Shown: piece by piece, positions 1-64,000 of the stretch
Position numbering within the stretch: the stretch's first letter is position 1
Layout of the letters: every line of letters begins with the position of its first letter
Virus record (IMG/VR): IMGVR_UViG_3300019874_000002
Location: 32,001-96,000 of that record
Reading direction: 5' to 3' (one strand)
DNA: 64,000 nucleotides
DNA from: a virus
Taxonomy: Duplodnaviria; Caudoviricetes
The notes under the pieces: model-generated
What the model saw: the letters and a program-made list of their open reading frames with translations, nothing else
What the model was told of the DNA's origin: nothing
Databases searched by the model: none
Position numbers and translations under genes: made by a program

Positions 1-137
1 TCAATACGCTCCTTCCTGACGAATCGCGTTGAAATGCGAACATAAAGCGCCACAAATCCAGGCTCCTTTACCCACGCATTACCACGTCCTATGGGTAATG
101 ACGATTTGATAAAATCGTCTAGCGATGGCATCTTCAT
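1..137 (-). CDS. Partial hypothetical protein (runs off the left edge; possibly GNAT-like)
   Basis: ATG at 137 overlaps the preceding stop (ATGA). Open frame MKMPSLDDFIKSSLPIGRGNAWVKEPGFVALYVR continues to the window end. Confidence 0.55.
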   Translation of the reverse strand, partial: MKMPSLDDFIKSSLPIGRGNAWVKEPGFVALYVRISTRFVRKERI

Positions 138-367
138 GACTCACTTACCGGTGTATTTTGACCTAGGTGCACACGCGCACGCAATTCATCCGCGATACCG
201 TCTAATCCCTGGCATTCTAGCTGAGCAACTAATGCGTCCAAACGCTTGACCATGGCGCGATGGTACCTAATCTCAGCAACGGCGCGAGCGATCGTGTCGC
301 GCTGGCCGAGATCCATCGTCAGCTCATCTAAATCTTCGTCTGTCAATTTTTCCGGCGGCATCTTCAT
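134..367 (-). CDS. Hypothetical protein
   Basis: 77-aa ORF, ATGA-coupled on both sides. Confidence 0.7.
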   Translation of the reverse strand: MKMPPEKLTDEDLDELTMDLGQRDTIARAVAEIRYHRAMVKRLDALVAQLECQGLDGIADELRARVHLGQNTPVSES

Positions 368-585
368 CTGTTTCCCAACTCCGCTGATGCCATCTCGAGA
401 ATCGCATACAGCTCATCACGGACAATCGTGAGCGCTTTATTAATCTCAGGATTCTGCTCGGACATCCAGCCGATAGGCAAGACCGGATCATCTGGCGATG
501 ACGCCATTTTGTCAGCAGTCCCCATAAGAACATGATACGCACGTCTACCTCTGCGCTCGATTGCCTTGGCTTCCGATTTAGTCAT
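364..585 (-). CDS. Hypothetical protein
   Basis: 73-aa ORF in operon-like packing. Confidence 0.7.
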   Translation of the reverse strand: MTKSEAKAIERRGRRAYHVLMGTADKMASSPDDPVLPIGWMSEQNPEINKALTIVRDELYAILEMASAELGNR

Positions 586-587
586 CG

Positions 588-1613
588 CTAAACTCCAGTT
601 TTATCTGCGGAACGCTTCGCTGCATCCGCATTGACGAGAGTCTCGGCATCTTCACGACCGAAGACACTATTAATTAGTTCGCGAACCGCGGTCGCTGCTT
701 CCGGGGTGTACTGGTTAAGGAAACTGATGCGCGCGCTGTGATGAGCCGTCGAAAACAGCGCGTAATTCTCCGCCCAATTGATTACCTCTGCTGTAGAAAG
801 GACACACCCCAAGGTCCCTTTCTTGAACCCCTCTCTCGTTTGGTTCGCGATCTTCACCATGGCTTCAATGACTGGCCGTGACACATGGTCACAATCCGGA
901 AATCCAGGTGCGGCCATTCTACGAAGCAATTGAGCGATCTCCTGCGCCGGTTCCAAATAATCCAGGACGACGAATCCGTTAAACCTGCGCATGTCAGCGC
1001 TACTCTGTACCTGCGTATTCACAAACATCCCAGAGTCATCCCCACGACCCTGCGTATTGTCTGTCACGATGAGCTTACAGGGCTCTTTTCCAACTTCGTA
1101 GATGACACGATCCCCATCCTCGGTAAGGACCAATGACCGAGGAAATTCCAAACACGACTTGAGCGCGTTCACCGTTCCAGGATCCTGCGTTGAGTATTCG
1201 TTGATCAGAAGCCAACCTCCCTCTTGCAACCACTTTGGGACAATACCGTCAATGTAAACTGTCTCCCCTCGTCGAGCCGTCCATCGCCCAAACAGATTGG
1301 ACGATGTCATGTGCTCGTGACCGTTGATCTCGAAGAAATTGACATTCAATCGTGCAGCCATCTGGCGAATCAACGATGATTTACCAGAACCGCTCCAACC
1401 AGACAGCCAAACGTTATTCCGCTCCGGTTTCTCCAGGATGGTCAAACACTCCAATGTTTGCATCTCCGGAAATGCGTAAAACTCATCGATTTTTGGAGTC
1501 CGCCTGGTTGGTTTGTCAAACACTGAAAACATGTCGGCTTTCGACACAAGTGCAGACGACAAATTCGGGAATAGGTCAATCAAACTCTTTTGCGATTGCG
1601 TCCTGTCACTCAT
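588..1613 (-). CDS. MoxR/CobS-like AAA+ ATPase
   Basis: Walker A GWSGSGKS, Walker B-like LLINE, TDNTQGRGD sensor region, arginine finger in MRRF. Confidence 0.85.
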   Translation of the reverse strand: MSDRTQSQKSLIDLFPNLSSALVSKADMFSVFDKPTRRTPKIDEFYAFPEMQTLECLTILEKPERNNVWLSGWSGSGKSSLIRQMAARLNVNFFEINGHEHMTSSNLFGRWTARRGETVYIDGIVPKWLQEGGWLLINEYSTQDPGTVNALKSCLEFPRSLVLTEDGDRVIYEVGKEPCKLIVTDNTQGRGDDSGMFVNTQVQSSADMRRFNGFVVLDYLEPAQEIAQLLRRMAAPGFPDCDHVSRPVIEAMVKIANQTREGFKKGTLGCVLSTAEVINWAENYALFSTAHHSARISFLNQYTPEAATAVRELINSVFGREDAETLVNADAAKRSADKTGV

Positions 1614-1616
1614 TGA

Positions 1617-2171
1617 TCATTCATCCTTCTTCTTTTGAAGCTTCGAATTACCTTTTGCTTGCACTTCTCGCTTTATAGCGGCTGCATTAGCCGCAAACTC
1701 TCTGTCCTTGTCGTATCGATCTGAAGGCACGTCGCCAGGAGCACCAACTAATGGCGATAGCGAGGCTAGATTTCGATATTCAGCCTCTGTCCTGCGTTCT
1801 CCTGTCGCTGCGTCAACCACCATCCACTCGGTGCACGGCTTGTTAAGTGCTACCCAAAGCAAACCAGCATCGCTTTCTCGAGGATTAAATCCCTGGCATG
1901 TGGTGACACGAGTCCCTCGATATGGGGCCTCTTTTTCGTGGAGCGAAGCATACTCGTCGCAATTGAGACAGCGCGCCAAGACAATCCTACGACGAAACGT
2001 GCGTAACCCAAACTTGCGCTTGAGGTACGGCACGTAGTCACACGCATAACAATACTCGTCGGTGATGTCTGGCGCTCGTCGGTAGCACAATGCGAGCGGA
2101 ACGTCTCGTCCTTTGTATGGGCAAACATGCACGATCTGGCTTGCAATGATCGTCAGCGCTTTGGTCCTCAT
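1617..2171 (-). CDS. Hypothetical Cys-rich protein
   Basis: 184-aa ORF with several CxxC pairs. Confidence 0.65.
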   Translation of the reverse strand: MRTKALTIIASQIVHVCPYKGRDVPLALCYRRAPDITDEYCYACDYVPYLKRKFGLRTFRRRIVLARCLNCDEYASLHEKEAPYRGTRVTTCQGFNPRESDAGLLWVALNKPCTEWMVVDAATGERRTEAEYRNLASLSPLVGAPGDVPSDRYDKDREFAANAAAIKREVQAKGNSKLQKKKDE

Positions 2172-2175
2172 TTGC

Positions 2176-2448
2176 TTAATTGAATTGGACTAAGGCCCAA
2201 AACTCACTAGAAAACGAAGCATCGTTAGCACATTTTCGATAGCATGCAATGCGACATGCAAGAGTTATCGCTGCAAATTCACATTGCAAAATGTCTACCG
2301 CGCGCGCGGAAACCGTCAGTGCATCTCCTTTACTGAAAGCATAAGCGAAAGAGGTTCGAATGTACTCCTTCGAAACCGCCAGCTCTCGTAATACTATTGA
2401 ATACGCTTGCACCAATTCTGCATTACCTTCTTGATCAACCTGCGGCAC
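2176..2448 (-). CDS. Hypothetical protein
   Basis: 90 aa, GTG start preceded by a GGAG-rich RBS. Confidence 0.6.
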   Translation of the reverse strand: MPQVDQEGNAELVQAYSIVLRELAVSKEYIRTSFAYAFSKGDALTVSARAVDILQCEFAAITLACRIACYRKCANDASFSSEFWALVQFN

Positions 2449-2562
2449 CTTGCGCTCCCTTCCTCCCTTTTGGAGTGTATCGTAAACCTAGCAGTTCGTC
2501 CCTGGTACCCTGCGTCATCTGTTCACTGTTGTCTTATTGACAACTCGTAAGAGCTAGCAGTT

Positions 2563-3021
2563 TCAACTGAAATCTCCTCGTCTGTACCTCGCTGCGCGCT
2601 GCAAAATTTTGCGATGGTAGGGCTCTTTACCAGCGCCGCATGATGCTGGCTGCCTAGCCCCTGCAATGCCACAACCGTAACCAGCGAGCGCACAGCTCAA
2701 ACCACCGCGACACCAGGAGAGCCATGCGCGCAGCTCTTTTCTACGCGCATGCCAGCTCTCCATAAATCCTTGCGTTTTTCGACAATCACGCTCGGTATAT
2801 TTTTCGACTTGCCACAAACCACAGAAATACGGTCCTTTCCAATGACTCGGAAACGACTTGTCCCAATGGCCAACTTCTCGCCTTCCATCAACTGACCTGG
2901 ACACAGCTTGAAAGTCTAAACGACTTTCCTCCCACGCTTGCGCCAATGCGAGCGCCGGATCGTACTCCGGAGAAACATTTCCACTGATCAGTCTGATTGC
3001 AATGAGCACTAGATAAAGCAT
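2563..3021 (-). CDS. Lytic transglycosylase (SLT/lysozyme-like) with N-terminal hydrophobic segment
   Basis: AWEESRL catalytic Glu motif, CGLWQV (GLMQ-like), ALAGYGCG (AYN-G-like); MLYLVLIAIRLI N-terminus. Confidence 0.7.
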   Translation of the reverse strand: MLYLVLIAIRLISGNVSPEYDPALALAQAWEESRLDFQAVSRSVDGRREVGHWDKSFPSHWKGPYFCGLWQVEKYTERDCRKTQGFMESWHARRKELRAWLSWCRGGLSCALAGYGCGIAGARQPASCGAGKEPYHRKILQRAARYRRGDFS

Positions 3022-3027
3022 GCGGCC

Positions 3028-3234
3028 CTATACCACAACCTTGAACGCGAACAAAGTCTTCCGCGCACGCGTTTCTGACATCGACCCTAGCCACTCACGA
3101 GCGTCCAAAGGTAGCAACTGCCAAAGACGGTACTGGATTAAACCGTCAAGCGATCGCTCACAAAGAGCAGCCATTACCCAATCCATGCATTTAATCGCTT
3201 GATCGTAAATCTTTTGCCACTCCTCTGGAGTCAT
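3028..3234 (-). CDS. Hypothetical protein
   Basis: 68 aa, coupled to neighbours. Confidence 0.6.
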   Translation of the reverse strand: MTPEEWQKIYDQAIKCMDWVMAALCERSLDGLIQYRLWQLLPLDAREWLGSMSETRARKTLFAFKVVV

Positions 3235-3566
3235 TCTTGATTATTCCTCCCTTTCATCCGGGTTGGCTTTGCCGGACCAATTGCAGCCGCAACGTCCATT
3301 GCATTCTTCGCCTTGCCTGCCTGAATTGCAGCTTCGTGACTCCACGCATCAGCTTTGGAGGGAAAGCAATCCGGCGTTCGGTAAAACAACGTAATAGAGA
3401 TGCAATGGTACGCCGAATCCGACGATTGTGACACTACGGTATCAACGATCGTTTTGTCTGGATTCAGACGAATCCAATCGGTGACTTGATCGCCGAGCAT
3501 CGCGTGCTCACGGAACATTGTAGCCACGAAAACCTTCACACCATTAAACGAAGCAATCATTTCCAA
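3231..3566 (-). CDS. Small conserved protein resembling a myxobacterial family
   Basis: FNGVKVFVATM...LGDQVTDWIR...IVDTVVSQSSDSAYHCISITLFY; family recognised from memory. Confidence 0.65.
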   Translation of the reverse strand: MEMIASFNGVKVFVATMFREHAMLGDQVTDWIRLNPDKTIVDTVVSQSSDSAYHCISITLFYRTPDCFPSKADAWSHEAAIQAGKAKNAMDVAAAIGPAKPTRMKGRNNQE

Positions 3567-3596
3567 CCTTCTTTCTCACCTAAAATGTCAAAGACT

Positions 3597-3893
3597 TCAA
3601 ATCGTACGCGTCAGCCACCAGTGATACCCATCCACCAATATGTTTGGATTACCTTTCATCACCATTGCTCCTGGCGGCCCTAATAGAGTCCAACCATCTG
3701 CTAGCATCTCCAAAACAGTACCGTATGATGGGAGGTTGGGTGATGGCGTGTACCCAATAAATATTTTATTTGGGTTGACACCGTGGGGTGCTGCTTTTCT
3801 TACAAATAAAGATGAATCCTCGAAAGTCCAGCCATCGATTGAACACCTAAGATCCTCACGACTCGTCCAAACCTTTGCAATCTGCATACTCAC
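3597..3893 (-). CDS. Hypothetical protein
   Basis: 98 aa; YGTVLEMLADGWTLLGPP motif; RBS AGGAGG. Confidence 0.65.
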   Translation of the reverse strand: MSMQIAKVWTSREDLRCSIDGWTFEDSSLFVRKAAPHGVNPNKIFIGYTPSPNLPSYGTVLEMLADGWTLLGPPGAMVMKGNPNILVDGYHWWLTRTI

Positions 3894-4684
3894 CCTCCTT
3901 TGTGCGCTGTGCGACGATGCTGTTTGAAGTAGCGCTCTCCTGCACGCAATCTTTCCTGATTGCGCTCCACATCAGCATGAATTTTGTAATCACCAATAAA
4001 ACGCGAACGTGATCTCAAAGCCTCCCAAATGTCATTATCCACACTGTAGCATTCGCAAAACTCGTTATACTCGTGGCAAAAATCGCAATATTCGCCAGAG
4101 TAAGCATAGTAAGGAGCCTCGCGCTCAGCAGCACCTCCATCATCGTGATCGACATGCCCAGCAACCCACAAATCGCGCCATTCTGGATCCTGCACACTAG
4201 GAGCAGCCCACATATCGTCAAAAGGCCATCGCCCACGATCACAATCGTTATCCGAAATAGAATAGCACGAATCATCATCGTCATCACGTTCTGATTGAAT
4301 CAGATCCATTATGTAGCCATCGTCGTAATCTTCCATTGTGTATAGAGCATCACACACAACGCAATCGATCTCTTCTGGCGATAAAATAGGCGCGTAAACG
4401 CGCTCCATTTTAGAACGCCAGCGCCGCGGCAATTGCATTACTTTGTCGAAATCACGCTCCAATTGACGCAAGCCTAACTCCTCGCGGATCTCCTTCTGGC
4501 CTTGCTGGCGCACTGCTTTCCGCAAGCTGCGCCGGATTGCGGTATCAACCGGCGTGCTTGACCATTTACTCCTTTTACTCGTCCGACGCCGCCCACGATT
4601 GCCTCGGCATTCCTTCGGCCGACAATCAAGATACGCCATCAAACCGCCATACATCCGCCCACGCGTCGATCCATACCGTCTCAT
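3890..4684 (-). CDS. Hypothetical protein (basic N-terminus, acidic C-terminus)
   Basis: Start reassigned to the ATG at 4684 (MRRYG...), which overlaps the upstream stop as ATGA. Confidence 0.6.
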   Translation of the reverse strand: MRRYGSTRGRMYGGLMAYLDCRPKECRGNRGRRRTSKRSKWSSTPVDTAIRRSLRKAVRQQGQKEIREELGLRQLERDFDKVMQLPRRWRSKMERVYAPILSPEEIDCVVCDALYTMEDYDDGYIMDLIQSERDDDDDSCYSISDNDCDRGRWPFDDMWAAPSVQDPEWRDLWVAGHVDHDDGGAAEREAPYYAYSGEYCDFCHEYNEFCECYSVDNDIWEALRSRSRFIGDYKIHADVERNQERLRAGERYFKQHRRTAHKGG

Positions 4685-4980
4685 CTCAGGTACATCTCTT
4701 TCTCGTCGTCGCTCCAATCCGGACCATTCCACTCATCCATCGTAATGCCATTACCATCAATGCTGGGGTTAGAGTGCTGACCATTTCCGCGGCACCGATC
4801 GCAGATCTCCCACACTGCCGGTAGCTCGTGCTCGTCTTCTGCGTCAATCATGTCGCCAAGCAGCGTGGGAATGCATTGCGTACTCGGATGCGCTTTGAGC
4901 CACGCATCTTGCTCGTCTACGTCATCTTGCGTTGCAGGACGTTCGCCATACAGCGTGATTTTGATCTTCTGATTAGCCAT
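4681..4980 (-). CDS. Hypothetical protein with a CxxCxGxG Zn-finger half-motif
   Basis: ELPAVWEICDRCRGNG; only one CxxC pair is present. Confidence 0.65.
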   Translation of the reverse strand: MANQKIKITLYGERPATQDDVDEQDAWLKAHPSTQCIPTLLGDMIDAEDEHELPAVWEICDRCRGNGQHSNPSIDGNGITMDEWNGPDWSDDEKEMYLR

Positions 4981-5277
4981 TTATTTCACCGCTTTCGACT
5001 TGGCACACTTCTTCGTGTGAACCGAGTATCCTCTGCTATAACCTACCGTCGTGTTCACTCGGCTATAGCTGCAGGTGCACGGAGTGTCAGAACGAATGGA
5101 CGAGATCTCGTCTTCTACAACGGCTATCTCGGTCCGGATAGACTCCTTCAAGTCAAACAAAAAATCCAAAGCTTGCGTTGGTGTCATCTCCGCGATGGTG
5201 TCTTCAACGTTCGTCAGAATAAAGTCGCGATGCGCGCTCACTTTCGATGCAGCGAGCTTCTTTTTATTTTGAGTCAC
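4981..5277 (-). CDS. Hypothetical protein
   Basis: 98 aa, coupled. Confidence 0.6.
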   Translation of the reverse strand: MTQNKKKLAASKVSAHRDFILTNVEDTIAEMTPTQALDFLFDLKESIRTEIAVVEDEISSIRSDTPCTCSYSRVNTTVGYSRGYSVHTKKCAKSKAVK

Positions 5278-5468
5278 AGCGCCGCCTCCTTGATATCAAA
5301 CGTCTTACGAATCCGCGTGCGCAAACCGCGCGGCATCTTGCCGCTCGTCGGCTCACACATTTGACGCCGATACTCACGCGCTGCACGCCTGCTTTCCGCC
5401 GTCCAGTGCGGCAACTCGTGACCATCCTCAAGCACGATAAACAACGTCCAGTTCCTGGGGTTCATCAC
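5274..5468 (-). CDS. Hypothetical protein
   Basis: 64 aa, coupled. Confidence 0.55.
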   Translation of the reverse strand: MMNPRNWTLFIVLEDGHELPHWTAESRRAAREYRRQMCEPTSGKMPRGLRTRIRKTFDIKEAAL

Positions 5469-5743
5469 TCACCGTCCTTCTTTTGTTTGATCTGGAGTGT
5501 GTTCCACACGCGTTCTTGCCAGCCTCTAGGAGGTTCAGTGTCTGGTAGCTCGGAGATTGCGCCAATCAAACGCTTCTCCGCCAAAGCGTCAAACCAGCCA
5601 TCAACGTACGCTTCGATCTCCTTTTTGGAATCCAAAACAGTCCACGGACGACGATTACGGCGCGGTTTCTTTGTCTCCCATTGGGTTTTCAACTTATCCA
5701 TCGCGAGGAGACGAACGCGCGCACGTTCACTATCGTAGCTCAC
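5465..5743 (-). CDS. Hypothetical protein
   Basis: 92 aa, coupled. Confidence 0.6.
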   Translation of the reverse strand: MSYDSERARVRLLAMDKLKTQWETKKPRRNRRPWTVLDSKKEIEAYVDGWFDALAEKRLIGAISELPDTEPPRGWQERVWNTLQIKQKKDGE

Positions 5744-5970
5744 CCTTTCACACCCTTGGCTTTTCGCACCTTCGCCTCGTGCGCATTCAGTGCTGTCACG
5801 ATGACGCGTGCCTCAGCCTCGGTGCACGTTGCAACATGATCCCAGACCTGATCAGCCTCTGAAAAGTATGGATTCAAGCGCTCAACAGTCGCAACACTTC
5901 CGGAGTACCCTTGACTTCTAAAACGATAGATCTCCTTGACTGCGACCTTACGCGTCACAGAGTCTCCCAT
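5740..5970 (-). CDS. Hypothetical protein
   Basis: 76 aa, coupled. Confidence 0.55.
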   Translation of the reverse strand: MGDSVTRKVAVKEIYRFRSQGYSGSVATVERLNPYFSEADQVWDHVATCTEAEARVIVTALNAHEAKVRKAKGVKG

Positions 5971-6434
5971 ACTTGCGTTACACGATTAAGGTACTCAATC
6001 TCAATTGCGCCAGCGTTTGGCTTGGCGAAATCCTCCAATGGTCCAAACATGCTGTCATCTTCGGGACCGATGTAGCGACCCTCGTAGTAAACCTCTCCGT
6101 CTGCGTCTTTGCAGCGCCACTTCCAGCCTAGCGCGTTGAAAATCTTAGCACAATGCTCACGAGCATCACGGCGCTCTCGCTCAGACCAGCCTGGACGAGT
6201 TGCTACGGTAAGATCAATCGCTGCGACCTCGTGATCCTCATTAAACATTTGAAGAATTTGCGCGTCTGTAATTGTCTCAGCAGTCAGTGGCTCATTCTTC
6301 TGCAGTGCCAACTTAATTGACTCTGAGATATCGCGTGGACCGAACGTGCCGACGTCGCTCCCAATATCATCGGCGACTGCATCCAGCGTGCACAAGTAAT
6401 CGATGGTCACAATCCATCCGTATTCAGCGCTCAT
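5955..6434 (-). CDS. Hypothetical phage protein
   Basis: Start reassigned to the ATG at 6434 (ATGA overlap); DADGEVYYEGR...GPLEDFAKPNAGAIEIEY motif. Confidence 0.65.
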   Translation of the reverse strand: MSAEYGWIVTIDYLCTLDAVADDIGSDVGTFGPRDISESIKLALQKNEPLTAETITDAQILQMFNEDHEVAAIDLTVATRPGWSERERRDAREHCAKIFNALGWKWRCKDADGEVYYEGRYIGPEDDSMFGPLEDFAKPNAGAIEIEYLNRVTQVWETL

Positions 6435-6652
6435 TGTGGTCCTCGCGCTTTGCGTTGGACAGCCCAATCAAATCCACAACGCACGCTGCAGAATGCATTG
6501 CATCCGTGCGCGCCCATTGTCGGTGCTCCGTGATCTGCGGTCGGAATCTTCGCGAGCACATCAGCGCGCATTTGGTTTGGTGTTCCTGCCCTCCACTTCC
6601 ATGGCGAGAGTTTCTTTCCGCATTGGCTACACCACGTCGTCGGAGTCGTCAT
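6431..6652 (-). CDS. Small Zn-binding protein
   Basis: CSQCGK ... FCSVRC. Confidence 0.6.
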   Translation of the reverse strand: MTTPTTWCSQCGKKLSPWKWRAGTPNQMRADVLAKIPTADHGAPTMGAHGCNAFCSVRCGFDWAVQRKARGPQ

Positions 6653-6653
6653 T

Positions 6654-7487
6654 TTACTTCTTCCCCTTTGCAGACTTTGAAGATTTCGACTTTGCAGACT
6701 TCACACGCTGCTTTGCAATGCGCTTTGTCGTAGCAGCTGCTTTATTGACCACCTTTACAGCTCCTACGTTCGTCTTGGGCGTTGCTTTAACCTCCACGTC
6801 CGCCAACGCTAGGTTGCACGCGTCGAACGCTACGCGACATGCTTCAAGCGCTACCGCTGCCTCTGTGCCGTCGTGCGTGCGCGCGGACAGAAACAGCGCC
6901 ACGAATGCCGCGCCTACCGCTGCAACCTGGCCGTCGATAAACGCATGGGTCGCGCGCTCGAATGCGCTCCTAGCGTCGATCTTGGGCGCAGCCATTTCGC
7001 ACTCCGGCATGAGCCGCGCGCCTTCAAACGCGCTTTGAGGAATCGTCCGCATGCCTTCGACAACGCTCGTGATAGCGCGCGCTGCAGCCTCCCTACGCTC
7101 TTTCTTCGCCATGCGCCGTTCTGCTTTGGTTTCCTCCAAACTCATCACCACAGCCTTGCGCTCTTGGCGCTTCGCCTCTGCCTCTGCTAGCGCAACTTGA
7201 TGCACTTGCAATTCCGTTGGCATTGGGGCAATCACAGCCTTTTTCACCTCGATCACAGGCTCCGGCTCGGCCGGTGGCGTGGGGGGATCAAATTTCTTCT
7301 TTTTGGTGAACACCGGTGCTGCCACCTTGTCAGCTTCGCTTGCAAGCACGCGGTAATCGCACGGCGTACCGTTCTCCTTATCCGGGCACGCCATCGTATC
7401 GCCAGCAAGCTGGGGGAAAATCTTCTTCAACAGTAACCGCAATTCTGCGGTCGGATGCTTTGGACAATTCGGCATAAACCTACTCAC
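6654..7487 (-). CDS. Hypothetical protein, Lys/Ala-rich C-terminus
   Basis: 277 aa; N-terminal CPKH...C...C, basic tail. Confidence 0.7.
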   Translation of the reverse strand: MSRFMPNCPKHPTAELRLLLKKIFPQLAGDTMACPDKENGTPCDYRVLASEADKVAAPVFTKKKKFDPPTPPAEPEPVIEVKKAVIAPMPTELQVHQVALAEAEAKRQERKAVVMSLEETKAERRMAKKERREAAARAITSVVEGMRTIPQSAFEGARLMPECEMAAPKIDARSAFERATHAFIDGQVAAVGAAFVALFLSARTHDGTEAAVALEACRVAFDACNLALADVEVKATPKTNVGAVKVVNKAAATTKRIAKQRVKSAKSKSSKSAKGKK

Positions 7488-7756
7488 TCCTTTTCAAACA
7501 GAAAAACCAGGTTGTTGTACGTGATGACACCTCTACTACTTGTGTCAAATCTCCAAATGAAAATACTACACAGGCTCCGATCTCTCCAGTTATCTGGAAT
7601 AAACCAACAGAGATTACCACCGTCGCCTATATGGTCAACCGTCCCTGTTGGCTCTTTGGGTGGGACCACGTTCAGAAAGGAACCGGAAAACGTTCCAAAG
7701 CCAATGCGATCACCTTTCCTAGGTGATCTATCGGCGCTGTAGTTTACACACGCCAT
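7484..7756 (-). CDS. Hypothetical protein
   Basis: 90 aa, coupled. Confidence 0.55.
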   Translation of the reverse strand: MACVNYSADRSPRKGDRIGFGTFSGSFLNVVPPKEPTGTVDHIGDGGNLCWFIPDNWRDRSLCSIFIWRFDTSSRGVITYNNLVFLFEKE

Positions 7757-8283
7757 TTGTGGCTCGCTTTCCTGAAGCTCTCCACATCCGGATAGCCTTG
7801 CGCTTTGGCGACAGCTTCGTCTGAAGGCTTTTCGAGTACGCGTGTTTTGATCTCGCTACCCTCCGCATAACCAAGATGGCTGGTCATGATGTCATGCGCT
7901 CTGCGGTTCGTCAGATCAAACCCATCCGCCACCCACAGCTGAGCTACACTGATCTCGACGGTCCATTTGAAAAATCCATCCGCGTCTGGATTGGCTTCAG
8001 ACGGAGCGTTCTCTACTGGAAACAGCTCTGACATGCCACCGAACACGTTCGATCCTGGCTCGCGATACATGATATAGCCGCAGATGTGACACGACTGCTT
8101 ATACGGGTGCACGTTGATCCTGTACAGCTTGCAGGTCAATGGCGCGGCTCTACCGGCGCGGTAGGTCGCCTCGCAATCAATGCACACGACCTTGAGACCA
8201 CCATTAACCCCTGGCACGAGGAAACCGATAGGGTCATTTGAAAACGTGATCGCTGCGGAGTCAAACTTGTCATCAATCGACAT
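7744..8283 (-). CDS. Hypothetical protein (two CxxC pairs plus a C-terminal WVADGFDLT domain)
   Basis: Start reassigned to the ATG at 8283, after an AGGAGAGAGG RBS. Confidence 0.65.
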   Translation of the reverse strand: MSIDDKFDSAAITFSNDPIGFLVPGVNGGLKVVCIDCEATYRAGRAAPLTCKLYRINVHPYKQSCHICGYIMYREPGSNVFGGMSELFPVENAPSEANPDADGFFKWTVEISVAQLWVADGFDLTNRRAHDIMTSHLGYAEGSEIKTRVLEKPSDEAVAKAQGYPDVESFRKASHKWRV

Positions 8284-8323
8284 GGGAACCTCTCTCCTAT
8301 TGAAATGGATCAAACCTGAACAG

Positions 8324-8363
8324 AACACGCCTAAACGTTGTACCAAAGTACATGACCTTGCAA
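8324..8363 (-). promoter_or_regulatory. Degenerate copy of the repeated promoter/stem-loop element
   Basis: aacacgcctaaacg (12/14 match to the 61-bp repeat) + tgtac/gtaca palindrome + ccttg; intergenic, upstream of the gene starting at 8283. Confidence 0.45.
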
Positions 8364-8391
8364 CGATGGCCACTTGACCAGCGCTGGTCTA

Positions 8392-8607
8392 CTACAACAA
8401 TTGCACTTCCCAATTGTGAATTTCCCACTGCTCATCCTTCGTCAGGAGCCGGCCGTCGCATCGCTCGACAAAGCGATCACTGTAGCCAACTACCTTCGTT
8501 TTACACTGCAGGTAATCCGTTGCTACGCATTTCAATGCATCGACAATCGTCTGATGCGCGTGCCCACACGTACCACGAATGTCACCTCGAGTTGTGTACA
8601 TTTGCAC
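8392..8607 (-). CDS. Hypothetical protein
   Basis: YTTRGDIRGTCGHAHQT motif; GGAGG RBS. Confidence 0.6.
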   Translation of the reverse strand: MQMYTTRGDIRGTCGHAHQTIVDALKCVATDYLQCKTKVVGYSDRFVERCDGRLLTKDEQWEIHNWEVQLL

Positions 8608-8632
8608 CCTCCAAATCTCTCTATCGTGAGTC

Positions 8633-8806
8633 CTACTTCACTGGAGGCTTGCAGCAAGCCTTAAGCTGGTCCAATTGCCTTTGAGTAAGAACAACGGTGT
8701 CGTTACTCAATACGGTGGATTCCACAAACTCCACCTGGATACTGATGTTACCGTCATCCCAATTGACCACAAATTCATAGCTATCATCCAACATTTTTCT
8801 TGCCAT
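8633..8806 (-). CDS. Hypothetical protein
   Basis: Start reassigned to the ATG at 8806 (AAGGAG RBS). Confidence 0.5.
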   Translation of the reverse strand: MARKMLDDSYEFVVNWDDGNISIQVEFVESTVLSNDTVVLTQRQLDQLKACCKPPVK

Positions 8807-8834
8807 AGCTCCTTTTCTTACAACCCTTGCAAAA

Positions 8835-9092
8835 CTACTCCCCTTCGATCGCGATTTCCAGCCACGTATTGACGATACCAGCCTGATTATTGACGATGCA
8901 ATCAATCAAAGCTGTAACCAGAGTCTCGTTTTCGGTCTCGTTATAAAACAAAGCTGTCTGAGACAAAGACGATTGCAGCGCACGTGTCAAAGCCTTTCCT
9001 TCGTCGGTTGTCCTCAATTGGCGCAACGCTGTAGCGCGCAATATCTTTAGGATCTCGTCCTGCGTCGGCCTCGGATGTTTGTTACCTTCCAT
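8835..9092 (-). CDS. Hypothetical protein
   Basis: Start reassigned to MEGNKHP (AAGGAG RBS). Confidence 0.55.
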   Translation of the reverse strand: MEGNKHPRPTQDEILKILRATALRQLRTTDEGKALTRALQSSLSQTALFYNETENETLVTALIDCIVNNQAGIVNTWLEIAIEGE

Positions 9093-9264
9093 GACCCATC
9101 TCCTTGAGAGATGCGATAATCGCATCGTTGCAATGACGCCACCCAACCCACGCCAAAGAATCCAAACGCCATACTGATGCCGACGGCCGTTGACGGTGAA
9201 ACTTGCGCTGCGCTCGCTTTGCGCGTTTACGACGCGCCTTGGTCAGATCTGAAGTATCCATCAA
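9082..9264 (-). CDS. Hypothetical basic protein
   Basis: 60 aa, coupled. Confidence 0.45.
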   Translation of the reverse strand: MMDTSDLTKARRKRAKRAQRKFHRQRPSASVWRLDSLAWVGWRHCNDAIIASLKEMGHGR

Positions 9265-9470
9265 ACAATCTCCTTGTTCGGACCAGTCATGCTAATTGAC
9301 GATCCGATGCTCGGCGCACAAGCAATCATTATTGAATGCAAAAATCGCCGATTACCCTCCGATGAACCTAGGCTTTTCACGTATTCGCAGATGTCAGAAT
9401 CTTCGACTACCCCATAAAAAGTCAAAAGAACCTCCCCAACCGCATCGCTCACGACTTTGATATGCTTCAT
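9261..9470 (-). CDS. Hypothetical protein
   Basis: 69 aa, coupled. Confidence 0.5.
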   Translation of the reverse strand: MKHIKVVSDAVGEVLLTFYGVVEDSDICEYVKSLGSSEGNRRFLHSIMIACAPSIGSSISMTGPNKEIV

Positions 9471-9679
9471 ACGATCACCTTTAGCTGATTGTTTGCCTCA
9501 GTCGCACCACAGCAGCAATCACTGTCAAGACCACGCGTCGTAGGGCAGCCCCAATGGTGCTGAATATGAACGCGCTTGCCCCACCGCTTGACCCACGCGA
9601 CACGCAATTGCGTTTTGGTCTTGCCTCCCAAAGCTCGCCGCTGCGCCGCCTGGAGACGTCTTTCAGACGCGTTTTTCAC
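9467..9679 (-). CDS. Hypothetical protein
   Basis: 70 aa, coupled. Confidence 0.5.
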   Translation of the reverse strand: MKNASERRLQAAQRRALGGKTKTQLRVAWVKRWGKRVHIQHHWGCPTTRGLDSDCCCGATEANNQLKVIV

Positions 9680-9966
9680 GTTCGCACCATCCTGTTTGAA
9701 AATGACGCGTATCCCTCACCATCAACATCGATCATTCCGTAGACCGAGCCGTACGCACCGTCAGTCATCTTTGCGACCGCAACGGTACCGTGAACCTCCA
9801 CCAAGATACCGTCCTCCGTGCGACGGTCGCACATGAGAATCAATGACGCCTGCGAGATAGCGTGGTCAGCATCCTGCGCCAGTAGGAAAAATCGAGGAAC
9901 GCCGACAGACGTGCTTCCGGTTATTCGATTTGTCACGATTTGCGCGACTATTTGCCATAGTTTCAT
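9676..9966 (-). CDS. Hypothetical protein
   Basis: 96 aa, AAAGGA RBS. Confidence 0.6.
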   Translation of the reverse strand: MKLWQIVAQIVTNRITGSTSVGVPRFFLLAQDADHAISQASLILMCDRRTEDGILVEVHGTVAVAKMTDGAYGSVYGMIDVDGEGYASFSNRMVRT

Positions 9967-9984
9967 ACGCCGTATCCTTTCGCA

Positions 9985-10191
9985 TTAGCCGTTCTGGCTA
10001 ACACATTTGCAAACGTAAACGTGAACCACATAGCCTTCGGCTTTGGCATCATCGAGCGCTTTTTGCGCAATCTTGTGAGCGAGGGGAGAGTTTGAGTGCC
10101 ATTCGATCTCTCCATCGATAATCGTGAGCCAACCCATCTTATTCGCAGATCGTGTAAACCTCAGCGCATATGCTGACACATCATCGCTCAT
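9985..10191 (-). CDS. Hypothetical protein
   Basis: Probable start MSDDV at 10191 (TAATG overlap). Confidence 0.55.
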   Translation of the reverse strand: MSDDVSAYALRFTRSANKMGWLTIIDGEIEWHSNSPLAHKIAQKALDDAKAEGYVVHVYVCKCVSQNG

Positions 10192-10595
10192 TAGAAACCA
10201 CACCTTTCCGCAGATCGGCTAGCCATATTGTTTCGCCACACCACAGATGCTTCCACCATGAACCACGCTGTGGATAGCACTGAGACAGCAACTTCCGGCA
10301 GGTGATTATATTCTGGAATCCACGGGATATCATTGATATGAGGAATTCCCCACGCAACAGCAGATCCCATCACAGAGGATCCAACCATCATGACATTCGA
10401 TGGGTTCCTAGAATGAATTAGAAAATTACCTTCGTAAGTGAGCGGATCGTGCCGCAATGCGCTGATGGTTTGAGAGGTGTCGCAAGCAAATGCGACCGTT
10501 GACATCGCAGCTAGCGTGTGCTGATAGACACGATGTTGATGTGGCGTGCAGGCAGACGCGACAGCAAGCACAACAAGAAACATAAATTTCACCAT
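10191..10595 (-). CDS. Predicted lipoprotein/membrane protein (paralog A)
   Basis: Signal peptide with lipobox-like ASA-C; D.SQT..AL..DP...EGN motif; hydrophobic helices. Confidence 0.65.
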   Translation of the reverse strand: MVKFMFLVVLAVASACTPHQHRVYQHTLAAMSTVAFACDTSQTISALRHDPLTYEGNFLIHSRNPSNVMMVGSSVMGSAVAWGIPHINDIPWIPEYNHLPEVAVSVLSTAWFMVEASVVWRNNMASRSAERCGF

Positions 10596-10613
10596 AACAC
10601 TCTCTCACTTTCT

Positions 10614-10652
10614 TCGCTGATATCAGCGACTAAAACAGCGATGATCTCGCTG
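10614..10652. promoter_or_regulatory. Perfect 16-bp palindrome plus a second inverted repeat (operator-like)
   Basis: TCGCTGATATCAGCGA at 10614-10629 and CAGCGA-tgatc-TCGCTG at about 10636-10652, both intergenic. Confidence 0.5.
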
Positions 10653-10670
10653 GTCCAAGCACTCTAGCAG

Positions 10671-11165
10671 CTACTCGTAACGCGGTGTCGGTCGCGCGGA
10701 CCGTTCGCCAGGTTCAAGCTCGTAGACAAACGCATAATCATCACCACGAGGCGCACAGCTGTATCTGTGGCCTGTATTCGGCGAACCGTAGACCGAGATG
10801 AGATGAGCACGAGCGCTCGCCACGCGAACACGCGTAGGCTCGTCAAGCACGCGAGGATTACCGACCGGAACCCACATCATGTGCGCCTTGGTTTCTTCAT
10901 CAATCCACTCTCCACACTCAACCTCATTAAGCCCTTCCACGCTTTGAGCCTCGTAATCCTGTTCCGCATGGAATGGAAACGCGGCACCGGTGAAATTGTA
11001 AACGTCGTACCACCATCCGCCTTCCTCGCGTCCACCAAAGTGACGAGTCACCTCGTAGACGCTCAGGAAGCACGTTATGCGCTGCGTACGCTCGCCTAGA
11101 GTCAAATTAGAAACGAATCCCTTGGACGCTTGCACAGCCTCGTGAGGCTGAATATTTTCGTTCAT
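10671..11165 (-). CDS. Hypothetical phage protein
   Basis: SVYEVTRHFGGREEGGWWYD ... RPTPRYE motif. Confidence 0.7.
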   Translation of the reverse strand: MNENIQPHEAVQASKGFVSNLTLGERTQRITCFLSVYEVTRHFGGREEGGWWYDVYNFTGAAFPFHAEQDYEAQSVEGLNEVECGEWIDEETKAHMMWVPVGNPRVLDEPTRVRVASARAHLISVYGSPNTGHRYSCAPRGDDYAFVYELEPGERSARPTPRYE

Positions 11166-11413
11166 TACGCGGACTCCTTCGCGCTCGGAAACACAACTTC
11201 GCCGCTTGCGTCAAATTCCAATCCACACGCGCTGACAAAATCGGTGATTCGAAACCTTGGGTTGTCACTGCAAGCTACTGAGATGAAGCTTCGCACCACT
11301 TCTAGAATACCGGTCCGTACGTTTTGCACATACGAATCGTTCGGCCTGGCTTCGAAACGCCCTACCGACCTCTGAACAGCCTTGGCGATCACGATGTAAT
11401 CTTTCTTCGTCAT
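11165..11413 (-). CDS. Hypothetical phage protein
   Basis: MTKKDYIVIAKAV...DNPRF...FVSACG; start at 11413 after AGGAG. Confidence 0.7.
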   Translation of the reverse strand: MTKKDYIVIAKAVQRSVGRFEARPNDSYVQNVRTGILEVVRSFISVACSDNPRFRITDFVSACGLEFDASGEVVFPSAKESA

Positions 11414-11433
11414 TTGCCTCTCACTCCTTCGCG

Positions 11434-11494
11434 TTTGATTTAACGCGCCAAAACGACGATACAAATCGTCGCCTTGACAAGCAAATCAGCGTCG
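11434..11494 (-). repeat. 61-bp direct repeat, copy 1 (promoter-like, with palindrome)
   Basis: Identical to 11918-11978; minus strand TTGCTT-17 nt-TATCGT overlapping CGACGAT-N4-ATCGTCG. Confidence 0.85.
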
Positions 11495-11504
11495 CATCCG
11501 TCGT

Positions 11505-11900
11505 TTACCATTGCCTCCACGTGTCGAGACCGATTTGCTGTGTGTTATGAGCGACCACGAGGAATTCAAAGAAGACAGGAATAGACACCAGAACGTCTTT
11601 TAGCCATTCGCTACCAGGTTGATAACCAGGCAACGCATCGACGGCTTGGTGCACGCCAATGAACAATCCAGAGCCAATGGTAACGCCAGTCGCCAAGCGC
11701 AAGTTTGATGGGTTGGTCCCATACATCGGGTTGCTCTCCATAGCAGTTGGGTCATTGTGGAGTGCCCACATCGTTTGCCTAACGTCAACCTGCAGTGCGG
11801 TAATGCCAGCCATCGTGATGCCGGCTCGATAAGCCTTGTGCATGCGAGCAGTGCAGGAAACGCAAAACAGAAGCGCGACGACAGCCATAATTTTCAACAT
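11505..11900 (-). CDS. Predicted lipoprotein/membrane protein (paralog B)
   Basis: Start at 11900 after AGGAG; lipobox-like CVS-C; DVRQTMWALHNDPTAMESNP. Confidence 0.65.
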   Translation of the reverse strand: MLKIMAVVALLFCVSCTARMHKAYRAGITMAGITALQVDVRQTMWALHNDPTAMESNPMYGTNPSNLRLATGVTIGSGLFIGVHQAVDALPGYQPGSEWLKDVLVSIPVFFEFLVVAHNTQQIGLDTWRQW

Positions 11901-11917
11901 TTTCAATCTCCTAACGT

Positions 11918-11978
11918 TTTGATTTAACGCGCCAAAACGACGATACAAATCGTCGCCTTGACAAGCAAATCAGCGTCG
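11918..11978 (-). repeat. 61-bp direct repeat, copy 2
   Basis: Identical to 11434-11494. Confidence 0.85.
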
Positions 11979-13466
11979 AATGACGTGCGTACCTTCCTCA
12001 TCATCTCGGTCAAACGAATCACCAGTGATGAGATTCATTTTGGTTGTTAACCTCTCAGAGACAGATCCAGAGACAGACCCCTTCATCTGAAAGCGCACCA
12101 CACGCTCCCAATAATCCTCAATTGACGCCACGTGATTTTTACTACCGTCATACCCACAATCATGAGAAAATTCGTGAATGAGCGTGCCGAGCATCGTGGC
12201 GACGTCATTAAGCTGATGCCTCGCAATTTGAATCGTAGCGTCCGCATCTTCGTAACCGCGACCGGTGTATAGACCATTCAACGTCTTCACTTTGAAATCA
12301 ACAACGCTAATCCGCCTACCGAGTCGCGTGCACGCTTCCTCTTCTGATTCGGTCTGCACAGTGTCCTTAGCAATGCGGCCCCACAGCGCGACCCACAGCA
12401 GCTTCCACGCTTGCGCGTACACTGCAATCTCCTCGCACGTCAACTCATTGACGCTGTAGACCTTCTCAACAGCCTTCTGAAACCGCTCTTTCACCCTATC
12501 CACAGTGCCGACCGTCGAACCAATCAAATCGCGAAGCTGCTTTGGAACCACGATGCCTTTACATCCGTAGTGCTCAACCTCAGCGCTCTCTTGCGTGCTG
12601 AGAACAGGCACAGCGTTATCACCGTGACGTCTCAACCAACGTGCAGCTACCTTTTTCACTGTCTCGATGTCATTATTCCAATAATCGGTTGCCACAACGT
12701 CATTTGGTGCGTCAAAGCTGCACGTCATGTCGAAGTAGGCATCGAACAGGTCGGGTCGCGTAACAGCTGCTTCACTCCAAACGCGAGCCGTACTTGTAGT
12801 CAAATCCGTATGGTTGACCATCTTCCGGTCGCGGTCTAGCTCAATGTTCGGCAAGTCGTAACCGTAGGTCATCTTCACATCGTTCATAACGAAGATGCCT
12901 TTGCTGTACACTTTGCCTGCGTATTTCTTGTGCAGAAGCAGCGAGCCTTTCTCAGTCTTGACCGTTTCCTTATCGCTTTCACGCTTGTCTTTGAGGAACA
13001 GGAAACGCGAACGGAAAATGTTCCATTCGGACTCGATGACGCCTCCGATTTCGACGCGTACGCGCTTCTCCTCTTTTCGGTTCCCCTTGATATCGAACAT
13101 GAGCACTTCTGCGTCGTACTTCTCGCTACGCGCAATCGTAGGGTCCCACACCTCAGAACCACTGCGGATAGTGACCGGTCGTCCTGCGCGCACCAGCGCA
13201 AGAACACCGAGCTTTAGTCCTTCGCCAAACTTGCCGATAAGATCGGCGCGTCCTCCCTTGCGCGTGGTGCCAAAGAGCAATGCCTCGCGATTCATCACTG
13301 CGCCTTCATTCTCGATTCGCAGCGTTCCGTTCTTCCAATCGACCGTAAGCGGCGCATTGAATTCTACCTCAGCGTCCTTACCGTTTTGAATCAACTCGCG
13401 GACACCTTCCCAAACGCCCCACTCAGGAAGATACTTGACATTGATGCTCAGTTCAAATTTCGACAT
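11970..13466 (-). CDS. GHKL (HATPase_c-like) ATPase with C-terminal HExxH motif
   Basis: VRELIQNGKDA N-box, IGKFGEGLK G-box, C-terminal LIHEFSH. Confidence 0.75.
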   Translation of the reverse strand: MSKFELSINVKYLPEWGVWEGVRELIQNGKDAEVEFNAPLTVDWKNGTLRIENEGAVMNREALLFGTTRKGGRADLIGKFGEGLKLGVLALVRAGRPVTIRSGSEVWDPTIARSEKYDAEVLMFDIKGNRKEEKRVRVEIGGVIESEWNIFRSRFLFLKDKRESDKETVKTEKGSLLLHKKYAGKVYSKGIFVMNDVKMTYGYDLPNIELDRDRKMVNHTDLTTSTARVWSEAAVTRPDLFDAYFDMTCSFDAPNDVVATDYWNNDIETVKKVAARWLRRHGDNAVPVLSTQESAEVEHYGCKGIVVPKQLRDLIGSTVGTVDRVKERFQKAVEKVYSVNELTCEEIAVYAQAWKLLWVALWGRIAKDTVQTESEEEACTRLGRRISVVDFKVKTLNGLYTGRGYEDADATIQIARHQLNDVATMLGTLIHEFSHDCGYDGSKNHVASIEDYWERVVRFQMKGSVSGSVSERLTTKMNLITGDSFDRDDEEGTHVIRR

Positions 13467-13496
13467 TTCTTCTCCTTCGACTGATTTAGCGAGCGC

Positions 13497-13781
13497 TCAA
13501 GGTGCTTGTAACGATTTTGCGGTACCGCCGTCTGGTCGCGCGGTGTCTATGCTTCGGATAAAGCGCAAAATCATCGCGTCGATGGTGTCATCTGGAACAA
13601 GGGGTCCGTCTGCGACGAAAGATAAAACTCCATTCAGAATTGCAATACGGCACCAATCAAGCCGCTCCATCGCCCAACCTTCGTGAGACAGCGCGGCAGT
13701 ACAAAGATGCACAAATTGCGCCTCATTGTGCTTCATGGCGAAATTGCGAAGATGCTCGATATTTCGAATTTCAATGCTCAT
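13497..13781 (-). CDS. Hypothetical protein
   Basis: 94 aa, GAAGGA RBS. Confidence 0.6.
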   Translation of the reverse strand: MSIEIRNIEHLRNFAMKHNEAQFVHLCTAALSHEGWAMERLDWCRIAILNGVLSFVADGPLVPDDTIDAMILRFIRSIDTARPDGGTAKSLQAP

Positions 13782-14013
13782 TTATATTTCCTTCGTGCGC
13801 GTCGTAACCTTCGGTGTACGCAAGAGCAACTGCTCTGAGATGGGACTCGTCCCATTCGTCCGGAAGATCTCCAGGACCGTCGTAGCGAACACCAGACCGA
13901 GTGATTTGAAACGCGGTATGCTTACCCCTGCGCGCATCGTCCTTACCTCGCTGGACCCAGTAGCGATGCTCTTGTTCGTGTGAGTCCAAACCGCCTTCGA
14001 TTTTTGCTTCCAT
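13771..14013 (-). CDS. Hypothetical protein
   Basis: 80 aa. Confidence 0.6.
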   Translation of the reverse strand: MEAKIEGGLDSHEQEHRYWVQRGKDDARRGKHTAFQITRSGVRYDGPGDLPDEWDESHLRAVALAYTEGYDAHEGNINEH

Positions 14014-14084
14014 GCTCTACCTTCGGTTCAGAAATCAGCGAACAGGAAAACTTTTTTCACCAATAAAAATGCAAACTTACAAGG

Positions 14085-14141
14085 ACGAACCTCGGAAGTT
14101 TGCTGGAAACGCGATTTCCAGTGCTGATTTCCAAGGTTCGT
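14085..14141 (-). terminator. Long imperfect hairpin directly after the primase stop (terminator or processing site)
   Basis: Outer stem ACGAACCT/AGGTTCGT extends to 13 bp with one G-U pair; inner stem CTGGAAA/TTTCCAG; T-rich tract downstream. Confidence 0.5.
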
Positions 14142-15202
14142 TAGGTAGCGCTCATCCATGCGCTGGTCCGCGCTACCCACGCGTCGTTTGCGCTGAGGAC
14201 TGGCGTAGCTTCGATTAGACGACGCAAGCGCGTCACATTTAATCGATCAATGTCGCGTGGAAGCTTGACAGCGCGCACACGAACCACTTGCGCCAGCTTC
14301 TCCGCGAATTTGAGCGATTTCTCGTAACCACCCTTGCCAATCGCGTGGCCCTTATCGCGGTCCCACATCAAAACCACTTCTTCTGCATCCGAACGGAGTA
14401 TCAATTCCAATTGAGCAGACGACAAATGCTTCCCAAAGCTGCCAGCGCCCTTGGCGCCGATCTTGATTACAGCCCAAGGGGATTCCACCAGGATTATCAT
14501 TTGCTGGTGTTTTGCTTCGTCCCAATTATAAAGCACCCTGGACATCTTCGCGCCTTTGGCATGCTTCGTCTTGCTCACGCCTTCAGGCGGACGCTTCTGC
14601 ATGTACCTTGCCTGAAAGCCTACGCATCGACGATTGAAGTACGCAGGGGCTATTAAACGATTAGCATATCTACCTTTGAGACAGTACCCAAGTCTGAATC
14701 GCTGCGCGCGCTCGAGCGAAATTCCGCGCTCTGCAACGTACGGTGGATAATAACCTTCACCAATTGAAATAAATCCATCTGGGAGATTAATCTCTGGGAT
14801 CGGCTCATCTGCTTTATCATCGTCTGACTCAGCGAGCGCTGCAAATGCCTGTTCCAGAGCGCCGATAAAATCAGCGTCTGCCGACGTACCGCCGTCCGCC
14901 AACCGTTTAATTGCGTCGGTGAATTCCAGGTCTTCCATCCACTCAATCAAAGACAAACACGTACGCCCAGATCCTAAACCGTCATCCTGATCGATACAAT
15001 AATAGCAAATCCAAGAACCTCTCTTTACCAGCTCTCCTTGAATATCTCGCTTATCTTCTGTGAGAATGTACAGCGTTGGGTGCTTCCAATTGCACTGTGG
15101 ACACGTCATCACGAAGTTATTCCCGGACATCACGCCGTCAAACTGATCAAGGTACCGCGCGAGGTCAAACCTTTTCTCTAGCCTTTTTAGCTGAAGATTC
15201 AT
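14141..15202 (-). CDS. DNA primase (Zn finger + TOPRIM)
   Basis: CPQC...CYYC Zn finger, RLGYC...RLIAP, LVESPW and MWDRD TOPRIM motifs. Confidence 0.85.
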   Translation of the reverse strand: MNLQLKRLEKRFDLARYLDQFDGVMSGNNFVMTCPQCNWKHPTLYILTEDKRDIQGELVKRGSWICYYCIDQDDGLGSGRTCLSLIEWMEDLEFTDAIKRLADGGTSADADFIGALEQAFAALAESDDDKADEPIPEINLPDGFISIGEGYYPPYVAERGISLERAQRFRLGYCLKGRYANRLIAPAYFNRRCVGFQARYMQKRPPEGVSKTKHAKGAKMSRVLYNWDEAKHQQMIILVESPWAVIKIGAKGAGSFGKHLSSAQLELILRSDAEEVVLMWDRDKGHAIGKGGYEKSLKFAEKLAQVVRVRAVKLPRDIDRLNVTRLRRLIEATPVLSANDAWVARTSAWMSAT

Positions 15203-15423
15203 CGCGGTTTATTCGGACAAGTCATTGGAACAAATTCAATCTCTGCGCAATCCAATGTTGTTGTGTACACTGATATTGGTGTTTGCATTATACGATTTTT
15301 CAGCTCCTTCATCATTTCGTCAGATGGTGCCTTACCCACCACAGTATATACTGGTCTACACAACTCACAAACATGAGATTGTGACAACACTCTACGTTTC
15401 CAAATTTTGGAAAGCACAATCAC
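15199..15423 (-). CDS. Small protein, LSKIWKRR family
   Basis: 74 aa, GTGA-coupled. Confidence 0.55.
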   Translation of the reverse strand: MIVLSKIWKRRVLSQSHVCELCRPVYTVVGKAPSDEMMKELKNRIMQTPISVYTTTLDCAEIEFVPMTCPNKPR

Positions 15424-15569
15424 ACTATTTTAACATTATTAATTAACACCGTCTGTACTCCACACTTCAAGATGATGGTACTCTGAGGCATCGAATGGTT
15501 ATAAACAATGGTAATATAATTCAAAAAATTCAAAACAGCGCGACGTTTCCATACTTTTGATAATGCCAT
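15420..15569 (-). CDS. Small protein, LSKVWKRR family (not in the supplied ORF track)
   Basis: 49 aa, MALSKVWKRRAVLNFLNY...NNVKIV; abuts the upstream TAA and overlaps the downstream GTG. Confidence 0.55.
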   Translation of the reverse strand: MALSKVWKRRAVLNFLNYITIVYNHSMPQSTIILKCGVQTVLINNVKIV

Positions 15570-15755
15570 TTAATCATCATCCTCCGTTACGACAAAATCA
15601 TCCTCCGTTACGACAAAATTCGCATTCCGAACTTCAGTGCCTCCGATCATAAATACCGCACGGTTGCCGGTTAAAACTACAGTTTTCCGATTATCTTTTA
15701 CCACATCAGCAGCTCTGTGCATAAAGCGACGATTCCACAATGCTGCTAACGTCAT
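15570..15755 (-). CDS. Small protein, LAALWNRR family
   Basis: 61 aa, ATGA-coupled to the DnaB-like gene. Confidence 0.55.
   Translation of the reverse strand: MTLAALWNRRFMHRAADVVKDNRKTVVLTGNRAVFMIGGTEVRNANFVVTEDDFVVTEDDD
15576..15617. repeat. 21-bp tandem duplication
   Basis: atcatcctccgttacgacaaa x2, encoding FVVTEDD twice. Confidence 0.9.
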
Positions 15756-17107
15756 CGATTCACAATTGATACGCGTTCATAATCAACTCTGATTTTGAAT
15801 TCCATACGCGCTTTACCTCCTCTGACCTTCATTGAATACATTCTAGCTACGCGTTTCAATTCTTCTTCTGGCGTCATGCAGATCGCCAATAACAAATCAC
15901 ACGTCATAGCTGGCTTAAAACTCTCAGCTAGATCTTTCATTGTCAAGACCTTTTTCCCCATCGATTCTCGATTTCCCTGAAATGCCGTCCAAACCAAAAT
16001 TTTCAAACGCTGCGCCATTGACCGTAACTCCGTCACGATGGTCCCAATCTCCTCATACCGGCTATCGTTCTTTCGATTACGACTCTCGCTGACGTCCGAC
16101 GCCTTCAGTAGTCCTGCATAATCAACCACAACAACGTCAGGGTAGAACCCTTTGCGCTCAAGCGATTTAATATACAGCTCAATCTGTAAAACAGTTGTTA
16201 TTCCTTGAGGAAATTCCTTAACGACAATCCGCTCGCCTGGGAATCGCACACCCATCCGTCGCCAAAACTTACGAATCTTCCTAGCGTTGCTCGGCTCCTC
16301 GACTGTGTTTATGCTAATCCCGGTAAAGGCACTATCCAATCGGTCTTGGATCGTATCGTCAGACTCCTCCAACGTAACGAACAAAACACATTTCTGAGCA
16401 AGCATTACTGCTTGCTTGGCGATATGACACAACCCTGTCGTCTTGCCCACATTTGGGGGTGCGACAAGACCAGCAATCATCTTTGGTCTCGGTCCTCCAG
16501 CCTTGATATGCTGATCAACCTCTAGACCTGTCGCAATACCATCAGCGACCCAATTCTTTCGACGCTTGTACCTCTCTACACGATTCCCCACCATGAAATG
16601 GCCCATACCGCCTTCAGTGGGTGCTTGCACATCTAAAATACGTTGTAGGCTAGCATCGTACGCGTCTACGTCATTATTTTTCATTTGCTCTCTGATGTCG
16701 TTTGAAAATACATCTTTGAGCGTCTGCGTCTTGATAAACCTGAACAGCTCTCTCTTTATAAAGCTGCGATCCTTCACCGGACGTCGCAACTTTGCAATCA
16801 ACGCATTAACCAAGGCTCGATCGCGCTTCCTAACAAGCCTTCCTGAACGATACGCATTGCGTGCTTCAATCCTGATGGCATCGCGCGCGATGCCAGTCAT
16901 GTATTTCTTCGCGTAGCCTATGATTAATCCGGATGCCCACCTGTGGATATGGTTCTCAAAATGGTCAGATGCAAGATGAGGTACCCCAAATTGAATGCAC
17001 CAATCGTCGTCTTGAAACAACGTTCTGACAATGCGCTCTTGAAACGCACTGTCATACGCAAGCTTGACGCGCTCCTTTTTCATTTGACGTTGAGTCTCCA
17101 ACGCCAA
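15752..17107 (-). CDS. Replicative DNA helicase, DnaB-like
   Basis: Walker A APPNVGKT, FVTLEE, VVVDYAGLL, WTAFQGNR, LAESF. Confidence 0.9.
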   Translation of the reverse strand: MALETQRQMKKERVKLAYDSAFQERIVRTLFQDDDWCIQFGVPHLASDHFENHIHRWASGLIIGYAKKYMTGIARDAIRIEARNAYRSGRLVRKRDRALVNALIAKLRRPVKDRSFIKRELFRFIKTQTLKDVFSNDIREQMKNNDVDAYDASLQRILDVQAPTEGGMGHFMVGNRVERYKRRKNWVADGIATGLEVDQHIKAGGPRPKMIAGLVAPPNVGKTTGLCHIAKQAVMLAQKCVLFVTLEESDDTIQDRLDSAFTGISINTVEEPSNARKIRKFWRRMGVRFPGERIVVKEFPQGITTVLQIELYIKSLERKGFYPDVVVVDYAGLLKASDVSESRNRKNDSRYEEIGTIVTELRSMAQRLKILVWTAFQGNRESMGKKVLTMKDLAESFKPAMTCDLLLAICMTPEEELKRVARMYSMKVRGGKARMEFKIRVDYERVSIVNR

Positions 17108-17301
17108 TGCGCAATCGACTGCTCAATCGTTCTACGCACTGGTACGTGCCAGCCCTGATAGTCGATGTAGACTCCGTCTAGTGTGATAATCTGCAATGCA
17201 ACATCGTCATCGCGCATAATCACCACAACGCTTTGACCAAGCTTTGGGTGCACGTTTCTCCAACGGTATTTCTTCGTCACCTCAAGCGCCACAGAGTCCA
17301 C
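17080..17301 (-). CDS. Hypothetical protein
   Basis: 73 aa. Confidence 0.5.
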   Translation of the reverse strand: MDSVALEVTKKYRWRNVHPKLGQSVVVIMRDDDVALQIITLDGVYIDYQGWHVPVRRTIEQSIAHWRWRLNVK

Positions 17302-17671
17302 GCCAGCGCATCATTGCAGCTGTCTCCTCCAATGTTGGATCCCATCTAGATTTAGTTGTGACCCATTGTCTAATGCCATCTGGCATCATCACCAATGTCT
17401 GCCTCAAACCACCATGACTCCAGAAGCTAAAACAATCGTAATGCTGACACCACGAACCACGCTTACACAACTTCTCGACACCATCTCGAAGCACGTCATT
17501 TTCAGTTACGTTATGCAAAATTGCAGTTACACGCAAATGGTCACTCGGCGGACTATCGACTAAACTAATCGGCGTAACCAAACCATGCTCATCTCGAAAC
17601 AATGGCTGATCGATTGGTTGCTTCGGAGGACCATGCTCCCAATTACCTTTTAACCATTCAGAGTAATTCAT
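17282..17671 (-). CDS. Hypothetical protein
   Basis: 129 aa, coupled. Confidence 0.6.
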   Translation of the reverse strand: MNYSEWLKGNWEHGPPKQPIDQPLFRDEHGLVTPISLVDSPPSDHLRVTAILHNVTENDVLRDGVEKLCKRGSWCQHYDCFSFWSHGGLRQTLVMMPDGIRQWVTTKSRWDPTLEETAAMMRWRGLCGA

Positions 17672-17895
17672 TGGTGATAGGTACCCAAACTAATTAAACT
17701 ACCTGCGGAATCAAAAATCAGCACAAATTTCAAGTCATCATAACCTTCATTCACGTGTTTCCCTTCAGAACATTTTCCAGTCCTGCAACACTCATCACCT
17801 GCAACTGAAATCATTGAACCTCTACGGTGAACCTCTACGGTAAAGACAATTTCCGCGCGTTCGAACATTCCGCAAATCGCCTCCTGATCAGTCAT
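17668..17895 (-). CDS. Hypothetical protein
   Basis: 75 aa, coupled. Confidence 0.6.
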   Translation of the reverse strand: MTDQEAICGMFERAEIVFTVEVHRRGSMISVAGDECCRTGKCSEGKHVNEGYDDLKFVLIFDSAGSLISLGTYHQ

Positions 17896-18440
17896 GACAG
17901 CTCTCCTTCAATCCGAGCTTCGCGCCGGTCAGCTACCAACTCGTAAACGCCCTTCGCTTGGAGGAATGGCACTGTGAATTGCTCTGGTTGCTCTGCCAGC
18001 ACTGCATCCTCTGGCAATCGCAACGTACGACAAAGCGATTTGAGATTGCGCTCGTCGATAACGAAGGCCCCCCTAATCGTGTGCTCGTGCAGCTGCTCAC
18101 GCTGCAATGAAGCACGATACTCGCGTATCCACGAAACGTAACGGACCTGCGCATTCAATCCGTACAGCTGCCTCGGCTGCGGTATTACGTGCTTCCCAAG
18201 CCAACGCGTGTACTCCTCAAACTTGACAAACTGAGCCTCTATCCAATCACGAGGCTTGCCTCCAACGCCAATACATGATTTCGCGGCACGTCTGAAGCAT
18301 TTGCGAATCAATTTGGATTGAGACTCCAAAGCCTCCATCTGCATCGGCGCGGCTCCTGGAAAGCTCGCTTCTGCCATTAATTTGCCTTGGTAATGCGTGT
18401 ACAGCTTTCTTGCCATTTCGCGCACTGATTTCTTTTTCAT
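17892..18440 (-). CDS. Hypothetical protein in the replication module
   Basis: 182 aa, GAGGA RBS, lies between the SF2 helicase and DnaB. Confidence 0.7.
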   Translation of the reverse strand: MKKKSVREMARKLYTHYQGKLMAEASFPGAAPMQMEALESQSKLIRKCFRRAAKSCIGVGGKPRDWIEAQFVKFEEYTRWLGKHVIPQPRQLYGLNAQVRYVSWIREYRASLQREQLHEHTIRGAFVIDERNLKSLCRTLRLPEDAVLAEQPEQFTVPFLQAKGVYELVADRREARIEGELS

Positions 18441-19920
18441 CTACTTCCTCTTCTGCAATGTCAAACGACTCGCCTGTGTAAATGTCAATTCTCTCTAGAC
18501 TATGTTTTGCCAGCCATTTGTGAGTAGCATCTGCAAAATCAACGGCAGCAACTATGTTTGGCCCTTTCCTCTTTCGGCGGATTGAACGCCCAATCTTCTG
18601 CAGAACCGCTCGAAGACTCTGGCCTCCATCTGCGACTATCAAAGCGTTGACCGCAGGCACGTCAACTCCTTCGTCAAGGATTGACGAAGCAATTAGCACT
18701 CGCCCTTTCTTCGTTATCTTGAACCAATCAACCAACCGATCGCGCTCAGAATCAGGCATTTTACCGTGAGCAAACTCTACAGGATATTTAATCAGCTGAC
18801 GAATTGCTGATCCTTGGTTCAATTGGCGAACCAACACGAGCACTGCTTTACCGTCGGCTGCGTACTCGTCGGCTATTCTCGCTATAACTTTGTTCCTGTA
18901 AACATTATAGATGATGCCTGCTTTGTAAACGCCATCCCATGATTGATCATCCGCTTGCGCGAGGTCTGGCTTGTTTATCGCAATCATTCTCACATATGGC
19001 TTGGCACTCACACCAAGTTTTATAAGCTCGTCGTTTCTAATCTCACATATCACTGGACCTGTTGCAGCCTCCACCATCAAGTCATTATCGCCTGTAAATG
19101 GCGTACCGCTCATCAGGTAACGAAACTGCGCATTGGGCAGTGCCCCCATCAAACGAAACCAGGTCGTGGCCTTCGCGTGATGGCCTTCATCCAAGAAAAC
19201 CACGTCAATCGTCTTCAAATACTCACGAAGCACTGCATTGCGATTCTTGGCTCGAGCCGATGGCGATTTCTTCGATGGAGTAATACTGTTGATAATCGCA
19301 ATAGTAATCTCCTTCGGCTCAAATCTACCTCCTCCGATTACGCCTATATTCTCAACAATAGTTCCAAGTCTTGACGCGATGTCCTCACGAGCCTGTTTTA
19401 GAAGGATTGCCTTAGGTACCACAAATAGAATCGTATGCTGGTCTAAAGCTTTAATCATTGCGGCTGCGATAGAGGTTTTCCCTCCATTCGTGGCAATGAA
19501 AATGATCCCTGACTGAGCCTTCAGAGCAGACTTAACAGCGTCCAATTGAAAGCTGTATCTGCCGTCCATGGACACACCTTCCAGCATATCCGCGTGCACA
19601 CCGCTCAAAGGGACTGCCGGTAAGATGTGCTTACGTAAATCGCGAACCTTCGCTTTGACGCTCTGCTTTGCTAACAGCGCTTGAACGCGCGATAGTAACC
19701 CTTTGGGAAATGTTCCAATCCCAGCGAATGTAGGGGAAATGTGGAAGTGATGACGTTTTCCATCCCACCGACCTCCAAACCGTCGATGATTGGGCGCCCA
19801 CTCACTTCCTTTTTGCGTCTCAGCTAGCGCGTCATCGAGGTATTTCAGCACTGTTTTTGGCGCGCGAACAATACGAGCACGCACATTTGATAAAATCTCA
19901 ATTTTCGGCTTTTTCATCAA
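18247..19920 (-). CDS. SF2 DNA helicase (UvsW-like)
   Basis: IATNGGKT, LDEGHH, MSGTP, ILDEGVDVP, QKIGRSIR. Confidence 0.9.
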   Translation of the reverse strand: MMKKPKIEILSNVRARIVRAPKTVLKYLDDALAETQKGSEWAPNHRRFGGRWDGKRHHFHISPTFAGIGTFPKGLLSRVQALLAKQSVKAKVRDLRKHILPAVPLSGVHADMLEGVSMDGRYSFQLDAVKSALKAQSGIIFIATNGGKTSIAAAMIKALDQHTILFVVPKAILLKQAREDIASRLGTIVENIGVIGGGRFEPKEITIAIINSITPSKKSPSARAKNRNAVLREYLKTIDVVFLDEGHHAKATTWFRLMGALPNAQFRYLMSGTPFTGDNDLMVEAATGPVICEIRNDELIKLGVSAKPYVRMIAINKPDLAQADDQSWDGVYKAGIIYNVYRNKVIARIADEYAADGKAVLVLVRQLNQGSAIRQLIKYPVEFAHGKMPDSERDRLVDWFKITKKGRVLIASSILDEGVDVPAVNALIVADGGQSLRAVLQKIGRSIRRKRKGPNIVAAVDFADATHKWLAKHSLERIDIYTGESFDIAEEEVDEKEISARNGKKAVHALPRQINGRSELSRSRADADGGFGVSIQIDSQMLQTCREIMYWRWRQAS

Positions 19921-20035
19921 ATCAACCGACGATGGTACAGAACCGAGAGACTGTACGCTAGACCTGTGACAACTTCGCCATGAAAGCTAGAATTTACACA
20001 GTCTTGCAGTGCTACACCGCGAACGTAACCAGCTG

Positions 20036-20578
20036 CTACGGAAAAAGAGTCACGCTCTGAAAAATCTCGAAACGCTTGATCTTCCGAACCACTTTGTGCA
20101 CACCGGATGCGAGGATCAACCAAACATCATACACGTAATTATTTGCTTCATCAACATCGTCAGCTGAAATGAGCGACGTGTCGATCGAAGAGATAAAAAA
20201 TCTCGCTTTTCCTTTGGTCGCGCCAGACTGAGGCAAAATTATGAACTGACCGTCTGCTCCGCCAGCATTAAGCGTTCGCTTCATGATTAATGGAGCAATG
20301 TCTCTCCAATGCTTTTTAACCGTAAAGAATCCCATCGCGCCGGTTAAATCTACAGGCTGTGCTGACAAGTCAACAGCTGTAATCTGGTACGTCTCGTCGG
20401 CTCCTTGGGATATAACAATCGTGTCGTCCATGGGCTCTAAAGTAAAAACCATTCCCAAATCAGATTGAGTAGCCAATGCTCCAGAGCTTTGCGTTTGCAA
20501 TTGAATGAACGCAGTATCCGCCGCAACCGTAATAGGGGCGGCGCCTGACTCTGATATTAAATGAATAATTCTTGACAC
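20036..20578 (-). CDS. Virion structural protein (BppU-like beta domain)
   Basis: ISQGADET...PVDLTGA..FTVK...YVYDVWL pattern. Confidence 0.6.
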   Translation of the reverse strand: MSRIIHLISESGAAPITVAADTAFIQLQTQSSGALATQSDLGMVFTLEPMDDTIVISQGADETYQITAVDLSAQPVDLTGAMGFFTVKKHWRDIAPLIMKRTLNAGGADGQFIILPQSGATKGKARFFISSIDTSLISADDVDEANNYVYDVWLILASGVHKVVRKIKRFEIFQSVTLFP

Positions 20579-20586
20579 GATGTCAC

Positions 20587-21147
20587 TTAATCATTGACCA
20601 ACTCTATGACATCACCATTTGCCAGCGCGGCTGTAAAAGCGTAAGTAGCTGCTAATGTGAACACTCCATTGACTGTGGTGAATCCCCCAATCTTCTTCAT
20701 CTGGCCGGTCAATGCTCCGCTTCGAACGACGGCCAACAAATCTTTCCAAAAATCTGTTCCCTCTGTTCTGTTTGAAGAGAATGTAGTTACGCTCAAGCTC
20801 GTACTTCCAACCACGGCAAAATACGCCGGAATGACCTTGAACGTAATCTCACGCTGTTCCATGAGCTTCGTGCCACCGATACTTTTAATCACCAAGACGT
20901 ACGTTCCTGGCGTATCGATATTGACTGCAGTCAGGTTAATAACGAAAAGACCCTTTGCGTTCGTCGCATCTACTTGGGTAATTGTTGGCGAACCCAATAG
21001 CGTATTGACACCGTTCTTCGTGAGATACACAACAAACGATCCCATATCTGACGATTGTAAACGCGTCGACATAGCCGTCGTGTCAACACACGTGAAATAT
21101 ATGTCACGCTCAACGGTTCTTGGATCTGATTGGCTAATGAGTTGCAT
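20587..21147 (-). CDS. Virion structural/tail-associated protein
   Basis: Thr-rich beta-type sequence at the end of the tail cluster. Confidence 0.55.
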   Translation of the reverse strand: MQLISQSDPRTVERDIYFTCVDTTAMSTRLQSSDMGSFVVYLTKNGVNTLLGSPTITQVDATNAKGLFVINLTAVNIDTPGTYVLVIKSIGGTKLMEQREITFKVIPAYFAVVGSTSLSVTTFSSNRTEGTDFWKDLLAVVRSGALTGQMKKIGGFTTVNGVFTLAATYAFTAALANGDVIELVND

Positions 21148-21231
21148 ATATGTCTTCTTTCGCGGTTAACGGTCGCACCTATTTGCTCATCGCGTTCAGG
21201 CGGAGTTGGACTAACGAGCGACTGCGCTCGG

Positions 21232-23523
21232 TCACCATGGGATCGTCCAGCCAAGCGTCTGAAGCAGCGTCTTGATCTGCGCGTTGGTTAGCTCGGCGGC
21301 GGCGCCGAAGAATGCGACGCGGTAGAGGATTGCGCCCGGAAAACCTAACCGATCTTGGAAAATCTTCCCCGTAGTCGCTCCCTTGATTGGGGCGAGAATC
21401 TCCTGATCACTCCATCCGGCAACCCTGTTGTTTGTAACGTCGTATATAAATCCGATTGGTCTGACCGCACCGACACTGCTGACGGCACCACTTACAGAAC
21501 TGCTGGAGACGGCCTGGAGACGGCCTGTATTGAGTACCGCGTCGTAAGTTGGGACCCCGCTTCCGATGATCGTTCCGTAAACACGAAGGGCCGCCGGTAT
21601 TGAGTTTAGTATTACATACCCTATTGTCAGGGTCGATGCAGTCGCAGGATCCGGTAGTCCAGCATCGGAGTTAGTAACCAACCCAGTCCCAGCATCCGAC
21701 CCCGCAATCCCCTTTCTCGTCCACCCCGCCACCGCCTGCTGATACGTGACCGGAGTCCCTGATACTGTCCCCGTGAACGTCCCGATGCTATCCGCCAGAT
21801 TTCCGCTCGCTTCCTGACACCCCCACAACAGCGATGGCCCGCCGCTCGCAATCCCCGCTGTGGCCATCACGATGGCCCACTCCGCGGCATTCGCGGGGCA
21901 GTAGATGCCGCTCGCGGAGTCGCGGGTTACGCTGGCCATGGAACTGATCGCCACCAAGGCGCCCACGCCGATTGTGTTGATCCCGAAGGTGACGTTGACG
22001 GCCCCGGTAGCACCGGCCGCAACCTTGTCGTACTGCCACGCGGCGTTCGTGATCATGTCCGTGGCCACCGCTCGCGTGGAGCCGTACCGGTTGATCCCGT
22101 TGACCAGCGATCCCGCCGGCGCCATCGTCACCGAGTTGACCGACAGGTTCGTGCGGTAGCCGCCGGCGAACGGGATCACCAGGCAGTTGGCCACTGACGT
22201 CGTAATCTGCGCGAGGGTCAGGGCCGTCGAGAACGCGTCGTTTTTCGACGTGAGGATCGCGTCTACATTGTTGTGAGTCAACGCGCTCGGACCGCGCACC
22301 ACGCAGATACGAGCGCCGTTGATCGGATTCGTCGTCGGAGTGGTAATTGGCATCGTCGACGGAGCCGTCTTGTTTCCAAACGCCGTCAGATCTCCAGACG
22401 ACACTTCGCGCACAAAAATAGCGACTCTCGCCGACGTCGTGCCATTCGTGGATACCAATTGTGTCCCTTTCGGAATCCATTGCTTGGTTCCCGCAGTGGT
22501 CGGCGTGGTGATCGGGTCGTTGCCTGCGAGCCCACCGCTGGGATCCTGCGAGATCGCAAACAAGATCTCGAGATCGCCAGCGATCGAACAGCCAGGTCCA
22601 TTAAAATTATAGGCGGCAGCGCCGGTGTACAACGGCCCCCATCCCATAATCGTTGGGATCGTCGTCGGCCGCGCGCGAGGAACACCCATAGCGTCGAGCA
22701 TCGCGTACGCGCAAAGCTGGCCGATCACGTTGACCGAATCTCCGACCCAATGGAGGTTATCACTGGCGAGTCGGAATCCAGACGTGTTGATCAGGGTGAT
22801 ATTCAAAGGAAACGCTGCCGCTACAGAGTCCTGCGCGGCCTGGATCGTGGTCAGAAACGTCACTGCAGGAGCCTGCTCGTCAGGCGAGCGCAGCATAATG
22901 ATCTTCGTTCCGGCTCCGTACTCAGCGAGAGTCGCGTTGACGCTCGTGGTCAAATTTGCGGCGCAATTAGAAGCGTTTGTTCCATTAAATCCGTCGTTGC
23001 CCCCCATATCCATAATTTGACCGCGAATCCGCCCACCCATCGCGGCTTCTTGCGCGTGGTTGGTTGTCACCGATTGCGTCCAAACATTGGGTCCCCCGCC
23101 AGGGCTTGTCGGATAGCTCGCCCCAGGAGTCCATTGAAATGCGCCGCTGCCATTGACCGCGTTAGCCATCACCAAACCACACGCGTAGCCCGCGCGGATC
23201 ATTTCATAGCCGAACGTCCATTGAAGTCCGGTATTGACTTGACCGGCCGGCGCATACGGACCGAGAACGGTAACGTTGGTCAACCAGTTGATCGGATCCG
23301 ACGCTGCCTGTGCGAATCTTTGAAAGTACGGAATCGACGGCAACGTCGTCATCACTGGGAATACCGGATCGCAACCGTTACCGGATGTCGCATCGCCGAT
23401 TGCCTGGCCGATTCCGTTCGAATCGGCTGGAAAAATGGAAAAGATCGGGAGAAGCGCAGCTCTCTTTAAGAATGCATCTGGATCGCTGAGCAACCCAAAT
23501 CCATCATTTGAACTAATAATCAC
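21232..23523 (-). CDS. Tail-associated protein with SGNH/SASA-like esterase domain and C-terminal lectin-like domain
   Basis: ADSNG (block I Ser), MGGNDG, DNLHW (DxxH); Gly/Thr/Ala-rich C-terminal half. Confidence 0.6.
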   Translation of the reverse strand: MIISSNDGFGLLSDPDAFLKRAALLPIFSIFPADSNGIGQAIGDATSGNGCDPVFPVMTTLPSIPYFQRFAQAASDPINWLTNVTVLGPYAPAGQVNTGLQWTFGYEMIRAGYACGLVMANAVNGSGAFQWTPGASYPTSPGGGPNVWTQSVTTNHAQEAAMGGRIRGQIMDMGGNDGFNGTNASNCAANLTTSVNATLAEYGAGTKIIMLRSPDEQAPAVTFLTTIQAAQDSVAAAFPLNITLINTSGFRLASDNLHWVGDSVNVIGQLCAYAMLDAMGVPRARPTTIPTIMGWGPLYTGAAAYNFNGPGCSIAGDLEILFAISQDPSGGLAGNDPITTPTTAGTKQWIPKGTQLVSTNGTTSARVAIFVREVSSGDLTAFGNKTAPSTMPITTPTTNPINGARICVVRGPSALTHNNVDAILTSKNDAFSTALTLAQITTSVANCLVIPFAGGYRTNLSVNSVTMAPAGSLVNGINRYGSTRAVATDMITNAAWQYDKVAAGATGAVNVTFGINTIGVGALVAISSMASVTRDSASGIYCPANAAEWAIVMATAGIASGGPSLLWGCQEASGNLADSIGTFTGTVSGTPVTYQQAVAGWTRKGIAGSDAGTGLVTNSDAGLPDPATASTLTIGYVILNSIPAALRVYGTIIGSGVPTYDAVLNTGRLQAVSSSSVSGAVSSVGAVRPIGFIYDVTNNRVAGWSDQEILAPIKGATTGKIFQDRLGFPGAILYRVAFFGAAAELTNAQIKTLLQTLGWTIPW

Positions 23524-23535
23524 GGTTGTCTCCTA

Positions 23536-23973
23536 TTAAACTAATACGAGAATTCCACCGGCTGAAAATTGCAAAACGTAGTCATTAGCTACCGGTGCAA
23601 TCTTTGGCGTAGCGTCTACACAGCAAATCAAACTACGCGTCGCATCGCTCACATTCTCCACGTAGACAATCACGGAATCAGCGACACCGCCTCCTAAACC
23701 GCTCCCTGTAAACGTAGCAGCTGGCCACGTTACATTGTCCGCGTCAAAAATTATGCGATTGAGCGTGTCGTTCTCCAATAGCGTCTTATTCGCAAGAACC
23801 TTTCGAGCATACCCAGAACCGCTCAATTCAAACGCAACATCAGACACAAAGTTATGCGCCGCAGAAAACACGTAACCGCTATTTACGAGCAAAACTCTAA
23901 TATCGGCTGTGTTCAACGCTAGTAAGCCGCTAGCGATTAAAAACTTACCTTTATTGTAGGTTCCTGTCGCCAT
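23536..23973 (-). CDS. Minor tail/structural protein
   Basis: ADIRVLLV...ELSGSGYAR..L...FDADNVTW pattern typical of phage minor tail proteins. Confidence 0.6.
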   Translation of the reverse strand: MATGTYNKGKFLIASGLLALNTADIRVLLVNSGYVFSAAHNFVSDVAFELSGSGYARKVLANKTLLENDTLNRIIFDADNVTWPAATFTGSGLGGGVADSVIVYVENVSDATRSLICCVDATPKIAPVANDYVLQFSAGGILVLV

Positions 23974-23976
23974 GGC

Positions 23977-24204
23977 TTACCTCTTTTCACAATCAAACAC
24001 GTCGACGTCTGTATCGGACTCCTTATCGTCATCCTCTTCATTTGAGGACTCGTCCGAATGCTCATCGAGTCTGATAAACGGATTAGTTCGTGCTCTCAAT
24101 TCACGATTAGATAAGCTTTGACTGATCGCTTTAGCTTGTGCAATCACACGTTCGCGTGATGCCAAAACCTCGTCAGTTGCTCGTTTAGCACGATGGGTAC
24201 TCAT
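23977..24204 (-). CDS. Hypothetical protein, acidic C-terminus
   Basis: 75 aa. Confidence 0.55.
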   Translation of the reverse strand: MSTHRAKRATDEVLASRERVIAQAKAISQSLSNRELRARTNPFIRLDEHSDESSNEEDDDKESDTDVDVFDCEKR

Positions 24205-24215
24205 TTTACCGCTCC

Positions 24216-24668
24216 CTATTTGACAAGTTTATCGTGAAGCTTTGCGAGCATTGTCGAAAGATCTTCATTTGATTCTTGATACTGATGCGCTATTCTTTCA
24301 ATGAACACCGTCATTTCTCGACGGATATCGTCTTCTCGCTTCCTCCCAGCGTCGCGTTCTTGAACCAATTGATGGCTGTAGCCCTCCAACGTCTCTTTAT
24401 TTCGACGCTCGTAGTCAGCCTTCATCGTCTCTTTTTCAGTTTTGCACGCCTCTAAGCACTTAGCATTATCTGCTTTGAGTGCTTCACGCTCGGCTGCCCA
24501 AATCTTTCGCTCGGCCTCCATCTTCGTACGATCGTCTTTCCCTTCACGATAGAGAAAACGGATCACCAATCCAAAAACGACAGCAACCAAGCCGACAATA
24601 CCGTAGCGCAAGACTTCGCCTACGATTGACGTCTCTAAACCACCGGATGGGATTGGTTCCATAATCAT
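24216..24668 (-). CDS. Membrane protein with coiled coil (holin-like candidate)
   Basis: Single TM segment YGIVGLVAVVFGLVIRFLY followed by a charged coiled coil. Confidence 0.45.
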   Translation of the reverse strand: MIMEPIPSGGLETSIVGEVLRYGIVGLVAVVFGLVIRFLYREGKDDRTKMEAERKIWAAEREALKADNAKCLEACKTEKETMKADYERRNKETLEGYSHQLVQERDAGRKREDDIRREMTVFIERIAHQYQESNEDLSTMLAKLHDKLVK

Positions 24669-24674
24669 TTCGCT

Positions 24675-25013
24675 TTACGCAGCTACGCCAATGATATCCC
24701 AAGCTGGTGTTCCAACCCCAGCTTGAATACTAATTGAATGCACAATCGCCTTGTCAATCTTCAATGTCTCCCCGCCCTTCAATGTTACCTGCGCTGCAGC
24801 ACGATTAATTCTAACGAGTAGGGTATTTGTCGCTACTGCATCTTTATTACTAATCCTCGTCTCACGTAAGTACGTCGCGCGAGCTTTTGGCGTAGGCGCA
24901 GTGCCATTTGAATTTGGTGCACCTTTACGCCATGGAGACAAGATCGCTACAAAAGTCTCTGTAGCCGACGACGTGCCAGACATCGTTGTAGGATAACCGG
25001 TACCACCGCTCAT
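24675..25013 (-). CDS. Structural/hypothetical protein
   Basis: 112 aa, AGGAG RBS. Confidence 0.6.
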   Translation of the reverse strand: MSGGTGYPTTMSGTSSATETFVAILSPWRKGAPNSNGTAPTPKARATYLRETRISNKDAVATNTLLVRINRAAAQVTLKGGETLKIDKAIVHSISIQAGVGTPAWDIIGVAA

Positions 25014-25024
25014 ATTAAACTCCT

Positions 25025-27082
25025 TTACAGATTATCGCCATCGAGAAGGTGATTGAAGACTCGCCGAACACGTCCAACGCTGTAATTAAACGGACCGCCG
25101 TTTAAGCTTGTATTCCCAATATGAAAATAAGGTCTAATAACGTCATTGAGGGGAAGCGCTGCGCTGATAACGTCGGCCACCTTTACACCGTTTAGATAAC
25201 CGCGGATTCTAAACGAGCCTACCCCAGACGTCGACGTATTCGCTCCATTAATCTCCAAACGCATTCTGTACGTTGTATTTTGCGCTACCGCAACACCCGT
25301 ATCGGTGTCTACCGTTGATAAACCTCCAATCCCGACCACTCTCAGTTGCCAATTTGCTGTTGTGTTGGAATTGAAAAAGTAAATAAAACTTGTTCCAGCT
25401 CCACCATCATTATTCTGAACACCCAAAGCAAAATTTCTATTGTTAACAGCAGCTGTAATCGCCTGGAGATTAACCATCCACTCTTGGACGTAACTAACAT
25501 TACCGTTCATCAAGCATTCGTACAGCTCCGTCGTCATTGCCTTGACGCCGGAAAAACTTGCAGATCCTGGCGTCAACAGGGAGAAACAAGCTTGATTCAA
25601 ACTTGCTGTAGGAGATGAGCTATACGTGCGTTCTACAGCTGGACCTGGAGTAACCAATTCCGTGGACAATAGCCCTGTAAATATCCACCCTGGAGGATCC
25701 ACAATTACTTGCATTGTAATCAAACTAATCTGATTAACTCCCGTGACCGGAACAGCTTCCATCGTAACTTCTAGCGATTGACCTTGCTGTATCGAAAGCT
25801 GATTAATCGATCCGCCAAACGGTATTGAATGCACAACGTTTCCGGTTACACCGTCGTTATCGATGAACATAATCTGATTTTTCAAAAGTGGTACTGATGT
25901 TCTTGCATAAACACGATACCTAATAAAATCTGTGCCCACTGTCCGGTTTACATTTGCAGCCATTATCAGGAGAGAAAAACCTTTTTCCGTCTGTGGTACC
26001 AAACCAATCCCATAGATTTGACCTGTCGCATTTAAGGTCAATGCTTCCTTATCCGCCGCAATGTTGAAACCGCCGCCAGCGCCACCAACAAGTGCAGCTC
26101 CAAACGTCGTATAGCACCATGTACGTGTCGCTGGAACGCACCAAGCCTCATCCAACTCAGTTACAGCACCCATTCGATAACCGTTATGGTCTATGACTGA
26201 CCGTCTCTTTAGGTTCCAGCTTCTCCAAACTGTAATTGGCGTAGTCGTACTCTCACCAGGCGAATCAAATAATGCATCTATGCCTACGGACGGCGAAGAA
26301 TACGCTTGAAAATTATTCGCTGCCGACGGCACGACATTTCTGGAACCCCTCCACCCTAATTGTCCAATTTGATACAACGCTGCATTTACTAGCTCGCGCA
26401 ATGACGCCTGTGATCCAGTCACTGTTGTTGCACCAACTGTCGTCCCTGTGTTCGCCGTCGGCAGTGTTGTAGGCACAGTCACAGTTTCCAACGTATTTGC
26501 TGCCGGCGTAAACGCCACGACACCGCCAGTATTGGTGCAGATTCCTAGAAACAGCAAAGACCTCGTAACTCCGGAAACAACGTCCTCCGCAACAACTGTT
26601 CCAGCAACACCAGCGCGAACGTACAAATTGCACGTTTGGCGAGAAGCAACATTAATTGCCTGCACAAATTCAGTGAATGGTGTAGTTGCTGGGATAAACC
26701 GACGCACCTGAGGATTCTCAGTAACGTCTGCCATATACGCATAAACCTGCTGGCTAGACCCACCGGCAGGAATTGCGACGGACAAAGTGGTCCCAGCCGG
26801 TTTAAGAACCAAACCTCCGTTCGCGTCCAGTCCAACAAACACAACCGTATCAATTCTGAACAAGCCGTCCGAACCACTGGTTGGATTTATCGTCAGTGAT
26901 CCAGACCATCGCTCGCCAGTCGGTAAACCTACCGTCGCTTTTGGCGAAGACACTAATGCGCGCTGCATTCCCTCGAGACCAGATTGCGCAGTCACAGCAA
27001 GCGCCAAAAAATCTACGAGATCAAACCGCTCGTTTGAATCTGCGCGAGGTTTCGTGCCTAATACTTTATCACCAGCAGCCAT
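25025..27082 (-). CDS. Tail fibre / receptor-binding protein
   Basis: Follows the baseplate wedge genes; beta-rich, lectin-like C-terminus. Confidence 0.65.
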   Translation of the reverse strand: MAAGDKVLGTKPRADSNERFDLVDFLALAVTAQSGLEGMQRALVSSPKATVGLPTGERWSGSLTINPTSGSDGLFRIDTVVFVGLDANGGLVLKPAGTTLSVAIPAGGSSQQVYAYMADVTENPQVRRFIPATTPFTEFVQAINVASRQTCNLYVRAGVAGTVVAEDVVSGVTRSLLFLGICTNTGGVVAFTPAANTLETVTVPTTLPTANTGTTVGATTVTGSQASLRELVNAALYQIGQLGWRGSRNVVPSAANNFQAYSSPSVGIDALFDSPGESTTTPITVWRSWNLKRRSVIDHNGYRMGAVTELDEAWCVPATRTWCYTTFGAALVGGAGGGFNIAADKEALTLNATGQIYGIGLVPQTEKGFSLLIMAANVNRTVGTDFIRYRVYARTSVPLLKNQIMFIDNDGVTGNVVHSIPFGGSINQLSIQQGQSLEVTMEAVPVTGVNQISLITMQVIVDPPGWIFTGLLSTELVTPGPAVERTYSSSPTASLNQACFSLLTPGSASFSGVKAMTTELYECLMNGNVSYVQEWMVNLQAITAAVNNRNFALGVQNNDGGAGTSFIYFFNSNTTANWQLRVVGIGGLSTVDTDTGVAVAQNTTYRMRLEINGANTSTSGVGSFRIRGYLNGVKVADVISAALPLNDVIRPYFHIGNTSLNGGPFNYSVGRVRRVFNHLLDGDNL

Positions 27083-27094
27083 ATCTGATCTCCT

Positions 27095-28876
27095 TCACAG
27101 AACCTCTTTACGGAGTATTACCCCTGCTGCACGCACGAAATTATCAAAGTAAAACGAAAAAATGTCAAGCCTTCCCTGACCATACAAGTACACAAGTTGA
27201 CTCGTCGGAGGATTCAAACCTCCCCCAGCCACGGATGCACTCGCCAACATGAAGTCACCAAGAAACGATGACACTTCTGGGATATCAATATAAAATTGAT
27301 AATTTCCAGCTGTAACCGCCCCAGACAACACCAACGTGTTCACCTTCGTAGAAGTGACATACGATGCAGATGATATCGTAAACGATGTCCACACGCCACC
27401 AATGAAGGCTCTCAATGTCAATCCCACCAAAGTCACTGCAGCAAGGCGAGCGTCCGTTCCTACAAATGTAATTGTTGTTGTCCCCACAGCCGTCAACGTC
27501 CCTGGATAACCGTGCAGGTAGCTCGCGATAGCAGGATTTCCAGCAATCAAAAGCACTGGGCACTCGAATATAAATTCGTTCGGATTAACCTCGTAAATCT
27601 TCCACGAGACTCCAATCGACGCTTGCAAATCGGCCTGTGTCCCAAAAATCGCCTCTGCTAGCCGATACGTCACAAGCAATGGTGTCTTAGGCAACCACGA
27701 TAGAATCTGACCAATGCTTCGGTATAGCTCATCATCAAATGGTGATTGTGGAGGTCTTGGCACACCAAAATTTGAACCCAGCCTAGTCAGATGCTGACCT
27801 TGTGCTGAATCCCAAAACATTGTGTTTCTCGCCTGCTCTATTGCGCTGATGTCTTGCGAATGAAAAAGCGATTGAGCAAAATTGTACATCGCAGAATCCA
27901 TCCGGCCAATCAGACCGAACGCTGCGCCCAAACCTGTTGCAATAAACATTGCTGCGCAAAAAATCCCAGCCCCGCCGAGCGCTACCCCAAACCCTTGAAA
28001 AACACCGACGTTTGCCAATGAGCTAGAAAATGAAGCTGATGCGCTAATTGAAAAGTGTCCAGACATCGTGCGAAAGCTAGTTTTTATTTTCTGTGCTGCA
28101 CGGTCTACGACAGCTAAAACTATCACCCATTCACCAGCAGGGACTACGTCAGTTGTCACAACTGACGTCGGCACTCCGCCTGATTGGACTAAAAATTTCA
28201 GTTTGTTCGCATTCACGCCACCGGTCACAAAATCATACCCATTACCTCCACCAGTGCTCTTATTGCAAAATCTTGCAGAACCACTCACTCCGCCGTGCGA
28301 CGTCACCTTGACAACAGCCATCATCGCAAAATCGTCTGCCGCACCTACGTCGAACGTTCCAGCTGTCCCGATAAACGAGGCGTTTGTCGAGTCTGGCGTC
28401 TGCGCAAATACACCAATCGCTGTGTCCACTGTGTTCGGAGATAACGGACCAGGCAATCCGTAAATCGCGTTACCAGTAGACCTTGTCAGCGGCACTCCAC
28501 CAAATATCGGCTGCAAATCACCAGAAACCTCATTACACAGCCACCCAAAACCCCACGAACCAAACCCAACAGCTGAATTCATTGCCTGACTGGATAAAGG
28601 ATACAATCCTCCAATGCCTAAACCACCAATCGTGGTTTCACCTCTGAAATTATCCTTCCCAAACAATCCTCCAATATTGTTACCACTCTCTCCGATGCAC
28701 GCTAATCGCTTAGCCCACCCACTCTCACGATCTCTTCGATACGCTGGAGGAAGTGATTCGCGTAAAACGATTGATTTGTACAAATCTCGCGCATCGCTAG
28801 AACCACCACCAGTGACTGCAGCACTCTCGGACGCCGGTCCGGAGGTCTCGCTGAGCAAATGAAGAATTCTTGACAT
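27095..28876 (-). CDS. Baseplate wedge protein with inserted ConA/LamG-like domain
   Basis: SAQGQHLTRLGSNFGVPRP...DDELYR motif (gpI-like); C-terminal FVRAAGV. Confidence 0.65.
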   Translation of the reverse strand: MSRILHLLSETSGPASESAAVTGGGSSDARDLYKSIVLRESLPPAYRRDRESGWAKRLACIGESGNNIGGLFGKDNFRGETTIGGLGIGGLYPLSSQAMNSAVGFGSWGFGWLCNEVSGDLQPIFGGVPLTRSTGNAIYGLPGPLSPNTVDTAIGVFAQTPDSTNASFIGTAGTFDVGAADDFAMMAVVKVTSHGGVSGSARFCNKSTGGGNGYDFVTGGVNANKLKFLVQSGGVPTSVVTTDVVPAGEWVIVLAVVDRAAQKIKTSFRTMSGHFSISASASFSSSLANVGVFQGFGVALGGAGIFCAAMFIATGLGAAFGLIGRMDSAMYNFAQSLFHSQDISAIEQARNTMFWDSAQGQHLTRLGSNFGVPRPPQSPFDDELYRSIGQILSWLPKTPLLVTYRLAEAIFGTQADLQASIGVSWKIYEVNPNEFIFECPVLLIAGNPAIASYLHGYPGTLTAVGTTTITFVGTDARLAAVTLVGLTLRAFIGGVWTSFTISSASYVTSTKVNTLVLSGAVTAGNYQFYIDIPEVSSFLGDFMLASASVAGGGLNPPTSQLVYLYGQGRLDIFSFYFDNFVRAAGVILRKEVL

Positions 28877-30978
28877 TACGCAATCACCACATCGGAAGCA
28901 TTCATCCGCGCAATCTGACCATCGAGAACGCTGAAATTAGCTGCTGGAGACAAAACTCTGCAATCAGCGACACCAGGCACTGATTTAACAAGCCTTATAA
29001 CCTCTGAAAGCAGCACTGCTTTGCCCATACCCAATCCGTTAACATACGCTTGCACCACGCTCTGAACCGTCGATGCGAGCGCAGCATCCGCCACACCTGA
29101 CACAGAGACAACTTGGATAACGATCGTCGGAGTTACCACCGTCGGAATAACAACTTTACATTGCGTACCTAATGAGCGAATCCCTGGAAAATTATCCAAA
29201 TCGGTCTTGTCGCCATTCACCAAGCGCTGAGCATATGCAGCGAGCCCCCTAGAGTACGTGTAAGCACCCACAGAACCCAGCGCATTATCGTCAGCGGCAA
29301 TGAGAGAATCGTGAATCCCTAAAGCTACGGTCAATTCCAAATCACCATTTGATTGATTAAAAATGTAATCGGTGTCAGGAATCAGAGGATCGTTTGCAAA
29401 ATTAAAAATCGCATACGACCCAAAGGCTGGAGTAGCTCCGATCGCAGACAGCGTCAATCTAATAACAGAATTGCTCACAATTGAATAGAACTGATCATCG
29501 CCTGCTTTCATCACAAAACCAGCCCACTGATTCACAGTCCACACTTTGGACGAATCCTCGAGAAAATTGGCACCGACCAAAGTCGCGACACCGCTCCCAT
29601 TCGTCTCACTCTTGAAAAGTCTCGGCGTTCTTTGAGCAGCTGGCGATTGCACCTTGAAAAACGGGCCGTACGCATGAAGGCTTGACCTTCGATCTCCAAT
29701 CCTAGCGTCAGAGATCAATACGTCGCGCCCAGTCTTTATCTCTGAATCAATTGTAAACGTCGCTGTGCCGTCTGAAATATACAGCAACGATTGCCCAGGA
29801 GCCACAGGCTCTACCGTCTCAGCGAAAGCGATGATCCGATTGCTAAACGGATCCTGCTGTCCTGCGACTAACGTCTCAATCGAGAGAGCTGTACCTCGGC
29901 TCAAGCTTTGAATGAATGAAGAAATCCTGTTGTTGTATGTATCATCATCTTCGCGGTCTGTGCCACGTGTTGCGGCATTTGGGTTTGTAATTGTCGCATT
30001 GGCGAATGGCTCGGACTGCCATTGCGTTATCGTGTTAGACCCTACTTTAGTCTGAACACCAGCAGCATCAGACTCCATATTAATCAATCCAGTTACCAAT
30101 TCCCCATCGAATAGAAATGCTGTCGCTCCAACCGTTCTAAACAGAACCCTGGTTGACGAAGCTGACTCAGGCACAAAGCCAATCGTTCCAGATGCGATAG
30201 GTCGGTCAGACCCAAAAGTTGACAGTGTCACGTCTGAATTGATTGCGTGTGCAAACGTCGTCAACGCACCCAAGGTCAATACTGTGCCGACACGTGTAAA
30301 CGTCCTCAGCTCTCTACGAACCGTGTCTCGCTCAAAGATTACGGATCCTGACAACGGCCAATCTCCTTCAGTTCCAGAGAGGATCTGACAGGAGCCAGCA
30401 GCAACGCCTATCGCAACAGTGATAACAGATTTAGTAGCTGTCGTTTCTACGGAACCAACCTGCAAATGAGGATTACGCAAACCAGTTGACGGAACCACAA
30501 CTGTAAAAATCACGCCGACTCTCGTATAGGTTATCGATTCCTCGCGCAGCGTACCTCGCTCAATAATCAATGATCCTGACGCTGGCCATCCAGTTGCGTC
30601 AGTAACAGAGAATGAAGTGATTCCCTGGACTGTGTCCGCACCCATGAGCGCTGTTTTCCTCGTCGACCCATCGCCAACAACAATTTGAGTAATGCTCGTT
30701 TGTGCCTTCCTACGTCGCATTGTCGAAAATACAACGGACCCAAAATCCTCAGCACGACGGTCTAAGTCATCACCTTTACAATTGCCTCGGAAAAACAAAT
30801 CAACAAGCTTCCCAATTTGAACGTATTCGTCCGCATGCTGCAATGCGGATGCTTCAAGCTGCGTTCTGTCGAGAGAGCCAACATTCAAATCAGTATCAGG
30901 CCCAAGCTGCGCTCGATGCGTCGCAAACATCTGCGCTTGAATCTCAGCCTTAGTTTTTACACGAAACGCAGTAGGCAT
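28876..30978 (-). CDS. Baseplate J-like wedge protein
   Basis: DLNVGSLDRTQLEA, GDDLDRRA, GTDREDDDTYNNRI, VLLSEVIRLVKSVPGVAD. Confidence 0.85.
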   Translation of the reverse strand: MPTAFRVKTKAEIQAQMFATHRAQLGPDTDLNVGSLDRTQLEASALQHADEYVQIGKLVDLFFRGNCKGDDLDRRAEDFGSVVFSTMRRRKAQTSITQIVVGDGSTRKTALMGADTVQGITSFSVTDATGWPASGSLIIERGTLREESITYTRVGVIFTVVVPSTGLRNPHLQVGSVETTATKSVITVAIGVAAGSCQILSGTEGDWPLSGSVIFERDTVRRELRTFTRVGTVLTLGALTTFAHAINSDVTLSTFGSDRPIASGTIGFVPESASSTRVLFRTVGATAFLFDGELVTGLINMESDAAGVQTKVGSNTITQWQSEPFANATITNPNAATRGTDREDDDTYNNRISSFIQSLSRGTALSIETLVAGQQDPFSNRIIAFAETVEPVAPGQSLLYISDGTATFTIDSEIKTGRDVLISDARIGDRRSSLHAYGPFFKVQSPAAQRTPRLFKSETNGSGVATLVGANFLEDSSKVWTVNQWAGFVMKAGDDQFYSIVSNSVIRLTLSAIGATPAFGSYAIFNFANDPLIPDTDYIFNQSNGDLELTVALGIHDSLIAADDNALGSVGAYTYSRGLAAYAQRLVNGDKTDLDNFPGIRSLGTQCKVVIPTVVTPTIVIQVVSVSGVADAALASTVQSVVQAYVNGLGMGKAVLLSEVIRLVKSVPGVADCRVLSPAANFSVLDGQIARMNASDVVIA

Positions 30979-30994
30979 CTTGTCACCTTTTGAC

Positions 30995-33169
30995 TCACGA
31001 AAGCGGAATTCTAAAAAACAATGTCTGCTGTGTCCTCACAGGTCTGGCAAAAAACTCAAAAAACAACGCTGTTCCTATATACGTAACCGACGAGCGTTCA
31101 ATCGACGAAATGCGTGGATCAGCTAGTAGAGATTGGCGAACATAAAACACATACATTGCTGCAGCATTTGGCTCAAATGGCCGACCTATAATATCTGACG
31201 TTCCGTATTCAGGGTTTGATTTATTGGAACCTCGTGTCGTTTGCAAACACAACGCAATCGCTTGCTCCAAATTCTCCAATCCAGACACCGTCTGCGTTTG
31301 ATTGCGCGGACCAAACACCACATCAATCAAACCTTGAGAAAACGTTGCCAGCATATCAACGCCAAAAGCTACCGTCTCTGGTGTTGATGGTCTGCGCAAT
31401 GGGAGCATATCCAATCGCAATTCAAACGCATCTCCCACCGCAGGCGAAGATGCGTACGTCCTATTAACTGTCAACGTATTGACGTCATTTGCAACAACGA
31501 TACGCTTTTGTCCTAGCAACGCTCCACTCGTAAACTCCAGCGTAAACCCAACCCACATGTCCGATCGCCAGGGGTTTTTAATGGAATCGTTATTGGCAAA
31601 AACAGCATCAAGGTCGGTCAACGCTACAACGATGCTACCGCTAACCGTAGCTGAGGATCCGTCCAACGGAATGGCCGTACTCAGTGACACAGCATCCTGT
31701 GTCGAAGGAACAAAGATCTGCTCTCCCCACGCAATCGTTCCAAAAGGTTTATTTCTCTTATCAGAGACAATGAACGGCGCCCGCAATTGGTTTGCAATCA
31801 CCAATTCCACGAAGCGCCGTGCGTCACCAAGAACCCTCTGCGCAACATCAAATATTGTCTCTCCGGTCAAAACGAATTCTGCTCTCAGAGCAGACATCGC
31901 GACCATTTGCTCGATGTCCCCCACCAAGCTTAACCCAGACGTTCCAATAAATGGACTCACCGCCGGAGAACCGGATACGTCGCTTTCTTGAAAGAAATTA
32001 CTTTTGACACCTTGAACCGCACGAGGCTGGGTGTATTTTTTATTCTCATCCGCAAATTCTTGCCCTGGCGTAGATCCATACGTCGCCAAATGGTGAGACA
32101 CCAAGCCTTCCGTTAAAAACCTCGTCTCAAGGATCCACTCATTGACATCCGCCCTAAAGGCTTCTGGTGTTACACCAGTATACGAGTCTTCCAAACCGAT
32201 TAGCGCACTGTATACTTGTTTGTACAAATTCAACGGTACGTCCAAGACAGCGCGGCGAATTGACGCTACGTCTGCAAAAAACGATTGGACCTTCGTAATC
32301 GCGGTAATGACTCCTTGCAGCTTCAACGTAAGAACACCGGTGCTAAACCGTTGCACAAAGCCCTTTGCGCTAGCCGCAAGCTGCACCAAACGTGTAATCG
32401 CTTTACCAGCTACTGAATCGAGAGAGGTGCTCACTGGGTTACGCAGCTGCTTCAATGCGTCGCTCCCACGGTCTCTATCACCTACGCCCAAAGACCTAGC
32501 GTCACTCCCTTGATTCAATGCTTGAACACGTTTCTGAGACGGCTCTATGCAATCAAATGCGATATCATAATTGTAACCAAACCTCGTCCGATCCATTCTG
32601 AAATGCTTCAATTCTATCATCCAAAATTCATCACCTTTGAAATCCAAATAGTGCAATTGGATGTTTTTCCCAGCGCGCCTCTCTGCCATAAATTGCCGAA
32701 ATAGCCTGCGAAGATGATAAAACTCGTAAAATCCAGACTGCTTCTCTCGCTGGCGCAATGCTAATCCAAGGTTCAGATTGCTCTGATCGTTCGTCTGGCT
32801 AATCGTTGGACCTTGCATGTGCGTCGCGTACGGTGCAATTGGAGGCAAAAGACCTGTGGTGCCTCTAATAGCTACTGATTTAATCAAGCCTCCTCGTGAC
32901 TCGACAAACTTTCCTCCACCTTGTGAAAAAGCCGTATCCGTTGCTACAGGCTCGTCAAATGAAATCGATTGAGGATTCAAATTCAAAAGATGGATGTCAT
33001 CTGGCTGCGGATTTCCAAATCCTGTTTTTCCGCTCTGGTTCGGCGCAGCATTGCCACTGTAATCAACCGTAGCTGAGCGATCCAATAGAAAGCCATACGC
33101 AAACGTTTGCGCCGCCCAATTTTCAAGGGGCGGCATCTTCGTGGTTTGATCATCGCTATTATCAGCCAT
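30995..33169 (-). CDS. Baseplate protein: tube-initiator-like N-terminus + LysM-like + gp25-like C-terminus
   Basis: GETIFDVAQRVLGD...ANQLRAPFI (LysM-like); VSGLENLEQAI..L.T.RG...NPEYG...LLADPRI (gp25/W-like). Confidence 0.7.
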   Translation of the reverse strand: MADNSDDQTTKMPPLENWAAQTFAYGFLLDRSATVDYSGNAAPNQSGKTGFGNPQPDDIHLLNLNPQSISFDEPVATDTAFSQGGGKFVESRGGLIKSVAIRGTTGLLPPIAPYATHMQGPTISQTNDQSNLNLGLALRQREKQSGFYEFYHLRRLFRQFMAERRAGKNIQLHYLDFKGDEFWMIELKHFRMDRTRFGYNYDIAFDCIEPSQKRVQALNQGSDARSLGVGDRDRGSDALKQLRNPVSTSLDSVAGKAITRLVQLAASAKGFVQRFSTGVLTLKLQGVITAITKVQSFFADVASIRRAVLDVPLNLYKQVYSALIGLEDSYTGVTPEAFRADVNEWILETRFLTEGLVSHHLATYGSTPGQEFADENKKYTQPRAVQGVKSNFFQESDVSGSPAVSPFIGTSGLSLVGDIEQMVAMSALRAEFVLTGETIFDVAQRVLGDARRFVELVIANQLRAPFIVSDKRNKPFGTIAWGEQIFVPSTQDAVSLSTAIPLDGSSATVSGSIVVALTDLDAVFANNDSIKNPWRSDMWVGFTLEFTSGALLGQKRIVVANDVNTLTVNRTYASSPAVGDAFELRLDMLPLRRPSTPETVAFGVDMLATFSQGLIDVVFGPRNQTQTVSGLENLEQAIALCLQTTRGSNKSNPEYGTSDIIGRPFEPNAAAMYVFYVRQSLLADPRISSIERSSVTYIGTALFFEFFARPVRTQQTLFFRIPLS

Positions 33170-33172
33170 ACG

Positions 33173-33454
33173 TCACACGATTGTTCCGGTACCGGTTCCG
33201 GTGCCTGGACCAGACAAACCGAGACCTGTCGTTACTCCAGATACAGCAATCACAGCAACAGAGCTGTTCACAATAGCGAACGTCTGAATGTGGAGCACAA
33301 TAGCTCCGCACATCGCTTCCATCATTTGTATTCTATACGCGCTCAATTTAGCGTCAATACTATCCTGAGATTCACCTGGAGATATGGACGGCTTAGCGAC
33401 AGCATCAACTGCCTCAATAACCTGCTGACCCATGATATTACCGTCCATCGCCAT
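33173..33454 (-). CDS. Baseplate spike-associated small protein
   Basis: Probable start MAMDG; C-terminal GPGTGTGTGTIV. Confidence 0.55.
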   Translation of the reverse strand: MAMDGNIMGQQVIEAVDAVAKPSISPGESQDSIDAKLSAYRIQMMEAMCGAIVLHIQTFAIVNSSVAVIAVSGVTTGLGLSGPGTGTGTGTIV

Positions 33455-33456
33455 AG

Positions 33457-34212
33457 CTAAAATTTCTTTGCAAGTACAGTTCTGCTTGTGCTTCCAAGTT
33501 GCCAATACTTCGCACCACTGAATACGTCAATCCCAGTACCGTGGACAACGCCATCGATAGTTTCTGTCAATCCGTTTCCACCGAGAAGCAAATCATTGGC
33601 TGGAATCACCTCAACATCGCCGTTATCCAGAAAGCGAATTATTGATCCACTTTTGTGTGACACTTCAATCTCTTCATTAGCTTGTAATGTGATTGTCGTG
33701 TCCCCACGTTTAATCTGATACGTTCCATCCTTCTGTGTCTCCACAGACGTTCCTTTATGCGTTTGAAACCTCCTAAAACCTTTGTCACGCGTCGCGCCGT
33801 AAGTCAACCGGCTATGTGGCAATACAGCCACAATGACTGCATTATGTTGAGCGCCGTAGTTACAAGTCACCAAAACGCGATCTCCGTCCGATTGCGAGAG
33901 CTGCGCTGTCTTTGGGTCAAATACAGGAGTTGTCGCTCCAAACTGCTGTTGCGCTGCGCGCAAAATATTATCTTCACCATCTTCCATCCCGGATACTTGA
34001 TCGCACCTGCGACAATTTTTGTAAATTTGAGATGTTCTCAAATCTCGCACGTCGTATTCCACGTACGTCTTTGAAAGGTTATTCACATCGTCAATGTAGC
34101 GAACGGCAATGACGACACATTCGACTGTAGCCACCTTTGAATAAGAAGCATGTTCTCCGGACAGTAGAACACCAGACAATCCAGCTTGACGTATGACTGG
34201 ATACTCTTTCAC
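33457..34212 (-). CDS. Baseplate central spike (gpV/gp5-like)
   Basis: OB-like N-terminus (GDRVLV), HKGTSVE/HKSGSII beta-helix repeats. Confidence 0.7.
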   Translation of the reverse strand: MKEYPVIRQAGLSGVLLSGEHASYSKVATVECVVIAVRYIDDVNNLSKTYVEYDVRDLRTSQIYKNCRRCDQVSGMEDGEDNILRAAQQQFGATTPVFDPKTAQLSQSDGDRVLVTCNYGAQHNAVIVAVLPHSRLTYGATRDKGFRRFQTHKGTSVETQKDGTYQIKRGDTTITLQANEEIEVSHKSGSIIRFLDNGDVEVIPANDLLLGGNGLTETIDGVVHGTGIDVFSGAKYWQLGSTSRTVLAKKF

Positions 34213-36035
34213 GGCGCTCCTGGCGCTACAAGCGTAGTCGCTACAGAATCAGGAGACTCTCCACTCGTGAACAGATCAGAAGACTGCACAACCTCATACG
34301 GATCAGGATCGAGAGAACCGCCTTGGTCGGTCCAGAACAAATGTGATTCCATAAACGCGCGCACTGACAAACCTTCGCGCACAATTCCTCGCACCAAATG
34401 GAGCGTAGTCCTAGACGCATTTGGATTCGGTGAAAACGAATGCTGAACATTCTGCACATAAAAATCAATCACGTGCGTTGTATTCCCTGACGGCGCATAC
34501 GTCTGGTATGTAATCCTAGATTGAACAAACGTCAGCCTTGTTCCAATCCTGATATCTGGCCTAAAACGAAGCGTCATTGAACCTGAAAGCAATCTCTCGT
34601 TATAGGCATACCACGTTGTAATGAGCGATAGGTAAAACTCATACGTTGGTTGAAACGACGACGTAACATCCGCAGGCGACGTATTCTCGTTTGTCCAAAA
34701 ATAAATACTCTCCCCTTCAAATCTCCTCAAACCATGCTTCGTAATGGAATCCCTGTTGAGCGTAACACCAAATTGCAAATCAGTAAAAACGTCTGGGCTC
34801 GACCCTCCCACAAGACCTGGGAGCCTCAACCTGAACACATTTTTAATTTCGGCAGAACCGGTGCCCACATCATTTGAAAACACTTCTGTCTCGTACACGA
34901 TTGACGTAGGCAGCGAATAAAAACTCAAGGTGTCATATGGCAATTGGCGGTGCACAATAGCAACGGTAGATTGCAAAGGACCAGCCTCTTGTGTCTGCAA
35001 AAGCTCTTGAGAAGTCTGGGAAGCTAATTGCGTTGAGTCCGACAACGCGTCAATCAATCCTGACTGCTCAGCTGAGGCATTACCAAATTTAGACAAAAAT
35101 TTTTGCGCATAATACGCTGCTCTTTTATGAGCGTCGTCAAACCCTGGAACAAAATCACGAGTGTCAATGAAGAATTCATTGACCAGTCTGTTTGCATACA
35201 TATCACAAAGAGACCACAGATTCGATGCATTCTGCAGAATCGTCGGCTCATCTCGTTGCTGCATTGCGCCAACCATTGGCGTTTGCACAAATGATTTAGT
35301 ATCCAAAAACGAAAACAAAGACACTGCCTTGTTTCCAGGAAACCTAAACGGTGTCAGCGGCGTTGTCGTCGGATTTGTAGGCTTTGAGGTAAACAAATCA
35401 GTAGGGTCAAATTTCTGACCTATCGCTAGCGTCACAAAATTCTGTTTTAGAGAGTAATAAACCGCTAGCATCGTTTGAACCACTACACTCGGTCCACCGC
35501 GCGCAGCGCTATTTGTAAATGCTTGTACAAACTGCGCGTAGAAATCACGCATTACTAAACCGCCAAATGCAGCATCGTAAATCGTGGGAGTTTCCATCAA
35601 AATCTTCCCAAGGTCTCTCCCATTAATCGAGACTCTCGTAATCGTGGCCCCTGTTCCAGAAACAGACCTAGTCTCTCGGACCGTATCTACCGACACCAGC
35701 ATAATCAATGTTTCCGACGACACTTTATCAGCACGACCATACACGAGGAGAACATCCTCTGGCTGCACCATGTTCAAATAATCGCGACGTGGAAACAATT
35801 GAACGCTGCAAACACCAGCTGGAGACTCCGTGTCCTTGCTCGTCGATAGGCTCGCAATGTCACTTTCCCCATTCGTGCTAAACTCAGAACCACCGCTGTT
35901 CTTTGCTGCAATCTGCGCGAGCCTTGAGAACGGATCGTCTCCTGTAATCTTGGCATCACCAAAACCGCCAAACCAAACAATACGAGTTTGGGCATAGCCC
36001 TCGATCACTTTCGGTATATTAATGTCAACGCTCAT
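34209..36035 (-). CDS. Baseplate hub protein
   Basis: Follows the tape measure; GRDLGKIL, SGSMTLRFRPDIRIG, FYVQNVQHSF. Confidence 0.7.
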   Translation of the reverse strand: MSVDINIPKVIEGYAQTRIVWFGGFGDAKITGDDPFSRLAQIAAKNSGGSEFSTNGESDIASLSTSKDTESPAGVCSVQLFPRRDYLNMVQPEDVLLVYGRADKVSSETLIMLVSVDTVRETRSVSGTGATITRVSINGRDLGKILMETPTIYDAAFGGLVMRDFYAQFVQAFTNSAARGGPSVVVQTMLAVYYSLKQNFVTLAIGQKFDPTDLFTSKPTNPTTTPLTPFRFPGNKAVSLFSFLDTKSFVQTPMVGAMQQRDEPTILQNASNLWSLCDMYANRLVNEFFIDTRDFVPGFDDAHKRAAYYAQKFLSKFGNASAEQSGLIDALSDSTQLASQTSQELLQTQEAGPLQSTVAIVHRQLPYDTLSFYSLPTSIVYETEVFSNDVGTGSAEIKNVFRLRLPGLVGGSSPDVFTDLQFGVTLNRDSITKHGLRRFEGESIYFWTNENTSPADVTSSFQPTYEFYLSLITTWYAYNERLLSGSMTLRFRPDIRIGTRLTFVQSRITYQTYAPSGNTTHVIDFYVQNVQHSFSPNPNASRTTLHLVRGIVREGLSVRAFMESHLFWTDQGGSLDPDPYEVVQSSDLFTSGESPDSVATTLVAPGAP

Positions 36036-38227
36036 TTGTGTTTCGCTGGCGTGTCTCCAGGAGCTGGTTTCCTGGATTCTACTGCATGACGCTGCACCTC
36101 TTTATGTGCGTCAATACCACTATCAGTCTTGTCCACAATCGTAATCTTTATATTCTTCGCGTTATCCAACGCCCCTTGCGCTTGAGCATTCACCAGCTTG
36201 TAAACCGTCTTATACATTTCCTCAAATGACACCGGTGCTCGATGCAATTGAGATTGAGCTGTGTCCAAAGCTTGTTTCTCGATACCAACACCTCCGTGGT
36301 TAAGCTTTGTCAACCTCAGGATATCGGTGTCGCTCCACTTCAAACCATACGCTTGCGCGTTCTCCTTGGCGACCTTTGAGTATTTGCCCACCAATTTTGC
36401 GCCCCACATCATCGCAGCGGATGGATCTTTCGACAAATTCTTATGCTCGCCTTCAGTCATTCCCAAACCGCCAGCCTCGGAATCCGCAAATGATGTCTTT
36501 CCATGCCCACCCATAATCTGGAACAAACCACGCTCATTCAAATTCGTTACCTGCGAATTGTCTCCTCCAGACTCCTCACTAATCCACGCTTGCAGAAACG
36601 ACGGTGGAACCCCCATCTTTCCAGCGTAATCATTTATTTGATTGCTCAATGATGTTACTTTATTTGGATTACCAACCCAAGGATTAACCTTCCTCATTGC
36701 GCCAGCTTTTACGTCCTCTTCCGTCGACAGTCCAAATCCCTCACGAATCTTCCGGACCATATTTGCAAAACCAGTCTTGGATGATTCTGCGTTCACTTGC
36801 TGCCGATGCAGGCCGATCAAACCCTCTTTCTCTGGCGCATTCACCGCCGCTGTAAATTGAGCGGTACTCCCTTCGATGTCTACCGTCGAGCCTTGCCCTG
36901 AAGCGAGATTGTCCATTATCAATTGAATCTTCGCCTCGCCCATTCCTGTAAGCAGTGCCAAACCTCCAACGATCCGCGCCTTCCCTGCAGCATTGGCTTT
37001 CTTGTATTCCGGCAACGCTCTCTGAAAATTCGTACTAATCAAATCCTCATGGCTCACACCACCAACTGTATCGAGTCCTTTCGCCAAAGCTAGTTTAGCC
37101 TCGAAAAACGTTTTACCACGCCCAAACCCAGCCGCAGCCAACGCTGTCATTTGAGTATACCCGGTTTGGCCTTGGGCTAAACCTTTCAAAGACTGGTCCA
37201 TTCCTTGAGCGGCTGCGGTATTACCTCTGAACTGAGAACCCAATTGAGATATGAACATAAACCGATCAGCTGTCGCTTTAACATCCGTTGTCGCTTCCGT
37301 GTTCGCCTCTATTGCGCCGGACAGCTGGTCCATCACCTCGCCAAGCCGACCACGCCCAATCCCCTCACCAACCTGCAAGCCAAACGCGGCACCAAACAGC
37401 TTTGTTTGATCGTCGCCTTTGCCAATCGTTCCAGTCCGATAACCAGCACTCTGCAAATTCATCATTTGGCTTCCAATGCCAAACTCGTTCTCACCGCGCA
37501 TGATACCTGCGATACCTCTGTCATCGCCTTGGCGCCGACTCATCTGCGTTTGCAGAGACGAAAACCTATCCGAATTGAATCCTAATTGCTTCCGCTCCGA
37601 ATTTACTAGGTCTCTTGGATCTAATAGCTGATTTGCGCCACCAACACCTCCAACCTGGTACCCTCGCAATGCAGCCTCTTTGACACGATCATCTGCGTCC
37701 AAAGCTTGAATCGCCACGCCACTAATAGCGCTAAAAATTGGAGCTAGTTGTGGAGCCAACATATTGGCAATCGAATTGCCAAGCTGCATCCCTCCTTGCA
37801 ATGAACCACCAGAGAATGCGTAATTACCTCCAGCCGTAATGCCTTGACCAATCCCCTGTACTGTTTTATGGAATTGGTAATCCCTGCGCTGGCGTCGGAG
37901 GTCGCCAGCCTCTGTAAGCTCGGCACTCCCTCCAAAGCGACCGCGATTGCGTTCAAAGCGATCTGCGCGCGCAATATCTCGTTTCTGCCGCTCAACCTTC
38001 AAAAGCTCAAGCGCAATCTTGTGCTGCGCCTCAAGCTCTTTCGTGGTTTTAGCAACTGGCGTTTGACTCCACGATTGACCAGCTACTGATTTAATACCCA
38101 TCACGCTCGCAAGCGAAGCGCCGAGCTTTGCAAAGCGAGATTGCGCACCCTCCGCCATCTTGTCCACGTCTTTAAGAAACGCAGGCACATCGGCGTCAAT
38201 TACAAATGTTGCGTCAGAATCACTCAT
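36032..38227 (-). CDS. Tape measure protein with C-terminal lytic transglycosylase domain
   Basis: Ala/Gly-rich helical region; YAGKMGVPPSFLQAWISEESGG...RGLFQIM SLT motif. Confidence 0.8.
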   Translation of the reverse strand: MSDSDATFVIDADVPAFLKDVDKMAEGAQSRFAKLGASLASVMGIKSVAGQSWSQTPVAKTTKELEAQHKIALELLKVERQKRDIARADRFERNRGRFGGSAELTEAGDLRRQRRDYQFHKTVQGIGQGITAGGNYAFSGGSLQGGMQLGNSIANMLAPQLAPIFSAISGVAIQALDADDRVKEAALRGYQVGGVGGANQLLDPRDLVNSERKQLGFNSDRFSSLQTQMSRRQGDDRGIAGIMRGENEFGIGSQMMNLQSAGYRTGTIGKGDDQTKLFGAAFGLQVGEGIGRGRLGEVMDQLSGAIEANTEATTDVKATADRFMFISQLGSQFRGNTAAAQGMDQSLKGLAQGQTGYTQMTALAAAGFGRGKTFFEAKLALAKGLDTVGGVSHEDLISTNFQRALPEYKKANAAGKARIVGGLALLTGMGEAKIQLIMDNLASGQGSTVDIEGSTAQFTAAVNAPEKEGLIGLHRQQVNAESSKTGFANMVRKIREGFGLSTEEDVKAGAMRKVNPWVGNPNKVTSLSNQINDYAGKMGVPPSFLQAWISEESGGDNSQVTNLNERGLFQIMGGHGKTSFADSEAGGLGMTEGEHKNLSKDPSAAMMWGAKLVGKYSKVAKENAQAYGLKWSDTDILRLTKLNHGGVGIEKQALDTAQSQLHRAPVSFEEMYKTVYKLVNAQAQGALDNAKNIKITIVDKTDSGIDAHKEVQRHAVESRKPAPGDTPAKHK

Positions 38228-38718
38228 GATTTATCATAGCTATCATCAAAGCCACCAACCAAACTAGACAAAAAGTCTGCGCTCTCATTTGCAGGAACAG
38301 GCAGCTTACTCGGTTCTGCCTTCAAACGCGATGCAGCAATTTCTGGAAATTGCTCCTCGTCACTACGTTTGGTATACGCTTTGAAGCGTTTCAAGAAATC
38401 AGGATCAACGCCAGCATCCCAATCAATCTCGTCGAAGCGACCTTCCGCTCTCTTCTTTTCCCAATCGTCTATTATCGGATCGCCAGTCTTAAATTGAACA
38501 TTTGTCGTATCTTTGCTTGGGAAAGCTTCGTTCGGATCATCTTCAATCGCATACATGAAATACTCTATCTGCAACTCTTCTAGAGTATACGTTTGAAGCA
38601 CCGGATCCTTTAATGGCCTCTTATACTTCTTGCACCACCACCATTGCAGCTCATCGTGTGCTAATCGAGCTGCAGCGACTGCTCTCAGCTTTTCGTAATC
38701 ATTTTCCCACAGGCTTAA
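38224..38718 (-). CDS. Tail assembly chaperone, second frame (probably expressed by frameshift)
   Basis: Frame is open well upstream of the GTG at 38601 (LQWWWCKKYKRPLKDPVL) and overlaps the end of the first chaperone gene. Confidence 0.65.
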   Translation of the reverse strand, partial: LSLWENDYEKLRAVAAARLAHDELQWWWCKKYKRPLKDPVLQTYTLEELQIEYFMYAIEDDPNEAFPSKDTTNVQFKTGDPIIDDWEKKRAEGRFDEIDWDAGVDPDFLKRFKAYTKRSDEEQFPEIAASRLKAEPSKLPVPANESADFLSSLVGGFDDSYDKS

Positions 38719-39124
38719 GAAACGACTGCTGAAACGCGAGCACCTCCAAATAAGCTCGCTGCATTGGTTCTGAATCGTACATCTTGGTATTAAACCACGG
38801 TGGAGATTGAATCACGCACACAGAACAAACGGCCATCCACTCGTGCAATAGCGCCGTATTCCTGTCGATAGACGACGGTGGTTTGTCTTCGCGCAATTCC
38901 GCCATCATCGTGCCGATACGCGCGCGTTCCTCGATGTTTGGCCGTTTGATTGTAAATTCTCCAGACTGCTTCACATCGTCTTCGTCGAGCCAATCCATGA
39001 AAAATCGCTTCGTGTAACGAACATCCTTCGCCTTCGCGGCACCCTCTGGCGTGATATCTCTAATCTCTATGCGATCTTTAGGTTTCTCTGCTGTCGCCTC
39101 TTCTGGCTTCTTCTCTTCTTCCAT
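38699..39124 (-). CDS. Tail assembly chaperone
   Basis: Between tube and tape measure; GEFTIKRP...PPWF. Confidence 0.75.
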   Translation of the reverse strand: MEEEKKPEEATAEKPKDRIEIRDITPEGAAKAKDVRYTKRFFMDWLDEDDVKQSGEFTIKRPNIEERARIGTMMAELREDKPPSSIDRNTALLHEWMAVCSVCVIQSPPWFNTKMYDSEPMQRAYLEVLAFQQSFLKPVGK

Positions 39125-39139
39125 AACTCCTTCTCCTTT

Positions 39140-39625
39140 TTACACAATCTCTGATTCATCAAGCATTCTGAGCGCCACAAATGACACATTCTGTGTCACT
39201 ACCCCACGAGCCTGGATACTGAAATTTTGTGTCGTCGGCTTTACACCTTCAATCACATACAGCACCTTTCCAGAATTGCGATCCTGGATAAATACCGTAA
39301 CCGGTGTCAGCAAAAGAATGCGCTCGCCACGCGTTCCAAACTTCGGATAAATCCCCTGCTCTTTGAGAGAGCCAGGAGCAACATCGGTGCTAGCGCCAGA
39401 TGCTACCGTCCGAACAATCGCGCAATTGAGCGTGCAGCGATATCCGGTAGGTACGTGCTCTTTAACTGGCAAGTGATCTAGAACCTCCACCGGTTCCATC
39501 GTGATCTCTTCGCTACCGTCGCATCCAGTAGCGTAAGCGACCTGTGTTCCGTTCATATAGAAACGTGCGCGAGCGCCAGAAAAGCTTCTGGTACCCACGT
39601 CGCTAAATGGTAATTCGTTTGCCAC
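39140..39625 (-). CDS. Tail tube protein
   Basis: Follows the sheath; SGARARFYMNG...EHVPTGY...QNVSFVAL. Confidence 0.8.
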   Translation of the reverse strand: MANELPFSDVGTRSFSGARARFYMNGTQVAYATGCDGSEEITMEPVEVLDHLPVKEHVPTGYRCTLNCAIVRTVASGASTDVAPGSLKEQGIYPKFGTRGERILLLTPVTVFIQDRNSGKVLYVIEGVKPTTQNFSIQARGVVTQNVSFVALRMLDESEIV

Positions 39626-39645
39626 GGCTCAACTCCTTTCAAGAA

Positions 39646-41427
39646 TTAGAGAGAGAATTGCGCCGGTACGAGAACGGCGGTATTCAGAACAAAATTAATG
39701 CCTGACGTTGGAGACACGTTTGCAGACACACTCAACACATCATTGGTCGCGCTAACAAGAATGTTTTGATAACCAGGCGTCCGTACGCCATTGACAAGGC
39801 TATCCGTGATTACACCTTGGTCTCGCAAATCACGGAAAATACCAGCGGAGAATGGCTTCACCGTGAGCACCCTTCCTGCGCTCAGGGGTCTTCCAACGTA
39901 TTGACGTTCCAGCGCCGTTCGCCAGGTTGACGCAATCAGCTTCCAACCTTGTACAATTGATTCTTCGATAAATGCGTCGTTATTGCTCTTGGTATACGTC
40001 GTGATTCCCTTCTCGATGACAAACCCACGCCCTTGGACCAATGTTGAAAAGAGAACACCGTTCAAGAGCAAATCTACAATGTCATTCGCATTGCTCGTGC
40101 TCCACGACGCATCATTCGTGAGTGCGCTTGCCTTGATAACCTTCTTCGTCAAAGGTTCGCTCAATGGCGCGCCAGCGCGCATTCCAGCCAAGATCACCGC
40201 ATACGCCCACTCATCAAACTGCGTCAGGTTTGCTGTCACAGCTGACGGACGTGTCGGTTTCTGGCTACTCAAACACACGTGCTCGCTGTTAAGCGCTTGC
40301 GCCGCAAGAATAAGGTTTGCTTTGGTCCCCTGAAACGATGCCCAACCTTGACGCTCACTCCTACCGGCCGTTGCGCTCATCAGCTGACAGTGCGATTGCA
40401 AACCAGCATTGATCGACGCTAGCGTATACGTTCCTTCAATCGCATTCGCGTCTCTCGATGCCAGCGTTACCAGCTGATTGAGATTGACTCCACTCATTGC
40501 TGTAAACGCGTTTGCCCAATCCGAGTTTGCCGACGTCCCTCGAGTCCCTCCAGCGAGCGCCGTCTTCGTGAGCACAACGCGCGGACCAGTCTGACCCTTT
40601 GTCAGCACACTGTTAATCAGAGAGCTGTTGCTATTCAGCCAATCACTCAAGTCAAAGTTATTTGACATGATGACAACTGGCGCAGCCTTGATTGTAACTC
40701 CTGCGAGAGCATCCAGATTGCTCGGATCAAACGACGCAGCGTTTGTGATCAACGTTGTCACTGCGTACTTCCCAGTACCTGCGATAAAGAACAGGATATC
40801 AGCCAAGCTGTTGTATTGGCTAAATGTAATATTCAGCTGATCAACAGCACCTGCATTTGCTGTCGTCAATGTCGTAGCAGTAATCGTGATTGTCGACGTC
40901 GCGGCAGCACCGGTATACTGAATTGAAAATTTACCAAACTTCGTCGGATCTCCAAACTCAGGAGACGTCTCGGTAATCAAATTACCAAACGAATCAATAC
41001 CTGTGATTTGAACCGTTCGCAGGTTACCACCGGTTGACGTGATTGTGGCTTGAATGCTGTTTGTCTGCAAACCCCAATCTTTGGAGTTGAACGTAAACGT
41101 GGTGTCGTGGACAAACGTGGATTGCGTACTACCGTTTGTTTTATAGCAAACCAACGTTTGAGCACCTGCAGGAATCAGCGGATCGTTTCCAGGATCAGAA
41201 GCAATCTGCGCCGCTTCGACGAGATTGCCGCTGCGGTACAATGCTTTTACTGCAGCTGATGCATTGAATACTTGAGTGAGCCTAGGTGGACCGCCATCCG
41301 CATCTCCAATCAAGCCAACAACGCCAAGCCCTAAAAGAGCAACGCTATTGAATTGAGACGCATCGATCTTGGTGTATGCCCCAGGACGTGTCAGGACAGC
41401 GCCATTAAATAAAATTTGCCGAGTCAC
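39646..41427 (-). CDS. Tail sheath protein
   Basis: FNGAVLTRPGAYTKID, GLIGDADGGPP, EPLTKK, KGITTY, PTSGINFV. Confidence 0.9.
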   Translation of the reverse strand: MTRQILFNGAVLTRPGAYTKIDASQFNSVALLGLGVVGLIGDADGGPPRLTQVFNASAAVKALYRSGNLVEAAQIASDPGNDPLIPAGAQTLVCYKTNGSTQSTFVHDTTFTFNSKDWGLQTNSIQATITSTGGNLRTVQITGIDSFGNLITETSPEFGDPTKFGKFSIQYTGAAATSTITITATTLTTANAGAVDQLNITFSQYNSLADILFFIAGTGKYAVTTLITNAASFDPSNLDALAGVTIKAAPVVIMSNNFDLSDWLNSNSSLINSVLTKGQTGPRVVLTKTALAGGTRGTSANSDWANAFTAMSGVNLNQLVTLASRDANAIEGTYTLASINAGLQSHCQLMSATAGRSERQGWASFQGTKANLILAAQALNSEHVCLSSQKPTRPSAVTANLTQFDEWAYAVILAGMRAGAPLSEPLTKKVIKASALTNDASWSTSNANDIVDLLLNGVLFSTLVQGRGFVIEKGITTYTKSNNDAFIEESIVQGWKLIASTWRTALERQYVGRPLSAGRVLTVKPFSAGIFRDLRDQGVITDSLVNGVRTPGYQNILVSATNDVLSVSANVSPTSGINFVLNTAVLVPAQFSL

Positions 41428-41436
41428 TTTGACCTC

Positions 41437-41700
41437 CTAGAACGTGGAAAATATATCGTCGAAAACGAATACCGTAGCTATCCTGACTTTTGTAAATGCC
41501 AGCCTCATAGACTGGTGAATTGGATCATGAATACGCCGATGCGAAAAGTACGCTTCAATCGACATAGCCTCTGGATGCTCACCATAGAGCTGACGTAATC
41601 CAATCTCTTCTTCTATGTCGGCCATCGATTTAATCGTCGCAAACTTCTCTCCGGCAAACTTCTTTCCAAGCTTGACCTCATCGCCAGGCTGATCACTCAT
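41437..41700 (-). CDS. Small hypothetical protein upstream of the sheath
   Basis: 87 aa, AAGGAG RBS. Confidence 0.65.
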   Translation of the reverse strand: MSDQPGDEVKLGKKFAGEKFATIKSMADIEEEIGLRQLYGEHPEAMSIEAYFSHRRIHDPIHQSMRLAFTKVRIATVFVFDDIFSTF

Positions 41701-42473
41701 TGAATAACTCCTTGAGCAGCGCCGCCAAATAGGAAACTTGACAGCGACACGTTTACACTCCCAATCGTGTAATCTGGCTTGAGAGCAACATCAAAATTCA
41801 TATCATATTCAAGCGATAGAACCTTGAAATACGCAAAGCTTGGAAACAGCTCTGGATTATGTTGAAAATCGTTACCACTCATTTTCATATTTCGAGCGCC
41901 AGCATACCTATCAAAATCAATCTTGTTCGCTAGCAATAGCGCTTTAATAGTCACGTACAGATACAACGTCGCATCGACGTTCTCCGTTGCAATATAAATC
42001 TTCGTCGTGTGGCTCTCAGGCACTGATAGAAGCTGTCGTGACTGCGTAGCTCGTGGCCGATTGTCTGGCACGAACATCTGACCATACAGAGAGGGAGCTG
42101 TTTGAATATTGGATGACGCTACAACACTGTGCGCTCCAATCAACATTTGGCCTCCATCATCTGCGAGGTACGTCTCTCCAGTCTTCTCCGTCTCGCTTGC
42201 ATTGACAATGCAAACGAATGGAATTTGCATGTTATCTCGAGGATAATTAATGATGAAATGAAGATTTGTGTTCTCAGAAAACCAACGCTTCGCTTGTAAA
42301 CGAACCTCGTCACCATAGCGCCCGAACATCTCGTCAAAAAACAAGTCGCCAGGAGCCGCGATGTCTCGCTGAATTTGCTTGAACTGATATGCGAGAAATT
42401 GACGGAGCAACTCCTCAAAAAACAGATTGCCGATAAATCCGTTTGGCGTTTGCGTTCTAGGATCAACGGTCAT
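41697..42473 (-). CDS. Tail completion/terminator-like protein
   Basis: Position in the neck cluster; 258 aa. Confidence 0.55.
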   Translation of the reverse strand: MTVDPRTQTPNGFIGNLFFEELLRQFLAYQFKQIQRDIAAPGDLFFDEMFGRYGDEVRLQAKRWFSENTNLHFIINYPRDNMQIPFVCIVNASETEKTGETYLADDGGQMLIGAHSVVASSNIQTAPSLYGQMFVPDNRPRATQSRQLLSVPESHTTKIYIATENVDATLYLYVTIKALLLANKIDFDRYAGARNMKMSGNDFQHNPELFPSFAYFKVLSLEYDMNFDVALKPDYTIGSVNVSLSSFLFGGAAQGVIQ

Positions 42474-43192
42474 TTAGACCTCAATCCGCGCTTAACCATC
42501 TCACGCTTAAAGATAGATTTCAGTACAAGCTTTGGAAAATTTTTCAATTGCCTCAAAGCGCGAAGACCTTCATACCCAGGATGCCACCAAGCATTCGCAT
42601 CGCTATTACTAGAGATCCGACGAATCGTTTGGTATGACGATTTCCCAGAAGACCTTGTCCTCAGCATATCGGAATAAACGCTCGTCACATGCTTTGAACT
42701 GGCAGCTGGAATCGTACCAGTAACGCGCAATGGATTACGCTCAGCTCTACCGCCCCATCTCGCGGAGATCCGCTCCGTTTGCACTGCTGCCTGAATCTGC
42801 GCCTTCACCAATGGAGGCATTCCTTGGCTTCTCACATTCGCTCGCATCTCATGCTTGAATGGCACATCAATGTAGCGATTACCCTTTTCGCTAGTCTTCG
42901 CGTTTGGAGAAGCTAATAACTTAGGCTTCAAGTCTCGAGACGGATACCCAACCTCTATATCCTTTGCGACGCCTTCCATCTTGACGACAATACGAGTTGC
43001 GGTAGCTGTGACCGCGCCAGCCAAAGCATCCGTAAATAGCTTTGCGGTGTTATGCAGCTTTGTATCTGCGATTTTAGATAGCACTTCAACAACTTTCGAC
43101 GCGCCCACAACCATTGTTGCAGCAAGCGCATCGTTCATCTTCCCGGACAACTTACCTTTGAAACGGGAATGGATTTTTAACGTCACCTTCAC
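42470..43192 (-). CDS. Neck/tail completion protein
   Basis: RYIDVPFKH, YQTIRRISSNSDANAWWHPG motif of Herelleviridae-type neck proteins. Confidence 0.65.
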   Translation of the reverse strand: MKVTLKIHSRFKGKLSGKMNDALAATMVVGASKVVEVLSKIADTKLHNTAKLFTDALAGAVTATATRIVVKMEGVAKDIEVGYPSRDLKPKLLASPNAKTSEKGNRYIDVPFKHEMRANVRSQGMPPLVKAQIQAAVQTERISARWGGRAERNPLRVTGTIPAASSKHVTSVYSDMLRTRSSGKSSYQTIRRISSNSDANAWWHPGYEGLRALRQLKNFPKLVLKSIFKREMVKRGLRSK

Positions 43193-43979
43193 TCGGCACG
43201 TCTAGCCCTTCGTTACGTGTAAACGCATCCAATTGTGCAATTACCTGCACTGGAAATTCAAACGGTGCAGGTACATTTTCCAATGATGGAATCAATTGGT
43301 CGCGAACGTGATGCGACGTATCTTGCACAATGTAAACCGGCCGGTAGTAGTACACAATTGAAAAATACGTATCGGCGTCCGGTCGGTGCGCTGTCAACCA
43401 AACAAGCTCTCCAGTTAGAGTGTTGACCGTAAAATCTTCTGCATTTGCCGTAGCAAACTCCTGGTCACCCACAGCCCAAATAATCCTCTCCACGCTCAGA
43501 ATATTAAACTTTGGTCTGTCGGTCAAAGAACTGCGCTGGCGAAGGATGCTCTCAGTATGGCGCGCTCGAGCATTAACCAAAGTAACTCGGTCCCAAAACG
43601 ATACCTTGAATTCAGGATACGCGGTGATCTGAGCTTTACCAGAATCGAATCGCCCGTACGCAAAATATTGTGATGATAGTCCTAGAGACGTGATTAGCAT
43701 CTGAGTCACCACTGGATTAAAATAGATGAATCCTGAATGGCAAACTCGACAATTTATATCATGTGCACGCGGACTCGGCCCTTTAATAAAAGGACAATAC
43801 TGTGCAGTCTCCCAAATGACATTGTATCCGTGGACTTTTATCAATTGCGTAAACTTGTCGCGGTCAAATGGCACGCTAAATCCGGATACGTCTGAACGCA
43901 CGAATGGAGATACCGACGGCTGCCCTATCGCGGTCGGTCCGCCACCGACAATAACGCCACCTGTTCGATTGACGCCCAT
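43152..43979 (-). CDS. Head closure/neck protein
   Basis: HGYNVIWETAQYCP...CRVCHSGFIY; YYYRPVY. Confidence 0.65.
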   Translation of the reverse strand: MGVNRTGGVIVGGGPTAIGQPSVSPFVRSDVSGFSVPFDRDKFTQLIKVHGYNVIWETAQYCPFIKGPSPRAHDINCRVCHSGFIYFNPVVTQMLITSLGLSSQYFAYGRFDSGKAQITAYPEFKVSFWDRVTLVNARARHTESILRQRSSLTDRPKFNILSVERIIWAVGDQEFATANAEDFTVNTLTGELVWLTAHRPDADTYFSIVYYYRPVYIVQDTSHHVRDQLIPSLENVPAPFEFPVQVIAQLDAFTRNEGLDVPSEGDVKNPFPFQR

Positions 43980-44779
43980 TACGTCGACACCATATTAATT
44001 GGCTTATACGCATCAAGGATTTGCTTGAGCAAACCTGACGTCATCGTCAATTCTTGTGATTTACCTGCCGGTCCGTATAGGTCTTCTGAATATTGAGAAA
44101 TCCGCGCTTGGAAGGCTGGCAATTGATAGCTCATTGATTGCGATAGTCCATCAATCGAGGCACTCTCACTATTCACACCAATCGGACGAACCAAATCCGA
44201 CATAATGCGAAGAAGATCGATGCACGCAAGCTTTGCCAAAGCTTCAACAATCATCCTAGGCAGGTCCAGAGGATCCATTCCAGCTATGTAATCTACGCGC
44301 CACAGGTTTGGAACGGAAGAAATCCCTTGATACAGGATTGGCAAAAAATCTCCACCCTGCCCAATAATCACAGCACTCAACGCTCCTTGATTTGGTACAA
44401 CATTTAATTCTCCAGAGTCCTTCCTTATCTGGATCCATTCTGGAGGATACGTTACGATACTAACGCCAAGAGGAAAGACGCCGCGCAGCTGGGTTATCGA
44501 TTTGACTGGAACCTTGAACAGCTGCAGCCAACCCCAATTAATATAATCCTGCGCGTAATAATCATGCTGTTCGTCAGTGATGACAACCTCGAGGATTGAA
44601 ATATCGCAAAGCTTTTCTAGTTTACGCAAAGCATTTTGCATATGCGTTTCAAAAAAACTGTCAGGATAAGGCTTTCCTGCACGATCAATAAACTCCAAAC
44701 CAGTCAACCAATTGGCTCTAAGCCAATCAGGAGTCAAGTCAGACAACTTGATCGTGATATTTCCATCCGCTAGGGCCAT
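43979..44779 (-). CDS. Head-tail adaptor protein
   Basis: LTPDWLRANWLTG...VDYIAG...SIDGLSQS. Confidence 0.7.
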   Translation of the reverse strand: MALADGNITIKLSDLTPDWLRANWLTGLEFIDRAGKPYPDSFFETHMQNALRKLEKLCDISILEVVITDEQHDYYAQDYINWGWLQLFKVPVKSITQLRGVFPLGVSIVTYPPEWIQIRKDSGELNVVPNQGALSAVIIGQGGDFLPILYQGISSVPNLWRVDYIAGMDPLDLPRMIVEALAKLACIDLLRIMSDLVRPIGVNSESASIDGLSQSMSYQLPAFQARISQYSEDLYGPAGKSQELTMTSGLLKQILDAYKPINMVST

Positions 44780-44783
44780 CGAT

Positions 44784-45296
44784 TTAGTTCTTCTTCTTCG
44801 CCTTCAATGCATCACGTTCCGCGGACACGACGCTAAGCGAATGCTCAAGCTCTTTGCACTTACGCCGCAAAGCCTCTGCCTCTTTGGCCATGCCATCCTG
44901 GTACGCTGTGTATTGCGCCCTGAATTCGGTGGCCATTTGCTCAAGCTTCTCTTCCAGCTCTGCATTCTTTTGAGCGAGCCTGGCATTGGCTCCTCTCACT
45001 GCAGTCAGATCCGAATTTGCTTTGGTCTCTGCAGCCGTCGCTGGCTGCGCCTCTTCCAAAGCAAGATACTTCTCCTGATCCTCCACAGAAAGCCACCCAA
45101 ACGAATGAACGTGAATGATGTCTTTCAAGGGAACCTTGATTGTCGCTACGCCATCGTCGTCAAACTTGACTTTGCCCCATCTCGAAGACGGAGTTTTGCC
45201 AGCATTGCGACGGTCCATGATTTCCAGCGTAACGACTGTATCAGGATCCATTTCCGTGTTGCGTGCAACCACGGTCTGCTTTTGCGGATTAGCCAT
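44784..45296 (-). CDS. Hypothetical protein after the capsid gene (coiled-coil C-terminus)
   Basis: VKFDDDGVATI; AAGGAG RBS. Confidence 0.65.
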   Translation of the reverse strand: MANPQKQTVVARNTEMDPDTVVTLEIMDRRNAGKTPSSRWGKVKFDDDGVATIKVPLKDIIHVHSFGWLSVEDQEKYLALEEAQPATAAETKANSDLTAVRGANARLAQKNAELEEKLEQMATEFRAQYTAYQDGMAKEAEALRRKCKELEHSLSVVSAERDALKAKKKN

Positions 45297-45325
45297 ACTT
45301 GTTCTCCTTCATTTCTACCTGCACT

Positions 45326-46729
45326 CTAGTCGTCAAGAACATTGATGAAGATCACATTCTTCCGAGGCGCGTACAGGATCGGCGTCATGTAGATCAGCTG
45401 CATCCAGCGAATTGACGCCGCAAGCGTCGCCAGCGGAATCTTCATCATTGGCGCCAGCTGCCTCACGCTCATTGACTGCAAATTCATTTGCAGCAAATAC
45501 GCGCGCGACATTCCAGGCAGCCACTGATTGACATCAAGAAACACTGTCGTCGCCGCGCCAGTCGGACGTGGAACATCGAGCACAAATTGCTCGGTTCCAG
45601 CCGCGCCACCGACTTTGCTGCGATAGATGCGATACCCTGTCGCAGTATCCGTACCACCGCCATCAGTAATCGTGAGCGTCACGCCATCGCCTGCAGCGAC
45701 AGCAACACCACCAGGCTCTTGCACACCAGCGCTCTCGCCAAAGCGATTGAGTGCAGACACCTTGTATTGATACGTACCAGCATCGGCCGCACCAAAGATT
45801 GAAGCAGCGTTTGCACCGCTCGCAGCGGAACACGTCGGCGCCGTTGGAGCGCGCACGGACGTTGCAGCAGTCGGCGCATTCTTGACGCTGTTCTCTTTGC
45901 CACTGCGCAGAAAGATGTTTCCGCGAAGCGCGATATCCCCAGCGTTCGTTTCCATCAGCTTCGCGCTGTAGCCAATTCTACCATCCGTTTGGCCAAAGCT
46001 TCCGCGCTGACGAGAATAGAACTGCTTGCTCATATCGCTTTGTGCGCGCGGAGCAAGATACAGCGCCGAAGATATCCCGTAGTTTTCGACGACAACGTTG
46101 GTCGCCTCTTCGATTGCGTCCTCCGTGATTGGCCCACCGCGAAGATCAATCACGTTGTTTGCACTTGCAAACGGATCTCGCATGAGCTGCTCGTCAATGC
46201 CGTCGAACGAATCTGGAATGACGCTCGCTTGACCTCTGAATAGCGCGCGCTCAATGCGCATCATCAGCCAGATCGCGCGATTCTGCGTCTCTCGCGCAAT
46301 GATATTGCCGTACGCATTGCGCACCAACGTCGCCGGATGCGTTACCTCGCCTTGCGTGCCGAGGAATTTGATCATTTCCACGCGCCGCTCGTACGCCGCG
46401 TCCTGAACCTGAGGCAATTCACCTTCCTTCGTGAATGCGCCAGACTCACCGCCGTAGCTCGATTGGATCGTGTACTCCTCACTCGTCGAGAACGCAGGCA
46501 GCTTCGGAATGTCCTTCCAAAGCTTCATATGCCCTTGCGAGAAAGTGAGCACGCGGAGCGTCGCCTCGAGTGATTCCACGCGAAGCGCACTACCGCCGTC
46601 ATGGCGCGGACTCTGATTGCCTGCTGAGAGAGCTTTGCGGAGATCGTCCGCACTCATGCCTGCATTTGGGAGCAAACCGAAACCGGTAAGCCCATCGTAG
46701 TCAGACATGCCAACGTAATTGCCTTCCAT
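45326..46729 (-). CDS. Major capsid protein (Herelleviridae-like)
   Basis: KALSAG...GGSALRVESLEATLRVLTF, IERALFRG, VIDLRG, QLAPMMKIPLA; inserted Ig/Fn3-like segment. Confidence 0.92.
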   Translation of the reverse strand: MEGNYVGMSDYDGLTGFGLLPNAGMSADDLRKALSAGNQSPRHDGGSALRVESLEATLRVLTFSQGHMKLWKDIPKLPAFSTSEEYTIQSSYGGESGAFTKEGELPQVQDAAYERRVEMIKFLGTQGEVTHPATLVRNAYGNIIARETQNRAIWLMMRIERALFRGQASVIPDSFDGIDEQLMRDPFASANNVIDLRGGPITEDAIEEATNVVVENYGISSALYLAPRAQSDMSKQFYSRQRGSFGQTDGRIGYSAKLMETNAGDIALRGNIFLRSGKENSVKNAPTAATSVRAPTAPTCSAASGANAASIFGAADAGTYQYKVSALNRFGESAGVQEPGGVAVAAGDGVTLTITDGGGTDTATGYRIYRSKVGGAAGTEQFVLDVPRPTGAATTVFLDVNQWLPGMSRAYLLQMNLQSMSVRQLAPMMKIPLATLAASIRWMQLIYMTPILYAPRKNVIFINVLDD

Positions 46730-46766
46730 CTGTGACTCCTTTCAGTGTCGTTTTTGTTGCTGTCTG

Positions 46767-47779
46767 CTACGAAGCAGAACAGAGCTTCTGCTCCAACTTT
46801 TGGACAACAGCCTTTGGTAGCATTGAGAAATCGTGAGTGTTTTCGAATTTGGTAATTTCGTCCAGAGAAACGCCCTGACTCTTCAAACACATGTCCGTAA
46901 GAGCCTCTTGAATTGCGATAAACTCGACATTCTCCAATGGCGAGCCTAGCTCCGATCCGTCGATACCTGAGGTGTCCCCATTCCGAAATTGCGGTTCGCG
47001 AACATTCGCTTTTCGCAACGTCGAACCTTGCTGATTGGGTACAGGCTGATCGTGAATAGCTTTGACTAGGTCCTCCGTACTGCCTAGCTTCTCCACAATC
47101 ATCACGAGAGCCTTCGCAATCTTTGAATTGAAAGCCTTCTGATTATCACCGAATTCAGTGATCGACTTTCGCATCGACTTCATCAACCGTTTGTCACGCG
47201 AATTGCGTTGACCGGCGGTTAGGTTGTCAATCGATTGGACGAGCTTATCGAGGATTGGCGCAGCATCAAACGCAGCTTCTGCGTTTGGAGTCTCGTCGAT
47301 GAGAGCCTTTCGAATGCTCTCATTACGACGCTTCTTTGTCTGGGACGAAGATTCGCAAGCTGCGAAGCGCCGTGGGATTTACCAAACGGCTTACCTCCCT
47401 TTGCAGGTTGATCAGACGATGATTCACCTCCTTCATCCGATTCGTCATCCCCACCGCCAGCGGATTCCCCATCTCCGCTGTCGTCGTCAGATGACATCGA
47501 GTCGTCGTCATCATTTCCAGCTTTCGCTACATCGTCATCTGACGATGCGTCGTCAGATTTAGCGTACAGCGCTTTCAGTGTTTCTTCCGCTTTCCGCCGA
47601 CTCATCCCGCCCTTCATCAGACCTCTCAACGCCTTCTTCATCGCTTTCGCACTTGATTGAATATTTGTTCCCTCCGTCGCCAAGCCTCCATCGTGTGGAG
47701 CATCTTGGAGAGCATCTCCGCCCTTTTCGAGCGTTTCTAGTGACGCAAGCAACCTGGCCTCTGCTGGTGTTCTCGCCAT
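46767..47779 (-). CDS. Scaffold protein split over two frames (47219-47779 and 46767-47186+)
   Basis: Acidic, rich in K-A/K-S motifs, located before the capsid gene; the downstream frame is open and protein-like from about 47380. Confidence 0.65.
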
Positions 47780-47790
47780 AAGCTACTCCA

Positions 47791-48183
47791 TTACGCGAAG
47801 TATCCGACAATATTTCCAGTTACTGCAGTGGTCAGAAGAAACGTTCGAACAGTACCGTCAATTGACGTAACGGTAACTGTCGAAACGCCACCCACGACGG
47901 CGGACATCGCAACCACATCTCCAGGACGAAGATCGGCGATTTCTTGACCAGTAAGATCGAACACCGAACCGACTCCAGAGGCACCATCGCTCATTGCGAG
48001 CAAAAGCTGTCCTCCCACGATGTTTACGACTGACCCAAGCAAAGCACCTCCGAATGCTGGATCAACAGCTGACAGCACTGTCTTGCTATCAGGAATTGTA
48101 AAGGTTCCTGCAACCTTTACAACAAATGGTGTAAGCGGATCGCGTCCACCGACATTGAAGCGCACAAGATTCTGACGAGACAT
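47791..48183 (-). CDS. Putative head structural protein
   Basis: 130 aa, AAGGAG RBS, beta-rich. Confidence 0.6.
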   Translation of the reverse strand: MSRQNLVRFNVGGRDPLTPFVVKVAGTFTIPDSKTVLSAVDPAFGGALLGSVVNIVGGQLLLAMSDGASGVGSVFDLTGQEIADLRPGDVVAMSAVVGGVSTVTVTSIDGTVRTFLLTTAVTGNIVGYFA

Positions 48184-48234
48184 TGTTTCTCCTTTTTATT
48201 TACGAACGCCTCAACTCGGCGTCATTTGAAAAAC

Positions 48235-48573
48235 TTAGTTAGTAACCAACACGGTCCAGCGCACAGTGCATGGATTTGTTGCAACTGCGTAAACGCCAGC
48301 TGCGCCAGACTCCTTCGACGCATTGATTGTAAAGGTGTTGTTTGCGTTTTGAACCGACGCTAGACGATGAACTGTCGCCACACCTCCAGCGTCTTCAAAA
48401 TTCAATGACTGAACAACATATGACATGATGTCGACACGTCCACCTTTCATCCGAATAGCACGTCCAAGGTCGACGACTGTCGACCCTGTAAACGTGATCA
48501 ATCCAGTAAGATGACTTGATTGATTTCTCTGTTCGCCGACTCGCGGCTTTCCTGTCGCTACTCGTTTAGCCAT
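48235..48573 (-). CDS. Putative head structural protein
   Basis: 112 aa, GGAGG RBS. Confidence 0.6.
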   Translation of the reverse strand: MAKRVATGKPRVGEQRNQSSHLTGLITFTGSTVVDLGRAIRMKGGRVDIMSYVVQSLNFEDAGGVATVHRLASVQNANNTFTINASKESGAAGVYAVATNPCTVRWTVLVTN

Positions 48574-49322
48574 TAAATCCTCCGTTCCTGTTTTTCAATT
48601 ACACGCGCGAGTCGCTCGCAGGTTGCCCACGCATATTGTGGTCGATGCGACTTAATCACTTTGACTGCTTCATCGAATGATAGCTCCATCCGTCTACGCT
48701 CCACACGACCGCTCGCTAGAGCTGCACCTCCACTATGCGCTGGCGATTGACCTCCAGCAGACAGAGCTTTTCTAATATTACTCGCTTCCATTTGCTCGTA
48801 AGAACCAAATGACTTCGCGAGAATACTCCAAGAACATTTAGTGTTCACCGGAACACGCGTAATCGCAACGTCGCGAATCTTTGCCTTTAGTATTTTGTTA
48901 TCGTATCCTCGATCGACAACCTTACCTTCAATACTAAAACCGAGATGTCTAGCAACGCCACTCTTTAGCAGTGATTTAGCAAGCGTCCAAATGCGATCAG
49001 CAGGCTCGTAGTCAACAAGCAAATTACCCTCCGTCCACCAGGACCCCTTCCGTAATTCTGCCATCGACGGCACACCCACAGCATCCGCAGTCCCTTGCTT
49101 GTGGTTATCGTTAAACCAACCGTAGTTCACGAATTCTGTGAAATCCAACCCCTTTGCTAAAACACGCTCGTCCTGCCGGTCCAAATCTTCCGTGGAACAC
49201 GTTCCACCGATTGGGCGTGTTCGCTCTATATCTACTGCGCCTTTGGACAAATCAATTACAACACAGCCTGGTGTCCAAATGATAAAATCGTCTTTACCAT
49301 CTAAGATATCGTTGTCTTTCAT
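48573..49322 (-). CDS. Prohead protease
   Basis: GTCSTEDLDRQDE, GWFNDNH (His), LGFSIEG (Ser), VAITRVPVN. Confidence 0.88.
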   Translation of the reverse strand: MKDNDILDGKDDFIIWTPGCVVIDLSKGAVDIERTRPIGGTCSTEDLDRQDERVLAKGLDFTEFVNYGWFNDNHKQGTADAVGVPSMAELRKGSWWTEGNLLVDYEPADRIWTLAKSLLKSGVARHLGFSIEGKVVDRGYDNKILKAKIRDVAITRVPVNTKCSWSILAKSFGSYEQMEASNIRKALSAGGQSPAHSGGAALASGRVERRRMELSFDEAVKVIKSHRPQYAWATCERLARVIEKQERRI

Positions 49323-49325
49323 CGA

Positions 49326-50207
49326 TTACACCGTGTTCATGATGTAAATTGGCTTTGCTATATTAGCCATAGGTGTGAAAAACTTCTCGTATGTCGGAAA
49401 CGAATCAACGTCGTCATTGCCTTGACTCAACGTAATCCAAGGCATGCGGTGCGGAAACAACAACATGAACTGAACGCGCAGCCAAACATGGTCAATCTCC
49501 TCGTCCAACAACAATCCTCCCAATCCACTAACTAGATCTGACCTTTGAATTTTCTGCAACGCATCCCAAACAGGTTCAAGATCCATTGCGAATCTAAACA
49601 AATATTTGTGAGCCACACAGTGATAATTCTTTTGTGTCAATCCGAACGAACATCCGTTATCCCACCCAATTGCGCGCCAGCACGCTTTCCCATCAACAAT
49701 GTCCAAACGCGCACCATAGTTCGCAGCATGACGATCTCGAGAACAGGCTAGGTAATCTAACACCGTAAGGCGTAGCGTGTCACTAGGCGGCAGCTTATCT
49801 CTCAAAGTCTCCCGGAGAGAGATGGCCCACATTTCCCTATCGTTGGGCTTACGCAGCCTTGGCTCAATGGCAACCAACCGAGCTGAGGTCGTGTATTGCT
49901 GGTAGGACGCTGTGACACCTTCAAACTCCCCTAAAATCGTCTCTGGAACTACCTCAAATTTTGGATCATATTTGTGAAGTATTTTACACAGGCGATAGAA
50001 TGCAACTTCACGTCTTGGAAACGTCGTCACAGGAAGCCCACGTTGCAATTCACGATTGCGCTTTGTTGCAACCGTAGACGCGATCTTTACAACAGCTTGG
50101 ATACCGTTTGAATACGTAGCTAAGCGCGAACCAACTTTCCCCTCTTTCAATAGGGACATCTTTTCAGGTTTCAGCTGCTTAACCGATATTTCGAATGCGG
50201 TAGTCAC
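49326..50207 (-). CDS. PI3/PI4-kinase-like (HipA-related) atypical kinase
   Basis: AVVK lysine, REVAFY, VVPET, DRHAAN catalytic loop, WDNG Mg-binding motif. Confidence 0.75.
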   Translation of the reverse strand: MTTAFEISVKQLKPEKMSLLKEGKVGSRLATYSNGIQAVVKIASTVATKRNRELQRGLPVTTFPRREVAFYRLCKILHKYDPKFEVVPETILGEFEGVTASYQQYTTSARLVAIEPRLRKPNDREMWAISLRETLRDKLPPSDTLRLTVLDYLACSRDRHAANYGARLDIVDGKACWRAIGWDNGCSFGLTQKNYHCVAHKYLFRFAMDLEPVWDALQKIQRSDLVSGLGGLLLDEEIDHVWLRVQFMLLFPHRMPWITLSQGNDDVDSFPTYEKFFTPMANIAKPIYIMNTV

Positions 50208-51157
50208 ACTTCACACTGATGATCCATCAAAGCTCGAACGCTGTATGTAATATCGTCAGACATTGACTTTTTAGTCGACGCTATAATCTTTCCATTCGCA
50301 TCAAATGCAAATCCAGCAGGCATCTCGTGCAATTCGCATTGACAACCAGGGTGCACTACACCAATAACAGGTCGCCATTCAGTCCTCCCTGCACGTTTTG
50401 GGTGAACGGCTCTACGACCGTAATTAGTTCCGTTGTTAGCCAACTCTGACAGCCTAAACAGACGTGGTTTACGGCCGTTCGTGTACAGCATTCTACAAAA
50501 TCTACAGGCGTCTGGTTGAATCGTTTTATAAACCAGCGGATCAAACCCATCCGCAGCTATCCCAAGAGCCTTCCCGTGCTCCTTAGCATTATGTAATTCG
50601 GTAGCTACAATCAACGCCCAATCGCGTTGCGTGTCTTTCAATTTCTTTTTGAACCTACGCTCAATCTGCTCTTTAGATGATCGCCTTGCGATACCTAAAG
50701 CAATCTCGTGCTGCACTATCCCCAAAGCCTCATGCCTAAGCTTCGTCGCTTCTTCGTGCGTAGATTGTTCAAAATCATTAATCATCGACATCGACAGATT
50801 TCCGATCAATCGGCCAACATGGTCTTTGGTCGCATTAATCGCATCCAATTCGTGTTGTGAGAACTGAGGCGGCGCTGTAGCGACAAACAGCCAAAATTTC
50901 TCCGGTGACATCCGCGCCAATGACAGGTCATTCTTTGGCGCGCTCGCAGCCATTTTACCAACCGTGTGCGCTGCCTGAATTGCAACCTGAGCGTGCTCGA
51001 TGCTCCCTTGGCGCAGGATATTATTGCGAACCAACCGATCGTAATCGTCCTTAGAAACTGCGCCTGGACCTAGCACTTCAACAGCAAGCGCAAGGTGATG
51101 GTCTGCAATCAATTGCCTGACCTTCTCGCGAGCCAAATCGCTAATTGGCTTAGCCAT
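50204..51157 (-). CDS. MuF/SPP1-gp7-like head morphogenesis protein
   Basis: IVATELHNA, ACRFC, VHPGCQC; probable start MAKPIS at 51157. Confidence 0.75.
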   Translation of the reverse strand: MAKPISDLAREKVRQLIADHHLALAVEVLGPGAVSKDDYDRLVRNNILRQGSIEHAQVAIQAAHTVGKMAASAPKNDLSLARMSPEKFWLFVATAPPQFSQHELDAINATKDHVGRLIGNLSMSMINDFEQSTHEEATKLRHEALGIVQHEIALGIARRSSKEQIERRFKKKLKDTQRDWALIVATELHNAKEHGKALGIAADGFDPLVYKTIQPDACRFCRMLYTNGRKPRLFRLSELANNGTNYGRRAVHPKRAGRTEWRPVIGVVHPGCQCELHEMPAGFAFDANGKIIASTKKSMSDDITYSVRALMDHQCEV

Positions 51158-51596
51158 TGGCTTTCGCCTCTTTCTCCTCTGGCGTAGGCTCTTTACCAGG
51201 ATACGAAAACCCTTCCACACCTGGAACAGGTTTTAGCTTTTGAAACTCGCCAATTCTCAAAGGCTTCGCTCCAAACATACGCTGTCTCTCATCAGCTGTA
51301 AGCGTCTTCGTGTAATAATCGTCCGTCGCGAGCCACGAAGGTGCTTTCACGTTAAACTTCTTGCAGTAGTACCTCAATGCTGGACGAATCTTCTCAACGT
51401 ACTTTCGACGCGCCGCCATATTATCTGCAGTATGGAGCACCATTAGAAACTTTGCATAATGCTTTAGCTGCGCCTCTAATTCATCTTTCGAACGACAAGG
51501 CAACACCTTTTCAGGAGTGTCAACCTCCACACCCTTTGTCCCATCGCCGCGATTGGTCGTCCTGAAGATCACATGGTCTGACTTCTCCTGATTCAC
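51150..51596 (-). CDS. Hypothetical protein
   Basis: 148 aa, coupled on both sides. Confidence 0.65.
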   Translation of the reverse strand: MNQEKSDHVIFRTTNRGDGTKGVEVDTPEKVLPCRSKDELEAQLKHYAKFLMVLHTADNMAARRKYVEKIRPALRYYCKKFNVKAPSWLATDDYYTKTLTADERQRMFGAKPLRIGEFQKLKPVPGVEGFSYPGKEPTPEEKEAKANG

Positions 51597-54500
51597 GACT
51601 TTCCTTCTTTCTTCTTCTCTCCAAACGCAACCATGGATTGCGTCATCAATCCTTGACTCTGAAGCGCCCCCACAACCTTCTGCATGTACTCTTCTGCTTT
51701 ATCATTTGAGAATGGATTACGTCCATCCTCATCGTCCCAAATCGGTTTTAGCTCCTTCTTGATAAACTCGTTCCAATCCCCAGACCTTGTCTTTGTCAAA
51801 CGCTCAAAGAAATGATGCGCCTCTCCTTGAGATATCTCGGAACCTTTAACTTTACGAGTGCTACCCTCTTTGAATGGATTATCGCTAGAATGAAACTCCA
51901 AACCTAGATTTGGCTTCTTACTCGTCACCTTCGACGGCTCGCTACCTTTTGGAATTGGTGAAGCATTCCAGTCTTCGCTATCCTTCTGTTGCTTCTGCGC
52001 AGTCTTCTTCTCAACTGTGCGCTCTGCCGTGCCTACGGTAGCTGTCGCTTGCTTTGGCTTCTCAGCAGCCTTCGGTTGCTCTGCCACAGCCTTTACTTTG
52101 CCTTTAGCTTCCTTCTTTGAGCCAGTCTTTGGCTTCTCGGATGCCAATTCAGGATACTCTTTCTGCAATCCCTCAGCTTGCTTTGCGTAATGGTCAGCTT
52201 TATCATTATCGCCTTTATCACGGTAAACCTGTTCCATCAGGTTAGCCATCTGAAACTTCTGTTTAGAATTTCGCTTATTGCGGTCAAGCTCCCATTGACC
52301 TCTAAACTCTTTTTCGTCAAAATTCTTTGTAAGCGCATGCGCTCCGCGCTTCTTCAGATTGGCTTTGCCTTCTTTGCTCGGCTCGAAATCCTTATCGGTC
52401 AATTGAGCACTCAAACCACCCCTACCTCCTGCAGCTGCAGACTCTTTCCAATCTTCTCCAAGAGCCTCAATCTTTTTAGCATGTTTGGACAGTCCAACAG
52501 AACCAACCGTCTCCTCTGCTTCTTTCTGTCCTGGTGACGCCAAATCGTATGATTTGGCGTTCTCCATAATCGTTTTAATCTGCGCCTCGCTAAACGTCGC
52601 TCCTTGGACACGACGCATTAGATCGTGCACAGACCCTTCTACGTCAAACGTCGCACTCGTCGGCAATTCTTTACCAAGCAACGCCCCAACCATTGCTTGT
52701 TTACCTGCGATCTTCTGCTCCACCATCATGTCATACGTGCCTACAGAGCGGTATGTCTTCTCATGAACATCTTCCGTCTGACCAGTACGCCATTGACGAC
52801 CAATCGCCTGACGCTTTTGCGCTGGATTCCACGGCTCATCAATAAATAATGTTTTGTTCCCACCTTCCTGTAAATTCAGACCAGCGCCTCCAGAAACCGT
52901 GCCTGTCAACAAAACCTTGGAGTGACCTTTATTGTACTTATCTTGAATATAGCCGCGTTCGGAAGGAGCAACGTCTCCAGCAATCGTATCGATTAACGAT
53001 GGATCAATGCCACGCTCTGCGAGTGCTTTCCTAATAATTGGAAAAGCCTTTTGAGGAAATGAGCAAAATGCGACAATACCTTTGGCAGCCTTCCCACCTT
53101 GCCCACTATTTGAAAAATGAGCGATAACATCGTCGCAAAAAGCTTTCAATTTAGGCGTGTGCGCAATACCACCATCAGATTTACGGTATGAGGCATCAAT
53201 CAATGCCGGAGAAATTGACGCTTGACGCTGCAACATCATTTGCATGCCGCCAGCCATGAGCGCTAGAGCACCTTCGTTGTGCTCCTCGTAGCGCTCCCCT
53301 GTTGACGGATTAATCTCTCTCGCTTCGATCTTCGCACGTCGCTCTTTAATCAAACGTTCAATACGAAGCTTGACCATCGTATCGATAACGCCATCCTCCT
53401 TAAAATAGTCATTCTGAGACAAACCGTTCTCAGAGCTAACTACCTTCGACAGTGCCAAATCACCTTCATCCGGCCATTGCTCTTTTGACTCGCTGACACC
53501 TACGCGCTTCGTCAACCCCTTACCCATATCTGCCACAACGTCTGGGTCAGTGATTGATTTATAAAACACGAACGGCTTTAGTCGTTTATTCAAATCGGCA
53601 AGATGCTCAGGATTTGACACTCTATATGCTTGGTCGTCTTCATTCCACGCAACACCAGCCATTCTTCCAGACCAAAGCTCTTGATCGCCTACGCTATCTG
53701 GTGCAAATAGATTCGCGAGATGGTACAAATCCATTGGATCGTTTGGCATTGGCGTAGCTGTCATGCCAAATGCATACTCACGATCTTGCATAACAGCTTT
53801 TGCAATCTCGTGTCTCGTATTGCCAGCTTTCTTATAACCTCCAGAATGCGCTTCGTCGATAAAGACTGCACCTTCCAAATTTTGAAGAATCTTTACCATT
53901 TCATGGTCAGACCCACCGGTACCATCGTTCTCGTCTTCGCTTGCATTTGGATCTGGAACATCTCCAGTCAAGGTCCCTGACGAAATAAAAATGTACCGCG
54001 CTTTCTTCGCCAAATCACTTTGAAGTGCAACCTTCCGCTCCTCGAGAGAAAAACCGCTTAGATTAAGAATCTTGTCCGCGCTCTCCGGTGCAAACTTCGC
54101 AATTACTCCAGGCCACTGCTCCATCAGCGACGGCGGAAGAAACATCACGGCAGGAATGTCTTTACCTTGTGCACGCAATTGCTCCATGAAAGCAATGACG
54201 GTAGGACTCTTTCCCATCCCTGCATCTTGCGCAATCACACCACGCTTCACCGCCATCATCCAATTGATATACTTCTTCTGGTACCCAAATGGCTCCCAAA
54301 CCCCTTTACTCGGATCGTTTGGATCCTTTAGTGTCTTTCCGTTCCAAATACCATCTTTCATCGTCAACGGAACATCAAACGAATCATCTTCTTGCGCAGC
54401 GAGAATTTTTACAATCCGTGCCTGCTCTTTTGCGACGTTTACCAAATGATCGTCCATGATATCGCTCTTACCGGCGACATCGTTCATCTTCATCTTGAAG

Positions 54501-55984
54501 ACATCTGCAAAATGAGGATCCTGCCCAGTATTGTAATCAGTGAACGCTTTGAGAGTCGCTTCTGACGTCTTTTGCAATTTACGTTTCAACGTTGACCGTG
54601 CGGCGCTGTCATTGCTGACGATACCGAGCTTTTGCGCAATCAAATCAAACACACCATCTATCGTCGCATCGGTGTGATCACCTGGAGCGTAATCGTAAGT
54701 GTTGTCAGAAGAGAACGAATTCTGTGCGTCCGTCGCCGTATACACGGCCATCAATTGCGACGCATTCAAACGCTCAAGCTGATTATCTTTCCACAGAGAC
54801 CCTAGATCACGCTTACGAGTCAGAAGCAAACCAGACTCTGGGATAATCGCGCCACGCATCCTGCGCTGCGCCACACCACCCTTAGAACCTCTTTTGATTA
54901 ACCCCATTTGATGCATCGCCACAGTCATCCGCACAGCTAGATCATTTGGGTCGTCGCCCAACATCATATCGGAAGCAAGCGGCGAAAATTCATCGGCCAT
55001 CTGCTCTGCTTTAATGTAGAACGCATTACGATGAATCTCTAATTTCTCTGCGGACGCTGTTGCAGCGGCTTGAACCTTTGGATCCTCGTGGAGTGCTTTC
55101 CTATAGCGCCCCATCAATCCACGAATAACCTCTAGAATGTCTTCTGGAGATTCGACATCTCCATATTGAGGGTCACCCACAAAGAGGTCGGCATTCGTTC
55201 TAAAAAACTCCTCCGTCGCCTCTTCAAATCCAATATTGCGACCTCCAATCTTCACAGAGATATTATGCAAACCTCCAGCCTTCTCCACGTCATTTCTCGT
55301 AATCCCAAACGAGCTTAAAACGTTGTCATAATTATCATGCCACCATTCCATGAAATTATGGTCAGCTTCGCTCAACGCATCGCTATGCAATAACGCGTCG
55401 TGTAGATCAAGCTGGTCATGCGCTGCAAATGGCTGAGGCATGTAATACTGTCGAAAATGCTCTACAACATTATCTGGTGTCGCTTGCTTTGTGAAACTAC
55501 CGTGTGGTCGCTCTCCATACCGGACATTGCCTTTATCATCCCTCCAAAACTTACCGCCACGCGAACCAGCGCGCTCCACATGAACGTAACCGCTCGGTGT
55601 AAGTTTTCGCTCCACAGGCGCGGAGCTAGACATCTTGTGTTTACCTGTTGCAGCTTGCTCGCTCGGATTGCCTCCGTACCGTCCACCAATTGGCGAATTG
55701 GACATTTTCGGCAGCTTTGGCTCTGCTTTGAAAAGCAAACGTCCGTCGCTTGTGACGACAAACGATCCGGCCGCAGACTTTTCGATACCGTCTTCTTCGA
55801 GCACAGCCATTACGTCTGCTTCTAAAGCAGACATCCGAGCACGATACAGCGCGTTCAAATCATCAGATAAAGTTTGCGTGACAGCGTGACGCATTGGCCG
55901 CATTGGAATACGCAACGTAGCTTTGATGAGCAAATCGTCTCCGATTTGCAAACCCTCAAGTAATGCGTCATCGTCAATCGACAT
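51593..55984 (-). CDS. Large SNF2-family helicase/ATPase, probable internal head protein
   Basis: PFGYQ, QDAGMGKS, IDEAH, MTATP, GGAGLNLQ, WNPAQKRQAIGRQWRTGQ. Confidence 0.85.
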   Translation of the reverse strand: MSIDDDALLEGLQIGDDLLIKATLRIPMRPMRHAVTQTLSDDLNALYRARMSALEADVMAVLEEDGIEKSAAGSFVVTSDGRLLFKAEPKLPKMSNSPIGGRYGGNPSEQAATGKHKMSSSAPVERKLTPSGYVHVERAGSRGGKFWRDDKGNVRYGERPHGSFTKQATPDNVVEHFRQYYMPQPFAAHDQLDLHDALLHSDALSEADHNFMEWWHDNYDNVLSSFGITRNDVEKAGGLHNISVKIGGRNIGFEEATEEFFRTNADLFVGDPQYGDVESPEDILEVIRGLMGRYRKALHEDPKVQAAATASAEKLEIHRNAFYIKAEQMADEFSPLASDMMLGDDPNDLAVRMTVAMHQMGLIKRGSKGGVAQRRMRGAIIPESGLLLTRKRDLGSLWKDNQLERLNASQLMAVYTATDAQNSFSSDNTYDYAPGDHTDATIDGVFDLIAQKLGIVSNDSAARSTLKRKLQKTSEATLKAFTDYNTGQDPHFADVFKMKMNDVAGKSDIMDDHLVNVAKEQARIVKILAAQEDDSFDVPLTMKDGIWNGKTLKDPNDPSKGVWEPFGYQKKYINWMMAVKRGVIAQDAGMGKSPTVIAFMEQLRAQGKDIPAVMFLPPSLMEQWPGVIAKFAPESADKILNLSGFSLEERKVALQSDLAKKARYIFISSGTLTGDVPDPNASEDENDGTGGSDHEMVKILQNLEGAVFIDEAHSGGYKKAGNTRHEIAKAVMQDREYAFGMTATPMPNDPMDLYHLANLFAPDSVGDQELWSGRMAGVAWNEDDQAYRVSNPEHLADLNKRLKPFVFYKSITDPDVVADMGKGLTKRVGVSESKEQWPDEGDLALSKVVSSENGLSQNDYFKEDGVIDTMVKLRIERLIKERRAKIEAREINPSTGERYEEHNEGALALMAGGMQMMLQRQASISPALIDASYRKSDGGIAHTPKLKAFCDDVIAHFSNSGQGGKAAKGIVAFCSFPQKAFPIIRKALAERGIDPSLIDTIAGDVAPSERGYIQDKYNKGHSKVLLTGTVSGGAGLNLQEGGNKTLFIDEPWNPAQKRQAIGRQWRTGQTEDVHEKTYRSVGTYDMMVEQKIAGKQAMVGALLGKELPTSATFDVEGSVHDLMRRVQGATFSEAQIKTIMENAKSYDLASPGQKEAEETVGSVGLSKHAKKIEALGEDWKESAAAGGRGGLSAQLTDKDFEPSKEGKANLKKRGAHALTKNFDEKEFRGQWELDRNKRNSKQKFQMANLMEQVYRDKGDNDKADHYAKQAEGLQKEYPELASEKPKTGSKKEAKGKVKAVAEQPKAAEKPKQATATVGTAERTVEKKTAQKQQKDSEDWNASPIPKGSEPSKVTSKKPNLGLEFHSSDNPFKEGSTRKVKGSEISQGEAHHFFERLTKTRSGDWNEFIKKELKPIWDDEDGRNPFSNDKAEEYMQKVVGALQSQGLMTQSMVAFGEKKKEGKS

Positions 55985-55988
55985 TTAT

Positions 55989-57299
55989 CTACCCTTCACC
56001 GTTACCCTGCGTACGGATTGGCTCGTCGTCGCCAATACCAAGATGCCCACTCTTTTCGATGTAGTCAGCGACCTCTTGGTCCGTTCCAGTTTCCCAAATC
56101 ACAAGCTCATTCGTGCCACCCTTCTTAATTGGAGGCTCGTTCCGATTTCCGGAAGTGAGCGGCTTGTGAGGGACAAATGGCTTGATGGGTGATGGTCCGC
56201 GCGGAGGTAGCTTCGCACCTCCACCAGGCAATCCTTTCGCAATCAACGCCTTCCTGCCAGCGAGATACGCGATATGATCACCTGCCTCCAGACGAGTCAT
56301 CTCCGATTTGGAGATCTTGTACCAACCATCTTTCATCTCGTCAACGTTCATACCCATCTGAACCATTTCGCTTTTGCTGATTGGGTATTCCTCTTGGTCC
56401 CCAGCTTCAGGACCGTTGCAGCTCTTGAGCAGTGGCGCAATTGCATCATGCTCCGATACGCCAGAACCAGGACGAGACGGCTCTACTTGACCGTCACCTC
56501 CAGAATGCGGATTGTCATTGTCGTCCACAACAAATTGAGGCCCTAGCCCTTTGTGGAGATCTTCATGCGTCAAGCCGTGCTTACAATGCACGCAATTGGT
56601 AATTGGAGAGTTGGAATCATTTCCAAGCTCAGCCTTAAACAGATCAGATATTGCACTCTTTGTCATGTCGTTTTCTCCTTCAGATTTACTTGTGTATGGC
56701 TGCAGAGCGCCACTCGTTTGACGATGAGCAACAGCCAAATTTTTGTGTACGGCTGCTTGCGAGACGTTTCCGGCGATCCTGTGAAATTCATGTGCGCGTT
56801 CGTGTTCTCCTGCCGCGTCATGATGCAAGAAAGCTTGCACGTGCGTCGGCCGCGATTGGCTCATATTAGCTAATGACGATTTTTGATGAGCCGATTTACC
56901 AGCAGTAACAGCCGCTGCACCGTATCCGCCATCATCTTTTGGCCCAGACCCAGGACCACCCTTCGCAATACTCACCTTTGGTTTCATCTTCGTATGTCCT
57001 TCCTTTCTACGTTGCTTATTCACCGTTGCAGCGGCAATACTTTCACTTGCTCCGCTATCTTTAATATGATTGTACTGCCTCTCATCCTTCGCATTCCACC
57101 CAGCGCCTTTTTTTACATCCGGCGTTTTAGACTTCTTTTCCTCTTCCTTTGCAGCGTGAAACTTTGGATTGACGTCAGCATTATCGTGCATTGGAACCTT
57201 CACAACGCGCGGCATATGCCCAACCGGAGCATCTACAGGCTCCCCAATATGATCGTTCGGACCATTCTTCTTTTTGTCAATCTTAACAGCCATTACCAA
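55989..57299 (-). CDS. Modular low-complexity protein, probable internal head protein
   Basis: KGGPGSGP, His/Ala-rich block, many x-K-S/G/A motifs. Confidence 0.7.
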   Translation of the reverse strand: MVMAVKIDKKKNGPNDHIGEPVDAPVGHMPRVVKVPMHDNADVNPKFHAAKEEEKKSKTPDVKKGAGWNAKDERQYNHIKDSGASESIAAATVNKQRRKEGHTKMKPKVSIAKGGPGSGPKDDGGYGAAAVTAGKSAHQKSSLANMSQSRPTHVQAFLHHDAAGEHERAHEFHRIAGNVSQAAVHKNLAVAHRQTSGALQPYTSKSEGENDMTKSAISDLFKAELGNDSNSPITNCVHCKHGLTHEDLHKGLGPQFVVDDNDNPHSGGDGQVEPSRPGSGVSEHDAIAPLLKSCNGPEAGDQEEYPISKSEMVQMGMNVDEMKDGWYKISKSEMTRLEAGDHIAYLAGRKALIAKGLPGGGAKLPPRGPSPIKPFVPHKPLTSGNRNEPPIKKGGTNELVIWETGTDQEVADYIEKSGHLGIGDDEPIRTQGNGEG

Positions 57300-57303
57300 C
57301 TCC

Positions 57304-59394
57304 TTATTGTGCCACAGGCTGACCTGGCTTTGAAGACTTCACAGGCTTTACTTCTGACGTTCCAGAAGAAGGCTGACCTTCCAGTACCTTCCCGGTGATC
57401 ACATCGAACAGCAACCCAAAGTAATCACCATCTAATCCATGAGCATCACCAAATTCGGCCAAATGTGTACTCATAAACGATACAAACTTCTGTCTCGCAT
57501 CTTCGCCATATTTCTTCTGCATCTGCATAACGATTTTCTGAATCACTGCACGTTGTACATTCAATGCAGAACAAAACTCTGCGACATTTAATGTATGTTT
57601 TGGAGCCTGTGGTTTCGAAGGATCAGGTGCACGCACATCCTTCTGATCTGGTTTTTCCGGATGGTCTGCAGCAATAGGTTCCTGGTCTGCATTTGGAGAT
57701 GGCAAATCAGGATGTGGTAATTTCGTTTCTTCTTTTTTGCCAGCTTGCATTTCTGCAGGATTACCGTTTGGTTGCTGTGACGATTGAGGTTTAGCTCCCT
57801 GCTCTCCTGGATAATTATATCTCACCTGGCCACCACTACCGAGCTTTTTGGAGCTAGCTCCAATGACCTTTGAGCCAACCTTTTTATTACTTGCTTCACG
57901 TTGATCGTCGGACATCTTAGGCAATGCCTTTACCAGCACAGCCTTCCTAAATGGAACAGTCATCCGCTTGCCTCCAATCGATAACGCGACTGAATCGAAA
58001 TTAATGTCGACAGGCTCAAAACGCTCCAATGGCGTTTTGTCTTTCTTTCCGATATATGCAAGCGTTACGTGCGGTGTAAAACCATGAACACTTCCGGACG
58101 TCAGTCCAGCTTGGCGCAACAGCTCCATCAAACTAGAATGCAATCTCGTAATGTCTGGTGAATCAACAGACAAATAAATAACATCCTTACCTTCCGACGA
58201 TTCACTAGCACTGAACCGCCCAACGCCGCTCAATGAAGCCTTGATACCGAGCGCTAGACTTGTAAATTTACGAACAACAGCAGCCGCGGCTTTCTTCCGC
58301 TTCTCGGTCAATCCTTTACCAAGATACGCGAGCGTAATGTGCATCGACTCTGGGGACTCACCGCCGCGGATAGCGATTTTATTTGCAATCTTGTCCGGTA
58401 AGTGCAGCGCGATCATCGTACCGCTGTGCGCTCCGCCTTTAATAATCAGAGTCGGCATCAACTGGTTAGCTTGTGCTAAAATCTTTACGTCTACGTCGTC
58501 ATTTAATAGCTCTAAAGCTTCAACCAACGTAACCCATTTCGCTGCTTCAACCTCTTCACCGTCAACACGAGTGACAACACTCCTAGGTGTCATAACGTAG
58601 TAATCGCAAGTACCGCCGTCATTATGTGTAAACCGCCCAAGTTTTCTATCGATTTCGCACGGTAGTCCTGTTTCTTCTTTTACCTCGCGCAACGCCGTCT
58701 CGACATTATTTTCGTACTGATTTGGATAACCTTTTGGAAACGTCCAATCATACCCACCAAATCCATTAGTAGGTTTAATCAACAAAACCTTCCCATCAGA
58801 ATTCATTACAATCCCACCCCCACAAACTCTCGTCGTGTCTTTATCTAAAACACGATTTACAAATGCGCCCTGCATCAACTGTCTGTAATTACCAGGAACG
58901 CGCTCCACCGTGTCGTCTCCAGACGGCCCCCAAACTCGTGTTGTAGATTCTGGCGCGTCTTCTAATTCTGCGGTCGCATCTCCGTACTGAGGAAGTGGAG
59001 ACTGTCTAGACCCAATCTCTTGATTGAAAACTTCCTGTTCTCGGTCCGCCCTCTCTGCATCAAACTTCGACGTCAATCGTTGCTCTGCCTCTTCCAATTG
59101 CGTACAGAAATCCAATATCGCCACGTCGTCACTATCAAGAGGTTTTGCTGTAAAACCATTACCGTTTAATGCAAAAAGGAACGGCCGATCGTGAGAATAC
59201 AAAACACCTCGGTAGCCTAGCTTCGTACGCTCGACAAATACTCTGTCAATTGGTTTCACTGTCGACAGTTCGCGAACGTCATCTCTAATCACGTCGTAAA
59301 TACCAACCGGCGCTGCCTCCAAATCACCACGAACTGGTTTGGCGTTTACAATCAGTAGTTTTGGATGCACTGAAAGCATCGTGCTATTTTTCAT
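57304..59394 (-). CDS. Nudix hydrolase + 2H phosphoesterase (Acb1/LigT-like) fusion
   Basis: Nudix box PKG...ETALREVKEETGL; two HxT motifs, HITLAY and HVTLAY. Confidence 0.85.
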   Translation of the reverse strand: MKNSTMLSVHPKLLIVNAKPVRGDLEAAPVGIYDVIRDDVRELSTVKPIDRVFVERTKLGYRGVLYSHDRPFLFALNGNGFTAKPLDSDDVAILDFCTQLEEAEQRLTSKFDAERADREQEVFNQEIGSRQSPLPQYGDATAELEDAPESTTRVWGPSGDDTVERVPGNYRQLMQGAFVNRVLDKDTTRVCGGGIVMNSDGKVLLIKPTNGFGGYDWTFPKGYPNQYENNVETALREVKEETGLPCEIDRKLGRFTHNDGGTCDYYVMTPRSVVTRVDGEEVEAAKWVTLVEALELLNDDVDVKILAQANQLMPTLIIKGGAHSGTMIALHLPDKIANKIAIRGGESPESMHITLAYLGKGLTEKRKKAAAAVVRKFTSLALGIKASLSGVGRFSASESSEGKDVIYLSVDSPDITRLHSSLMELLRQAGLTSGSVHGFTPHVTLAYIGKKDKTPLERFEPVDINFDSVALSIGGKRMTVPFRKAVLVKALPKMSDDQREASNKKVGSKVIGASSKKLGSGGQVRYNYPGEQGAKPQSSQQPNGNPAEMQAGKKEETKLPHPDLPSPNADQEPIAADHPEKPDQKDVRAPDPSKPQAPKHTLNVAEFCSALNVQRAVIQKIVMQMQKKYGEDARQKFVSFMSTHLAEFGDAHGLDGDYFGLLFDVITGKVLEGQPSSGTSEVKPVKSSKPGQPVAQ

Positions 59395-62300
59395 TTTCGC
59401 ACACGCTTTCTAATGACGATAGCCTTTGCCACTACAGGAGCGTCCTTGCCAAAGACTTTACGAACTGACGACGCGACGCGCGTCAATAGTCCAGGCTTCT
59501 TTCCTTTCACTGGAGGCGCAGCATCAAATTCTCCTTGAGGTAGTTTCTTGGCAGATTCACGCATATTGTGCTGCGTGTCTATTGCCTGCTTTGCTTCCCT
59601 ATTGCGGCGTTTCTCCTCTTCAGACATATTTGCATTTTTTGCATGCGCGCGGTCCACTGATTCTTGGCGCTCCCTAGCCTTCCGTCGGTCGTCTTCGTAA
59701 AAGTGTTGCTGCTTCTGTGCTTGAGTCATCCCGGCTAGTGGGTCAAACGGCTTGTGCACATAACGAGGTCTTTCCTTTGAAAGCTTCTCCAATGGAGACA
59801 ACTCTCTTGGTTCCTCAGGCTCCTCACGAATTCTTTGATTGTTTCCAATCACAAAATCTGGCGTATCTGCGTACTGCTGTTCCACAGAAGCCGATACGGC
59901 CGGTTCATTCTCCTCGTCGCTACCAATCCGATGGTGCCCAATACGTGTAATCGCTTCACGCTCCACCGCGGCACTGGCATCTGCGCGCGCTTGATTCTTT
60001 GCTTCTCGTTCATGATAGCGTGCAGCGGCTTTGTCCTTTGATTCTTTGTAAAACGCGGCACGATTCTCCAGGTCTTTTTGCGTCTCAACGTACGTAGTTT
60101 TGACCTCGCCACGACGTTTAATACGCTCAGCCTCCAACTCTTTCTTTACTTTTACCTTCGCTTCTTTCACCGCCGTCACAACGGCTTTATGCTCGTCATG
60201 CTCACCAGCAAGCTTTGCAATCTTCCGGTCTAATGAGCCATGCTTCTTTTTGTCGACAGTTTTCTTTTGTGCCTTGAGCGCAGCCATCTTCTCTTTAATC
60301 GTCTTCATCTGGTCACGGTGCGCAGCCTCTGTATAGCTGTGAGTCTCAAGTTGCTTTTGATGTCCACGCAAACGCTCTCTTGCGTCAACAACATGGCGTG
60401 CAACATTTGAACGTTCCGAGTCTTCTGCGCCTTGCTTTCCATAAACAACATCACCATGGTCATTACGGTACCAAATACCGCCACGCGACCCCGGTTGCTT
60501 GACGATATTAATGTGCTTTAGGATATCGCTCAGAGCATCATATGCGTCAATGCACTCTGCAAATGCCTTTGCTAGATCGCTCCCCTTCGCAACCTTCAAA
60601 GCCTTCCGTTGCTCCTGCTCAAACTCCACAATGTGCAAACGATTCTCGTGCTGCCTATACGCAGCATGTTGCCTCGTTTTCCAGGTTGCCAAATCATTAC
60701 TCGTCGGCATATCGCGCACCGCCAAACGCGACATGTACTCTTTAACCATTGGATGCGCCCCACCAAGAGCATTAGCGGCGGCAGTAAATTGAGCTACCGC
60801 TTCTTGGTCTGCACCTTTGGTATTATGCAGTTTAACAGCTGCTTCGTGCAACTGCACAACACCGACTTTTTCATGCCAATTCGTATTACCTTTAGCATCC
60901 GTCACCCACGCACCAACATCTTGCGCGGCCTGCATTGTACCATGCGCTTGTTCATGCACTGGTGCCAGATTAGGAATCTGCTTGAGATTCTGAACTAGCT
61001 TGTAATGCTCATTCAAAACCTCTGCTTTCTGCTGCAGCTGCTTTGGGAGCGTTACATTCTTTATTTGCGCTGGCAGATTCAAATCATTTGCGATGCCAAG
61101 CTTTACAGCCAAATCTCGATTGGAACCTGGTTGCTTAAAAAACGTAATCGCTGGATGCTCGTGAGCACGAACATGTTGAACCTTCGGCTCCGCCAGCTTG
61201 GGCATTTGAGCCACAGGAACGGCCGTCCGATCCTCAATCTCTCGACGATTGAGTTTTGCCACCTTCGACTCGAGACGAAGCCACTTTTCAACCACCAATC
61301 CATCCGGTGTCAAACCGCCTTGTCGCGTCTTCAATCTATTATTTACGTGCTCTAAAGCTGCGGCGTACCACTTCTCCAAATGGTATCCTTGCTTATCAAC
61401 AGAGAGTGTCCCTAGCAGCGCCTTCTTTCCTTTGGGCAGCTCTACAGTGACACCAGCAAGCTTTGTGGCAATTGATGAAACACCATGCTCGCTACCAGTC
61501 CACGGACGGCCCCAATGCAATCCAGCTTTGCCGTACTTCTCTTGATGCCTCGCGCGTTGCTCATTGAACGCGTGCTCTTGTGATTTATCAGGATGCGAGT
61601 CGTCATCGTCCATCCACAAACGCGATTCTAACGCATAACGCATATGTGGCGGTAGATCGGCGATAGCTTCTCGAATAATCTTCTTTGCAATTGGCTCGTA
61701 GTGATGCAGCTCAAAATGCTCCCTCGGAGAAATCATCTTCGGAGCTTTGTACTCCTCCTCCTCGTGGAGATCTTCAAGCGCTGTTGCCCCAAGCTCAATC
61801 GCGGCTTGCTTCGCAAACTGCTCGAGATGGTTCTTAATCGCGTTCTCTGCGCGCAAATCAAAACGGCTGTACTGGCCTTTTGGCTCGTCATTTGGAACGT
61901 ATTTGTTCGCTTGATCGAGGAGCACTGCGACAGCTTCATTAAACATGTCACGCTCGCGATCATACATATAACGCTTAGCAGATGACTCCGCCAACTTTCC
62001 AGCATAACCCTCCCTATGCGTTACCTCATCCATTTCTCTATAGATGTCCGTCGAAGCGAACACACTACCAAACTTGCGAGTCCACCTTCGGATAAAAGGC
62101 GCCCATTCCTTCAACAACTGCTCACGAACGCGTTTGCTCTTATTGTCAGGGTTCCAAATTCCCAATGTAATGAGCGTCGTCAGCGGCCGACCTTCTGTTC
62201 GTGAAAGCTCATGTTGCAATTGCGCAGGAGAATCAAACTTATTCACCGCCCACATTGGAAGCGGACTGATCTCGCGTTTACCTACAACCTCGTCGAATTG

Positions 62301-63101
62301 ACCTTCGCGATCAGCTCGAGCTTTCGCCTGACCAGCTTCCGTCTTGGCGTGACTTGGTTTTAGCGCTCGCAGTGACGCGTCGAGATACGCCGTCGCAATC
62401 ACGAGCGGATCCTCTTCTGCAGTTAAAGGCTCTCCGATTGATGTCCGGTTCTCCGGTAGCCTCTTAGGCACATTGTGGATACCCAACTCTTCAATCGTCG
62501 GTTCAATCTCGTAAACACCGTACGGTCCGTGTTCATGCACCTCACGCACACCACCGAGGGGCCGATCGTGTGTTCCAGTTGCTGGCAGTTCAATCTTGTC
62601 TTTGGTCGGCACGGGCTCACGAGGCTGTGCTTCGACCTTATATTGCGTAATCTTCTTTGGGAGTCCTTCCTCACTACCGCCGTATGCTCTAGCAACGGAT
62701 GAATCCCTAAACTCAAACGAAGTGTACCCTTTGTGTCTTTGAACTGGATCAACAACGACTTTGCCCCTGTCTGTTGTCCGAGTCCGGTACTCAATCAGTA
62801 AACCACGCTTCTGCCAAAACCTGCCGCCCTCTTTGAAACCGTATTCCCCGAACAACTCCCTATTAATTATCTCCCTGATTGCAGCTTGCCCAGTGACTTG
62901 ACCCTTCTCGTCAAGCTCATTTTCATTGGGGTAAACATATTCAACCGTTCCATCCGAGAGCGTGATCTTTGCAATGTATTTGTGCGCCGCACCTTTAACA
63001 GACTTCTCGTCATATCGAACATTGCCATGCTCGTCTAAACGAAACTTAGCACCCCTTGCCCCAGGGCGCTTTACGTTCTCTGCTTTGAAAAGGAGCAGCA
63101 T
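59391..63101 (-). CDS. Large multidomain protein with sigma70-like region
   Basis: REQLLKEWAPFIRRWTRKF...DMFNEAVAVLLDQANKYVP...SRFDLRAENAIKNHL (region 2-like); IIREAIADLPPHMRYALESRL (region 4 start-like); coiled-coil C-terminus. Confidence 0.6.
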   Translation of the reverse strand: MLLLFKAENVKRPGARGAKFRLDEHGNVRYDEKSVKGAAHKYIAKITLSDGTVEYVYPNENELDEKGQVTGQAAIREIINRELFGEYGFKEGGRFWQKRGLLIEYRTRTTDRGKVVVDPVQRHKGYTSFEFRDSSVARAYGGSEEGLPKKITQYKVEAQPREPVPTKDKIELPATGTHDRPLGGVREVHEHGPYGVYEIEPTIEELGIHNVPKRLPENRTSIGEPLTAEEDPLVIATAYLDASLRALKPSHAKTEAGQAKARADREGQFDEVVGKREISPLPMWAVNKFDSPAQLQHELSRTEGRPLTTLITLGIWNPDNKSKRVREQLLKEWAPFIRRWTRKFGSVFASTDIYREMDEVTHREGYAGKLAESSAKRYMYDRERDMFNEAVAVLLDQANKYVPNDEPKGQYSRFDLRAENAIKNHLEQFAKQAAIELGATALEDLHEEEEYKAPKMISPREHFELHHYEPIAKKIIREAIADLPPHMRYALESRLWMDDDDSHPDKSQEHAFNEQRARHQEKYGKAGLHWGRPWTGSEHGVSSIATKLAGVTVELPKGKKALLGTLSVDKQGYHLEKWYAAALEHVNNRLKTRQGGLTPDGLVVEKWLRLESKVAKLNRREIEDRTAVPVAQMPKLAEPKVQHVRAHEHPAITFFKQPGSNRDLAVKLGIANDLNLPAQIKNVTLPKQLQQKAEVLNEHYKLVQNLKQIPNLAPVHEQAHGTMQAAQDVGAWVTDAKGNTNWHEKVGVVQLHEAAVKLHNTKGADQEAVAQFTAAANALGGAHPMVKEYMSRLAVRDMPTSNDLATWKTRQHAAYRQHENRLHIVEFEQEQRKALKVAKGSDLAKAFAECIDAYDALSDILKHINIVKQPGSRGGIWYRNDHGDVVYGKQGAEDSERSNVARHVVDARERLRGHQKQLETHSYTEAAHRDQMKTIKEKMAALKAQKKTVDKKKHGSLDRKIAKLAGEHDEHKAVVTAVKEAKVKVKKELEAERIKRRGEVKTTYVETQKDLENRAAFYKESKDKAAARYHEREAKNQARADASAAVEREAITRIGHHRIGSDEENEPAVSASVEQQYADTPDFVIGNNQRIREEPEEPRELSPLEKLSKERPRYVHKPFDPLAGMTQAQKQQHFYEDDRRKARERQESVDRAHAKNANMSEEEKRRNREAKQAIDTQHNMRESAKKLPQGEFDAAPPVKGKKPGLLTRVASSVRKVFGKDAPVVAKAIVIRKRVRK

Positions 63102-63102
63102 G

Positions 63103-63999
63103 TTAATTCAAATCAATCTCAAAAAAGTCCATATCAATTGATTTCTTGACACTGCCCAATTGATCATGGTGTGCAGACACAATATTTTTCGCACCTGACA
63201 GTCCGTCCGCTTCACCGAGCTTTTGGAACGTTTGACCTCCCCCAGGTTTATAGCTCACAGATGCACGATTAACGACCTTATCGTGACTGATCGAGTACAT
63301 CCCATGAGTCGCAATACCTGCGTGATAATCAGTTGCAGGTGACTTCATCGTTCGTTTGAAACTGACAGTACCGTGAAATGGTTTGGGGCCAGAACCAGAA
63401 CCGCCTTTATACAAATCGTTATCTCTCACAGATGAATGCACGCTGGACTCCCAATCGTTTTGCTTCAGGAAACGAATGTTGTCGTCCTCTTCGTGAGATT
63501 CGTCTTGAGGTTTTGAACCTCGCGCCATTGCACCAAGCTTTTTACCAGCATCTTTCGCCGTCGGAGATGGCCCGTCTCCAGCATTGCCAAAACGGTTTGC
63601 GTACGGTTGCTCTGGAGGCTGTTCCTCGTCACCACCTTCATCACCACCAGGAGCGCCCATTCCAGGCGGCATTCCGCCAGCACCTCCGCCTTGCTGTTCT
63701 GCCATTTCCTTCTGCATGAGATACTGAAGGTAAACAGGATTGGCGATCACATCACCATGCTTCACTGGACCGACATCATCCAATGCGCGCAGCTCATTGA
63801 TAGTGACGTGCGTTTGACCTTGCTTCTGGCGCAGCTCTGCAGCTTGTTCCTCACTCTTCGCATCGAGACCTACGAGCACAAACTCAAAATCCTCATCGAT
63901 ACGGTCAACGATGTTCCGATTGATGAAGGTTTCAAAGAAGCGAAGGAGAGGCTTTAATCCTCTGTCCTTTGAAAGCTTCTGCTGAGCTTCGTTATTGCC
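63103..63999 (-). CDS. Portal protein, C-terminal part (5' end outside the window)
   Basis: Frame is open to the window edge: SKDRGLKPLLRFFETFINRNIV...FVLVGLD...TINELRA...GDVIANP, matching Herelleviridae-type portals. Confidence 0.85.
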   Translation of the reverse strand, partial: GNNEAQQKLSKDRGLKPLLRFFETFINRNIVDRIDEDFEFVLVGLDAKSEEQAAELRQKQGQTHVTINELRALDDVGPVKHGDVIANPVYLQYLMQKEMAEQQGGGAGGMPPGMGAPGGDEGGDEEQPPEQPYANRFGNAGDGPSPTAKDAGKKLGAMARGSKPQDESHEEDDNIRFLKQNDWESSVHSSVRDNDLYKGGSGSGPKPFHGTVSFKRTMKSPATDYHAGIATHGMYSISHDKVVNRASVSYKPGGGQTFQKLGEADGLSGAKNIVSAHHDQLGSVKKSIDMDFFEIDLN

Positions 64000-64000
64000 C

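Follow-up and report, generated by a model that had tools for sequence, protein, structure and literature searches.

The window considered here is a 64,000-nt stretch of a 119-kb uncultured phage, whose head operon was analysed on the minus strand against a comparison set of 14 related phage contigs (IMG/VR loci); no cultured member of this phage clade was found among 50,697 phage records. The genes follow the order portal, cargo, protease, two small ORFs, scaffold and capsid (Table 1), and the protease gene thus sits between the portal and the scaffold/capsid genes, as in Herelleviridae-type prohead serine proteases. The motif under study is [LIVFM]-x-K followed by A, G or S, and its expected counts were obtained from within-protein shuffles.

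Table 1. Genes and motif sites of the head operon in window coordinates (arrows mark the bond after the motif lysine).
Feature	Position	Strand	Basis
Major capsid protein, 467 aa, SPO1/Herelleviridae type	45326..46729	(-)	Pfam SU10_MCP; ~36% identity to SPO1-like capsids
Capsid, predicted maturation site LRK↓A (K32↓A33)	46631-46642	(-)	Motif and alignment
Scaffolding protein, split into 186-aa and 139-aa ORFs, at least 11 motif sites	46767..47779	(-)	Motif counts and homology
Prohead protease, 249 aa	48573..49322	(-)	PHROG 1028, E 7e-44
Protease K185 (IRK↓A), within tail copying the capsid N-arm	48765-48776	(-)	
Protease K170 (LAK↓S), predicted self-cleavage site directly after the catalytic core	48810-48821	(-)	Invariant alignment column
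Three conserved head-module proteins: 293 aa, MuF-like 338 aa, 148 aa	49326..51596	(-)	Orthologues in all relatives
SNF2-type helicase cargo protein, 1463 aa	51593..55984	(-)	Pfam SNF2-rel_dom, Helicase_C
SNF2 predicted N-terminal leader, residues 1-86; sites K21, K69, K86	55727-55984	(-)	Conservation
436-aa protein, 11 sites	55989..57299	(-)	Motif density
Nudix-2H protein, 696 aa	57304..59394	(-)	Pfam NUDIX 193-305, 2H 323-482
Nudix-2H joint FRK↓AVLVK↓A	57925-57951	(-)	
Nudix-2H joint IIK↓G (K319)	58435-58446	(-)	
1236-aa cargo protein, two-module fusion	59391..63101	(-)	Matches to a relative's proteins
1236-aa C-terminal site VAK↓A (K1226)	59421-59432	(-)	
1236-aa joint LAK↓A (K845)	60564-60575	(-)	
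1236-aa leader MLLLFK↓A, 6 residues	63081-63101	(-)	
Portal, C-terminal part; gene extends beyond window end	63103..64000	(-)	Comparison with portals of relatives
Portal second site VKK↓S, ahead of conserved hydrophobic tail	63139-63150	(-)	
Portal 88-residue insert	63142-63405	(-)	
Portal conserved site LYK↓G (K583)	63403-63414	(-)	

The original prediction stated that the Listeria phage A511 capsid protein is matured at a Lys-Ser bond near its N-terminus, and this agrees with the RefSeq mat_peptide annotation, which places the cut at Lys23↓Ser24. Capsid K32 aligns with that position and with K23↓A of SPO1, and 10/10 aligned relatives retain a lysine with A or S after it; the capsid N-terminus as a short query against phage records was uninformative. 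The scaffold gene carries a frameshift near 47330-47345, beyond which homology continues in the frame-2 reading, while in relatives the scaffold is a single ORF of 263-374 aa with 9-14 sites each. In 12/12 portals the C-terminal part carries a D-L-x-K site with S, G or A as the next residue, and among these the insert between two sites occurs in the window's portal only.

The protease is 36-46% identical to annotated Herelleviridae proteases, including those of CP-51 and SPO1 (tblastn). His74 (FNDNH) and Ser130 (GFSIEG) do not vary among 11 clade members and have counterparts in the FDHD and GFSVEG of SPO1 gp3.2, from which we infer that they form the catalytic pair. Its tail resembles the capsid N-arm (E 8e-7). 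The protease had no PDB sequence match, none of the 11 members matched Pfam S77 or S78 even at loose thresholds, and the AlphaFold model (mean pLDDT 50) was too poor for a fold search. A further conserved match in this protein, AK↓GLDF, is a functional motif. For the 338-aa MuF-like protein the true start is probably Met22; its orthologue gave a weak Phage_Mu_F match short of the Pfam cut-off (E 0.0037), and in SP-10-like phages its relatives carry the annotation minor capsid protein. NCBIfam returned no match for five head proteins.

Motif frequency in the operon and its relatives

Motif density is 0.90 per 100 aa in head-operon proteins and 0.27 per 100 aa in the other 53 window ORFs, with observed/expected ratios of 2.12 versus 0.92. 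The instances listed in the original prediction are all present in the proteins named, though scaffold IRK↓AL exists in the shifted frame of the split gene. The enrichment over background that it proposed to check is present, but in part of the operon and not in the large cargo. The excess is concentrated in four proteins, each at P <= 0.001: the protease (9 sites observed versus 1.13 expected), the two scaffold halves (5 versus 0.80 and 6 versus 0.84) and the 436-aa protein (11 versus 2.10). Whole-protein excess is absent from the large cargo, with 5 versus 5.1 sites in the 1236-aa protein, 5 versus 3.2 in Nudix-2H and 10 versus 7.5 in SNF2. A genome-wide scan added a sole further strongly enriched ORF, located outside the window just upstream of portal.

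Across the 14 related contigs, family enrichment reaches 7x for the protease, 6x for the scaffold and 4x for the 436-aa protein, whereas the 1236-aa family is depleted (0.64x). The same enrichment pattern is seen in 13 related contigs spanning 43-64% G+C. As a single query against viral contigs the 436-aa protein found no match, nor did it match Pfam or PHROG; an ORF at the same position is nevertheless enriched in every relative (family total 80 versus 18), and we predict that this protein is shredded like a scaffold or core protein. Pooling the scaffold, protease, 436-aa and pre-portal families of 14 phages gives 357 sites versus 70 expected (5.1x), a total whose P values overstate significance because orthologues are not independent. 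Preferred residues are L/I/M at P3 and L/M at P2'. At the other extreme, the 148-aa family (12 orthologues) holds 0 motif sites versus about 6.7-6.8 expected.

Scaffolds are Lys-rich and helical and short motifs are easily spotted by eye, so that a chance pattern produced by composition or by amphipathic-helix periodicity in such head proteins could be suspected. This we find scarcely credible, as control motifs and local shuffles contradict it. Shuffling in 40-residue blocks agrees with shuffling whole proteins, the excess being 4-7x by both. In the same four families, control motifs with R/E/D/Q at P1, other P1' classes or other spacings range from 0.3 to 1.5x: Arg, Glu, Asp or Gln at P1 gives 0.7-1.1x (Glu 0.80x) and other P1' classes 0.3-0.9x, next to the 0.92x of non-head proteins.

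Motif sites at the ends and joints of cargo proteins

In the 1236-aa protein, residues 40-727 correspond to an 893-aa protein of a relative and residues 860-1229 to the C-terminal end of that relative's 1858-aa protein. The DLAK↓AF sequence matches the near-C-terminal site of unfused relatives and therefore marks the fusion joint. Orthologues with a clear start bear a 6-12-residue leader ending in the motif, the family also has a near-C-terminal site, and its body holds 13 sites versus 31 expected. A motif lies within 16 residues upstream of 17/43 PGSRGG tags, compared with 9.8% of random 16-residue stretches, and the remaining tags are mostly those of SNF2 orthologues. The tag belongs to no Pfam family, a DUF4124-like hairpin (E 0.03) being the only, weak, match.

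The SNF2 leader keeps K21 and K86 in 16/16 homologues and K69 in 12/16, is otherwise variable, and is followed by a variable Pro/Lys linker and a PGSRGG tag. In 14 orthologues the N-terminal 120 aa contain 37 sites versus 7-8 expected and the remainder 78 versus 92-95. The nearest homologues are 82% identical, and homologues bear added GNAT or ART domains. Conserved matches also occur in the SNF2 core (K729, K809, K822, K986), and their role is left unexplained by a cleavage code.

The Nudix-2H protein comprises, in order, an N-terminal carrier domain, Nudix, the IIK↓G joint, the 2H phosphoesterase, the FRK↓AVLVK↓A joint and a Lys-rich tail. Both sites claimed to flank the 2H enzyme are borne out by conservation: LIIK↓GG between Nudix and 2H is kept at K319 in 28/29 homologues, and K↓ALPK directly after 2H (K489) in 23/26. 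Each falls in a flexible loop; AlphaFold pLDDT drops below 50 at 319-321 and 486-494, adjoining well-folded domains, and these are the only short low-confidence loops beside the 2H domain. Family-wide, joints, linkers or tails account for 95/128 sites and domain bodies for 6. One relative has a topoisomerase IB domain in place of Nudix-2H, and the extra modules of homologues (a ParB-like sequence; a GNAT domain by precomputed Pfam list) are flanked by further sites. Two of the window protein's five matches are catalytic motifs, namely the Nudix box and the first HxT; the conserved matches Nudix FPK↓G and 2H YLGK↓G, like AK↓GLDF of the protease, are functional motifs, and they cannot all be cut.

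The original prediction held that the prohead protease cuts the cargo into small enzymes. Conserved sites at ends and joints fit this, but the bodies of the 1236-aa and SNF2 families are depleted or neutral, and SNF2 is predicted to shed its 86-residue leader and to remain at about 150 kDa. We reject mincing of the large cargo throughout, given these bodies and the lack of overall enrichment. The cargo is probably trimmed and cut at its joints, judging from where the motifs lie, and from gene position and motif avoidance we infer that it is packaged and ejected. Taken as a whole, we consider it fairly likely that the motif is the cleavage code of an SPO1-type prohead serine protease by which cargo would be trimmed and parted.

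A narrower alternative is that the motif is a protease site in capsid, scaffold and protease only, cargo copies being kept for other reasons, for instance within a linker or tag with affinity for DNA, the scaffold or the portal, and with the cargo uncut or even unpackaged. The missing overall enrichment of large cargo would suit it, as would the several conserved cargo matches that are catalytic motifs and the many junction sites within a longer conserved element (PGSRGG tag, K-ALPK) that may be conserved as a unit. We nonetheless judge it unlikely: some junction sites carry no tag (K319↓GG, portal K583↓GG, the short N-terminal leaders), junction sites are located in exposed loops, cargo processing has precedent in T4, phiKZ and SPN3US (PMC9026906, PMC10052503), and avoidance of the motif by cargo bodies and by the 148-aa family makes little sense if these proteins never encounter the protease.

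Another enzyme might instead cut the joints, be it a host trypsin-like protease or an unrecognised phage protease (e.g., the 293-aa protein), or the cuts might follow only upon ejection into the host. The specificity of the prohead protease is here deduced from sequence, and the 293-aa and 148-aa proteins have no function assigned by Pfam, PHROG or NCBIfam. Even so, the protease tail and scaffold are full of the same motif, the capsid site is homologous to the A511 head-maturation cut, and a second enzyme of identical specificity would be less economical, which makes this scenario very unlikely.

Likeness to known head-processing systems

Phage T4 combines the gp21 protease, scaffold gp22, internal proteins IPI-III, Alt and a capsid targeting sequence (PMC9026906). 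In T4 the protease uses one short motif to mature the capsid, shred the scaffold, cleave itself and remove short N-terminal leaders from packaged, ejected proteins, as predicted here, and a 10-residue leader suffices for targeting (PMC9026906), comparable to the 6-12-residue leaders ending in the motif. T4 cuts after Glu (L/I-x-E) and gp21 belongs to S77, whereas here P1 is Lys and Pfam S77 gives no match; T4 internal proteins are small and single-domain, whereas here multi-module cargo reaches 1463 aa with predicted cuts between modules.

In phiKZ, 201phi2-1 and SPN3US, whose proteases include gp175 and gp245, head and ejection proteins are processed (PMC10052503, PMC5694885). Their portal, capsid and ejection proteins begin with propeptides of 20-254 residues that hold several motif copies and are cut to pieces, comparable to the multi-site leader predicted here (PMC10052503, PMC5694885). 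Recombinant SPN3US gp245 was active by itself (PMC10052503). Removal by the protease of its own C-terminal propeptide is likewise predicted here, and a further likeness is that many giant-phage head proteins have no motif and are left intact. Giant phages differ in their A-x-E-type motif, cut after Glu, and in that all mapped cuts remove propeptides and none parts enzyme domains; those cuts were shown by mass spectrometry, whereas ours are predicted from sequence. The present system would function like T4 cargo and phiKZ-type head processing, but as a new variant and not as a member of the T4 system.

In sequence the system resembles that of Herelleviridae (A511 Cps; SPO1 gp3.2, gp3.3, gp6.1), with homologous capsid and protease and a capsid cut site in the same alignment column. 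Enrichment extends to SPO1 (protease 8 versus 1.6 sites, scaffold 11 versus 1.3). In the A511 site ALK↓S the Leu occupies P2 instead of P3, and the A511 scaffold is not enriched (2 versus 1.5 sites), so the code varies within the protease family. A limited literature search turned up no paper in which a lysine motif is given as the general code of the SPO1-type protease family. The cargo cassette between portal and protease is absent from SPO1, A511 and SP-10; it is also missing from Nachito and LysYB1, although these two and SP-10 have the MuF-like protein.

Polyvalent proteins are multi-domain effectors of virion modules with predicted delivery along with DNA, typically built of SWI2/SNF2 ATPase, 2H phosphoesterase, NUDIX, GNAT, ART and ParB-like parts, and they have been proposed to be split up into individual domains (Iyer, Burroughs, Anand, de Souza and Aravind 2017, PMC5512222). 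Our cargo resembles them in pairing effector-type domains on a single polypeptide (NUDIX and 2H) in a virion/late-gene context. Polyvalent proteins are also associated with a MuF (SPP1 gp7-like) head protein, for which the 338-aa protein with its weak Phage_Mu_F match is the candidate here. Their processing was attributed to built-in metallopeptidase domains (PMC5512222), whereas here the joints bear the prohead protease motif and neither Pfam nor PHROGs detected a peptidase domain (zincin-like or other autopeptidase) in the cargo proteins. In the P1 Dar system (DarB methylase-helicase, DdrB and others in the head), the capsid receives large helicase-type proteins whose injection protects the incoming DNA, a route like the one proposed here, and proteolysis of some members precedes or accompanies packaging (PMC9024508, PMC5512222). 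The sequence relationship to Dar is limited to the helicase superfamily. Dar loading depends on DarA and Hdf and is not known to use a shared protease-site leader.

Predicted processing and its implications

In the pathway we propose, the prohead would be built from portal, scaffold, protease and capsid protein together with the cargo encoded between the portal and protease genes. The protease would then cut off the first 32 residues of the capsid protein, shred the scaffold and the 436-aa protein, sever and degrade its own C-terminal tail and trim the portal at both ends. Leaders would be lost from the 1236-aa protein (6 residues) and from SNF2 (86 residues, cut in three places), and exposed joints between cargo modules would be cut, freeing the 2H phosphoesterase from its Nudix-bearing carrier and Lys-rich tail and separating the 1236-aa fusion into its halves. 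The motif is avoided in folded cargo domains, which would therefore survive. New modules may be inserted into cargo proteins with a site on either side, and a PGSRGG...VRY tag often directly follows the predicted cut.

More tentatively, with our judgement slightly on the doubtful side, we speculate that SPO1-type heads use plug-in loading, in which the prohead would take up any enzyme module that sits on a carrier (portal tail, N-terminal carrier domain or SNF2 leader) with a hydrophobic-x-Lys site on each side and often a PGSRGG...VRY tag after the cut; the protease would then free the module for injection. Both the mature proteome of the virion and an exchangeable set of anti-defence modules (Nudix, 2H, topoisomerase IB, GNAT, ART, ParB-like) might then be readable directly from sequence.

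If the code holds, head-protein cut maps and the exact mature injected enzymes would be predictable from sequence, in a large group of uncultured phages and probably also in Herelleviridae used in therapy and food safety, and motif avoidance would reveal which proteins meet the protease. It would also explain how peptidase-less polyvalent proteins are resolved into working enzymes and would offer a leader-site-module-site design rule for loading foreign proteins in capsids, something already achieved with the T4 targeting sequence. Nudix, 2H phosphoesterase, SNF2 and topoisomerase IB would then be factors injected in the first minute of infection, with relevance to counter-defence against nucleotide-signalling immunity.

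Motif distribution in the head module

All genes in the window lie on the minus strand; the window covers bases 32001-96000 of a virus record made up of one contig of 118,719 bases. Its head module comprises, in gene order, the portal (which extends beyond the window), a 1236-aa protein, a 696-aa Nudix + 2H-phosphoesterase protein (Nudix-2H), a 436-aa protein, a 1463-aa SNF2-type helicase, 148-, 338- (weakly MuF-like) and 293-aa proteins, the prohead protease, two small proteins, the scaffold and the major capsid protein. Identity to SPO1-like Herelleviridae is ~36% for the capsid and 36-46% for the protease; a search of phage records did not find the cargo proteins (1236-aa, Nudix-2H and SNF2, predicted to be packaged and ejected) or their cassette in any cultured phage.

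The original prediction was that the prohead protease cuts the cargo into small, separately ejectable enzymes at a motif of [LIVFM]-x-K followed by A, G or S (a slash marks the predicted cut), and every motif instance it listed was found in the sequence. Compared with within-protein shuffles, the motif occurs 56 times in the whole head operon (26.5 expected) and 37 times in the remaining 53 ORFs of the window (40.4 expected). Enrichment applies to the protease, both scaffold halves and the 436-aa protein, whereas the three large cargo proteins stay at expectation. A whole-genome scan returned only one other strongly enriched ORF, which lies directly upstream of the portal, beyond the window. 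Two proteins upstream of the portal were assigned to the system: a motif-enriched 272-aa CxxC protein (5 against 1.1 expected) and a 375-aa protein carrying VVK/SLLIK/A and then a PGSRGG tag.

The pattern recurs in all 13 related head modules taken from IMG/VR (G+C 43-64%, protease identity 41-73%), one of them a complete 117.9-kb genome. Family ratios pool 14 phages and shuffles within 40-residue blocks gave the same values, the pooled P values being optimistic because orthologues are related. Across the enriched families, Lys at P1 with A/G/S at P1′ was counted 357 times against 70 expected, with control P1 residues (Arg, Glu, Asp, Gln) at 0.7-1.1 times and other P1′ classes at 0.3-0.9 times expectation: the signal is specific. 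Around these lysines, P3 is preferentially L, I or M, P1′ is S, G or A, and P2′ is L or M.

Motif counts in the window (within-protein shuffles) and pooled family ratios
Protein or family	Observed	Expected	Family observed/expected
Protease	9	1.1	7.2
Scaffold			6.2
Scaffold, first half	5	0.8	
Scaffold, second half	6	0.8	
436-aa	11	2.1	4.5
Pre-portal			3.1
MuF-like			2.6
Portal			1.5
Nudix-2H / topoisomerase	5	3.2	1.25
SNF2	10	7.5	1.1
1236-aa	5	5.1	0.64
148-aa			0 (0 vs 6.7)

The 148-aa family is 12% Lys and lacks the motif in 12/12 orthologues, which suggests strong avoidance, in a protein likely to remain uncut within the head. The 338-aa MuF-like ORF, with its mechanically assigned GTG start, overlaps the 148-aa gene; since orthologues start at the equivalent of Met22, motif matches K3 and K10 of this ORF are probably not translated.

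Coordinates of features (window numbering unless marked)
Feature	Position	Residues
Head module (-)	63999-45326	
Portal insert	63142-63405	584-671
148-aa gene	51150-51596	
338-aa MuF-like ORF, start region	51158-51220	
Protease C-terminal tail	48615-48791	178-236
Scaffold gene (-)	46767-47779	
Scaffold frameshift	47300-47360	
Capsid N-arm	46478-46657	25-84
Two proteins upstream of portal (1.2-3.2 kb past window end)	genome 97161-99175	
1858-aa protein, relative IMGVR_UViG_3300028831_000229	L005:7510-13086	

Capsid, protease, scaffold and portal

In the RefSeq record of Listeria phage A511, the mature capsid protein is annotated to begin at Ser24, after Lys23. This lysine shares one alignment column with K32 of the window capsid and K23 of SPO1, and all clade members carry K with A or S after it at this position. 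SPO1 shows 8 motifs in its protease (1.6 expected) and 11, all K/S, in its scaffold (1.3 expected). A511 is weaker, with Leu at P2 of its site (ALK/S) and a scaffold without enrichment, so the motif preference varies within the protease family.

Among clade members, His74 and Ser130 of the protease are invariant, as is K170, directly C-terminal to the catalytic core, where a site for self-removal of a C-terminal tail would be expected. AlphaFold modelled the protease with a mean pLDDT of 50, and searches of PDB sequences and Pfam gave no match that would confirm its fold. Over 60 residues the protease tail is a copy of the capsid N-arm at 42% identity, with the cut site R-K/A-L-S-A-G included. 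This copy is found in 4 of the 10 clade members tested and may be a means of protease recruitment or timing.

A frameshift splits the scaffold gene: frame 0 leads into a low-complexity tail and another frame continues the homology to relatives' single 263-374-aa scaffold ORFs, which is why the scaffold site IRK/AL sits in the second frame. An assembly indel probably explains the break, with a genuine or programmed frameshift less likely.

All 12 portals carry a C-terminal D-L-x-K site. Only the window's portal has an 88-residue insert between this site and a second one before the conserved tail; the other 11 lack the insert. Many junction sites are followed by a recurring tag, PGSRGG plus ~10 residues plus G-x-V-R-Y; 17 of 43 tags have a motif at most 16 residues upstream, compared with 9.8% for random 16-residue stretches, and the 26 without one nearby are mostly in SNF2 orthologues, whose site sits further upstream.

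Sites between modules of the cargo proteins

In Nudix-2H, K319, just N-terminal to the 2H domain, is kept in 28/29 homologues, including those without Nudix, and K489, in K/ALPK after the domain, in 23/26. The only short low-confidence segments adjoining the 2H domain in the AlphaFold model (mean pLDDT 72) are 319-321 and 486-494. The family's 128 motif occurrences fall at the K319 joint (28), the post-2H joint or its inserts (34), the C-terminal region (21), the 131-189 linker (6), and the Nudix box (FPK/G) and first HxT motif (YLGK/G) (33 together), with only 6 elsewhere in domain bodies. Where homologues carry extra modules after the 2H domain, further sites flank each insert on both sides, and relatives without a payload are built from the same N-terminal carrier domain, a K/ALP site and a tail. 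Release of the 2H domain as a small separate enzyme, as originally proposed, is predicted, at about 18 kDa.

One relative encodes a 1858-aa head-module protein in which the catalytic domain of a eukaryotic-type DNA topoisomerase IB (Pfam E 6e-32) replaces Nudix-2H on the same carrier domain. SNF2 and Nudix-2H homologues (P0003, P0005, P0037, P0030, P0031) have extra domains: a precomputed Pfam list gives ADP-ribosyltransferase and LAGLIDADG, and GNAT acetyltransferase and ParB-like sequence also occur. This shows rapid module exchange.

All 16 SNF2 homologues (32-83% identity) share K21-A22 and K86, and 12 of them also have K69; a variable Pro/Lys-rich linker follows K86. Over 14 orthologues, 37 sites lie in the first 120 residues (7-8 expected) and 78 in the rest of the protein (92-95 expected); several conserved motif matches also lie in the helicase core. 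SNF2 is predicted only to lose its leader and stay large, contrary to cutting into small enzymes.

All members of the 1236-aa family start with a leader of 6-12 residues that ends in the motif and carry one site 3-36 residues before the C-terminus; the body has 13 sites against 31 expected. In the window's protein, residues 40-727 match an 893-aa protein of a relative and residues 860-1229 match the C-terminus of the 1858-aa protein from the same relative; by these matches it is a fusion. Its DLAK/AF site (K845) is the counterpart of the site that the family has near the C-terminus and is therefore a fusion joint. For this fusion, the proposed cutting into small enzymes holds in part.

Comparison with known head processing

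Head processing was shown experimentally, with Glu-type motifs, in T4 and the phiKZ/SPN3US group (PMC9026906, PMC10052503). As in those phages, scaffold and protease are predicted here from sequence to be shredded, the capsid N-terminus removed, and the portal and cargo leaders cut at several places, with many head proteins that lack the motif staying whole. Given this match, the motif most likely represents the code by which the SPO1-type protease selects its cleavage sites. That cargo bodies and the 148-aa family avoid the motif points indirectly to these proteins sharing the prohead with the protease. For polyvalent proteins, processing by built-in metallopeptidases was proposed (PMC5512222); unlike in that proposal, no metallopeptidase was detected in the cargo here. 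Cutting by the SPO1-type protease would instead separate the modules of polyvalent-type proteins (in the sense of PMC5512222), and this predicted cutting is the new element.

Follow-up and report, generated by a model that had tools for sequence, protein, structure and literature searches.

Phages SPO1, SP-10 and Nachito have the portal gene next to that for the prohead protease, with a gap of 76-95 nt. The arrangement differs in an uncultured relative of Bacillus phage SPO1 from soil (genome 118.7 kb), of which we analyzed a window of 64,000 nucleotides. Here seven minus-strand open reading frames, here called A to G, occupy positions 49326-63101, with the portal on one side and the prohead protease on the other. 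This bears out the original prediction of a seven-gene block splitting the two. The question raised by this cassette is whether its products help to build the head, work in the producing cell, or travel inside the capsid to the next host.

Organization of the locus

63103-64000, minus strand: portal, C-terminal 298 residues (PHROG portal families, E 1e-14)
59391-63101, minus strand: protein A, 1236 aa; tag, core of ~850 aa, second tag and charged C-terminal module
57304-59394, minus strand: protein B, 696 aa; Nudix and 2H domains between conserved N and C modules
55989-57299, minus strand: protein C, 436 aa; Gly/Lys/His-rich, with one conserved module
51593-55984, minus strand: protein D, 1463 aa; conserved N module, SNF2 ATPase and Lys/Ala/Glu-rich tail
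51150-51596, minus strand: protein E, 148 aa; small conserved protein
50204-51157 (or 51220), minus strand: protein F, 317 aa (or 338); candidate MuF-like minor head protein
49326-50207, minus strand: protein G, 293 aa; protein-kinase-like fold
48573-49322, minus strand: prohead protease (phrog_1028, E 7e-44)

The portal gene extends beyond the window; in the genome its full open reading frame is 685 aa, with a Gly/Pro/Glu-rich linker and an additional terminal domain, and the portals of relatives match Pfam Phage_portal. All gene junctions from the portal to the protease fall between -8 and +4 nt, and from this spacing we infer that the cassette genes are co-transcribed, as had been supposed, while promoter and terminator scans of the cassette did not rise above shuffled sequences and are thus uninformative. 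Of the public sequencing runs, two DNA runs, probably of the source soil sample, were listed as containing this sequence, and no RNA run.

We compared the cassette by megablast with 50,697 phage records and obtained no match. The record is a metagenome-assembled contig for which base composition offers no independent check, and we considered whether the interval could be a misassembled chimera, or foreign DNA that was inserted recently and lacks any coherent function. GC content and GC skew are nevertheless uniform over the window, all frames are open, the genes are tightly coupled, and the identical gene order recurs in about 20 independent related viral contigs from different samples, down to 35% identity in the kinase, making such an origin extremely improbable.

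Conservation among relatives

Proteins B, C, D, E, F and G are present in every relative with enough flanking sequence. What varies is the enzymes carried: Nudix, 2H and SNF2 domains in this phage, and topoisomerase IB, SAM lyase and ADP-ribosyltransferase domains in its relatives. Among 43 putative cargo proteins of the clade, Pfam identified SNF2 in five, 2H in three, DUF5661 in three and SAM lyase in two, with topoisomerase IB, ADP-ribosyltransferase and Nudix found once each. The gene set itself is fixed and only parts of the large proteins are exchanged. Judged by sequence comparison, the cassette is a clade-conserved gene set rather than seven free-standing enzymes that have been inserted, and B, C and D appear to be conserved carrier modules that take exchanged enzyme domains.

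This constancy bears on one alternative, namely that these are head-internal or assembly proteins (internal core, inner body, scaffold accessories) that are retained in the capsid or degraded and are not injected effectors, with the enzymes and the kinase working during head assembly or DNA packaging. The modules of B to G occur in every relative, and the presence of E, F and G never varies, which would equally suit a purely morphogenetic role. The spot beside the protease and scaffold is typical for assembly genes, and the long low-complexity Lys/Ala/Glu/Gly tracts are scaffold-like. However, capsid assembly is not known to involve Nudix, 2H, SAM lyase, ADP-ribosyltransferase or topoisomerase IB, and the exchange of these enzymes between close relatives is a pattern typical of conflict genes, so that we regard a purely structural or assembly function as unlikely.

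Carrier proteins and their enzyme domains

Protein B, residues 14-150: N module
Protein B, residues 193-305: Nudix domain
Protein B, residues 323-482: 2H phosphoesterase domain
Protein B, residues 487-686: C module

Both enzymes predicted in B exceed their Pfam cut-offs and have intact motifs. The Nudix domain matches NUDIX at E 8e-16 (58.6 bits against a cut-off of 21.1), with its Nudix box intact at residues 225-247, and the 2H domain matches 2_5_RNA_ligase2 at E 4e-13 (50.3 bits against a cut-off of 27), with both HxT motifs intact (H-I-T at 356 and H-V-T at 446). The nearest solved structures to the Nudix domain are those of Ap4A/Ap6A hydrolases and decapping enzymes. Relatives of B range from 254 to 669 aa; the N and C modules are retained in them whether or not the enzymes are present. 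The 2H and Nudix parts of B also match PHROGs annotated as head protease and portal, and fusions of 2H and Nudix domains to head protease and portal have been described by Iyer et al. (PMC5512222).

Protein C has no family match in Pfam, PHROG, NCBIfam or PADLOC. It had been called His-rich, which holds in a modest sense (5.5% His). Its conserved module (residues ~205-287, including a CxxC) is found at the equivalent position in relatives' proteins of 158-874 aa, one of which also has a SAM lyase domain.

Protein D, residues 1-490: N module, with tag copy 3 at 129-165
Protein D, residues 558-1149: SNF2 ATPase
Protein D, remainder: Lys/Ala/Glu-rich tail

The SNF2 ATPase was correctly recognized: D passes the Pfam cut-off for SNF2-rel_dom (1e-13), matches ResIII, Helicase_C and phrog_62 (2e-48), and has SNF2 motifs I, II, III and VI intact. 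In a sub-clade lacking SNF2, the N module stands alone as proteins of 467-486 aa. A search of the ESM Atlas with the N module gave no usable match, and tblastn of D against phages gave four weak helicase matches only. The parallel drawn earlier with DarB of phage P1 is limited, as no methyltransferase domain was found in D or in neighbouring genes, and the N6-adenine methyltransferase is the defining partner in DarB.

In SP-10-like phages, SNF2-family helicases are also found outside the head module, among non-structural genes, and thus an SNF2 domain alone is not a marker of cargo. These helicases accord with a second alternative, in which late accessory genes ride in the head operon and their unpackaged products work in the cell that makes them; their tasks there might be superinfection exclusion, late transcription, nucleotide housekeeping or the processing of DNA ahead of its packaging. 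The indirect nature of the evidence for packaging also counts in favor of this alternative. It would leave unexplained, however, the strict order of portal, putative cargo, MuF-like gene and protease over wide divergence.

Protein A and its sigma-like domain

61782-62210, minus strand: sigma region-2-like domain of A, residues ~298-440 (AF2 model, pLDDT 80)

Protein A has no match in Pfam, PHROG, NCBIfam or PDB sequence searches. Its family comprises 18 clusters, most of about 850 aa, stopping where the second tag of A begins. The description of A as sigma-like has support at the level of fold only. The best VIA-align match to the domain is SigB (Z 8.7, rmsd 2.5 over 91 residues, in a range where Z below ~13 is not decisive for helical domains), and sigma factors fill about 20 of the 50 rows. 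The top Foldseek rows are likewise sigma factors, at E 0.28 in PDB, and in BFVD a sigma factor from a Bacillus phage ranks first (E 9e-3, probability 0.97). Profile searches do not add to this: no Pfam sigma profile matches A or 19 homologues, Sigma70_r2 (PF04542) is found nowhere in the genome at E<=10, and profile searches against PDB with alignments A2 and A3 returned nothing meaningful. In the ESM Atlas we found low-sharing leads to sigma clusters only. A marginal PADLOC match of A to Csm3 (E 3e-4) has no stretch that passes alone and was set aside as noise, and weak Foldseek rows for T7 and cyanophage ejectosome proteins (E 0.6-3.5) are not significant.

A sigma-like protein could serve late transcription, in keeping with the accessory-gene alternative, but if this factor is not made until the late operon is expressed, it would arrive too late to set late transcription going.

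The invariant core: proteins E, F and G

Protein E, which has no family match in Pfam, PHROG, NCBIfam or PADLOC, always lies immediately upstream of F, and a six-way alignment has 20 invariant columns. For F, the ATG giving 317 aa agrees with the homologues. F had been identified as a MuF protein, and the portal-adjoining position of its homologues argues for this: tblastn matches at 1e-25 lead to portal-adjoining genes in SP-10 and Nachito, the latter annotated "minor capsid protein". By hhalign, F aligns weakly (E 0.008) to residues 149-202 of SPP1 gp7, the start of its MuF domain, and at E 0.33 to Mu gp30. The Pfam evidence stays below cut-off, with Phage_Mu_F (PF04233) in 3 of 23 relatives of F (E 0.004) and VG15 in 7 of 23 (E 2e-5). 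F itself matches nothing in Pfam, PHROG, NCBIfam or PADLOC, and a PDB sequence search gave nothing meaningful. Its zinc-type motif CxxC...HPxCxC was considered as a MuF hallmark and rejected because SPP1 gp7 and Mu gp30 do not have it, which is also a point of difference between F and these proteins.

Protein G was predicted to be an atypical kinase, and both its predicted fold and its residues agree. No Pfam kinase family matches G, searches of PHROG, NCBIfam and PADLOC gave nothing, a PDB sequence search gave nothing meaningful, and tblastn against phages found none. The AF2 model (pLDDT 90) is, however, matched by Foldseek in PDB to PI4K-II (E 8e-7, probability 1.0, TM about 0.5), with Fam20C, CtkA and HipA as other near folds, and Lys41, D158-x-H160-x-x-N163 and D183-N184 are invariant over 32 homologues. 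On the model, G has the fold of the protein-kinase-like superfamily, in its PI3/PI4-kinase-like branch, with a putative ATP-binding Lys, catalytic loop and metal-binding Asp.

A shared tag and candidate protease sites

62979-63086, minus strand: tag copy 1, A residues 6-41 (hmmsearch E 5e-17)
60411-60518, minus strand: tag copy 2, A residues 862-897 (hmmsearch E 2e-18)
55490-55600, minus strand: tag copy 3, D residues 129-165

A six-frame search of the whole 118.7-kb genome finds a tag of 37 aa (PG-S/A-RGG...G-x-V-R-Y-G) only three times, in each case inside the cassette. Copy 1 comes immediately after a conserved h-h-x-K↓A site, and this N-terminal tag is conserved in 17 of 19 members of the A family. 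Copy 2 marks the border between the core and the C-terminal module of A, just before which the shorter homologues stop. Every member of the D family carries the tag.

Outside this genome, 286 representative proteins match the tag (46 at E<=1e-10), often with two to four copies each. The best 40 of these proteins include InPase (5), ART-PolyVal (3), LPD1 (3), ddrB-ParB (2), RadC (2) and RelA_SpoT (2). These are Pfam families defined from polyvalent proteins. An assignment of the tag to DUF4124 was rejected, as the match was below threshold and involved 4 of 8 copies (best E 0.009).

The N-arm of the capsid protein has the motif K32↓A, where the arrow marks the presumed cut, and the protease has an equivalent, K185↓A, in a C-terminal region (48708-48791) that repeats the capsid N-arm cleavage motif, as do the proteases of SPO1 and Nachito. 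In the A and D families, the N-terminus has a conserved candidate h-x-K↓A/G/S site, and candidate sites K319 and K489 of B coincide exactly with the module borders given by BLAST, in a setting where the pattern is short and common (~5 expected per 1000 residues). In the literature consulted we found no published cleavage sites for SPO1-type prohead proteases, so that conservation of the sequence is what supports K↓A as a candidate site.

Co-occurrence of the tag with effector domains of polyvalent proteins argues against an assembly role. The accessory-gene alternative would explain neither a shared tag restricted to the cassette nor capsid-like sites at module borders, and we give it little credence.

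A proposed model of packaged cargo

From the anatomy and conservation of the cassette, the identities of its domains, and the tag with the company it keeps elsewhere, we infer loading, cleavage and ejection, and any role in anti-defence or takeover. The original proposal of proteins that are made late, loaded into the head and delivered with the DNA is the best-supported reading, on indirect evidence: position, the MuF-like gene, the tag, the sites and the domain swaps. As to placement, SPO1-type phages have nothing at the position of the cassette, and SPP1 and Mu have MuF there. Precedents are a PARP-domain protein of Nachito, encoded between the MuF-like gene and the portal, the large helicase detected in virions of Thermus phage Lalka27a, and the fusions of 2H and Nudix domains to head protease and portal.

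We think it probable, with reservations, that the cassette proteins are late-made, capsid-loaded, protease-trimmed and injected cargo. The head operon would be translated late, yielding proteins A to G alongside portal, protease, scaffold and capsid protein. The cargo would enter the prohead, probably via the portal-proximal MuF-like F and the shared tag of ~37 residues; the prohead protease would cut it at hydrophobic-x-Lys↓Ala/Gly/Ser sites, as in the capsid N-arm; and it would leave the capsid together with the DNA at the next infection. B, C and D would act as carriers, A would contribute a sigma-like module, and E, F and G would form an invariant core. The roles proposed for the cargo (nucleotide-signal destruction, phosphorylation, DNA remodelling and transcription) are guesses from domain names.

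A bolder version, which we consider rather doubtful, is that sigma-like A and PI4K-like G are themselves packaged and injected, and that the tag and the Lys-specific site are a portable SPO1-type loading label. In that case host RNA polymerase might be redirected at DNA entry with no need of a virion RNA polymerase, host proteins might be phosphorylated as the DNA enters, and the label would load arbitrary enzymes into SPO1-type capsids.

Comparison with known systems

The original prediction did not recognize this combination as a described system, but its kind has been described, as the polyvalent proteins of phages and conjugative elements and as MuF- and portal-linked effectors (Iyer, Burroughs, Anand, de Souza, Aravind 2017, J Bacteriol, PMC5512222). 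The effector repertoire is alike (SNF2, 2H, Nudix, ADP-ribosyltransferase and kinase), the genes of polyvalent proteins adjoin portal, MuF and packaging genes and are predicted to have DNA-coupled injection (PMC5512222), and the tag occurs in proteins with Pfam families from that work. Unlike a polyvalent protein, the cassette has its domains spread over seven coupled genes and not in one giant polypeptide, and they ride on carrier modules conserved in the clade. It is also modest for a class of 2-15 domains, with Nudix and 2H in B and the N module and SNF2 in D. None of the Pfam signature families (LPD1-39, ART-PolyVal, Kinase-PolyVal, ddrB-ParB, InPase, PBECR and MPTase) was found in proteins of the window, and the link to the class is thus indirect, via the shared tag, of which we found no description in the linker and short-motif wording of PMC5512222. 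Functionally, and by analogy, the cassette may be seen as a polyvalent protein split across several coupled genes.

The Dar system of P1 (DarB, DarA, Hdf, DdrA/B and Ulx) is similar in having a large SNF2-type ATPase, proposed as head cargo protecting incoming DNA, and several accessory proteins loaded jointly. Besides the missing methyltransferase, it differs in that no homologues of DarA, Hdf or DdrB were seen and in that the dar genes are not located between portal and protease. The genes for MuF proteins (SPP1 gp7, Mu gp30) directly follow the portal gene and precede that for the protease or scaffold, portal-MuF-protease being the normal order in SPP1 and Mu. They are an established head component tied to effector delivery, for which F is a candidate only, and in contrast to MuF-fused toxins the cassette effectors are separate genes, not fused to F.

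According to passages of PMC5512222 and PMC7411985, the T4 internal proteins, Alt, and the ejection proteins of the phiKZ/SPN3US type are made late, targeted to the prohead and injected, are cut by the prohead protease at the motif of the capsid protein, and include enzymes acting on host transcription. The cassette phage differs in its protease family, with Lys at P1 in place of Glu, and in its SPO1-type capsid, and unlike in T4 the tag would stay on the mature protein. Lvh of Thermus phage Lalka27a, an SF2 helicase of 1715 aa found in purified virions (bioRxiv 10.64898/2026.04.20.719267), resembles D, by description only, as a very large SF2-helicase protein among structural genes, in another phage group.

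Biological significance

The cassette most likely follows a strategy that is already known from phages, in a version made up of several genes, and is not a new system; it needs no new category, since the principle was laid out in 2017. If its products are indeed cargo, this clade shows how phages diversify the proteins they inject, with carrier modules and a loading core (E, MuF-like F and kinase G) held fixed while enzyme domains are exchanged. A short tag with a protease site might then serve to direct chosen proteins into capsids, and A would be a candidate injected sigma-like factor. The Nudix and 2H pair, SAM lyase, topoisomerase IB and ADP-ribosyltransferase would be candidates for acting against nucleotide-signalling and restriction defences.

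The phage and the cassette locus

The virus record is 118.7 kb long and rated 100% complete in IMG/VR, the window taking in its bases 32001-96000. Window DNA was found in only two public sequencing runs, both from one soil metagenome sample. Genes across the region are all on the minus strand, and the main features are as follows.

45326-46729, minus strand: capsid protein, 467 aa, sharing 35-37% identity with its counterparts in SPO1, SP-10, CP-51 and other Herelleviridae
Downstream of the cassette, minus strand: prohead protease (phrog_1028, E 7e-44)
49326-63101, minus strand: seven ORFs, called A to G from the portal side to the protease side, occupying the whole portal-protease interval
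Upstream of the cassette, minus strand: C-terminal part of the portal protein (PHROG portal families, E 1e-14)

Judged from its capsid protein identity, the phage is a distant SPO1-type myovirus. The original prediction placed seven genes between portal and protease, and all seven ORFs are confirmed. The portal and protease genes directly adjoin in SPO1, SP-10 and Bacillus phage Nachito, leaving that interval empty, and the cassette is thus a real peculiarity relative to these cultured phages. Every gene junction from portal to protease measures -8 to +4 nt, as expected for one translationally coupled operon; scans for promoter and terminator consensus sequences gave no excess over shuffled controls and were uninformative either way. 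An artefact of assembly, to which we attach almost no probability, is excluded because the cassette recurs in many contigs.

Two neighbouring features also deserve mention. The portal is 685 aa long here, versus about 507 aa for the SPO1 portal and 576-615 aa for those of most relatives; in its C-terminus (63106-63405) a linker rich in Gly, Pro and Glu and a candidate L-Y-K↓GGSGSGP site precede an extra domain of about 100 residues that has no match and may represent cargo joined to the tail of the portal. At 47791-48573, between the protease and an acidic scaffold-like protein, are two small Val/Gly/Thr-rich genes (112 and 130 aa), and genes of similar size fill this interval in all relatives; they are possibly decoration or head-completion proteins.

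Assignment of the cassette proteins

The enzymatic labels for B, D and G hold up well. Protein B has clear Pfam scores for a Nudix domain (58.6 bits, Nudix box intact) and a 2H phosphoesterase (50.3 bits, both HxT motifs intact), the closest solved structures to the former being Ap4A/Ap6A hydrolases and decapping enzymes. Protein D has a complete SNF2 ATPase domain with intact motifs by Pfam and motif check. Protein G matches no sequence family, and its AlphaFold model (32 homologues, pLDDT 90) matches type II PI4-kinases, Fam20C, CtkA and HipA, with 8e-7 as the best E value; ATP-binding Lys, D-x-H-x-x-N loop and subsequent Asp are all invariant, so that atypical kinase is a fair description. 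Protein C is Gly/Lys/His-rich (5.5% His) with a single conserved module, and E is a small, well conserved protein.

We considered whether D might be the counterpart of DarB of phage P1. DarB includes a methyltransferase, while no such domain was found in D, and on that ground D is not a DarB.

The description of A as sigma-like draws some support from fold and none from sequence families: A has no match in Pfam, PHROG or PDB sequences, and a search of the entire genome with Pfam Sigma70_r2 gave no hit. For a structure model of residues 260-640 (pLDDT 80), sigma factors came top in each of three structure searches. VIA-align gave SigB as best match (Z 8.7, rmsd 2.5 Å over 91 residues), with sigma region 2 in about 20 of 50 rows; Foldseek against PDB ranked sigma-32 and SigB first, yet at E 0.28; and the top BFVD match was a Bacillus phage sigma factor (E 9e-3, prob 0.97). 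Sigma clusters are also among A's language-model neighbours. We lean towards a sigma-derived region-2 domain in A on the basis of this model, and the claim extends to region 2 alone.

Protein F appears weakly MuF-like. By hhalign it matches the SPP1 gp7 MuF domain over the first 54 columns (E 0.008), and its tblastn relatives in SP-10 and Nachito adjoin the portal, the Nachito gene being annotated as a minor capsid protein. The Pfam matches among its relatives (Phage_Mu_F in 3 of 23, VG15 in 7 of 23) all fall under the cut-off.

Conserved carriers and exchanged domains

The 39 clusters of the G kinase family all derive from metagenomic phage contigs, none longer than 119 kb. About 20 loci had sufficient flank for a survey of gene order, and in all of them the order is portal, A (optional), B, C, D, E, F, G, protease. 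The expectation of variable cargo between conserved flanks was realized in a modified form, in that the variation consists of domains on conserved proteins, while E, F and G are invariant across the surveyed relatives.

Module borders taken from BLAST boundaries show B, C and D to be carriers, that is, conserved modules holding exchangeable enzyme domains. Relatives of B (254-669 aa) keep an N module (14-150) and a C module (487-686), with Nudix/2H present or absent between them. Among relatives of C (158-874 aa) residues 205-287 alone are conserved, and one relative adds a SAM lyase domain. Residues 1-490 of D correspond to a free-standing protein of 467-486 aa in a sub-clade without SNF2. 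A Pfam search of 43 cargo proteins from the clade found SNF2 (5), 2H (3), DUF5661 (3), SAM lyase (2), and topoisomerase IB, ADP-ribosyltransferase, Nudix and DUF3293 (1 each).

One relative (G001, locus L008, 7509-13085) encodes an 1858-aa cargo protein that joins the tag described below to the catalytic core of a eukaryotic-type topoisomerase IB (E 6e-32), its C-terminal part being homologous to A residues 860-975; it shows that modules shuffle from one cargo protein to another. The portal of another relative (L010, 1182-4076) is 964 aa long with a faint LAGLIDADG match, which suggests an intein or homing endonuclease inserted in the portal gene.

A shared tag

A carries two copies, and D one, of a 37-residue motif with the core PG-S/A-RGG, followed by an aromatic pair and by G-x-V-R-Y-G-x-x-P; translating the entire genome in six frames revealed no further copies. 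The motif is found in all D-family members and in further cargo proteins of relatives; the loci of SPO1, SP-10 and Nachito lack it. A profile built from eight copies and run against 1.84 billion representative proteins matched 286, of which 46 reached E<=1e-10; many of the matched proteins contain between two and four copies. Among the best 40 tag proteins, InPase occurs in five, ART-PolyVal and LPD1 in three each, and ddrB-ParB, RadC, RelA_SpoT, Nudix, 2H, SAM lyase and GNAT in two each; a 2354-aa RadC-InPase-RelA protein, for instance, bears four tags. Several Pfam families found beside the tag were originally defined from polyvalent proteins (Iyer et al. 2017, PMC5512222), and a term search of the text of that paper returned no description of the tag itself. 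Similarity to DUF4124 is sub-threshold only.

Candidate sites for the prohead protease

Capsid proteins of this clade, like those of SPO1, SP-10 and Nachito, have a conserved L/I-x-K↓A ahead of the N-arm motif, with K32↓A as the candidate site in this phage. Protease residues ~178-205 (48708-48791), near its C-terminus, are a close copy of the capsid N-arm motif (46634-46729), as they are in SPO1 and Nachito, the shared motif being I/L-x-K↓A-L-S-A-G...GG-x-A-L. From sequence comparison the copy is a family trait of SPO1-type heads, and it is probably a docking or self-cleavage site of the protease.

The pattern h-x-K↓A/G/S recurs in the cargo. The A family conserves it at residues 4-7, immediately ahead of the tag (K6↓A in A itself), and the D family twice close to the N-terminus (K21↓A and K86↓A in D); in B it falls at K319↓G and K489↓A, the Nudix/2H/C-module borders found independently by BLAST; and it appears in the portal C-terminal tail and in C, ahead of a GG-P/S-GSGP motif. 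There are 33 [LIVMF]-x-K-[AGS] sites in A-D and the portal tail, and none in the 758 residues of E, F and G, where a rough estimate gives about four expected; protease sites may be avoided in these three. A literature search for experimentally mapped cleavage by proteases of this family found none. The candidate sites are suggestive only, the pattern being short and common.

Proposed loading and ejection, and precedents

The data fit a proposed route in which the cassette proteins would be made late, together with the head proteins, loaded into the prohead near the portal alongside the MuF-like F, trimmed by the prohead protease and ejected with the DNA; any action against host defences would be a further hypothetical step. 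We consider it improbable that these proteins are purely assembly-related or belong to an internal core, and just as improbable that they are products of late accessory genes and are never packaged.

Loading and ejection, the reading we prefer, has precedents in T4 Alt and internal proteins, P1 Dar, N4 and giant-phage ejection proteins and polyvalent proteins, and fusions of 2H to MuF or portal domains have been noted, in passages of Iyer et al. (PMC5512222). In B, both the 2H and the Nudix part align to PHROG families with members annotated as head protease and portal. Virions of Lalka27a contain a 1715-aa SF2 helicase (bioRxiv 10.64898/2026.04.20.719267). In Nachito, a cultured member of the Herelleviridae, an 866-aa protein annotated only as hypothetical (L015, 12801-15401) lies between the MuF-like gene and the portal and has a C-terminal PARP/ADP-ribosyltransferase domain (E 7e-17); it is possibly an Alt-like cargo.

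Complete or near-complete genomes of the clade measure 110-119 kb, and those of cultured Herelleviridae relatives about 133-150 kb, with capsid proteins equally long. It is speculation that the smaller genomes leave capsid volume for protein, if capsid size is unchanged.

The cassette works like a polyvalent protein, but one split into coupled genes, and is not a formal member of that group because the window's proteins match none of the signature domains. What is new is the carrier-plus-insert design, the invariant core of E, F and the kinase, and the sigma-like cargo candidate, together with the combination of the tag and a Lys-type candidate site in an SPO1-type head.

Follow-up and report, generated by a model that had tools for sequence, protein, structure and literature searches.

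Phage enzymes that degrade host immune signals are, to our knowledge, small proteins made after infection has started (Acb1, Apyc1), and we know of no head-packaged phage 2H or Nudix enzyme that has been tested so far. Head-packaged 2H and Nudix domains were predicted to be counter-signalling enzymes by Iyer and the Aravind group (PMC5512222, 2017; PMC9503650, 2022), and the idea of a head cargo that destroys signals is therefore not new. In these studies both domains are listed as fused to MuF, portal or protease, and are predicted to be injected against nucleotide signals.

We analyzed a window of 64,000 nucleotides (positions 32,001 to 96,000 of IMG/VR record IMGVR_UViG_3300019874_000002) from the complete, 118.7-kb genome of an uncultivated phage with an SPO1-like capsid protein. 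It encodes a protein that joins a Nudix hydrolase to a 2H phosphoesterase (Nudix-2H protein, Table 1). An initial annotation of the DNA had read this protein as a virion-delivered two-enzyme module against nucleotide second messengers, with RNA end repair as an alternative role.

A Nudix-2H protein is encoded among the head genes

The Nudix-2H protein is encoded by an uninterrupted minus-strand reading frame with an ATG start that overlaps the stop of the upstream gene by 4 bases. Along the minus strand, the portal gene and a gene for a 1236-aa protein precede it. It is followed by genes for a 436-aa protein, a 1463-aa SNF2 protein and proteins of 148, 338 and 293 aa, and then by the prohead protease gene, four small genes and the gene of the major capsid protein. 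The initially assigned location inside the head operon was hence correct, i.e., the gene lies between the portal and the prohead protease and major capsid genes. The labels 'sigma-like', 'MuF' and 'kinase' given to neighbours were not confirmed, because Pfam, PHROGs and NCBIfam scans returned no credible profile matches. For the N-terminal domain and tail of the Nudix-2H protein and for five neighbouring proteins, nothing credible was found in Pfam at E up to 5, and the 148-, 338- and 293-aa proteins had no match in PHROGs or NCBIfam. For the 1236-aa protein, PADLOC gave a Csm3-like match (E 3e-4), which we treated as uninformative. A 19-kb segment had no Megablast match among 50,697 phage records, and no record in this collection covered at least 80% of the Nudix-2H protein. 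Also, no relatives were found in 185,579 species genomes, which hence provided no prophage or host clue.

Table 1. Features of the Nudix-2H gene and of neighbouring head genes; positions refer to the window.
Feature	Position	Strand	Size or basis
Whole ORF (P0001): N-terminal domain, Nudix, 2H, disordered tail, helical C-terminal domain	57304..59394	minus	696 aa
N-terminal domain, residues 12-130, beta-rich part and 39-residue helix	59005..59361	minus	pLDDT >90
Nudix hydrolase domain, residues 190-312	58459..58827	minus	Pfam and structure match
Nudix box GX5EX7REUXEEXGU, residues 222-244	58663..58731	minus	translation
Nudix-2H linker, residues 313-324 (MPTLIIK/GGAHS)	58423..58458	minus	pLDDT <50 at 319-323
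2H phosphoesterase domain, LigT/ThpR-like, residues 325-482	57949..58422	minus	Pfam and model
First HxT motif, H352-I-T354	58333..58341	minus	translation and homologue alignments
Second HxT motif, H442-V-T444	58063..58071	minus	translation and homologue alignments
Conserved post-2H stretch, residues 483-531	57802..57948	minus	alignment blocks, tag comparison
Proline-rich low-complexity linker, residues 532-600	57595..57801	minus	pLDDT 36-53
Helical C-terminal domain, residues 601-668	57391..57594	minus	pLDDT 89-97
Portal gene, C-terminal part in window, 683 aa in genome	63103..63999	minus	PHROG portal families, E 1e-14
1236-aa protein, no known family, two canonical tag copies (63003-63077, 60432-60503)	59391..63101	minus	Pfam/PHROG scans, tag comparison
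436-aa protein, rich in Phi-x-K/[AGS]	55989..57299	minus	11 observed vs 2.1 expected
1463-aa protein: head-module N-terminal part, tag at 55505-55582, SNF2 helicase	51593..55984	minus	
Prohead protease	48573..49322	minus	PHROG 1028, E 7e-44
Major capsid protein, ~36% identical to SPO1-like myovirus capsid proteins	45326..46729	minus	PHROG 752, E 5e-82

Single domains of the Nudix-2H protein were predicted with pLDDT >90 and the full-length model had a pTM of 0.36; the domains are thus modelled as independent beads on a string. We also considered a composite Nudix/2H active site, which was unsupported because Nudix and 2H were not confidently packed onto each other in the model. A structure search (VIA) with the full-length model returned a match list filled by Nudix and 2H proteins. 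The N-terminal domain was conserved across 19 full-length homologues and is the single module common to all relatives, including those lacking Nudix or 2H (found in L004-L006, P0045, P0046, P0048 and P0053). Neither this domain nor the helical C-terminal domain could be assigned to a known family in Pfam, and ESM Atlas searches with residues 1-180 and 590-680, respectively, gave only matches of TM <0.45 to unrelated families.

The Nudix domain is nearest to dinucleoside-polyphosphate hydrolases

An intact Nudix box had been noted at about 58520-58830. We found a canonical box that fits the consensus exactly (G222-x5-E228-x7-R236-E237-V-K-E240-E241-T-G243-L244), and the Pfam NUDIX model (PF00293) matched residues 193-305 (E 8.4e-16, 58.6 bits versus a cut-off of 21.1). 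Residues R236, E237, E240 and E241 were invariant in the 19 full-length homologues, as were H352, T354, H442 and T444 of the 2H domain. Top matches by sequence and structure were dinucleoside-polyphosphate Nudix hydrolases, i.e., Thermus thermophilus Ndx1 (Ap6A hydrolase, 1vc8; Z 20.1, rmsd 1.8 Å, 122 aligned residues, 31% identity), Mycobacterium tuberculosis Rv2985/MutT1 (9cxx; Z 19.8, 23% identity) and the Aquifex Ap4A hydrolase (3i7u), with a best phmmer match in this group of 7e-8. The domain is therefore nearest to dinucleoside-polyphosphate hydrolases and not to ADP-ribose or NAD enzymes. No curated NCBIfam equivalog cut-off was reached, with scores far below (NF052459, 37 bits versus 475), and dinucleoside polyphosphates are therefore candidate substrates. 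Dunn and colleagues are said to have described in 1999, as marker of the ApnA subfamily, a Tyr about 16-18 residues after the Nudix box. The conserved Tyr of our domain lies 21-22 residues past the box, behind an inserted HNDGG loop. Compared with the dinucleoside-polyphosphate hydrolases, the invariant loop HNDGGxC[DE]Y is specific to the family of the phage protein. A weak PADLOC match of the Nudix domain to candidate system PDC-S07 (E 2e-7) was treated as uninformative.

The 2H domain is LigT/ThpR-like

The second enzyme, a 2H domain with both HxT motifs, was also present, at 57949-58422 versus an initial placement at about 57960-58420. Pfam models 2_5_RNA_ligase2 (PF13563) and LigT_PEase (PF02834) matched residues 346-449 (E 3.6e-13, 50.3 bits versus a cut-off of 27). 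The motifs read HITL (352-355) and HVTL (442-445), and H352, T354 and H442 were invariant in 73 diverse 2H homologues. With the model of this domain (pLDDT 92.6), Foldseek and VIA gave 5h7e, 1iuh, 1vdx and 5ldm as top structure matches. The RNA 2',3'-cyclic phosphodiesterases of the LigT/ThpR type (5h7e from D. radiodurans, 5ldm from E. coli, 1iuh from T. thermophilus) aligned with Z 15.5-17.7 and TM about 0.65, and they have in common with the phage domain both HxT motifs and the GxGxF strand. The phage 2H domain differs from them by an identity of about 20%, by a distinct signature that includes a short insertion (GVGRFSAS..S.G.DV.Y.SVD), and by its embedding in a head protein, whereas LigT/ThpR enzymes stand alone.

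The initial annotation had brought in T4 Acb1 as the relevant 2H enzyme and had named a comparison of a structure model with Acb1 and LigT as a check. This comparison went against Acb1: VIA-align gave Z 17.7 to drCPDase (5h7e) and 15.5 to E. coli LigT versus 10.7 to Acb1. We classify the 2H domain as LigT/ThpR-like, with no relationship to Acb1 beyond that of a distant superfamily branch. It is thus quite improbable that the protein is strictly an anti-CBASS nuclease of the Acb1 type, in which 2H would cleave 3'3'-cGAMP and related CBASS cyclic oligonucleotides and Nudix would be accessory. This reading would agree with the common superfamily and catalytic HxT pair, with distant yet real matches to Acb1 structures (7t26, Foldseek E 3.8e-5; BCSR5 phage phosphodiesterase, Z 11.2) and with 5 of 73 homologues that weakly touch the Pfam Acb1 model. 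However, on that model (PF23474) the phage domain scored 16.3 bits, under the cut-off of 27 and unlisted at E 0.001 or better, versus 53 bits on PF13563. Its profile found drCPDase in the PDB at 6e-8 and Acb1 at E 0.14, and in VIA-align Acb1 ranked under LigT, AKAP18, Usb1, viral 2-5A phosphodiesterases and a plant Appr>p enzyme. Acb1 (T4 gp57B family; 7t26, 7t27) and the phage domain are alike in superfamily, metal-independent two-histidine chemistry and phage origin, but Acb1 is a distant branch (TMq 0.43-0.47) and a small stand-alone early protein, whereas the phage 2H is part of a head-module fusion.

A rival reading takes RNA ends as the substrates, with an RppH/Dcp2-like Nudix and a 2',3'-cyclic phosphodiesterase 2H that, injected or not, would shut off the host, heal RNA or do both. 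Nudix would strip 5' pyrophosphate or NAD/Np4N caps and so expose host transcripts to decay, and 2H would work on RNA ends made by host anticodon nucleases or toxins. The best 2H matches by structure and profile are indeed RNA 2',3'-cyclic phosphodiesterases (5h7e, LigT, TIGR02258 at 3e-11); however, the domain stays under the ThpR equivalog cut-off of the latter model (43.4 versus 65.7 bits). Likewise, RppH models (E about 1e-6) and the decapping enzymes Dcp2 and g5R were among the matches of Nudix, but it matched ApnA hydrolases more strongly than RppH. Some relatives of the 2H type carry a fused ligase-like domain (P0040, RNA_lig_T4_1; P0061, DNA_ligase_A_M), whereas polyvalent-type 2H domains were described as never associated with RNA ligases (Iyer et al. 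2017, PMC5512222). RNA end repair is weakened because the complete genome contains no RNA ligase, polynucleotide kinase or Tpt1. Models of Rnl2-type ligases, RtcB and Tpt1/KptA (PF09414, PF01139, PF01885) had no matches in it, and the polynucleotide-kinase-type model PF13671 gave sub-threshold P-loop matches only. The Rnl1 model PF09511 was unmatched as well, but equally so in all control genomes. We consider a role on RNA ends possible but doubtful.

Modules and a short tag are shuffled between head genes

We took the genomic context of relatives from IMG/VR loci (L002-L006). Gene order was syntenic in L002 and L003, and in L004-L006 the homologue of the Nudix-2H protein directly follows the portal gene. 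On the common N-terminal domain, Nudix and 2H were gained or lost independently (P0045, P0046, P0048). Relatives had an added GNAT domain or tails with a HEELHG motif, had lost Nudix or 2H, or carried the two 760 aa apart. Other giant proteins also combine Nudix and 2H, with either domain first; one of these proteins has MuF as well. Region 485-696 exists as a separate protein of ~250 aa in other phages (P0047, P0051, P0052, P0056, P0058, P0059).

The 1236-aa protein has two copies of a ~20-aa tag, PG[SA]RGGK[FW]..D..G.V.YG, and the SNF2 protein has one. The post-2H stretch 483-531 of the Nudix-2H protein holds a degenerate copy (GSGGQVRYNYPGE), and homologues with other tails have the canonical tag at the same place. 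These tails are homologous to the C-terminal segment of the SNF2 protein, whose N-terminal part is a separate gene of ~470 aa in L005 and L006. Past the Nudix-2H linker point, P0048 has no 2H domain but the shared tag and a different module. Homologues have extra domains inserted preferentially in the post-2H stretch, whose residues R525, Y526 and P529 are conserved to at least 90% among 45 relatives. The following linker 532-600 is predicted to be disordered, yet its sequence is conserved within the subgroup (consensus LPHPDL..P.Q.PIAAEHPEKP).

Among 73 sampled 2H homologues, 17 were fused to XkdF or S78 prohead proteases; other partners were a Mu-like protease, EncFtn, InPase and ART-PolyVal. 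Fusions of this 2H type to a portal protein (P0039), an HK97-type capsid protein (P0043) and a protease (P0124) were found as well. In cultured actinophages, 2H is fused to a protease (Kovu gp20) or lies behind a portal-MuF fusion (GMA6 Orf11/Orf12). The proteins of Arthrobacter phage Kovu (gp20) and of Gordonia phages GMA6 (Orf12) and Rofo (gp16) belong to the same 2H subfamily (28-35% identity) and are likewise encoded between portal and capsid genes; the top two 2H matches in BFVD, one of them from GMA6, had TMq 0.84-0.86. They are usually annotated as 'RNA ligase' or 'capsid maturation protease'. Each is either fused to a protease domain or free-standing, and Nudix and the N-terminal domain of our phage protein are absent from all of them. 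The actinophage genome papers do not mention these 2H proteins as present in virions. The closest Nudix domain from a cultured phage is gp131 of the Felix O1-like Yersinia phage fHe-Yen8-01 (35% identity over 118 residues), which its depositors annotated as 'particle associated protein' and which adjoins a particle-associated ADP-ribosyltransferase of 2146 aa. In contrast to the Nudix-2H fusion, gp131 (272 aa) is Nudix alone, and the 4-5 kb around the related Nudix genes in fHe-Yen8-01 and in Burkholderia phage BCSR5 contained no 2H gene.

Candidate processing sites

The motif Phi-x-K/[AGS] was strongly enriched in the protease, in scaffold-like proteins and in the 436-aa neighbour. In the Nudix-2H protein it was at chance level, with 5 sites observed versus 3.1 expected and 60 of 300 shuffles reaching 5. 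K319 is invariant in the low-confidence Nudix-2H linker, which is a module boundary and a candidate prohead-protease site. Two Phi-x-K/A sites (FRK/A, LVK/A) and KALPKMSD lie in the post-2H stretch.

Discussion

That the Nudix-2H protein is packaged, injected and processed by a protease, and what kind of substrate it has, we infer. Virion delivery is a reasonable reading of the sequence data because 2H domains of the same type occur in fusions with the portal, the major capsid protein and prohead proteases, because the closest Nudix of a cultured phage is annotated as particle-associated, and because modules and tag are common to the neighbouring large genes. We propose, with confidence evenly balanced, that the gene encodes a modular capsid cargo of the polyvalent type and that the delivered pair of hydrolases would most likely destroy host alarm or immune signals. 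The virion-delivered module initially suggested thus keeps its two intact domains, its head position and a plausible route of delivery, and loses its kinship with Acb1.

The protein would be produced late, alongside the head proteins, and taken up into the procapsid, where the family-wide N-terminal domain and/or the conserved tail (tag-like VRY-x-YP, helical C-terminal domain) would probably be the handles. Cleavage by the prohead protease at conserved Lys-Gly/Ala linkers bracketing 2H might follow. Leaving the head with the DNA, two active hydrolases would reach the next host before any phage gene is expressed. Nudix, probably of the Ndx1/Rv2985-like branch, would cleave the pyrophosphate link of an NDP-X or NpnN compound or of an RNA 5' end. 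The metal-independent 2H would open a 2',3'-cyclic phosphate or cut a 2'-5'/3'-5' link in a small (oligo)nucleotide. Their most likely use would be the destruction of nucleotide-derived alarm or immune signals of the host. By structure and profile, 2H is nearest to RNA 2',3'-cyclic phosphodiesterases and not to known signal-degrading enzymes, a counterpoint to such a role.

It is quite unlikely that the protein is not delivered at all and acts late in the producing cell or in head assembly only, e.g., scaffold-like with local nucleotide clean-up, to be degraded or left behind afterwards. Databases do label related proteins as capsid morphogenesis or maturation proteins, and the long helix of the N-terminal domain and the disordered tail resemble scaffolding proteins. 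However, catalytic residues of both domains are intact and strongly conserved in distant relatives, which points to enzymatic use. Moreover, portal and capsid fusions place 2H inside the shell, from which a folded 20-kDa domain could hardly exit except via the portal, and cargo-like neighbours (SNF2 helicase protein) match the pattern of injected proteins.

In a more specific version of the cargo reading, the prohead protease might cut a polyprotein at the invariant Lys-Gly/Ala linkers and so free Nudix and 2H inside the capsid, and the two might then act in sequence on one host immune signal after ejection, which we regard as unlikely. Here, 2H would open a cyclic phosphate, a cyclic (oligo)nucleotide or an ADP-ribose-derived ring and Nudix would split the pyrophosphate-bearing product, or in reverse order. 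MutT1, whose Nudix domain is paired with a second, histidine phosphoesterase domain acting on the Nudix product, is a precedent for such two-step action. If this were the case, the protein would be a virion-delivered signal shredder, and a genuine biochemical coupling would lie behind the repeated pairing of Nudix with 2H in head proteins that are unrelated.

If the enzyme pair of the proposed cargo arrived with the DNA, it would act before the host signal builds up, i.e., with a timing strategy different from that of Acb1 and Apyc1. Both enzyme domains of this family are compact and well modelled (about 125 and 160 residues), naturally occurring relatives have Nudix, 2H or the pair, and the cultured phages Kovu, GMA6 and fHe-Yen8-01 carry single modules. 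Moreover, the cassette is an example of the exchange of cargo modules and of a short tag among adjacent head genes.

Like the polyvalent, head-packaged effectors described so far, the Nudix-2H protein combines several enzymatic domains in one polypeptide, is encoded beside portal and head genes and shuffles its modules freely: we found at least two effector domains with shuffling, and a position in the head cluster that is syntenic in L002-L006. It differs in lacking a MuF, portal or protease part of its own. The polyvalent papers describe Nudix-cRec and 2H-MuF/portal fusions, not the layout of N-terminal domain, Nudix, 2H and tail, and the N-terminal domain, tag-like stretch and C-terminal domain match no described family. 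From its sequence, the Nudix-2H protein hence appears to be a real further member of the predicted class of capsid-loaded, probably injected phage enzymes.

Conserved enzyme domains in a head operon

The IMG/VR phage record comprises 118,719 bases, of which the window covers 32001–96000, and is complete by CheckV, with nearly all genes on the minus strand. The ATG of the Nudix-2H gene shares four bases with the stop of the upstream gene, and the following gene starts five bases past the Nudix-2H stop; we hence conclude that it is part of a tightly coupled operon. On the minus strand, the portal gene is followed by one for a 1236-aa protein of no family and then by Nudix-2H. After it come genes for a 436-aa protein and for a 1463-aa protein that contains an SNF2 helicase, three genes whose products have 148, 338 and 293 aa, and the prohead protease gene. 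Four small genes separate the latter from that of the major capsid protein, which shares about 36% identity with SPO1-like myovirus capsid proteins. The gene thus lies between the portal and the prohead protease and major capsid genes, i.e., in the head operon, as proposed in the initial annotation.

Pfam located a NUDIX domain at residues 193–305 (E 8.4e-16) and LigT-type 2H families at residues 346–449 (E 3.6e-13) of the Nudix-2H protein. A PHROGs search agreed on the Nudix and 2H family types; moreover, its models 'head maturation protease' and 'portal protein' matched the 2H and the Nudix region, respectively. The Nudix box (residues 222–244) fits GX5EX7REUXEEXGU exactly, and the 2H domain carries the HxT motifs HIT (352–354) and HVT (442–444). 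Catalytic residues of box and motifs are invariant in 19 full-length homologues, as are both 2H histidines and the first threonine in 73 diverse 2H-domain homologues. The intact motifs read initially from the sequence were therefore confirmed, at the positions assigned to them. A search of the complete genome found no other Nudix and no other 2H gene.

The Nudix-2H family has about 20 full-length members with 36–62% overall identity in a multiple alignment. All are metagenomic; none was found among 50,697 GenBank phage records or in 185,579 species genomes. Two IMG/VR relatives (L002 and L003) keep the whole order of the head-gene cassette. In three more distant ones (L004–L006), a protein of N-domain, 2H and tail but no Nudix directly follows the portal gene, and the N-terminal ~445 residues of the SNF2 protein correspond to a separate ~470-aa gene. 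This N-terminal part is a conserved head-module protein. In the clade of the Nudix-2H phage, the helicase has become joined to a head gene, an arrangement that brings to mind DarB, the head-packaged helicase of phage P1.

Affinities of the 2H and Nudix domains

We modeled the 2H domain alone (pLDDT 92.6) and compared it with known structures by VIA-align. D. radiodurans CPDase (Z 17.7), Thermus TT0787 (17.0) and E. coli LigT (15.5) ranked highest, followed by AKAP18 and human Usb1 (14.1–14.7), the 2'-5' phosphodiesterases of rotavirus and coronavirus (13.4–14.1), the phage BCSR5 phosphodiesterase (11.2), Acb1 (10.7) and the Penguinpox cGAMP phosphodiesterase (10.2). Foldseek gave the same ranking, and so did a profile of 20 2H homologues (CPDase E 6e-8, Acb1 entry E 0.14). 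With 53 bits on PF13563 but only 16.3 bits on the Pfam Acb1 model (cut-off 27), the domain is LigT-like, of a phage-specific subfamily with 1,858 cluster representatives (E below 1e-10). The low Acb1 score, together with the low structure and profile rank, sets it apart from Acb1, and the analogy drawn initially is unsupported as family membership. Membership in the ThpR equivalog was likewise rejected, as the score is below cut-off (43.4 vs 65.7).

The Nudix domain is nearest in sequence to the Ap6A hydrolase Ndx1 of Thermus (E 7e-8) and to Ap4A hydrolases of Aquifex and animals; Dcp2, g5R and RppH are more distant. Ndx1 is also the nearest structure (Z 20.1, 31% identity, rmsd 1.8 Å over 122 residues); Rv2985, a diadenosine polyphosphatase of M. 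tuberculosis, reached Z 19.8. The domain matched no NCBIfam equivalog; scores were far under cut-off with the models for MutT1, a Deinococcus Nudix, RppH and NudE. From its neighbors, the branch of the Nudix domain suggests dinucleoside polyphosphates, or related NpnN or 5'-end compounds, as candidate substrates.

For the two enzymes together, a role at RNA ends is the main alternative to one against signaling nucleotides. It is kept because host ligases exist. However, Rnl2-type and RtcB ligase and Tpt1/KptA models had no match in the complete phage genome, nor did Rnl1, a weak negative since this model matched 0 control genomes, and the polynucleotide kinase model gave sub-threshold P-loop matches alone. 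This agrees with a published remark that polyvalent-type 2H domains are not associated with RNA ligases (PMC5512222), and makes the RNA-end role less likely. We regard anti-signaling as the best single guess.

Domain anatomy and candidate processing

An AlphaFold2 model built with 45 relatives has four confident bodies joined by low-confidence linkers. Its full-length pTM is just 0.36, so that it lends no support to a fixed Nudix-2H interface. The N- and C-domains had no Pfam match, even at E 5, and no usable neighbor in Atlas. Residues 483–531, which follow the 2H domain, are predicted to be disordered, and yet, of the five positions conserved to at least 90% across the 45 relatives (R525, Y526, P529, E606 and Y658), the first three are found here.

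We counted the motif [LIVMF]-x-K-[AGS], a candidate prohead-protease site, and compared the counts with expectation and with 300 shuffles per protein. It is strongly enriched in the prohead protease, the 436-aa protein and two acidic scaffold-like proteins, where no shuffle matched the observed count. The Nudix-2H protein as a whole is not enriched (5 observed, 3.1 expected), but three of its five copies coincide with the borders of 2H. K319 is invariant and inside a poorly modeled linker, and at this point the homologue P0048 changes to a tail of the shared tag (see below) plus another module. Putative cleavage into separate enzymes is plausible from the sequence pattern. The prohead protease also has, in its C-terminal part, a copy of the N-arm of the capsid protein (16 identities in 30 residues). 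Each of the two segments starts with [IL]RK/ALSAG, and they look like a maturation site and capsid-binding segment common to both proteins.

Positions of features in the window (relatives L005 and L006 in their own coordinates; residues in protein numbering)
Feature	Position	Strand	Remark
Nudix-2H ORF	57304-59394	minus	single uninterrupted ORF, 696 aa
N-domain	residues 12-130		beta-rich part, then 39-residue helix (AlphaFold2)
Nudix domain	residues 190-312		confident body (AlphaFold2)
2H domain	residues 325-482		confident body (AlphaFold2)
C-domain	residues 601-668		small helical, confident body (AlphaFold2)
2H-edge candidate site LIIK/GG	residues 316-321
2H-edge candidate site FRK/A	residues 483-486
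2H-edge candidate site LVK/A	residues 488-491
436-aa protein	55989-57299	minus	motif 11 vs 2.1 expected
1463-aa SNF2 protein	51593-55984	minus
Homologue of SNF2 protein N-part, L005	13700-15109		separate gene, ~470 aa
Homologue of SNF2 protein N-part, L006	5751-7166		separate gene, ~470 aa
Prohead protease	48573-49322	minus	motif 9 vs 1.1 expected
Copied segment, prohead protease	48690-48779	minus	residues 182-211
Acidic scaffold-like 186-aa protein	47219-47779	minus	motif 5 vs 0.8 expected
Acidic scaffold-like 139-aa protein	46767-47186	minus	motif 6 vs 0.9 expected
Copied segment, capsid protein	46556-46645	minus	residues 29-58
Tag copies, 1236-aa protein	63003-63077, 60432-60503	minus
Tag copy, 1463-aa SNF2 protein	55505-55582	minus

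Modules shared among cassette proteins

The 1236-aa protein has two copies of a ~20-residue tag, PG[SA]RGGK[FW]..D..G.V.YG, and the SNF2 protein, otherwise unrelated to it, has one. In homologues of the Nudix-2H protein with different tails, a canonical tag occupies the exact place of the degenerate GSGGQVRYNYPGE in the Nudix-2H protein, and these tails include a homologue of the C-terminal end of the SNF2 protein. The tag may be a loading or binding signal. It is also found at module starts in other phages' homologues of the Nudix-2H and 436-aa proteins. From the sharing of tag and tails with the large neighbors we conclude that modules move among the cassette genes, a hallmark of polyvalent proteins (PMC5512222).

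Nudix and 2H are separable, i.e., P0048 is N-domain and Nudix only, P0046 N-domain and 2H only, and in P0045 the two enzymes are 760 residues apart. They also recur together: at least seven more giant proteins of other lineages, recovered when we searched for longer proteins, carry both domains. In P0181 and P0185, where both were located with our own models, 2H is ahead of Nudix, and P0181 has a MuF domain besides. This recurrence hints at cooperation. The metagenomic P0049 (1905 aa) has five tandem Nudix domains of the same subfamily and P0137 (559 aa) has two, unusual arrays of a usually single domain.

Evidence for packaging in the capsid

We infer from five observations that the Nudix-2H protein is packaged in the capsid. 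Among the 150 best hits of the 1,858 2H representatives, the position of the domain varies, in proteins of 170 to 5,304 aa. Of 73 sampled 2H homologues, 14 are fused to an XkdF-type prohead protease and three to an S78 protease; further partners are Mu-type protease, EncFtn-like, InPase and ART-PolyVal domains. Individual fusions join 2H to an HK97-type major capsid protein at its N-terminus (P0043, 1052 aa), to a portal at its C-terminus (P0039, 687 aa) and to a protease (P0124). A 2H domain fused to shell protein or portal is of necessity inside the particle, so that P0043 and P0039 tie this enzyme type physically and directly to the capsid. In cultured actinophages, too, this 2H type is encoded between portal and capsid: Arthrobacter phage Kovu has it fused to the protease, Gordonia phage GMA6 has it after a portal-MuF fusion, and in Rofo it is inside the 'head maturation protease'. 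The nearest Nudix of a cultured phage, gp131 of Yersinia phage fHe-Yen8-01, is 'particle-associated' in the depositors' annotation and adjoins a 2146-aa particle-associated ADP-ribosyltransferase. The fifth observation is the sharing of tag and tails with the large neighbors, given above.

Two observations stand beside these. P0028 and P0030 (~531 aa) are fusions of 2H with an EncFtn-like (encapsulated ferritin) domain; encapsulated ferritin is a known encapsulin cargo type, and encapsulins and phage capsids have the HK97 fold in common. In fHe-Yen8-01 (record 77810–85555), the 'ADP-ribosyltransferase toxin' of 2146 aa and two small proteins, one of them with a Nudix domain, are all annotated as particle associated; this cultured phage, which is Felix O1-like, thus has a cluster resembling cargo genes.

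Delivery of the Nudix-2H protein with the virion is thus likely. Of the virion-delivered anti-signaling module proposed initially, the delivery is supported by 2H fusions, neighbors and shared modules; the anti-signaling role is unproven.

Comparison with head-packaged polyvalent proteins

2H domains of polyvalent proteins and of MuF or portal fusions were described by Iyer et al. (2017), who proposed them to be RNases or degraders of defense-related nucleotides (PMC5512222). Iyer et al. further suggested that 2H-MuF/portal fusions may counter oligonucleotide signaling, and described Nudix-cRec fusions (PMC9503650). The Nudix-2H protein, known here from sequence, fits this polyvalent, head-packaged class on every feature tested. 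It would work like a member of this class, outside the Acb1 family and the ThpR equivalog. Its own layout of new N-domain, Nudix, 2H, tag-like tail and helical C-domain was not found in PMC5512222, PMC9503650 or the searched GenBank phage records. The enzyme class had already been predicted; the Nudix-2H protein adds its particular domain layout to it.
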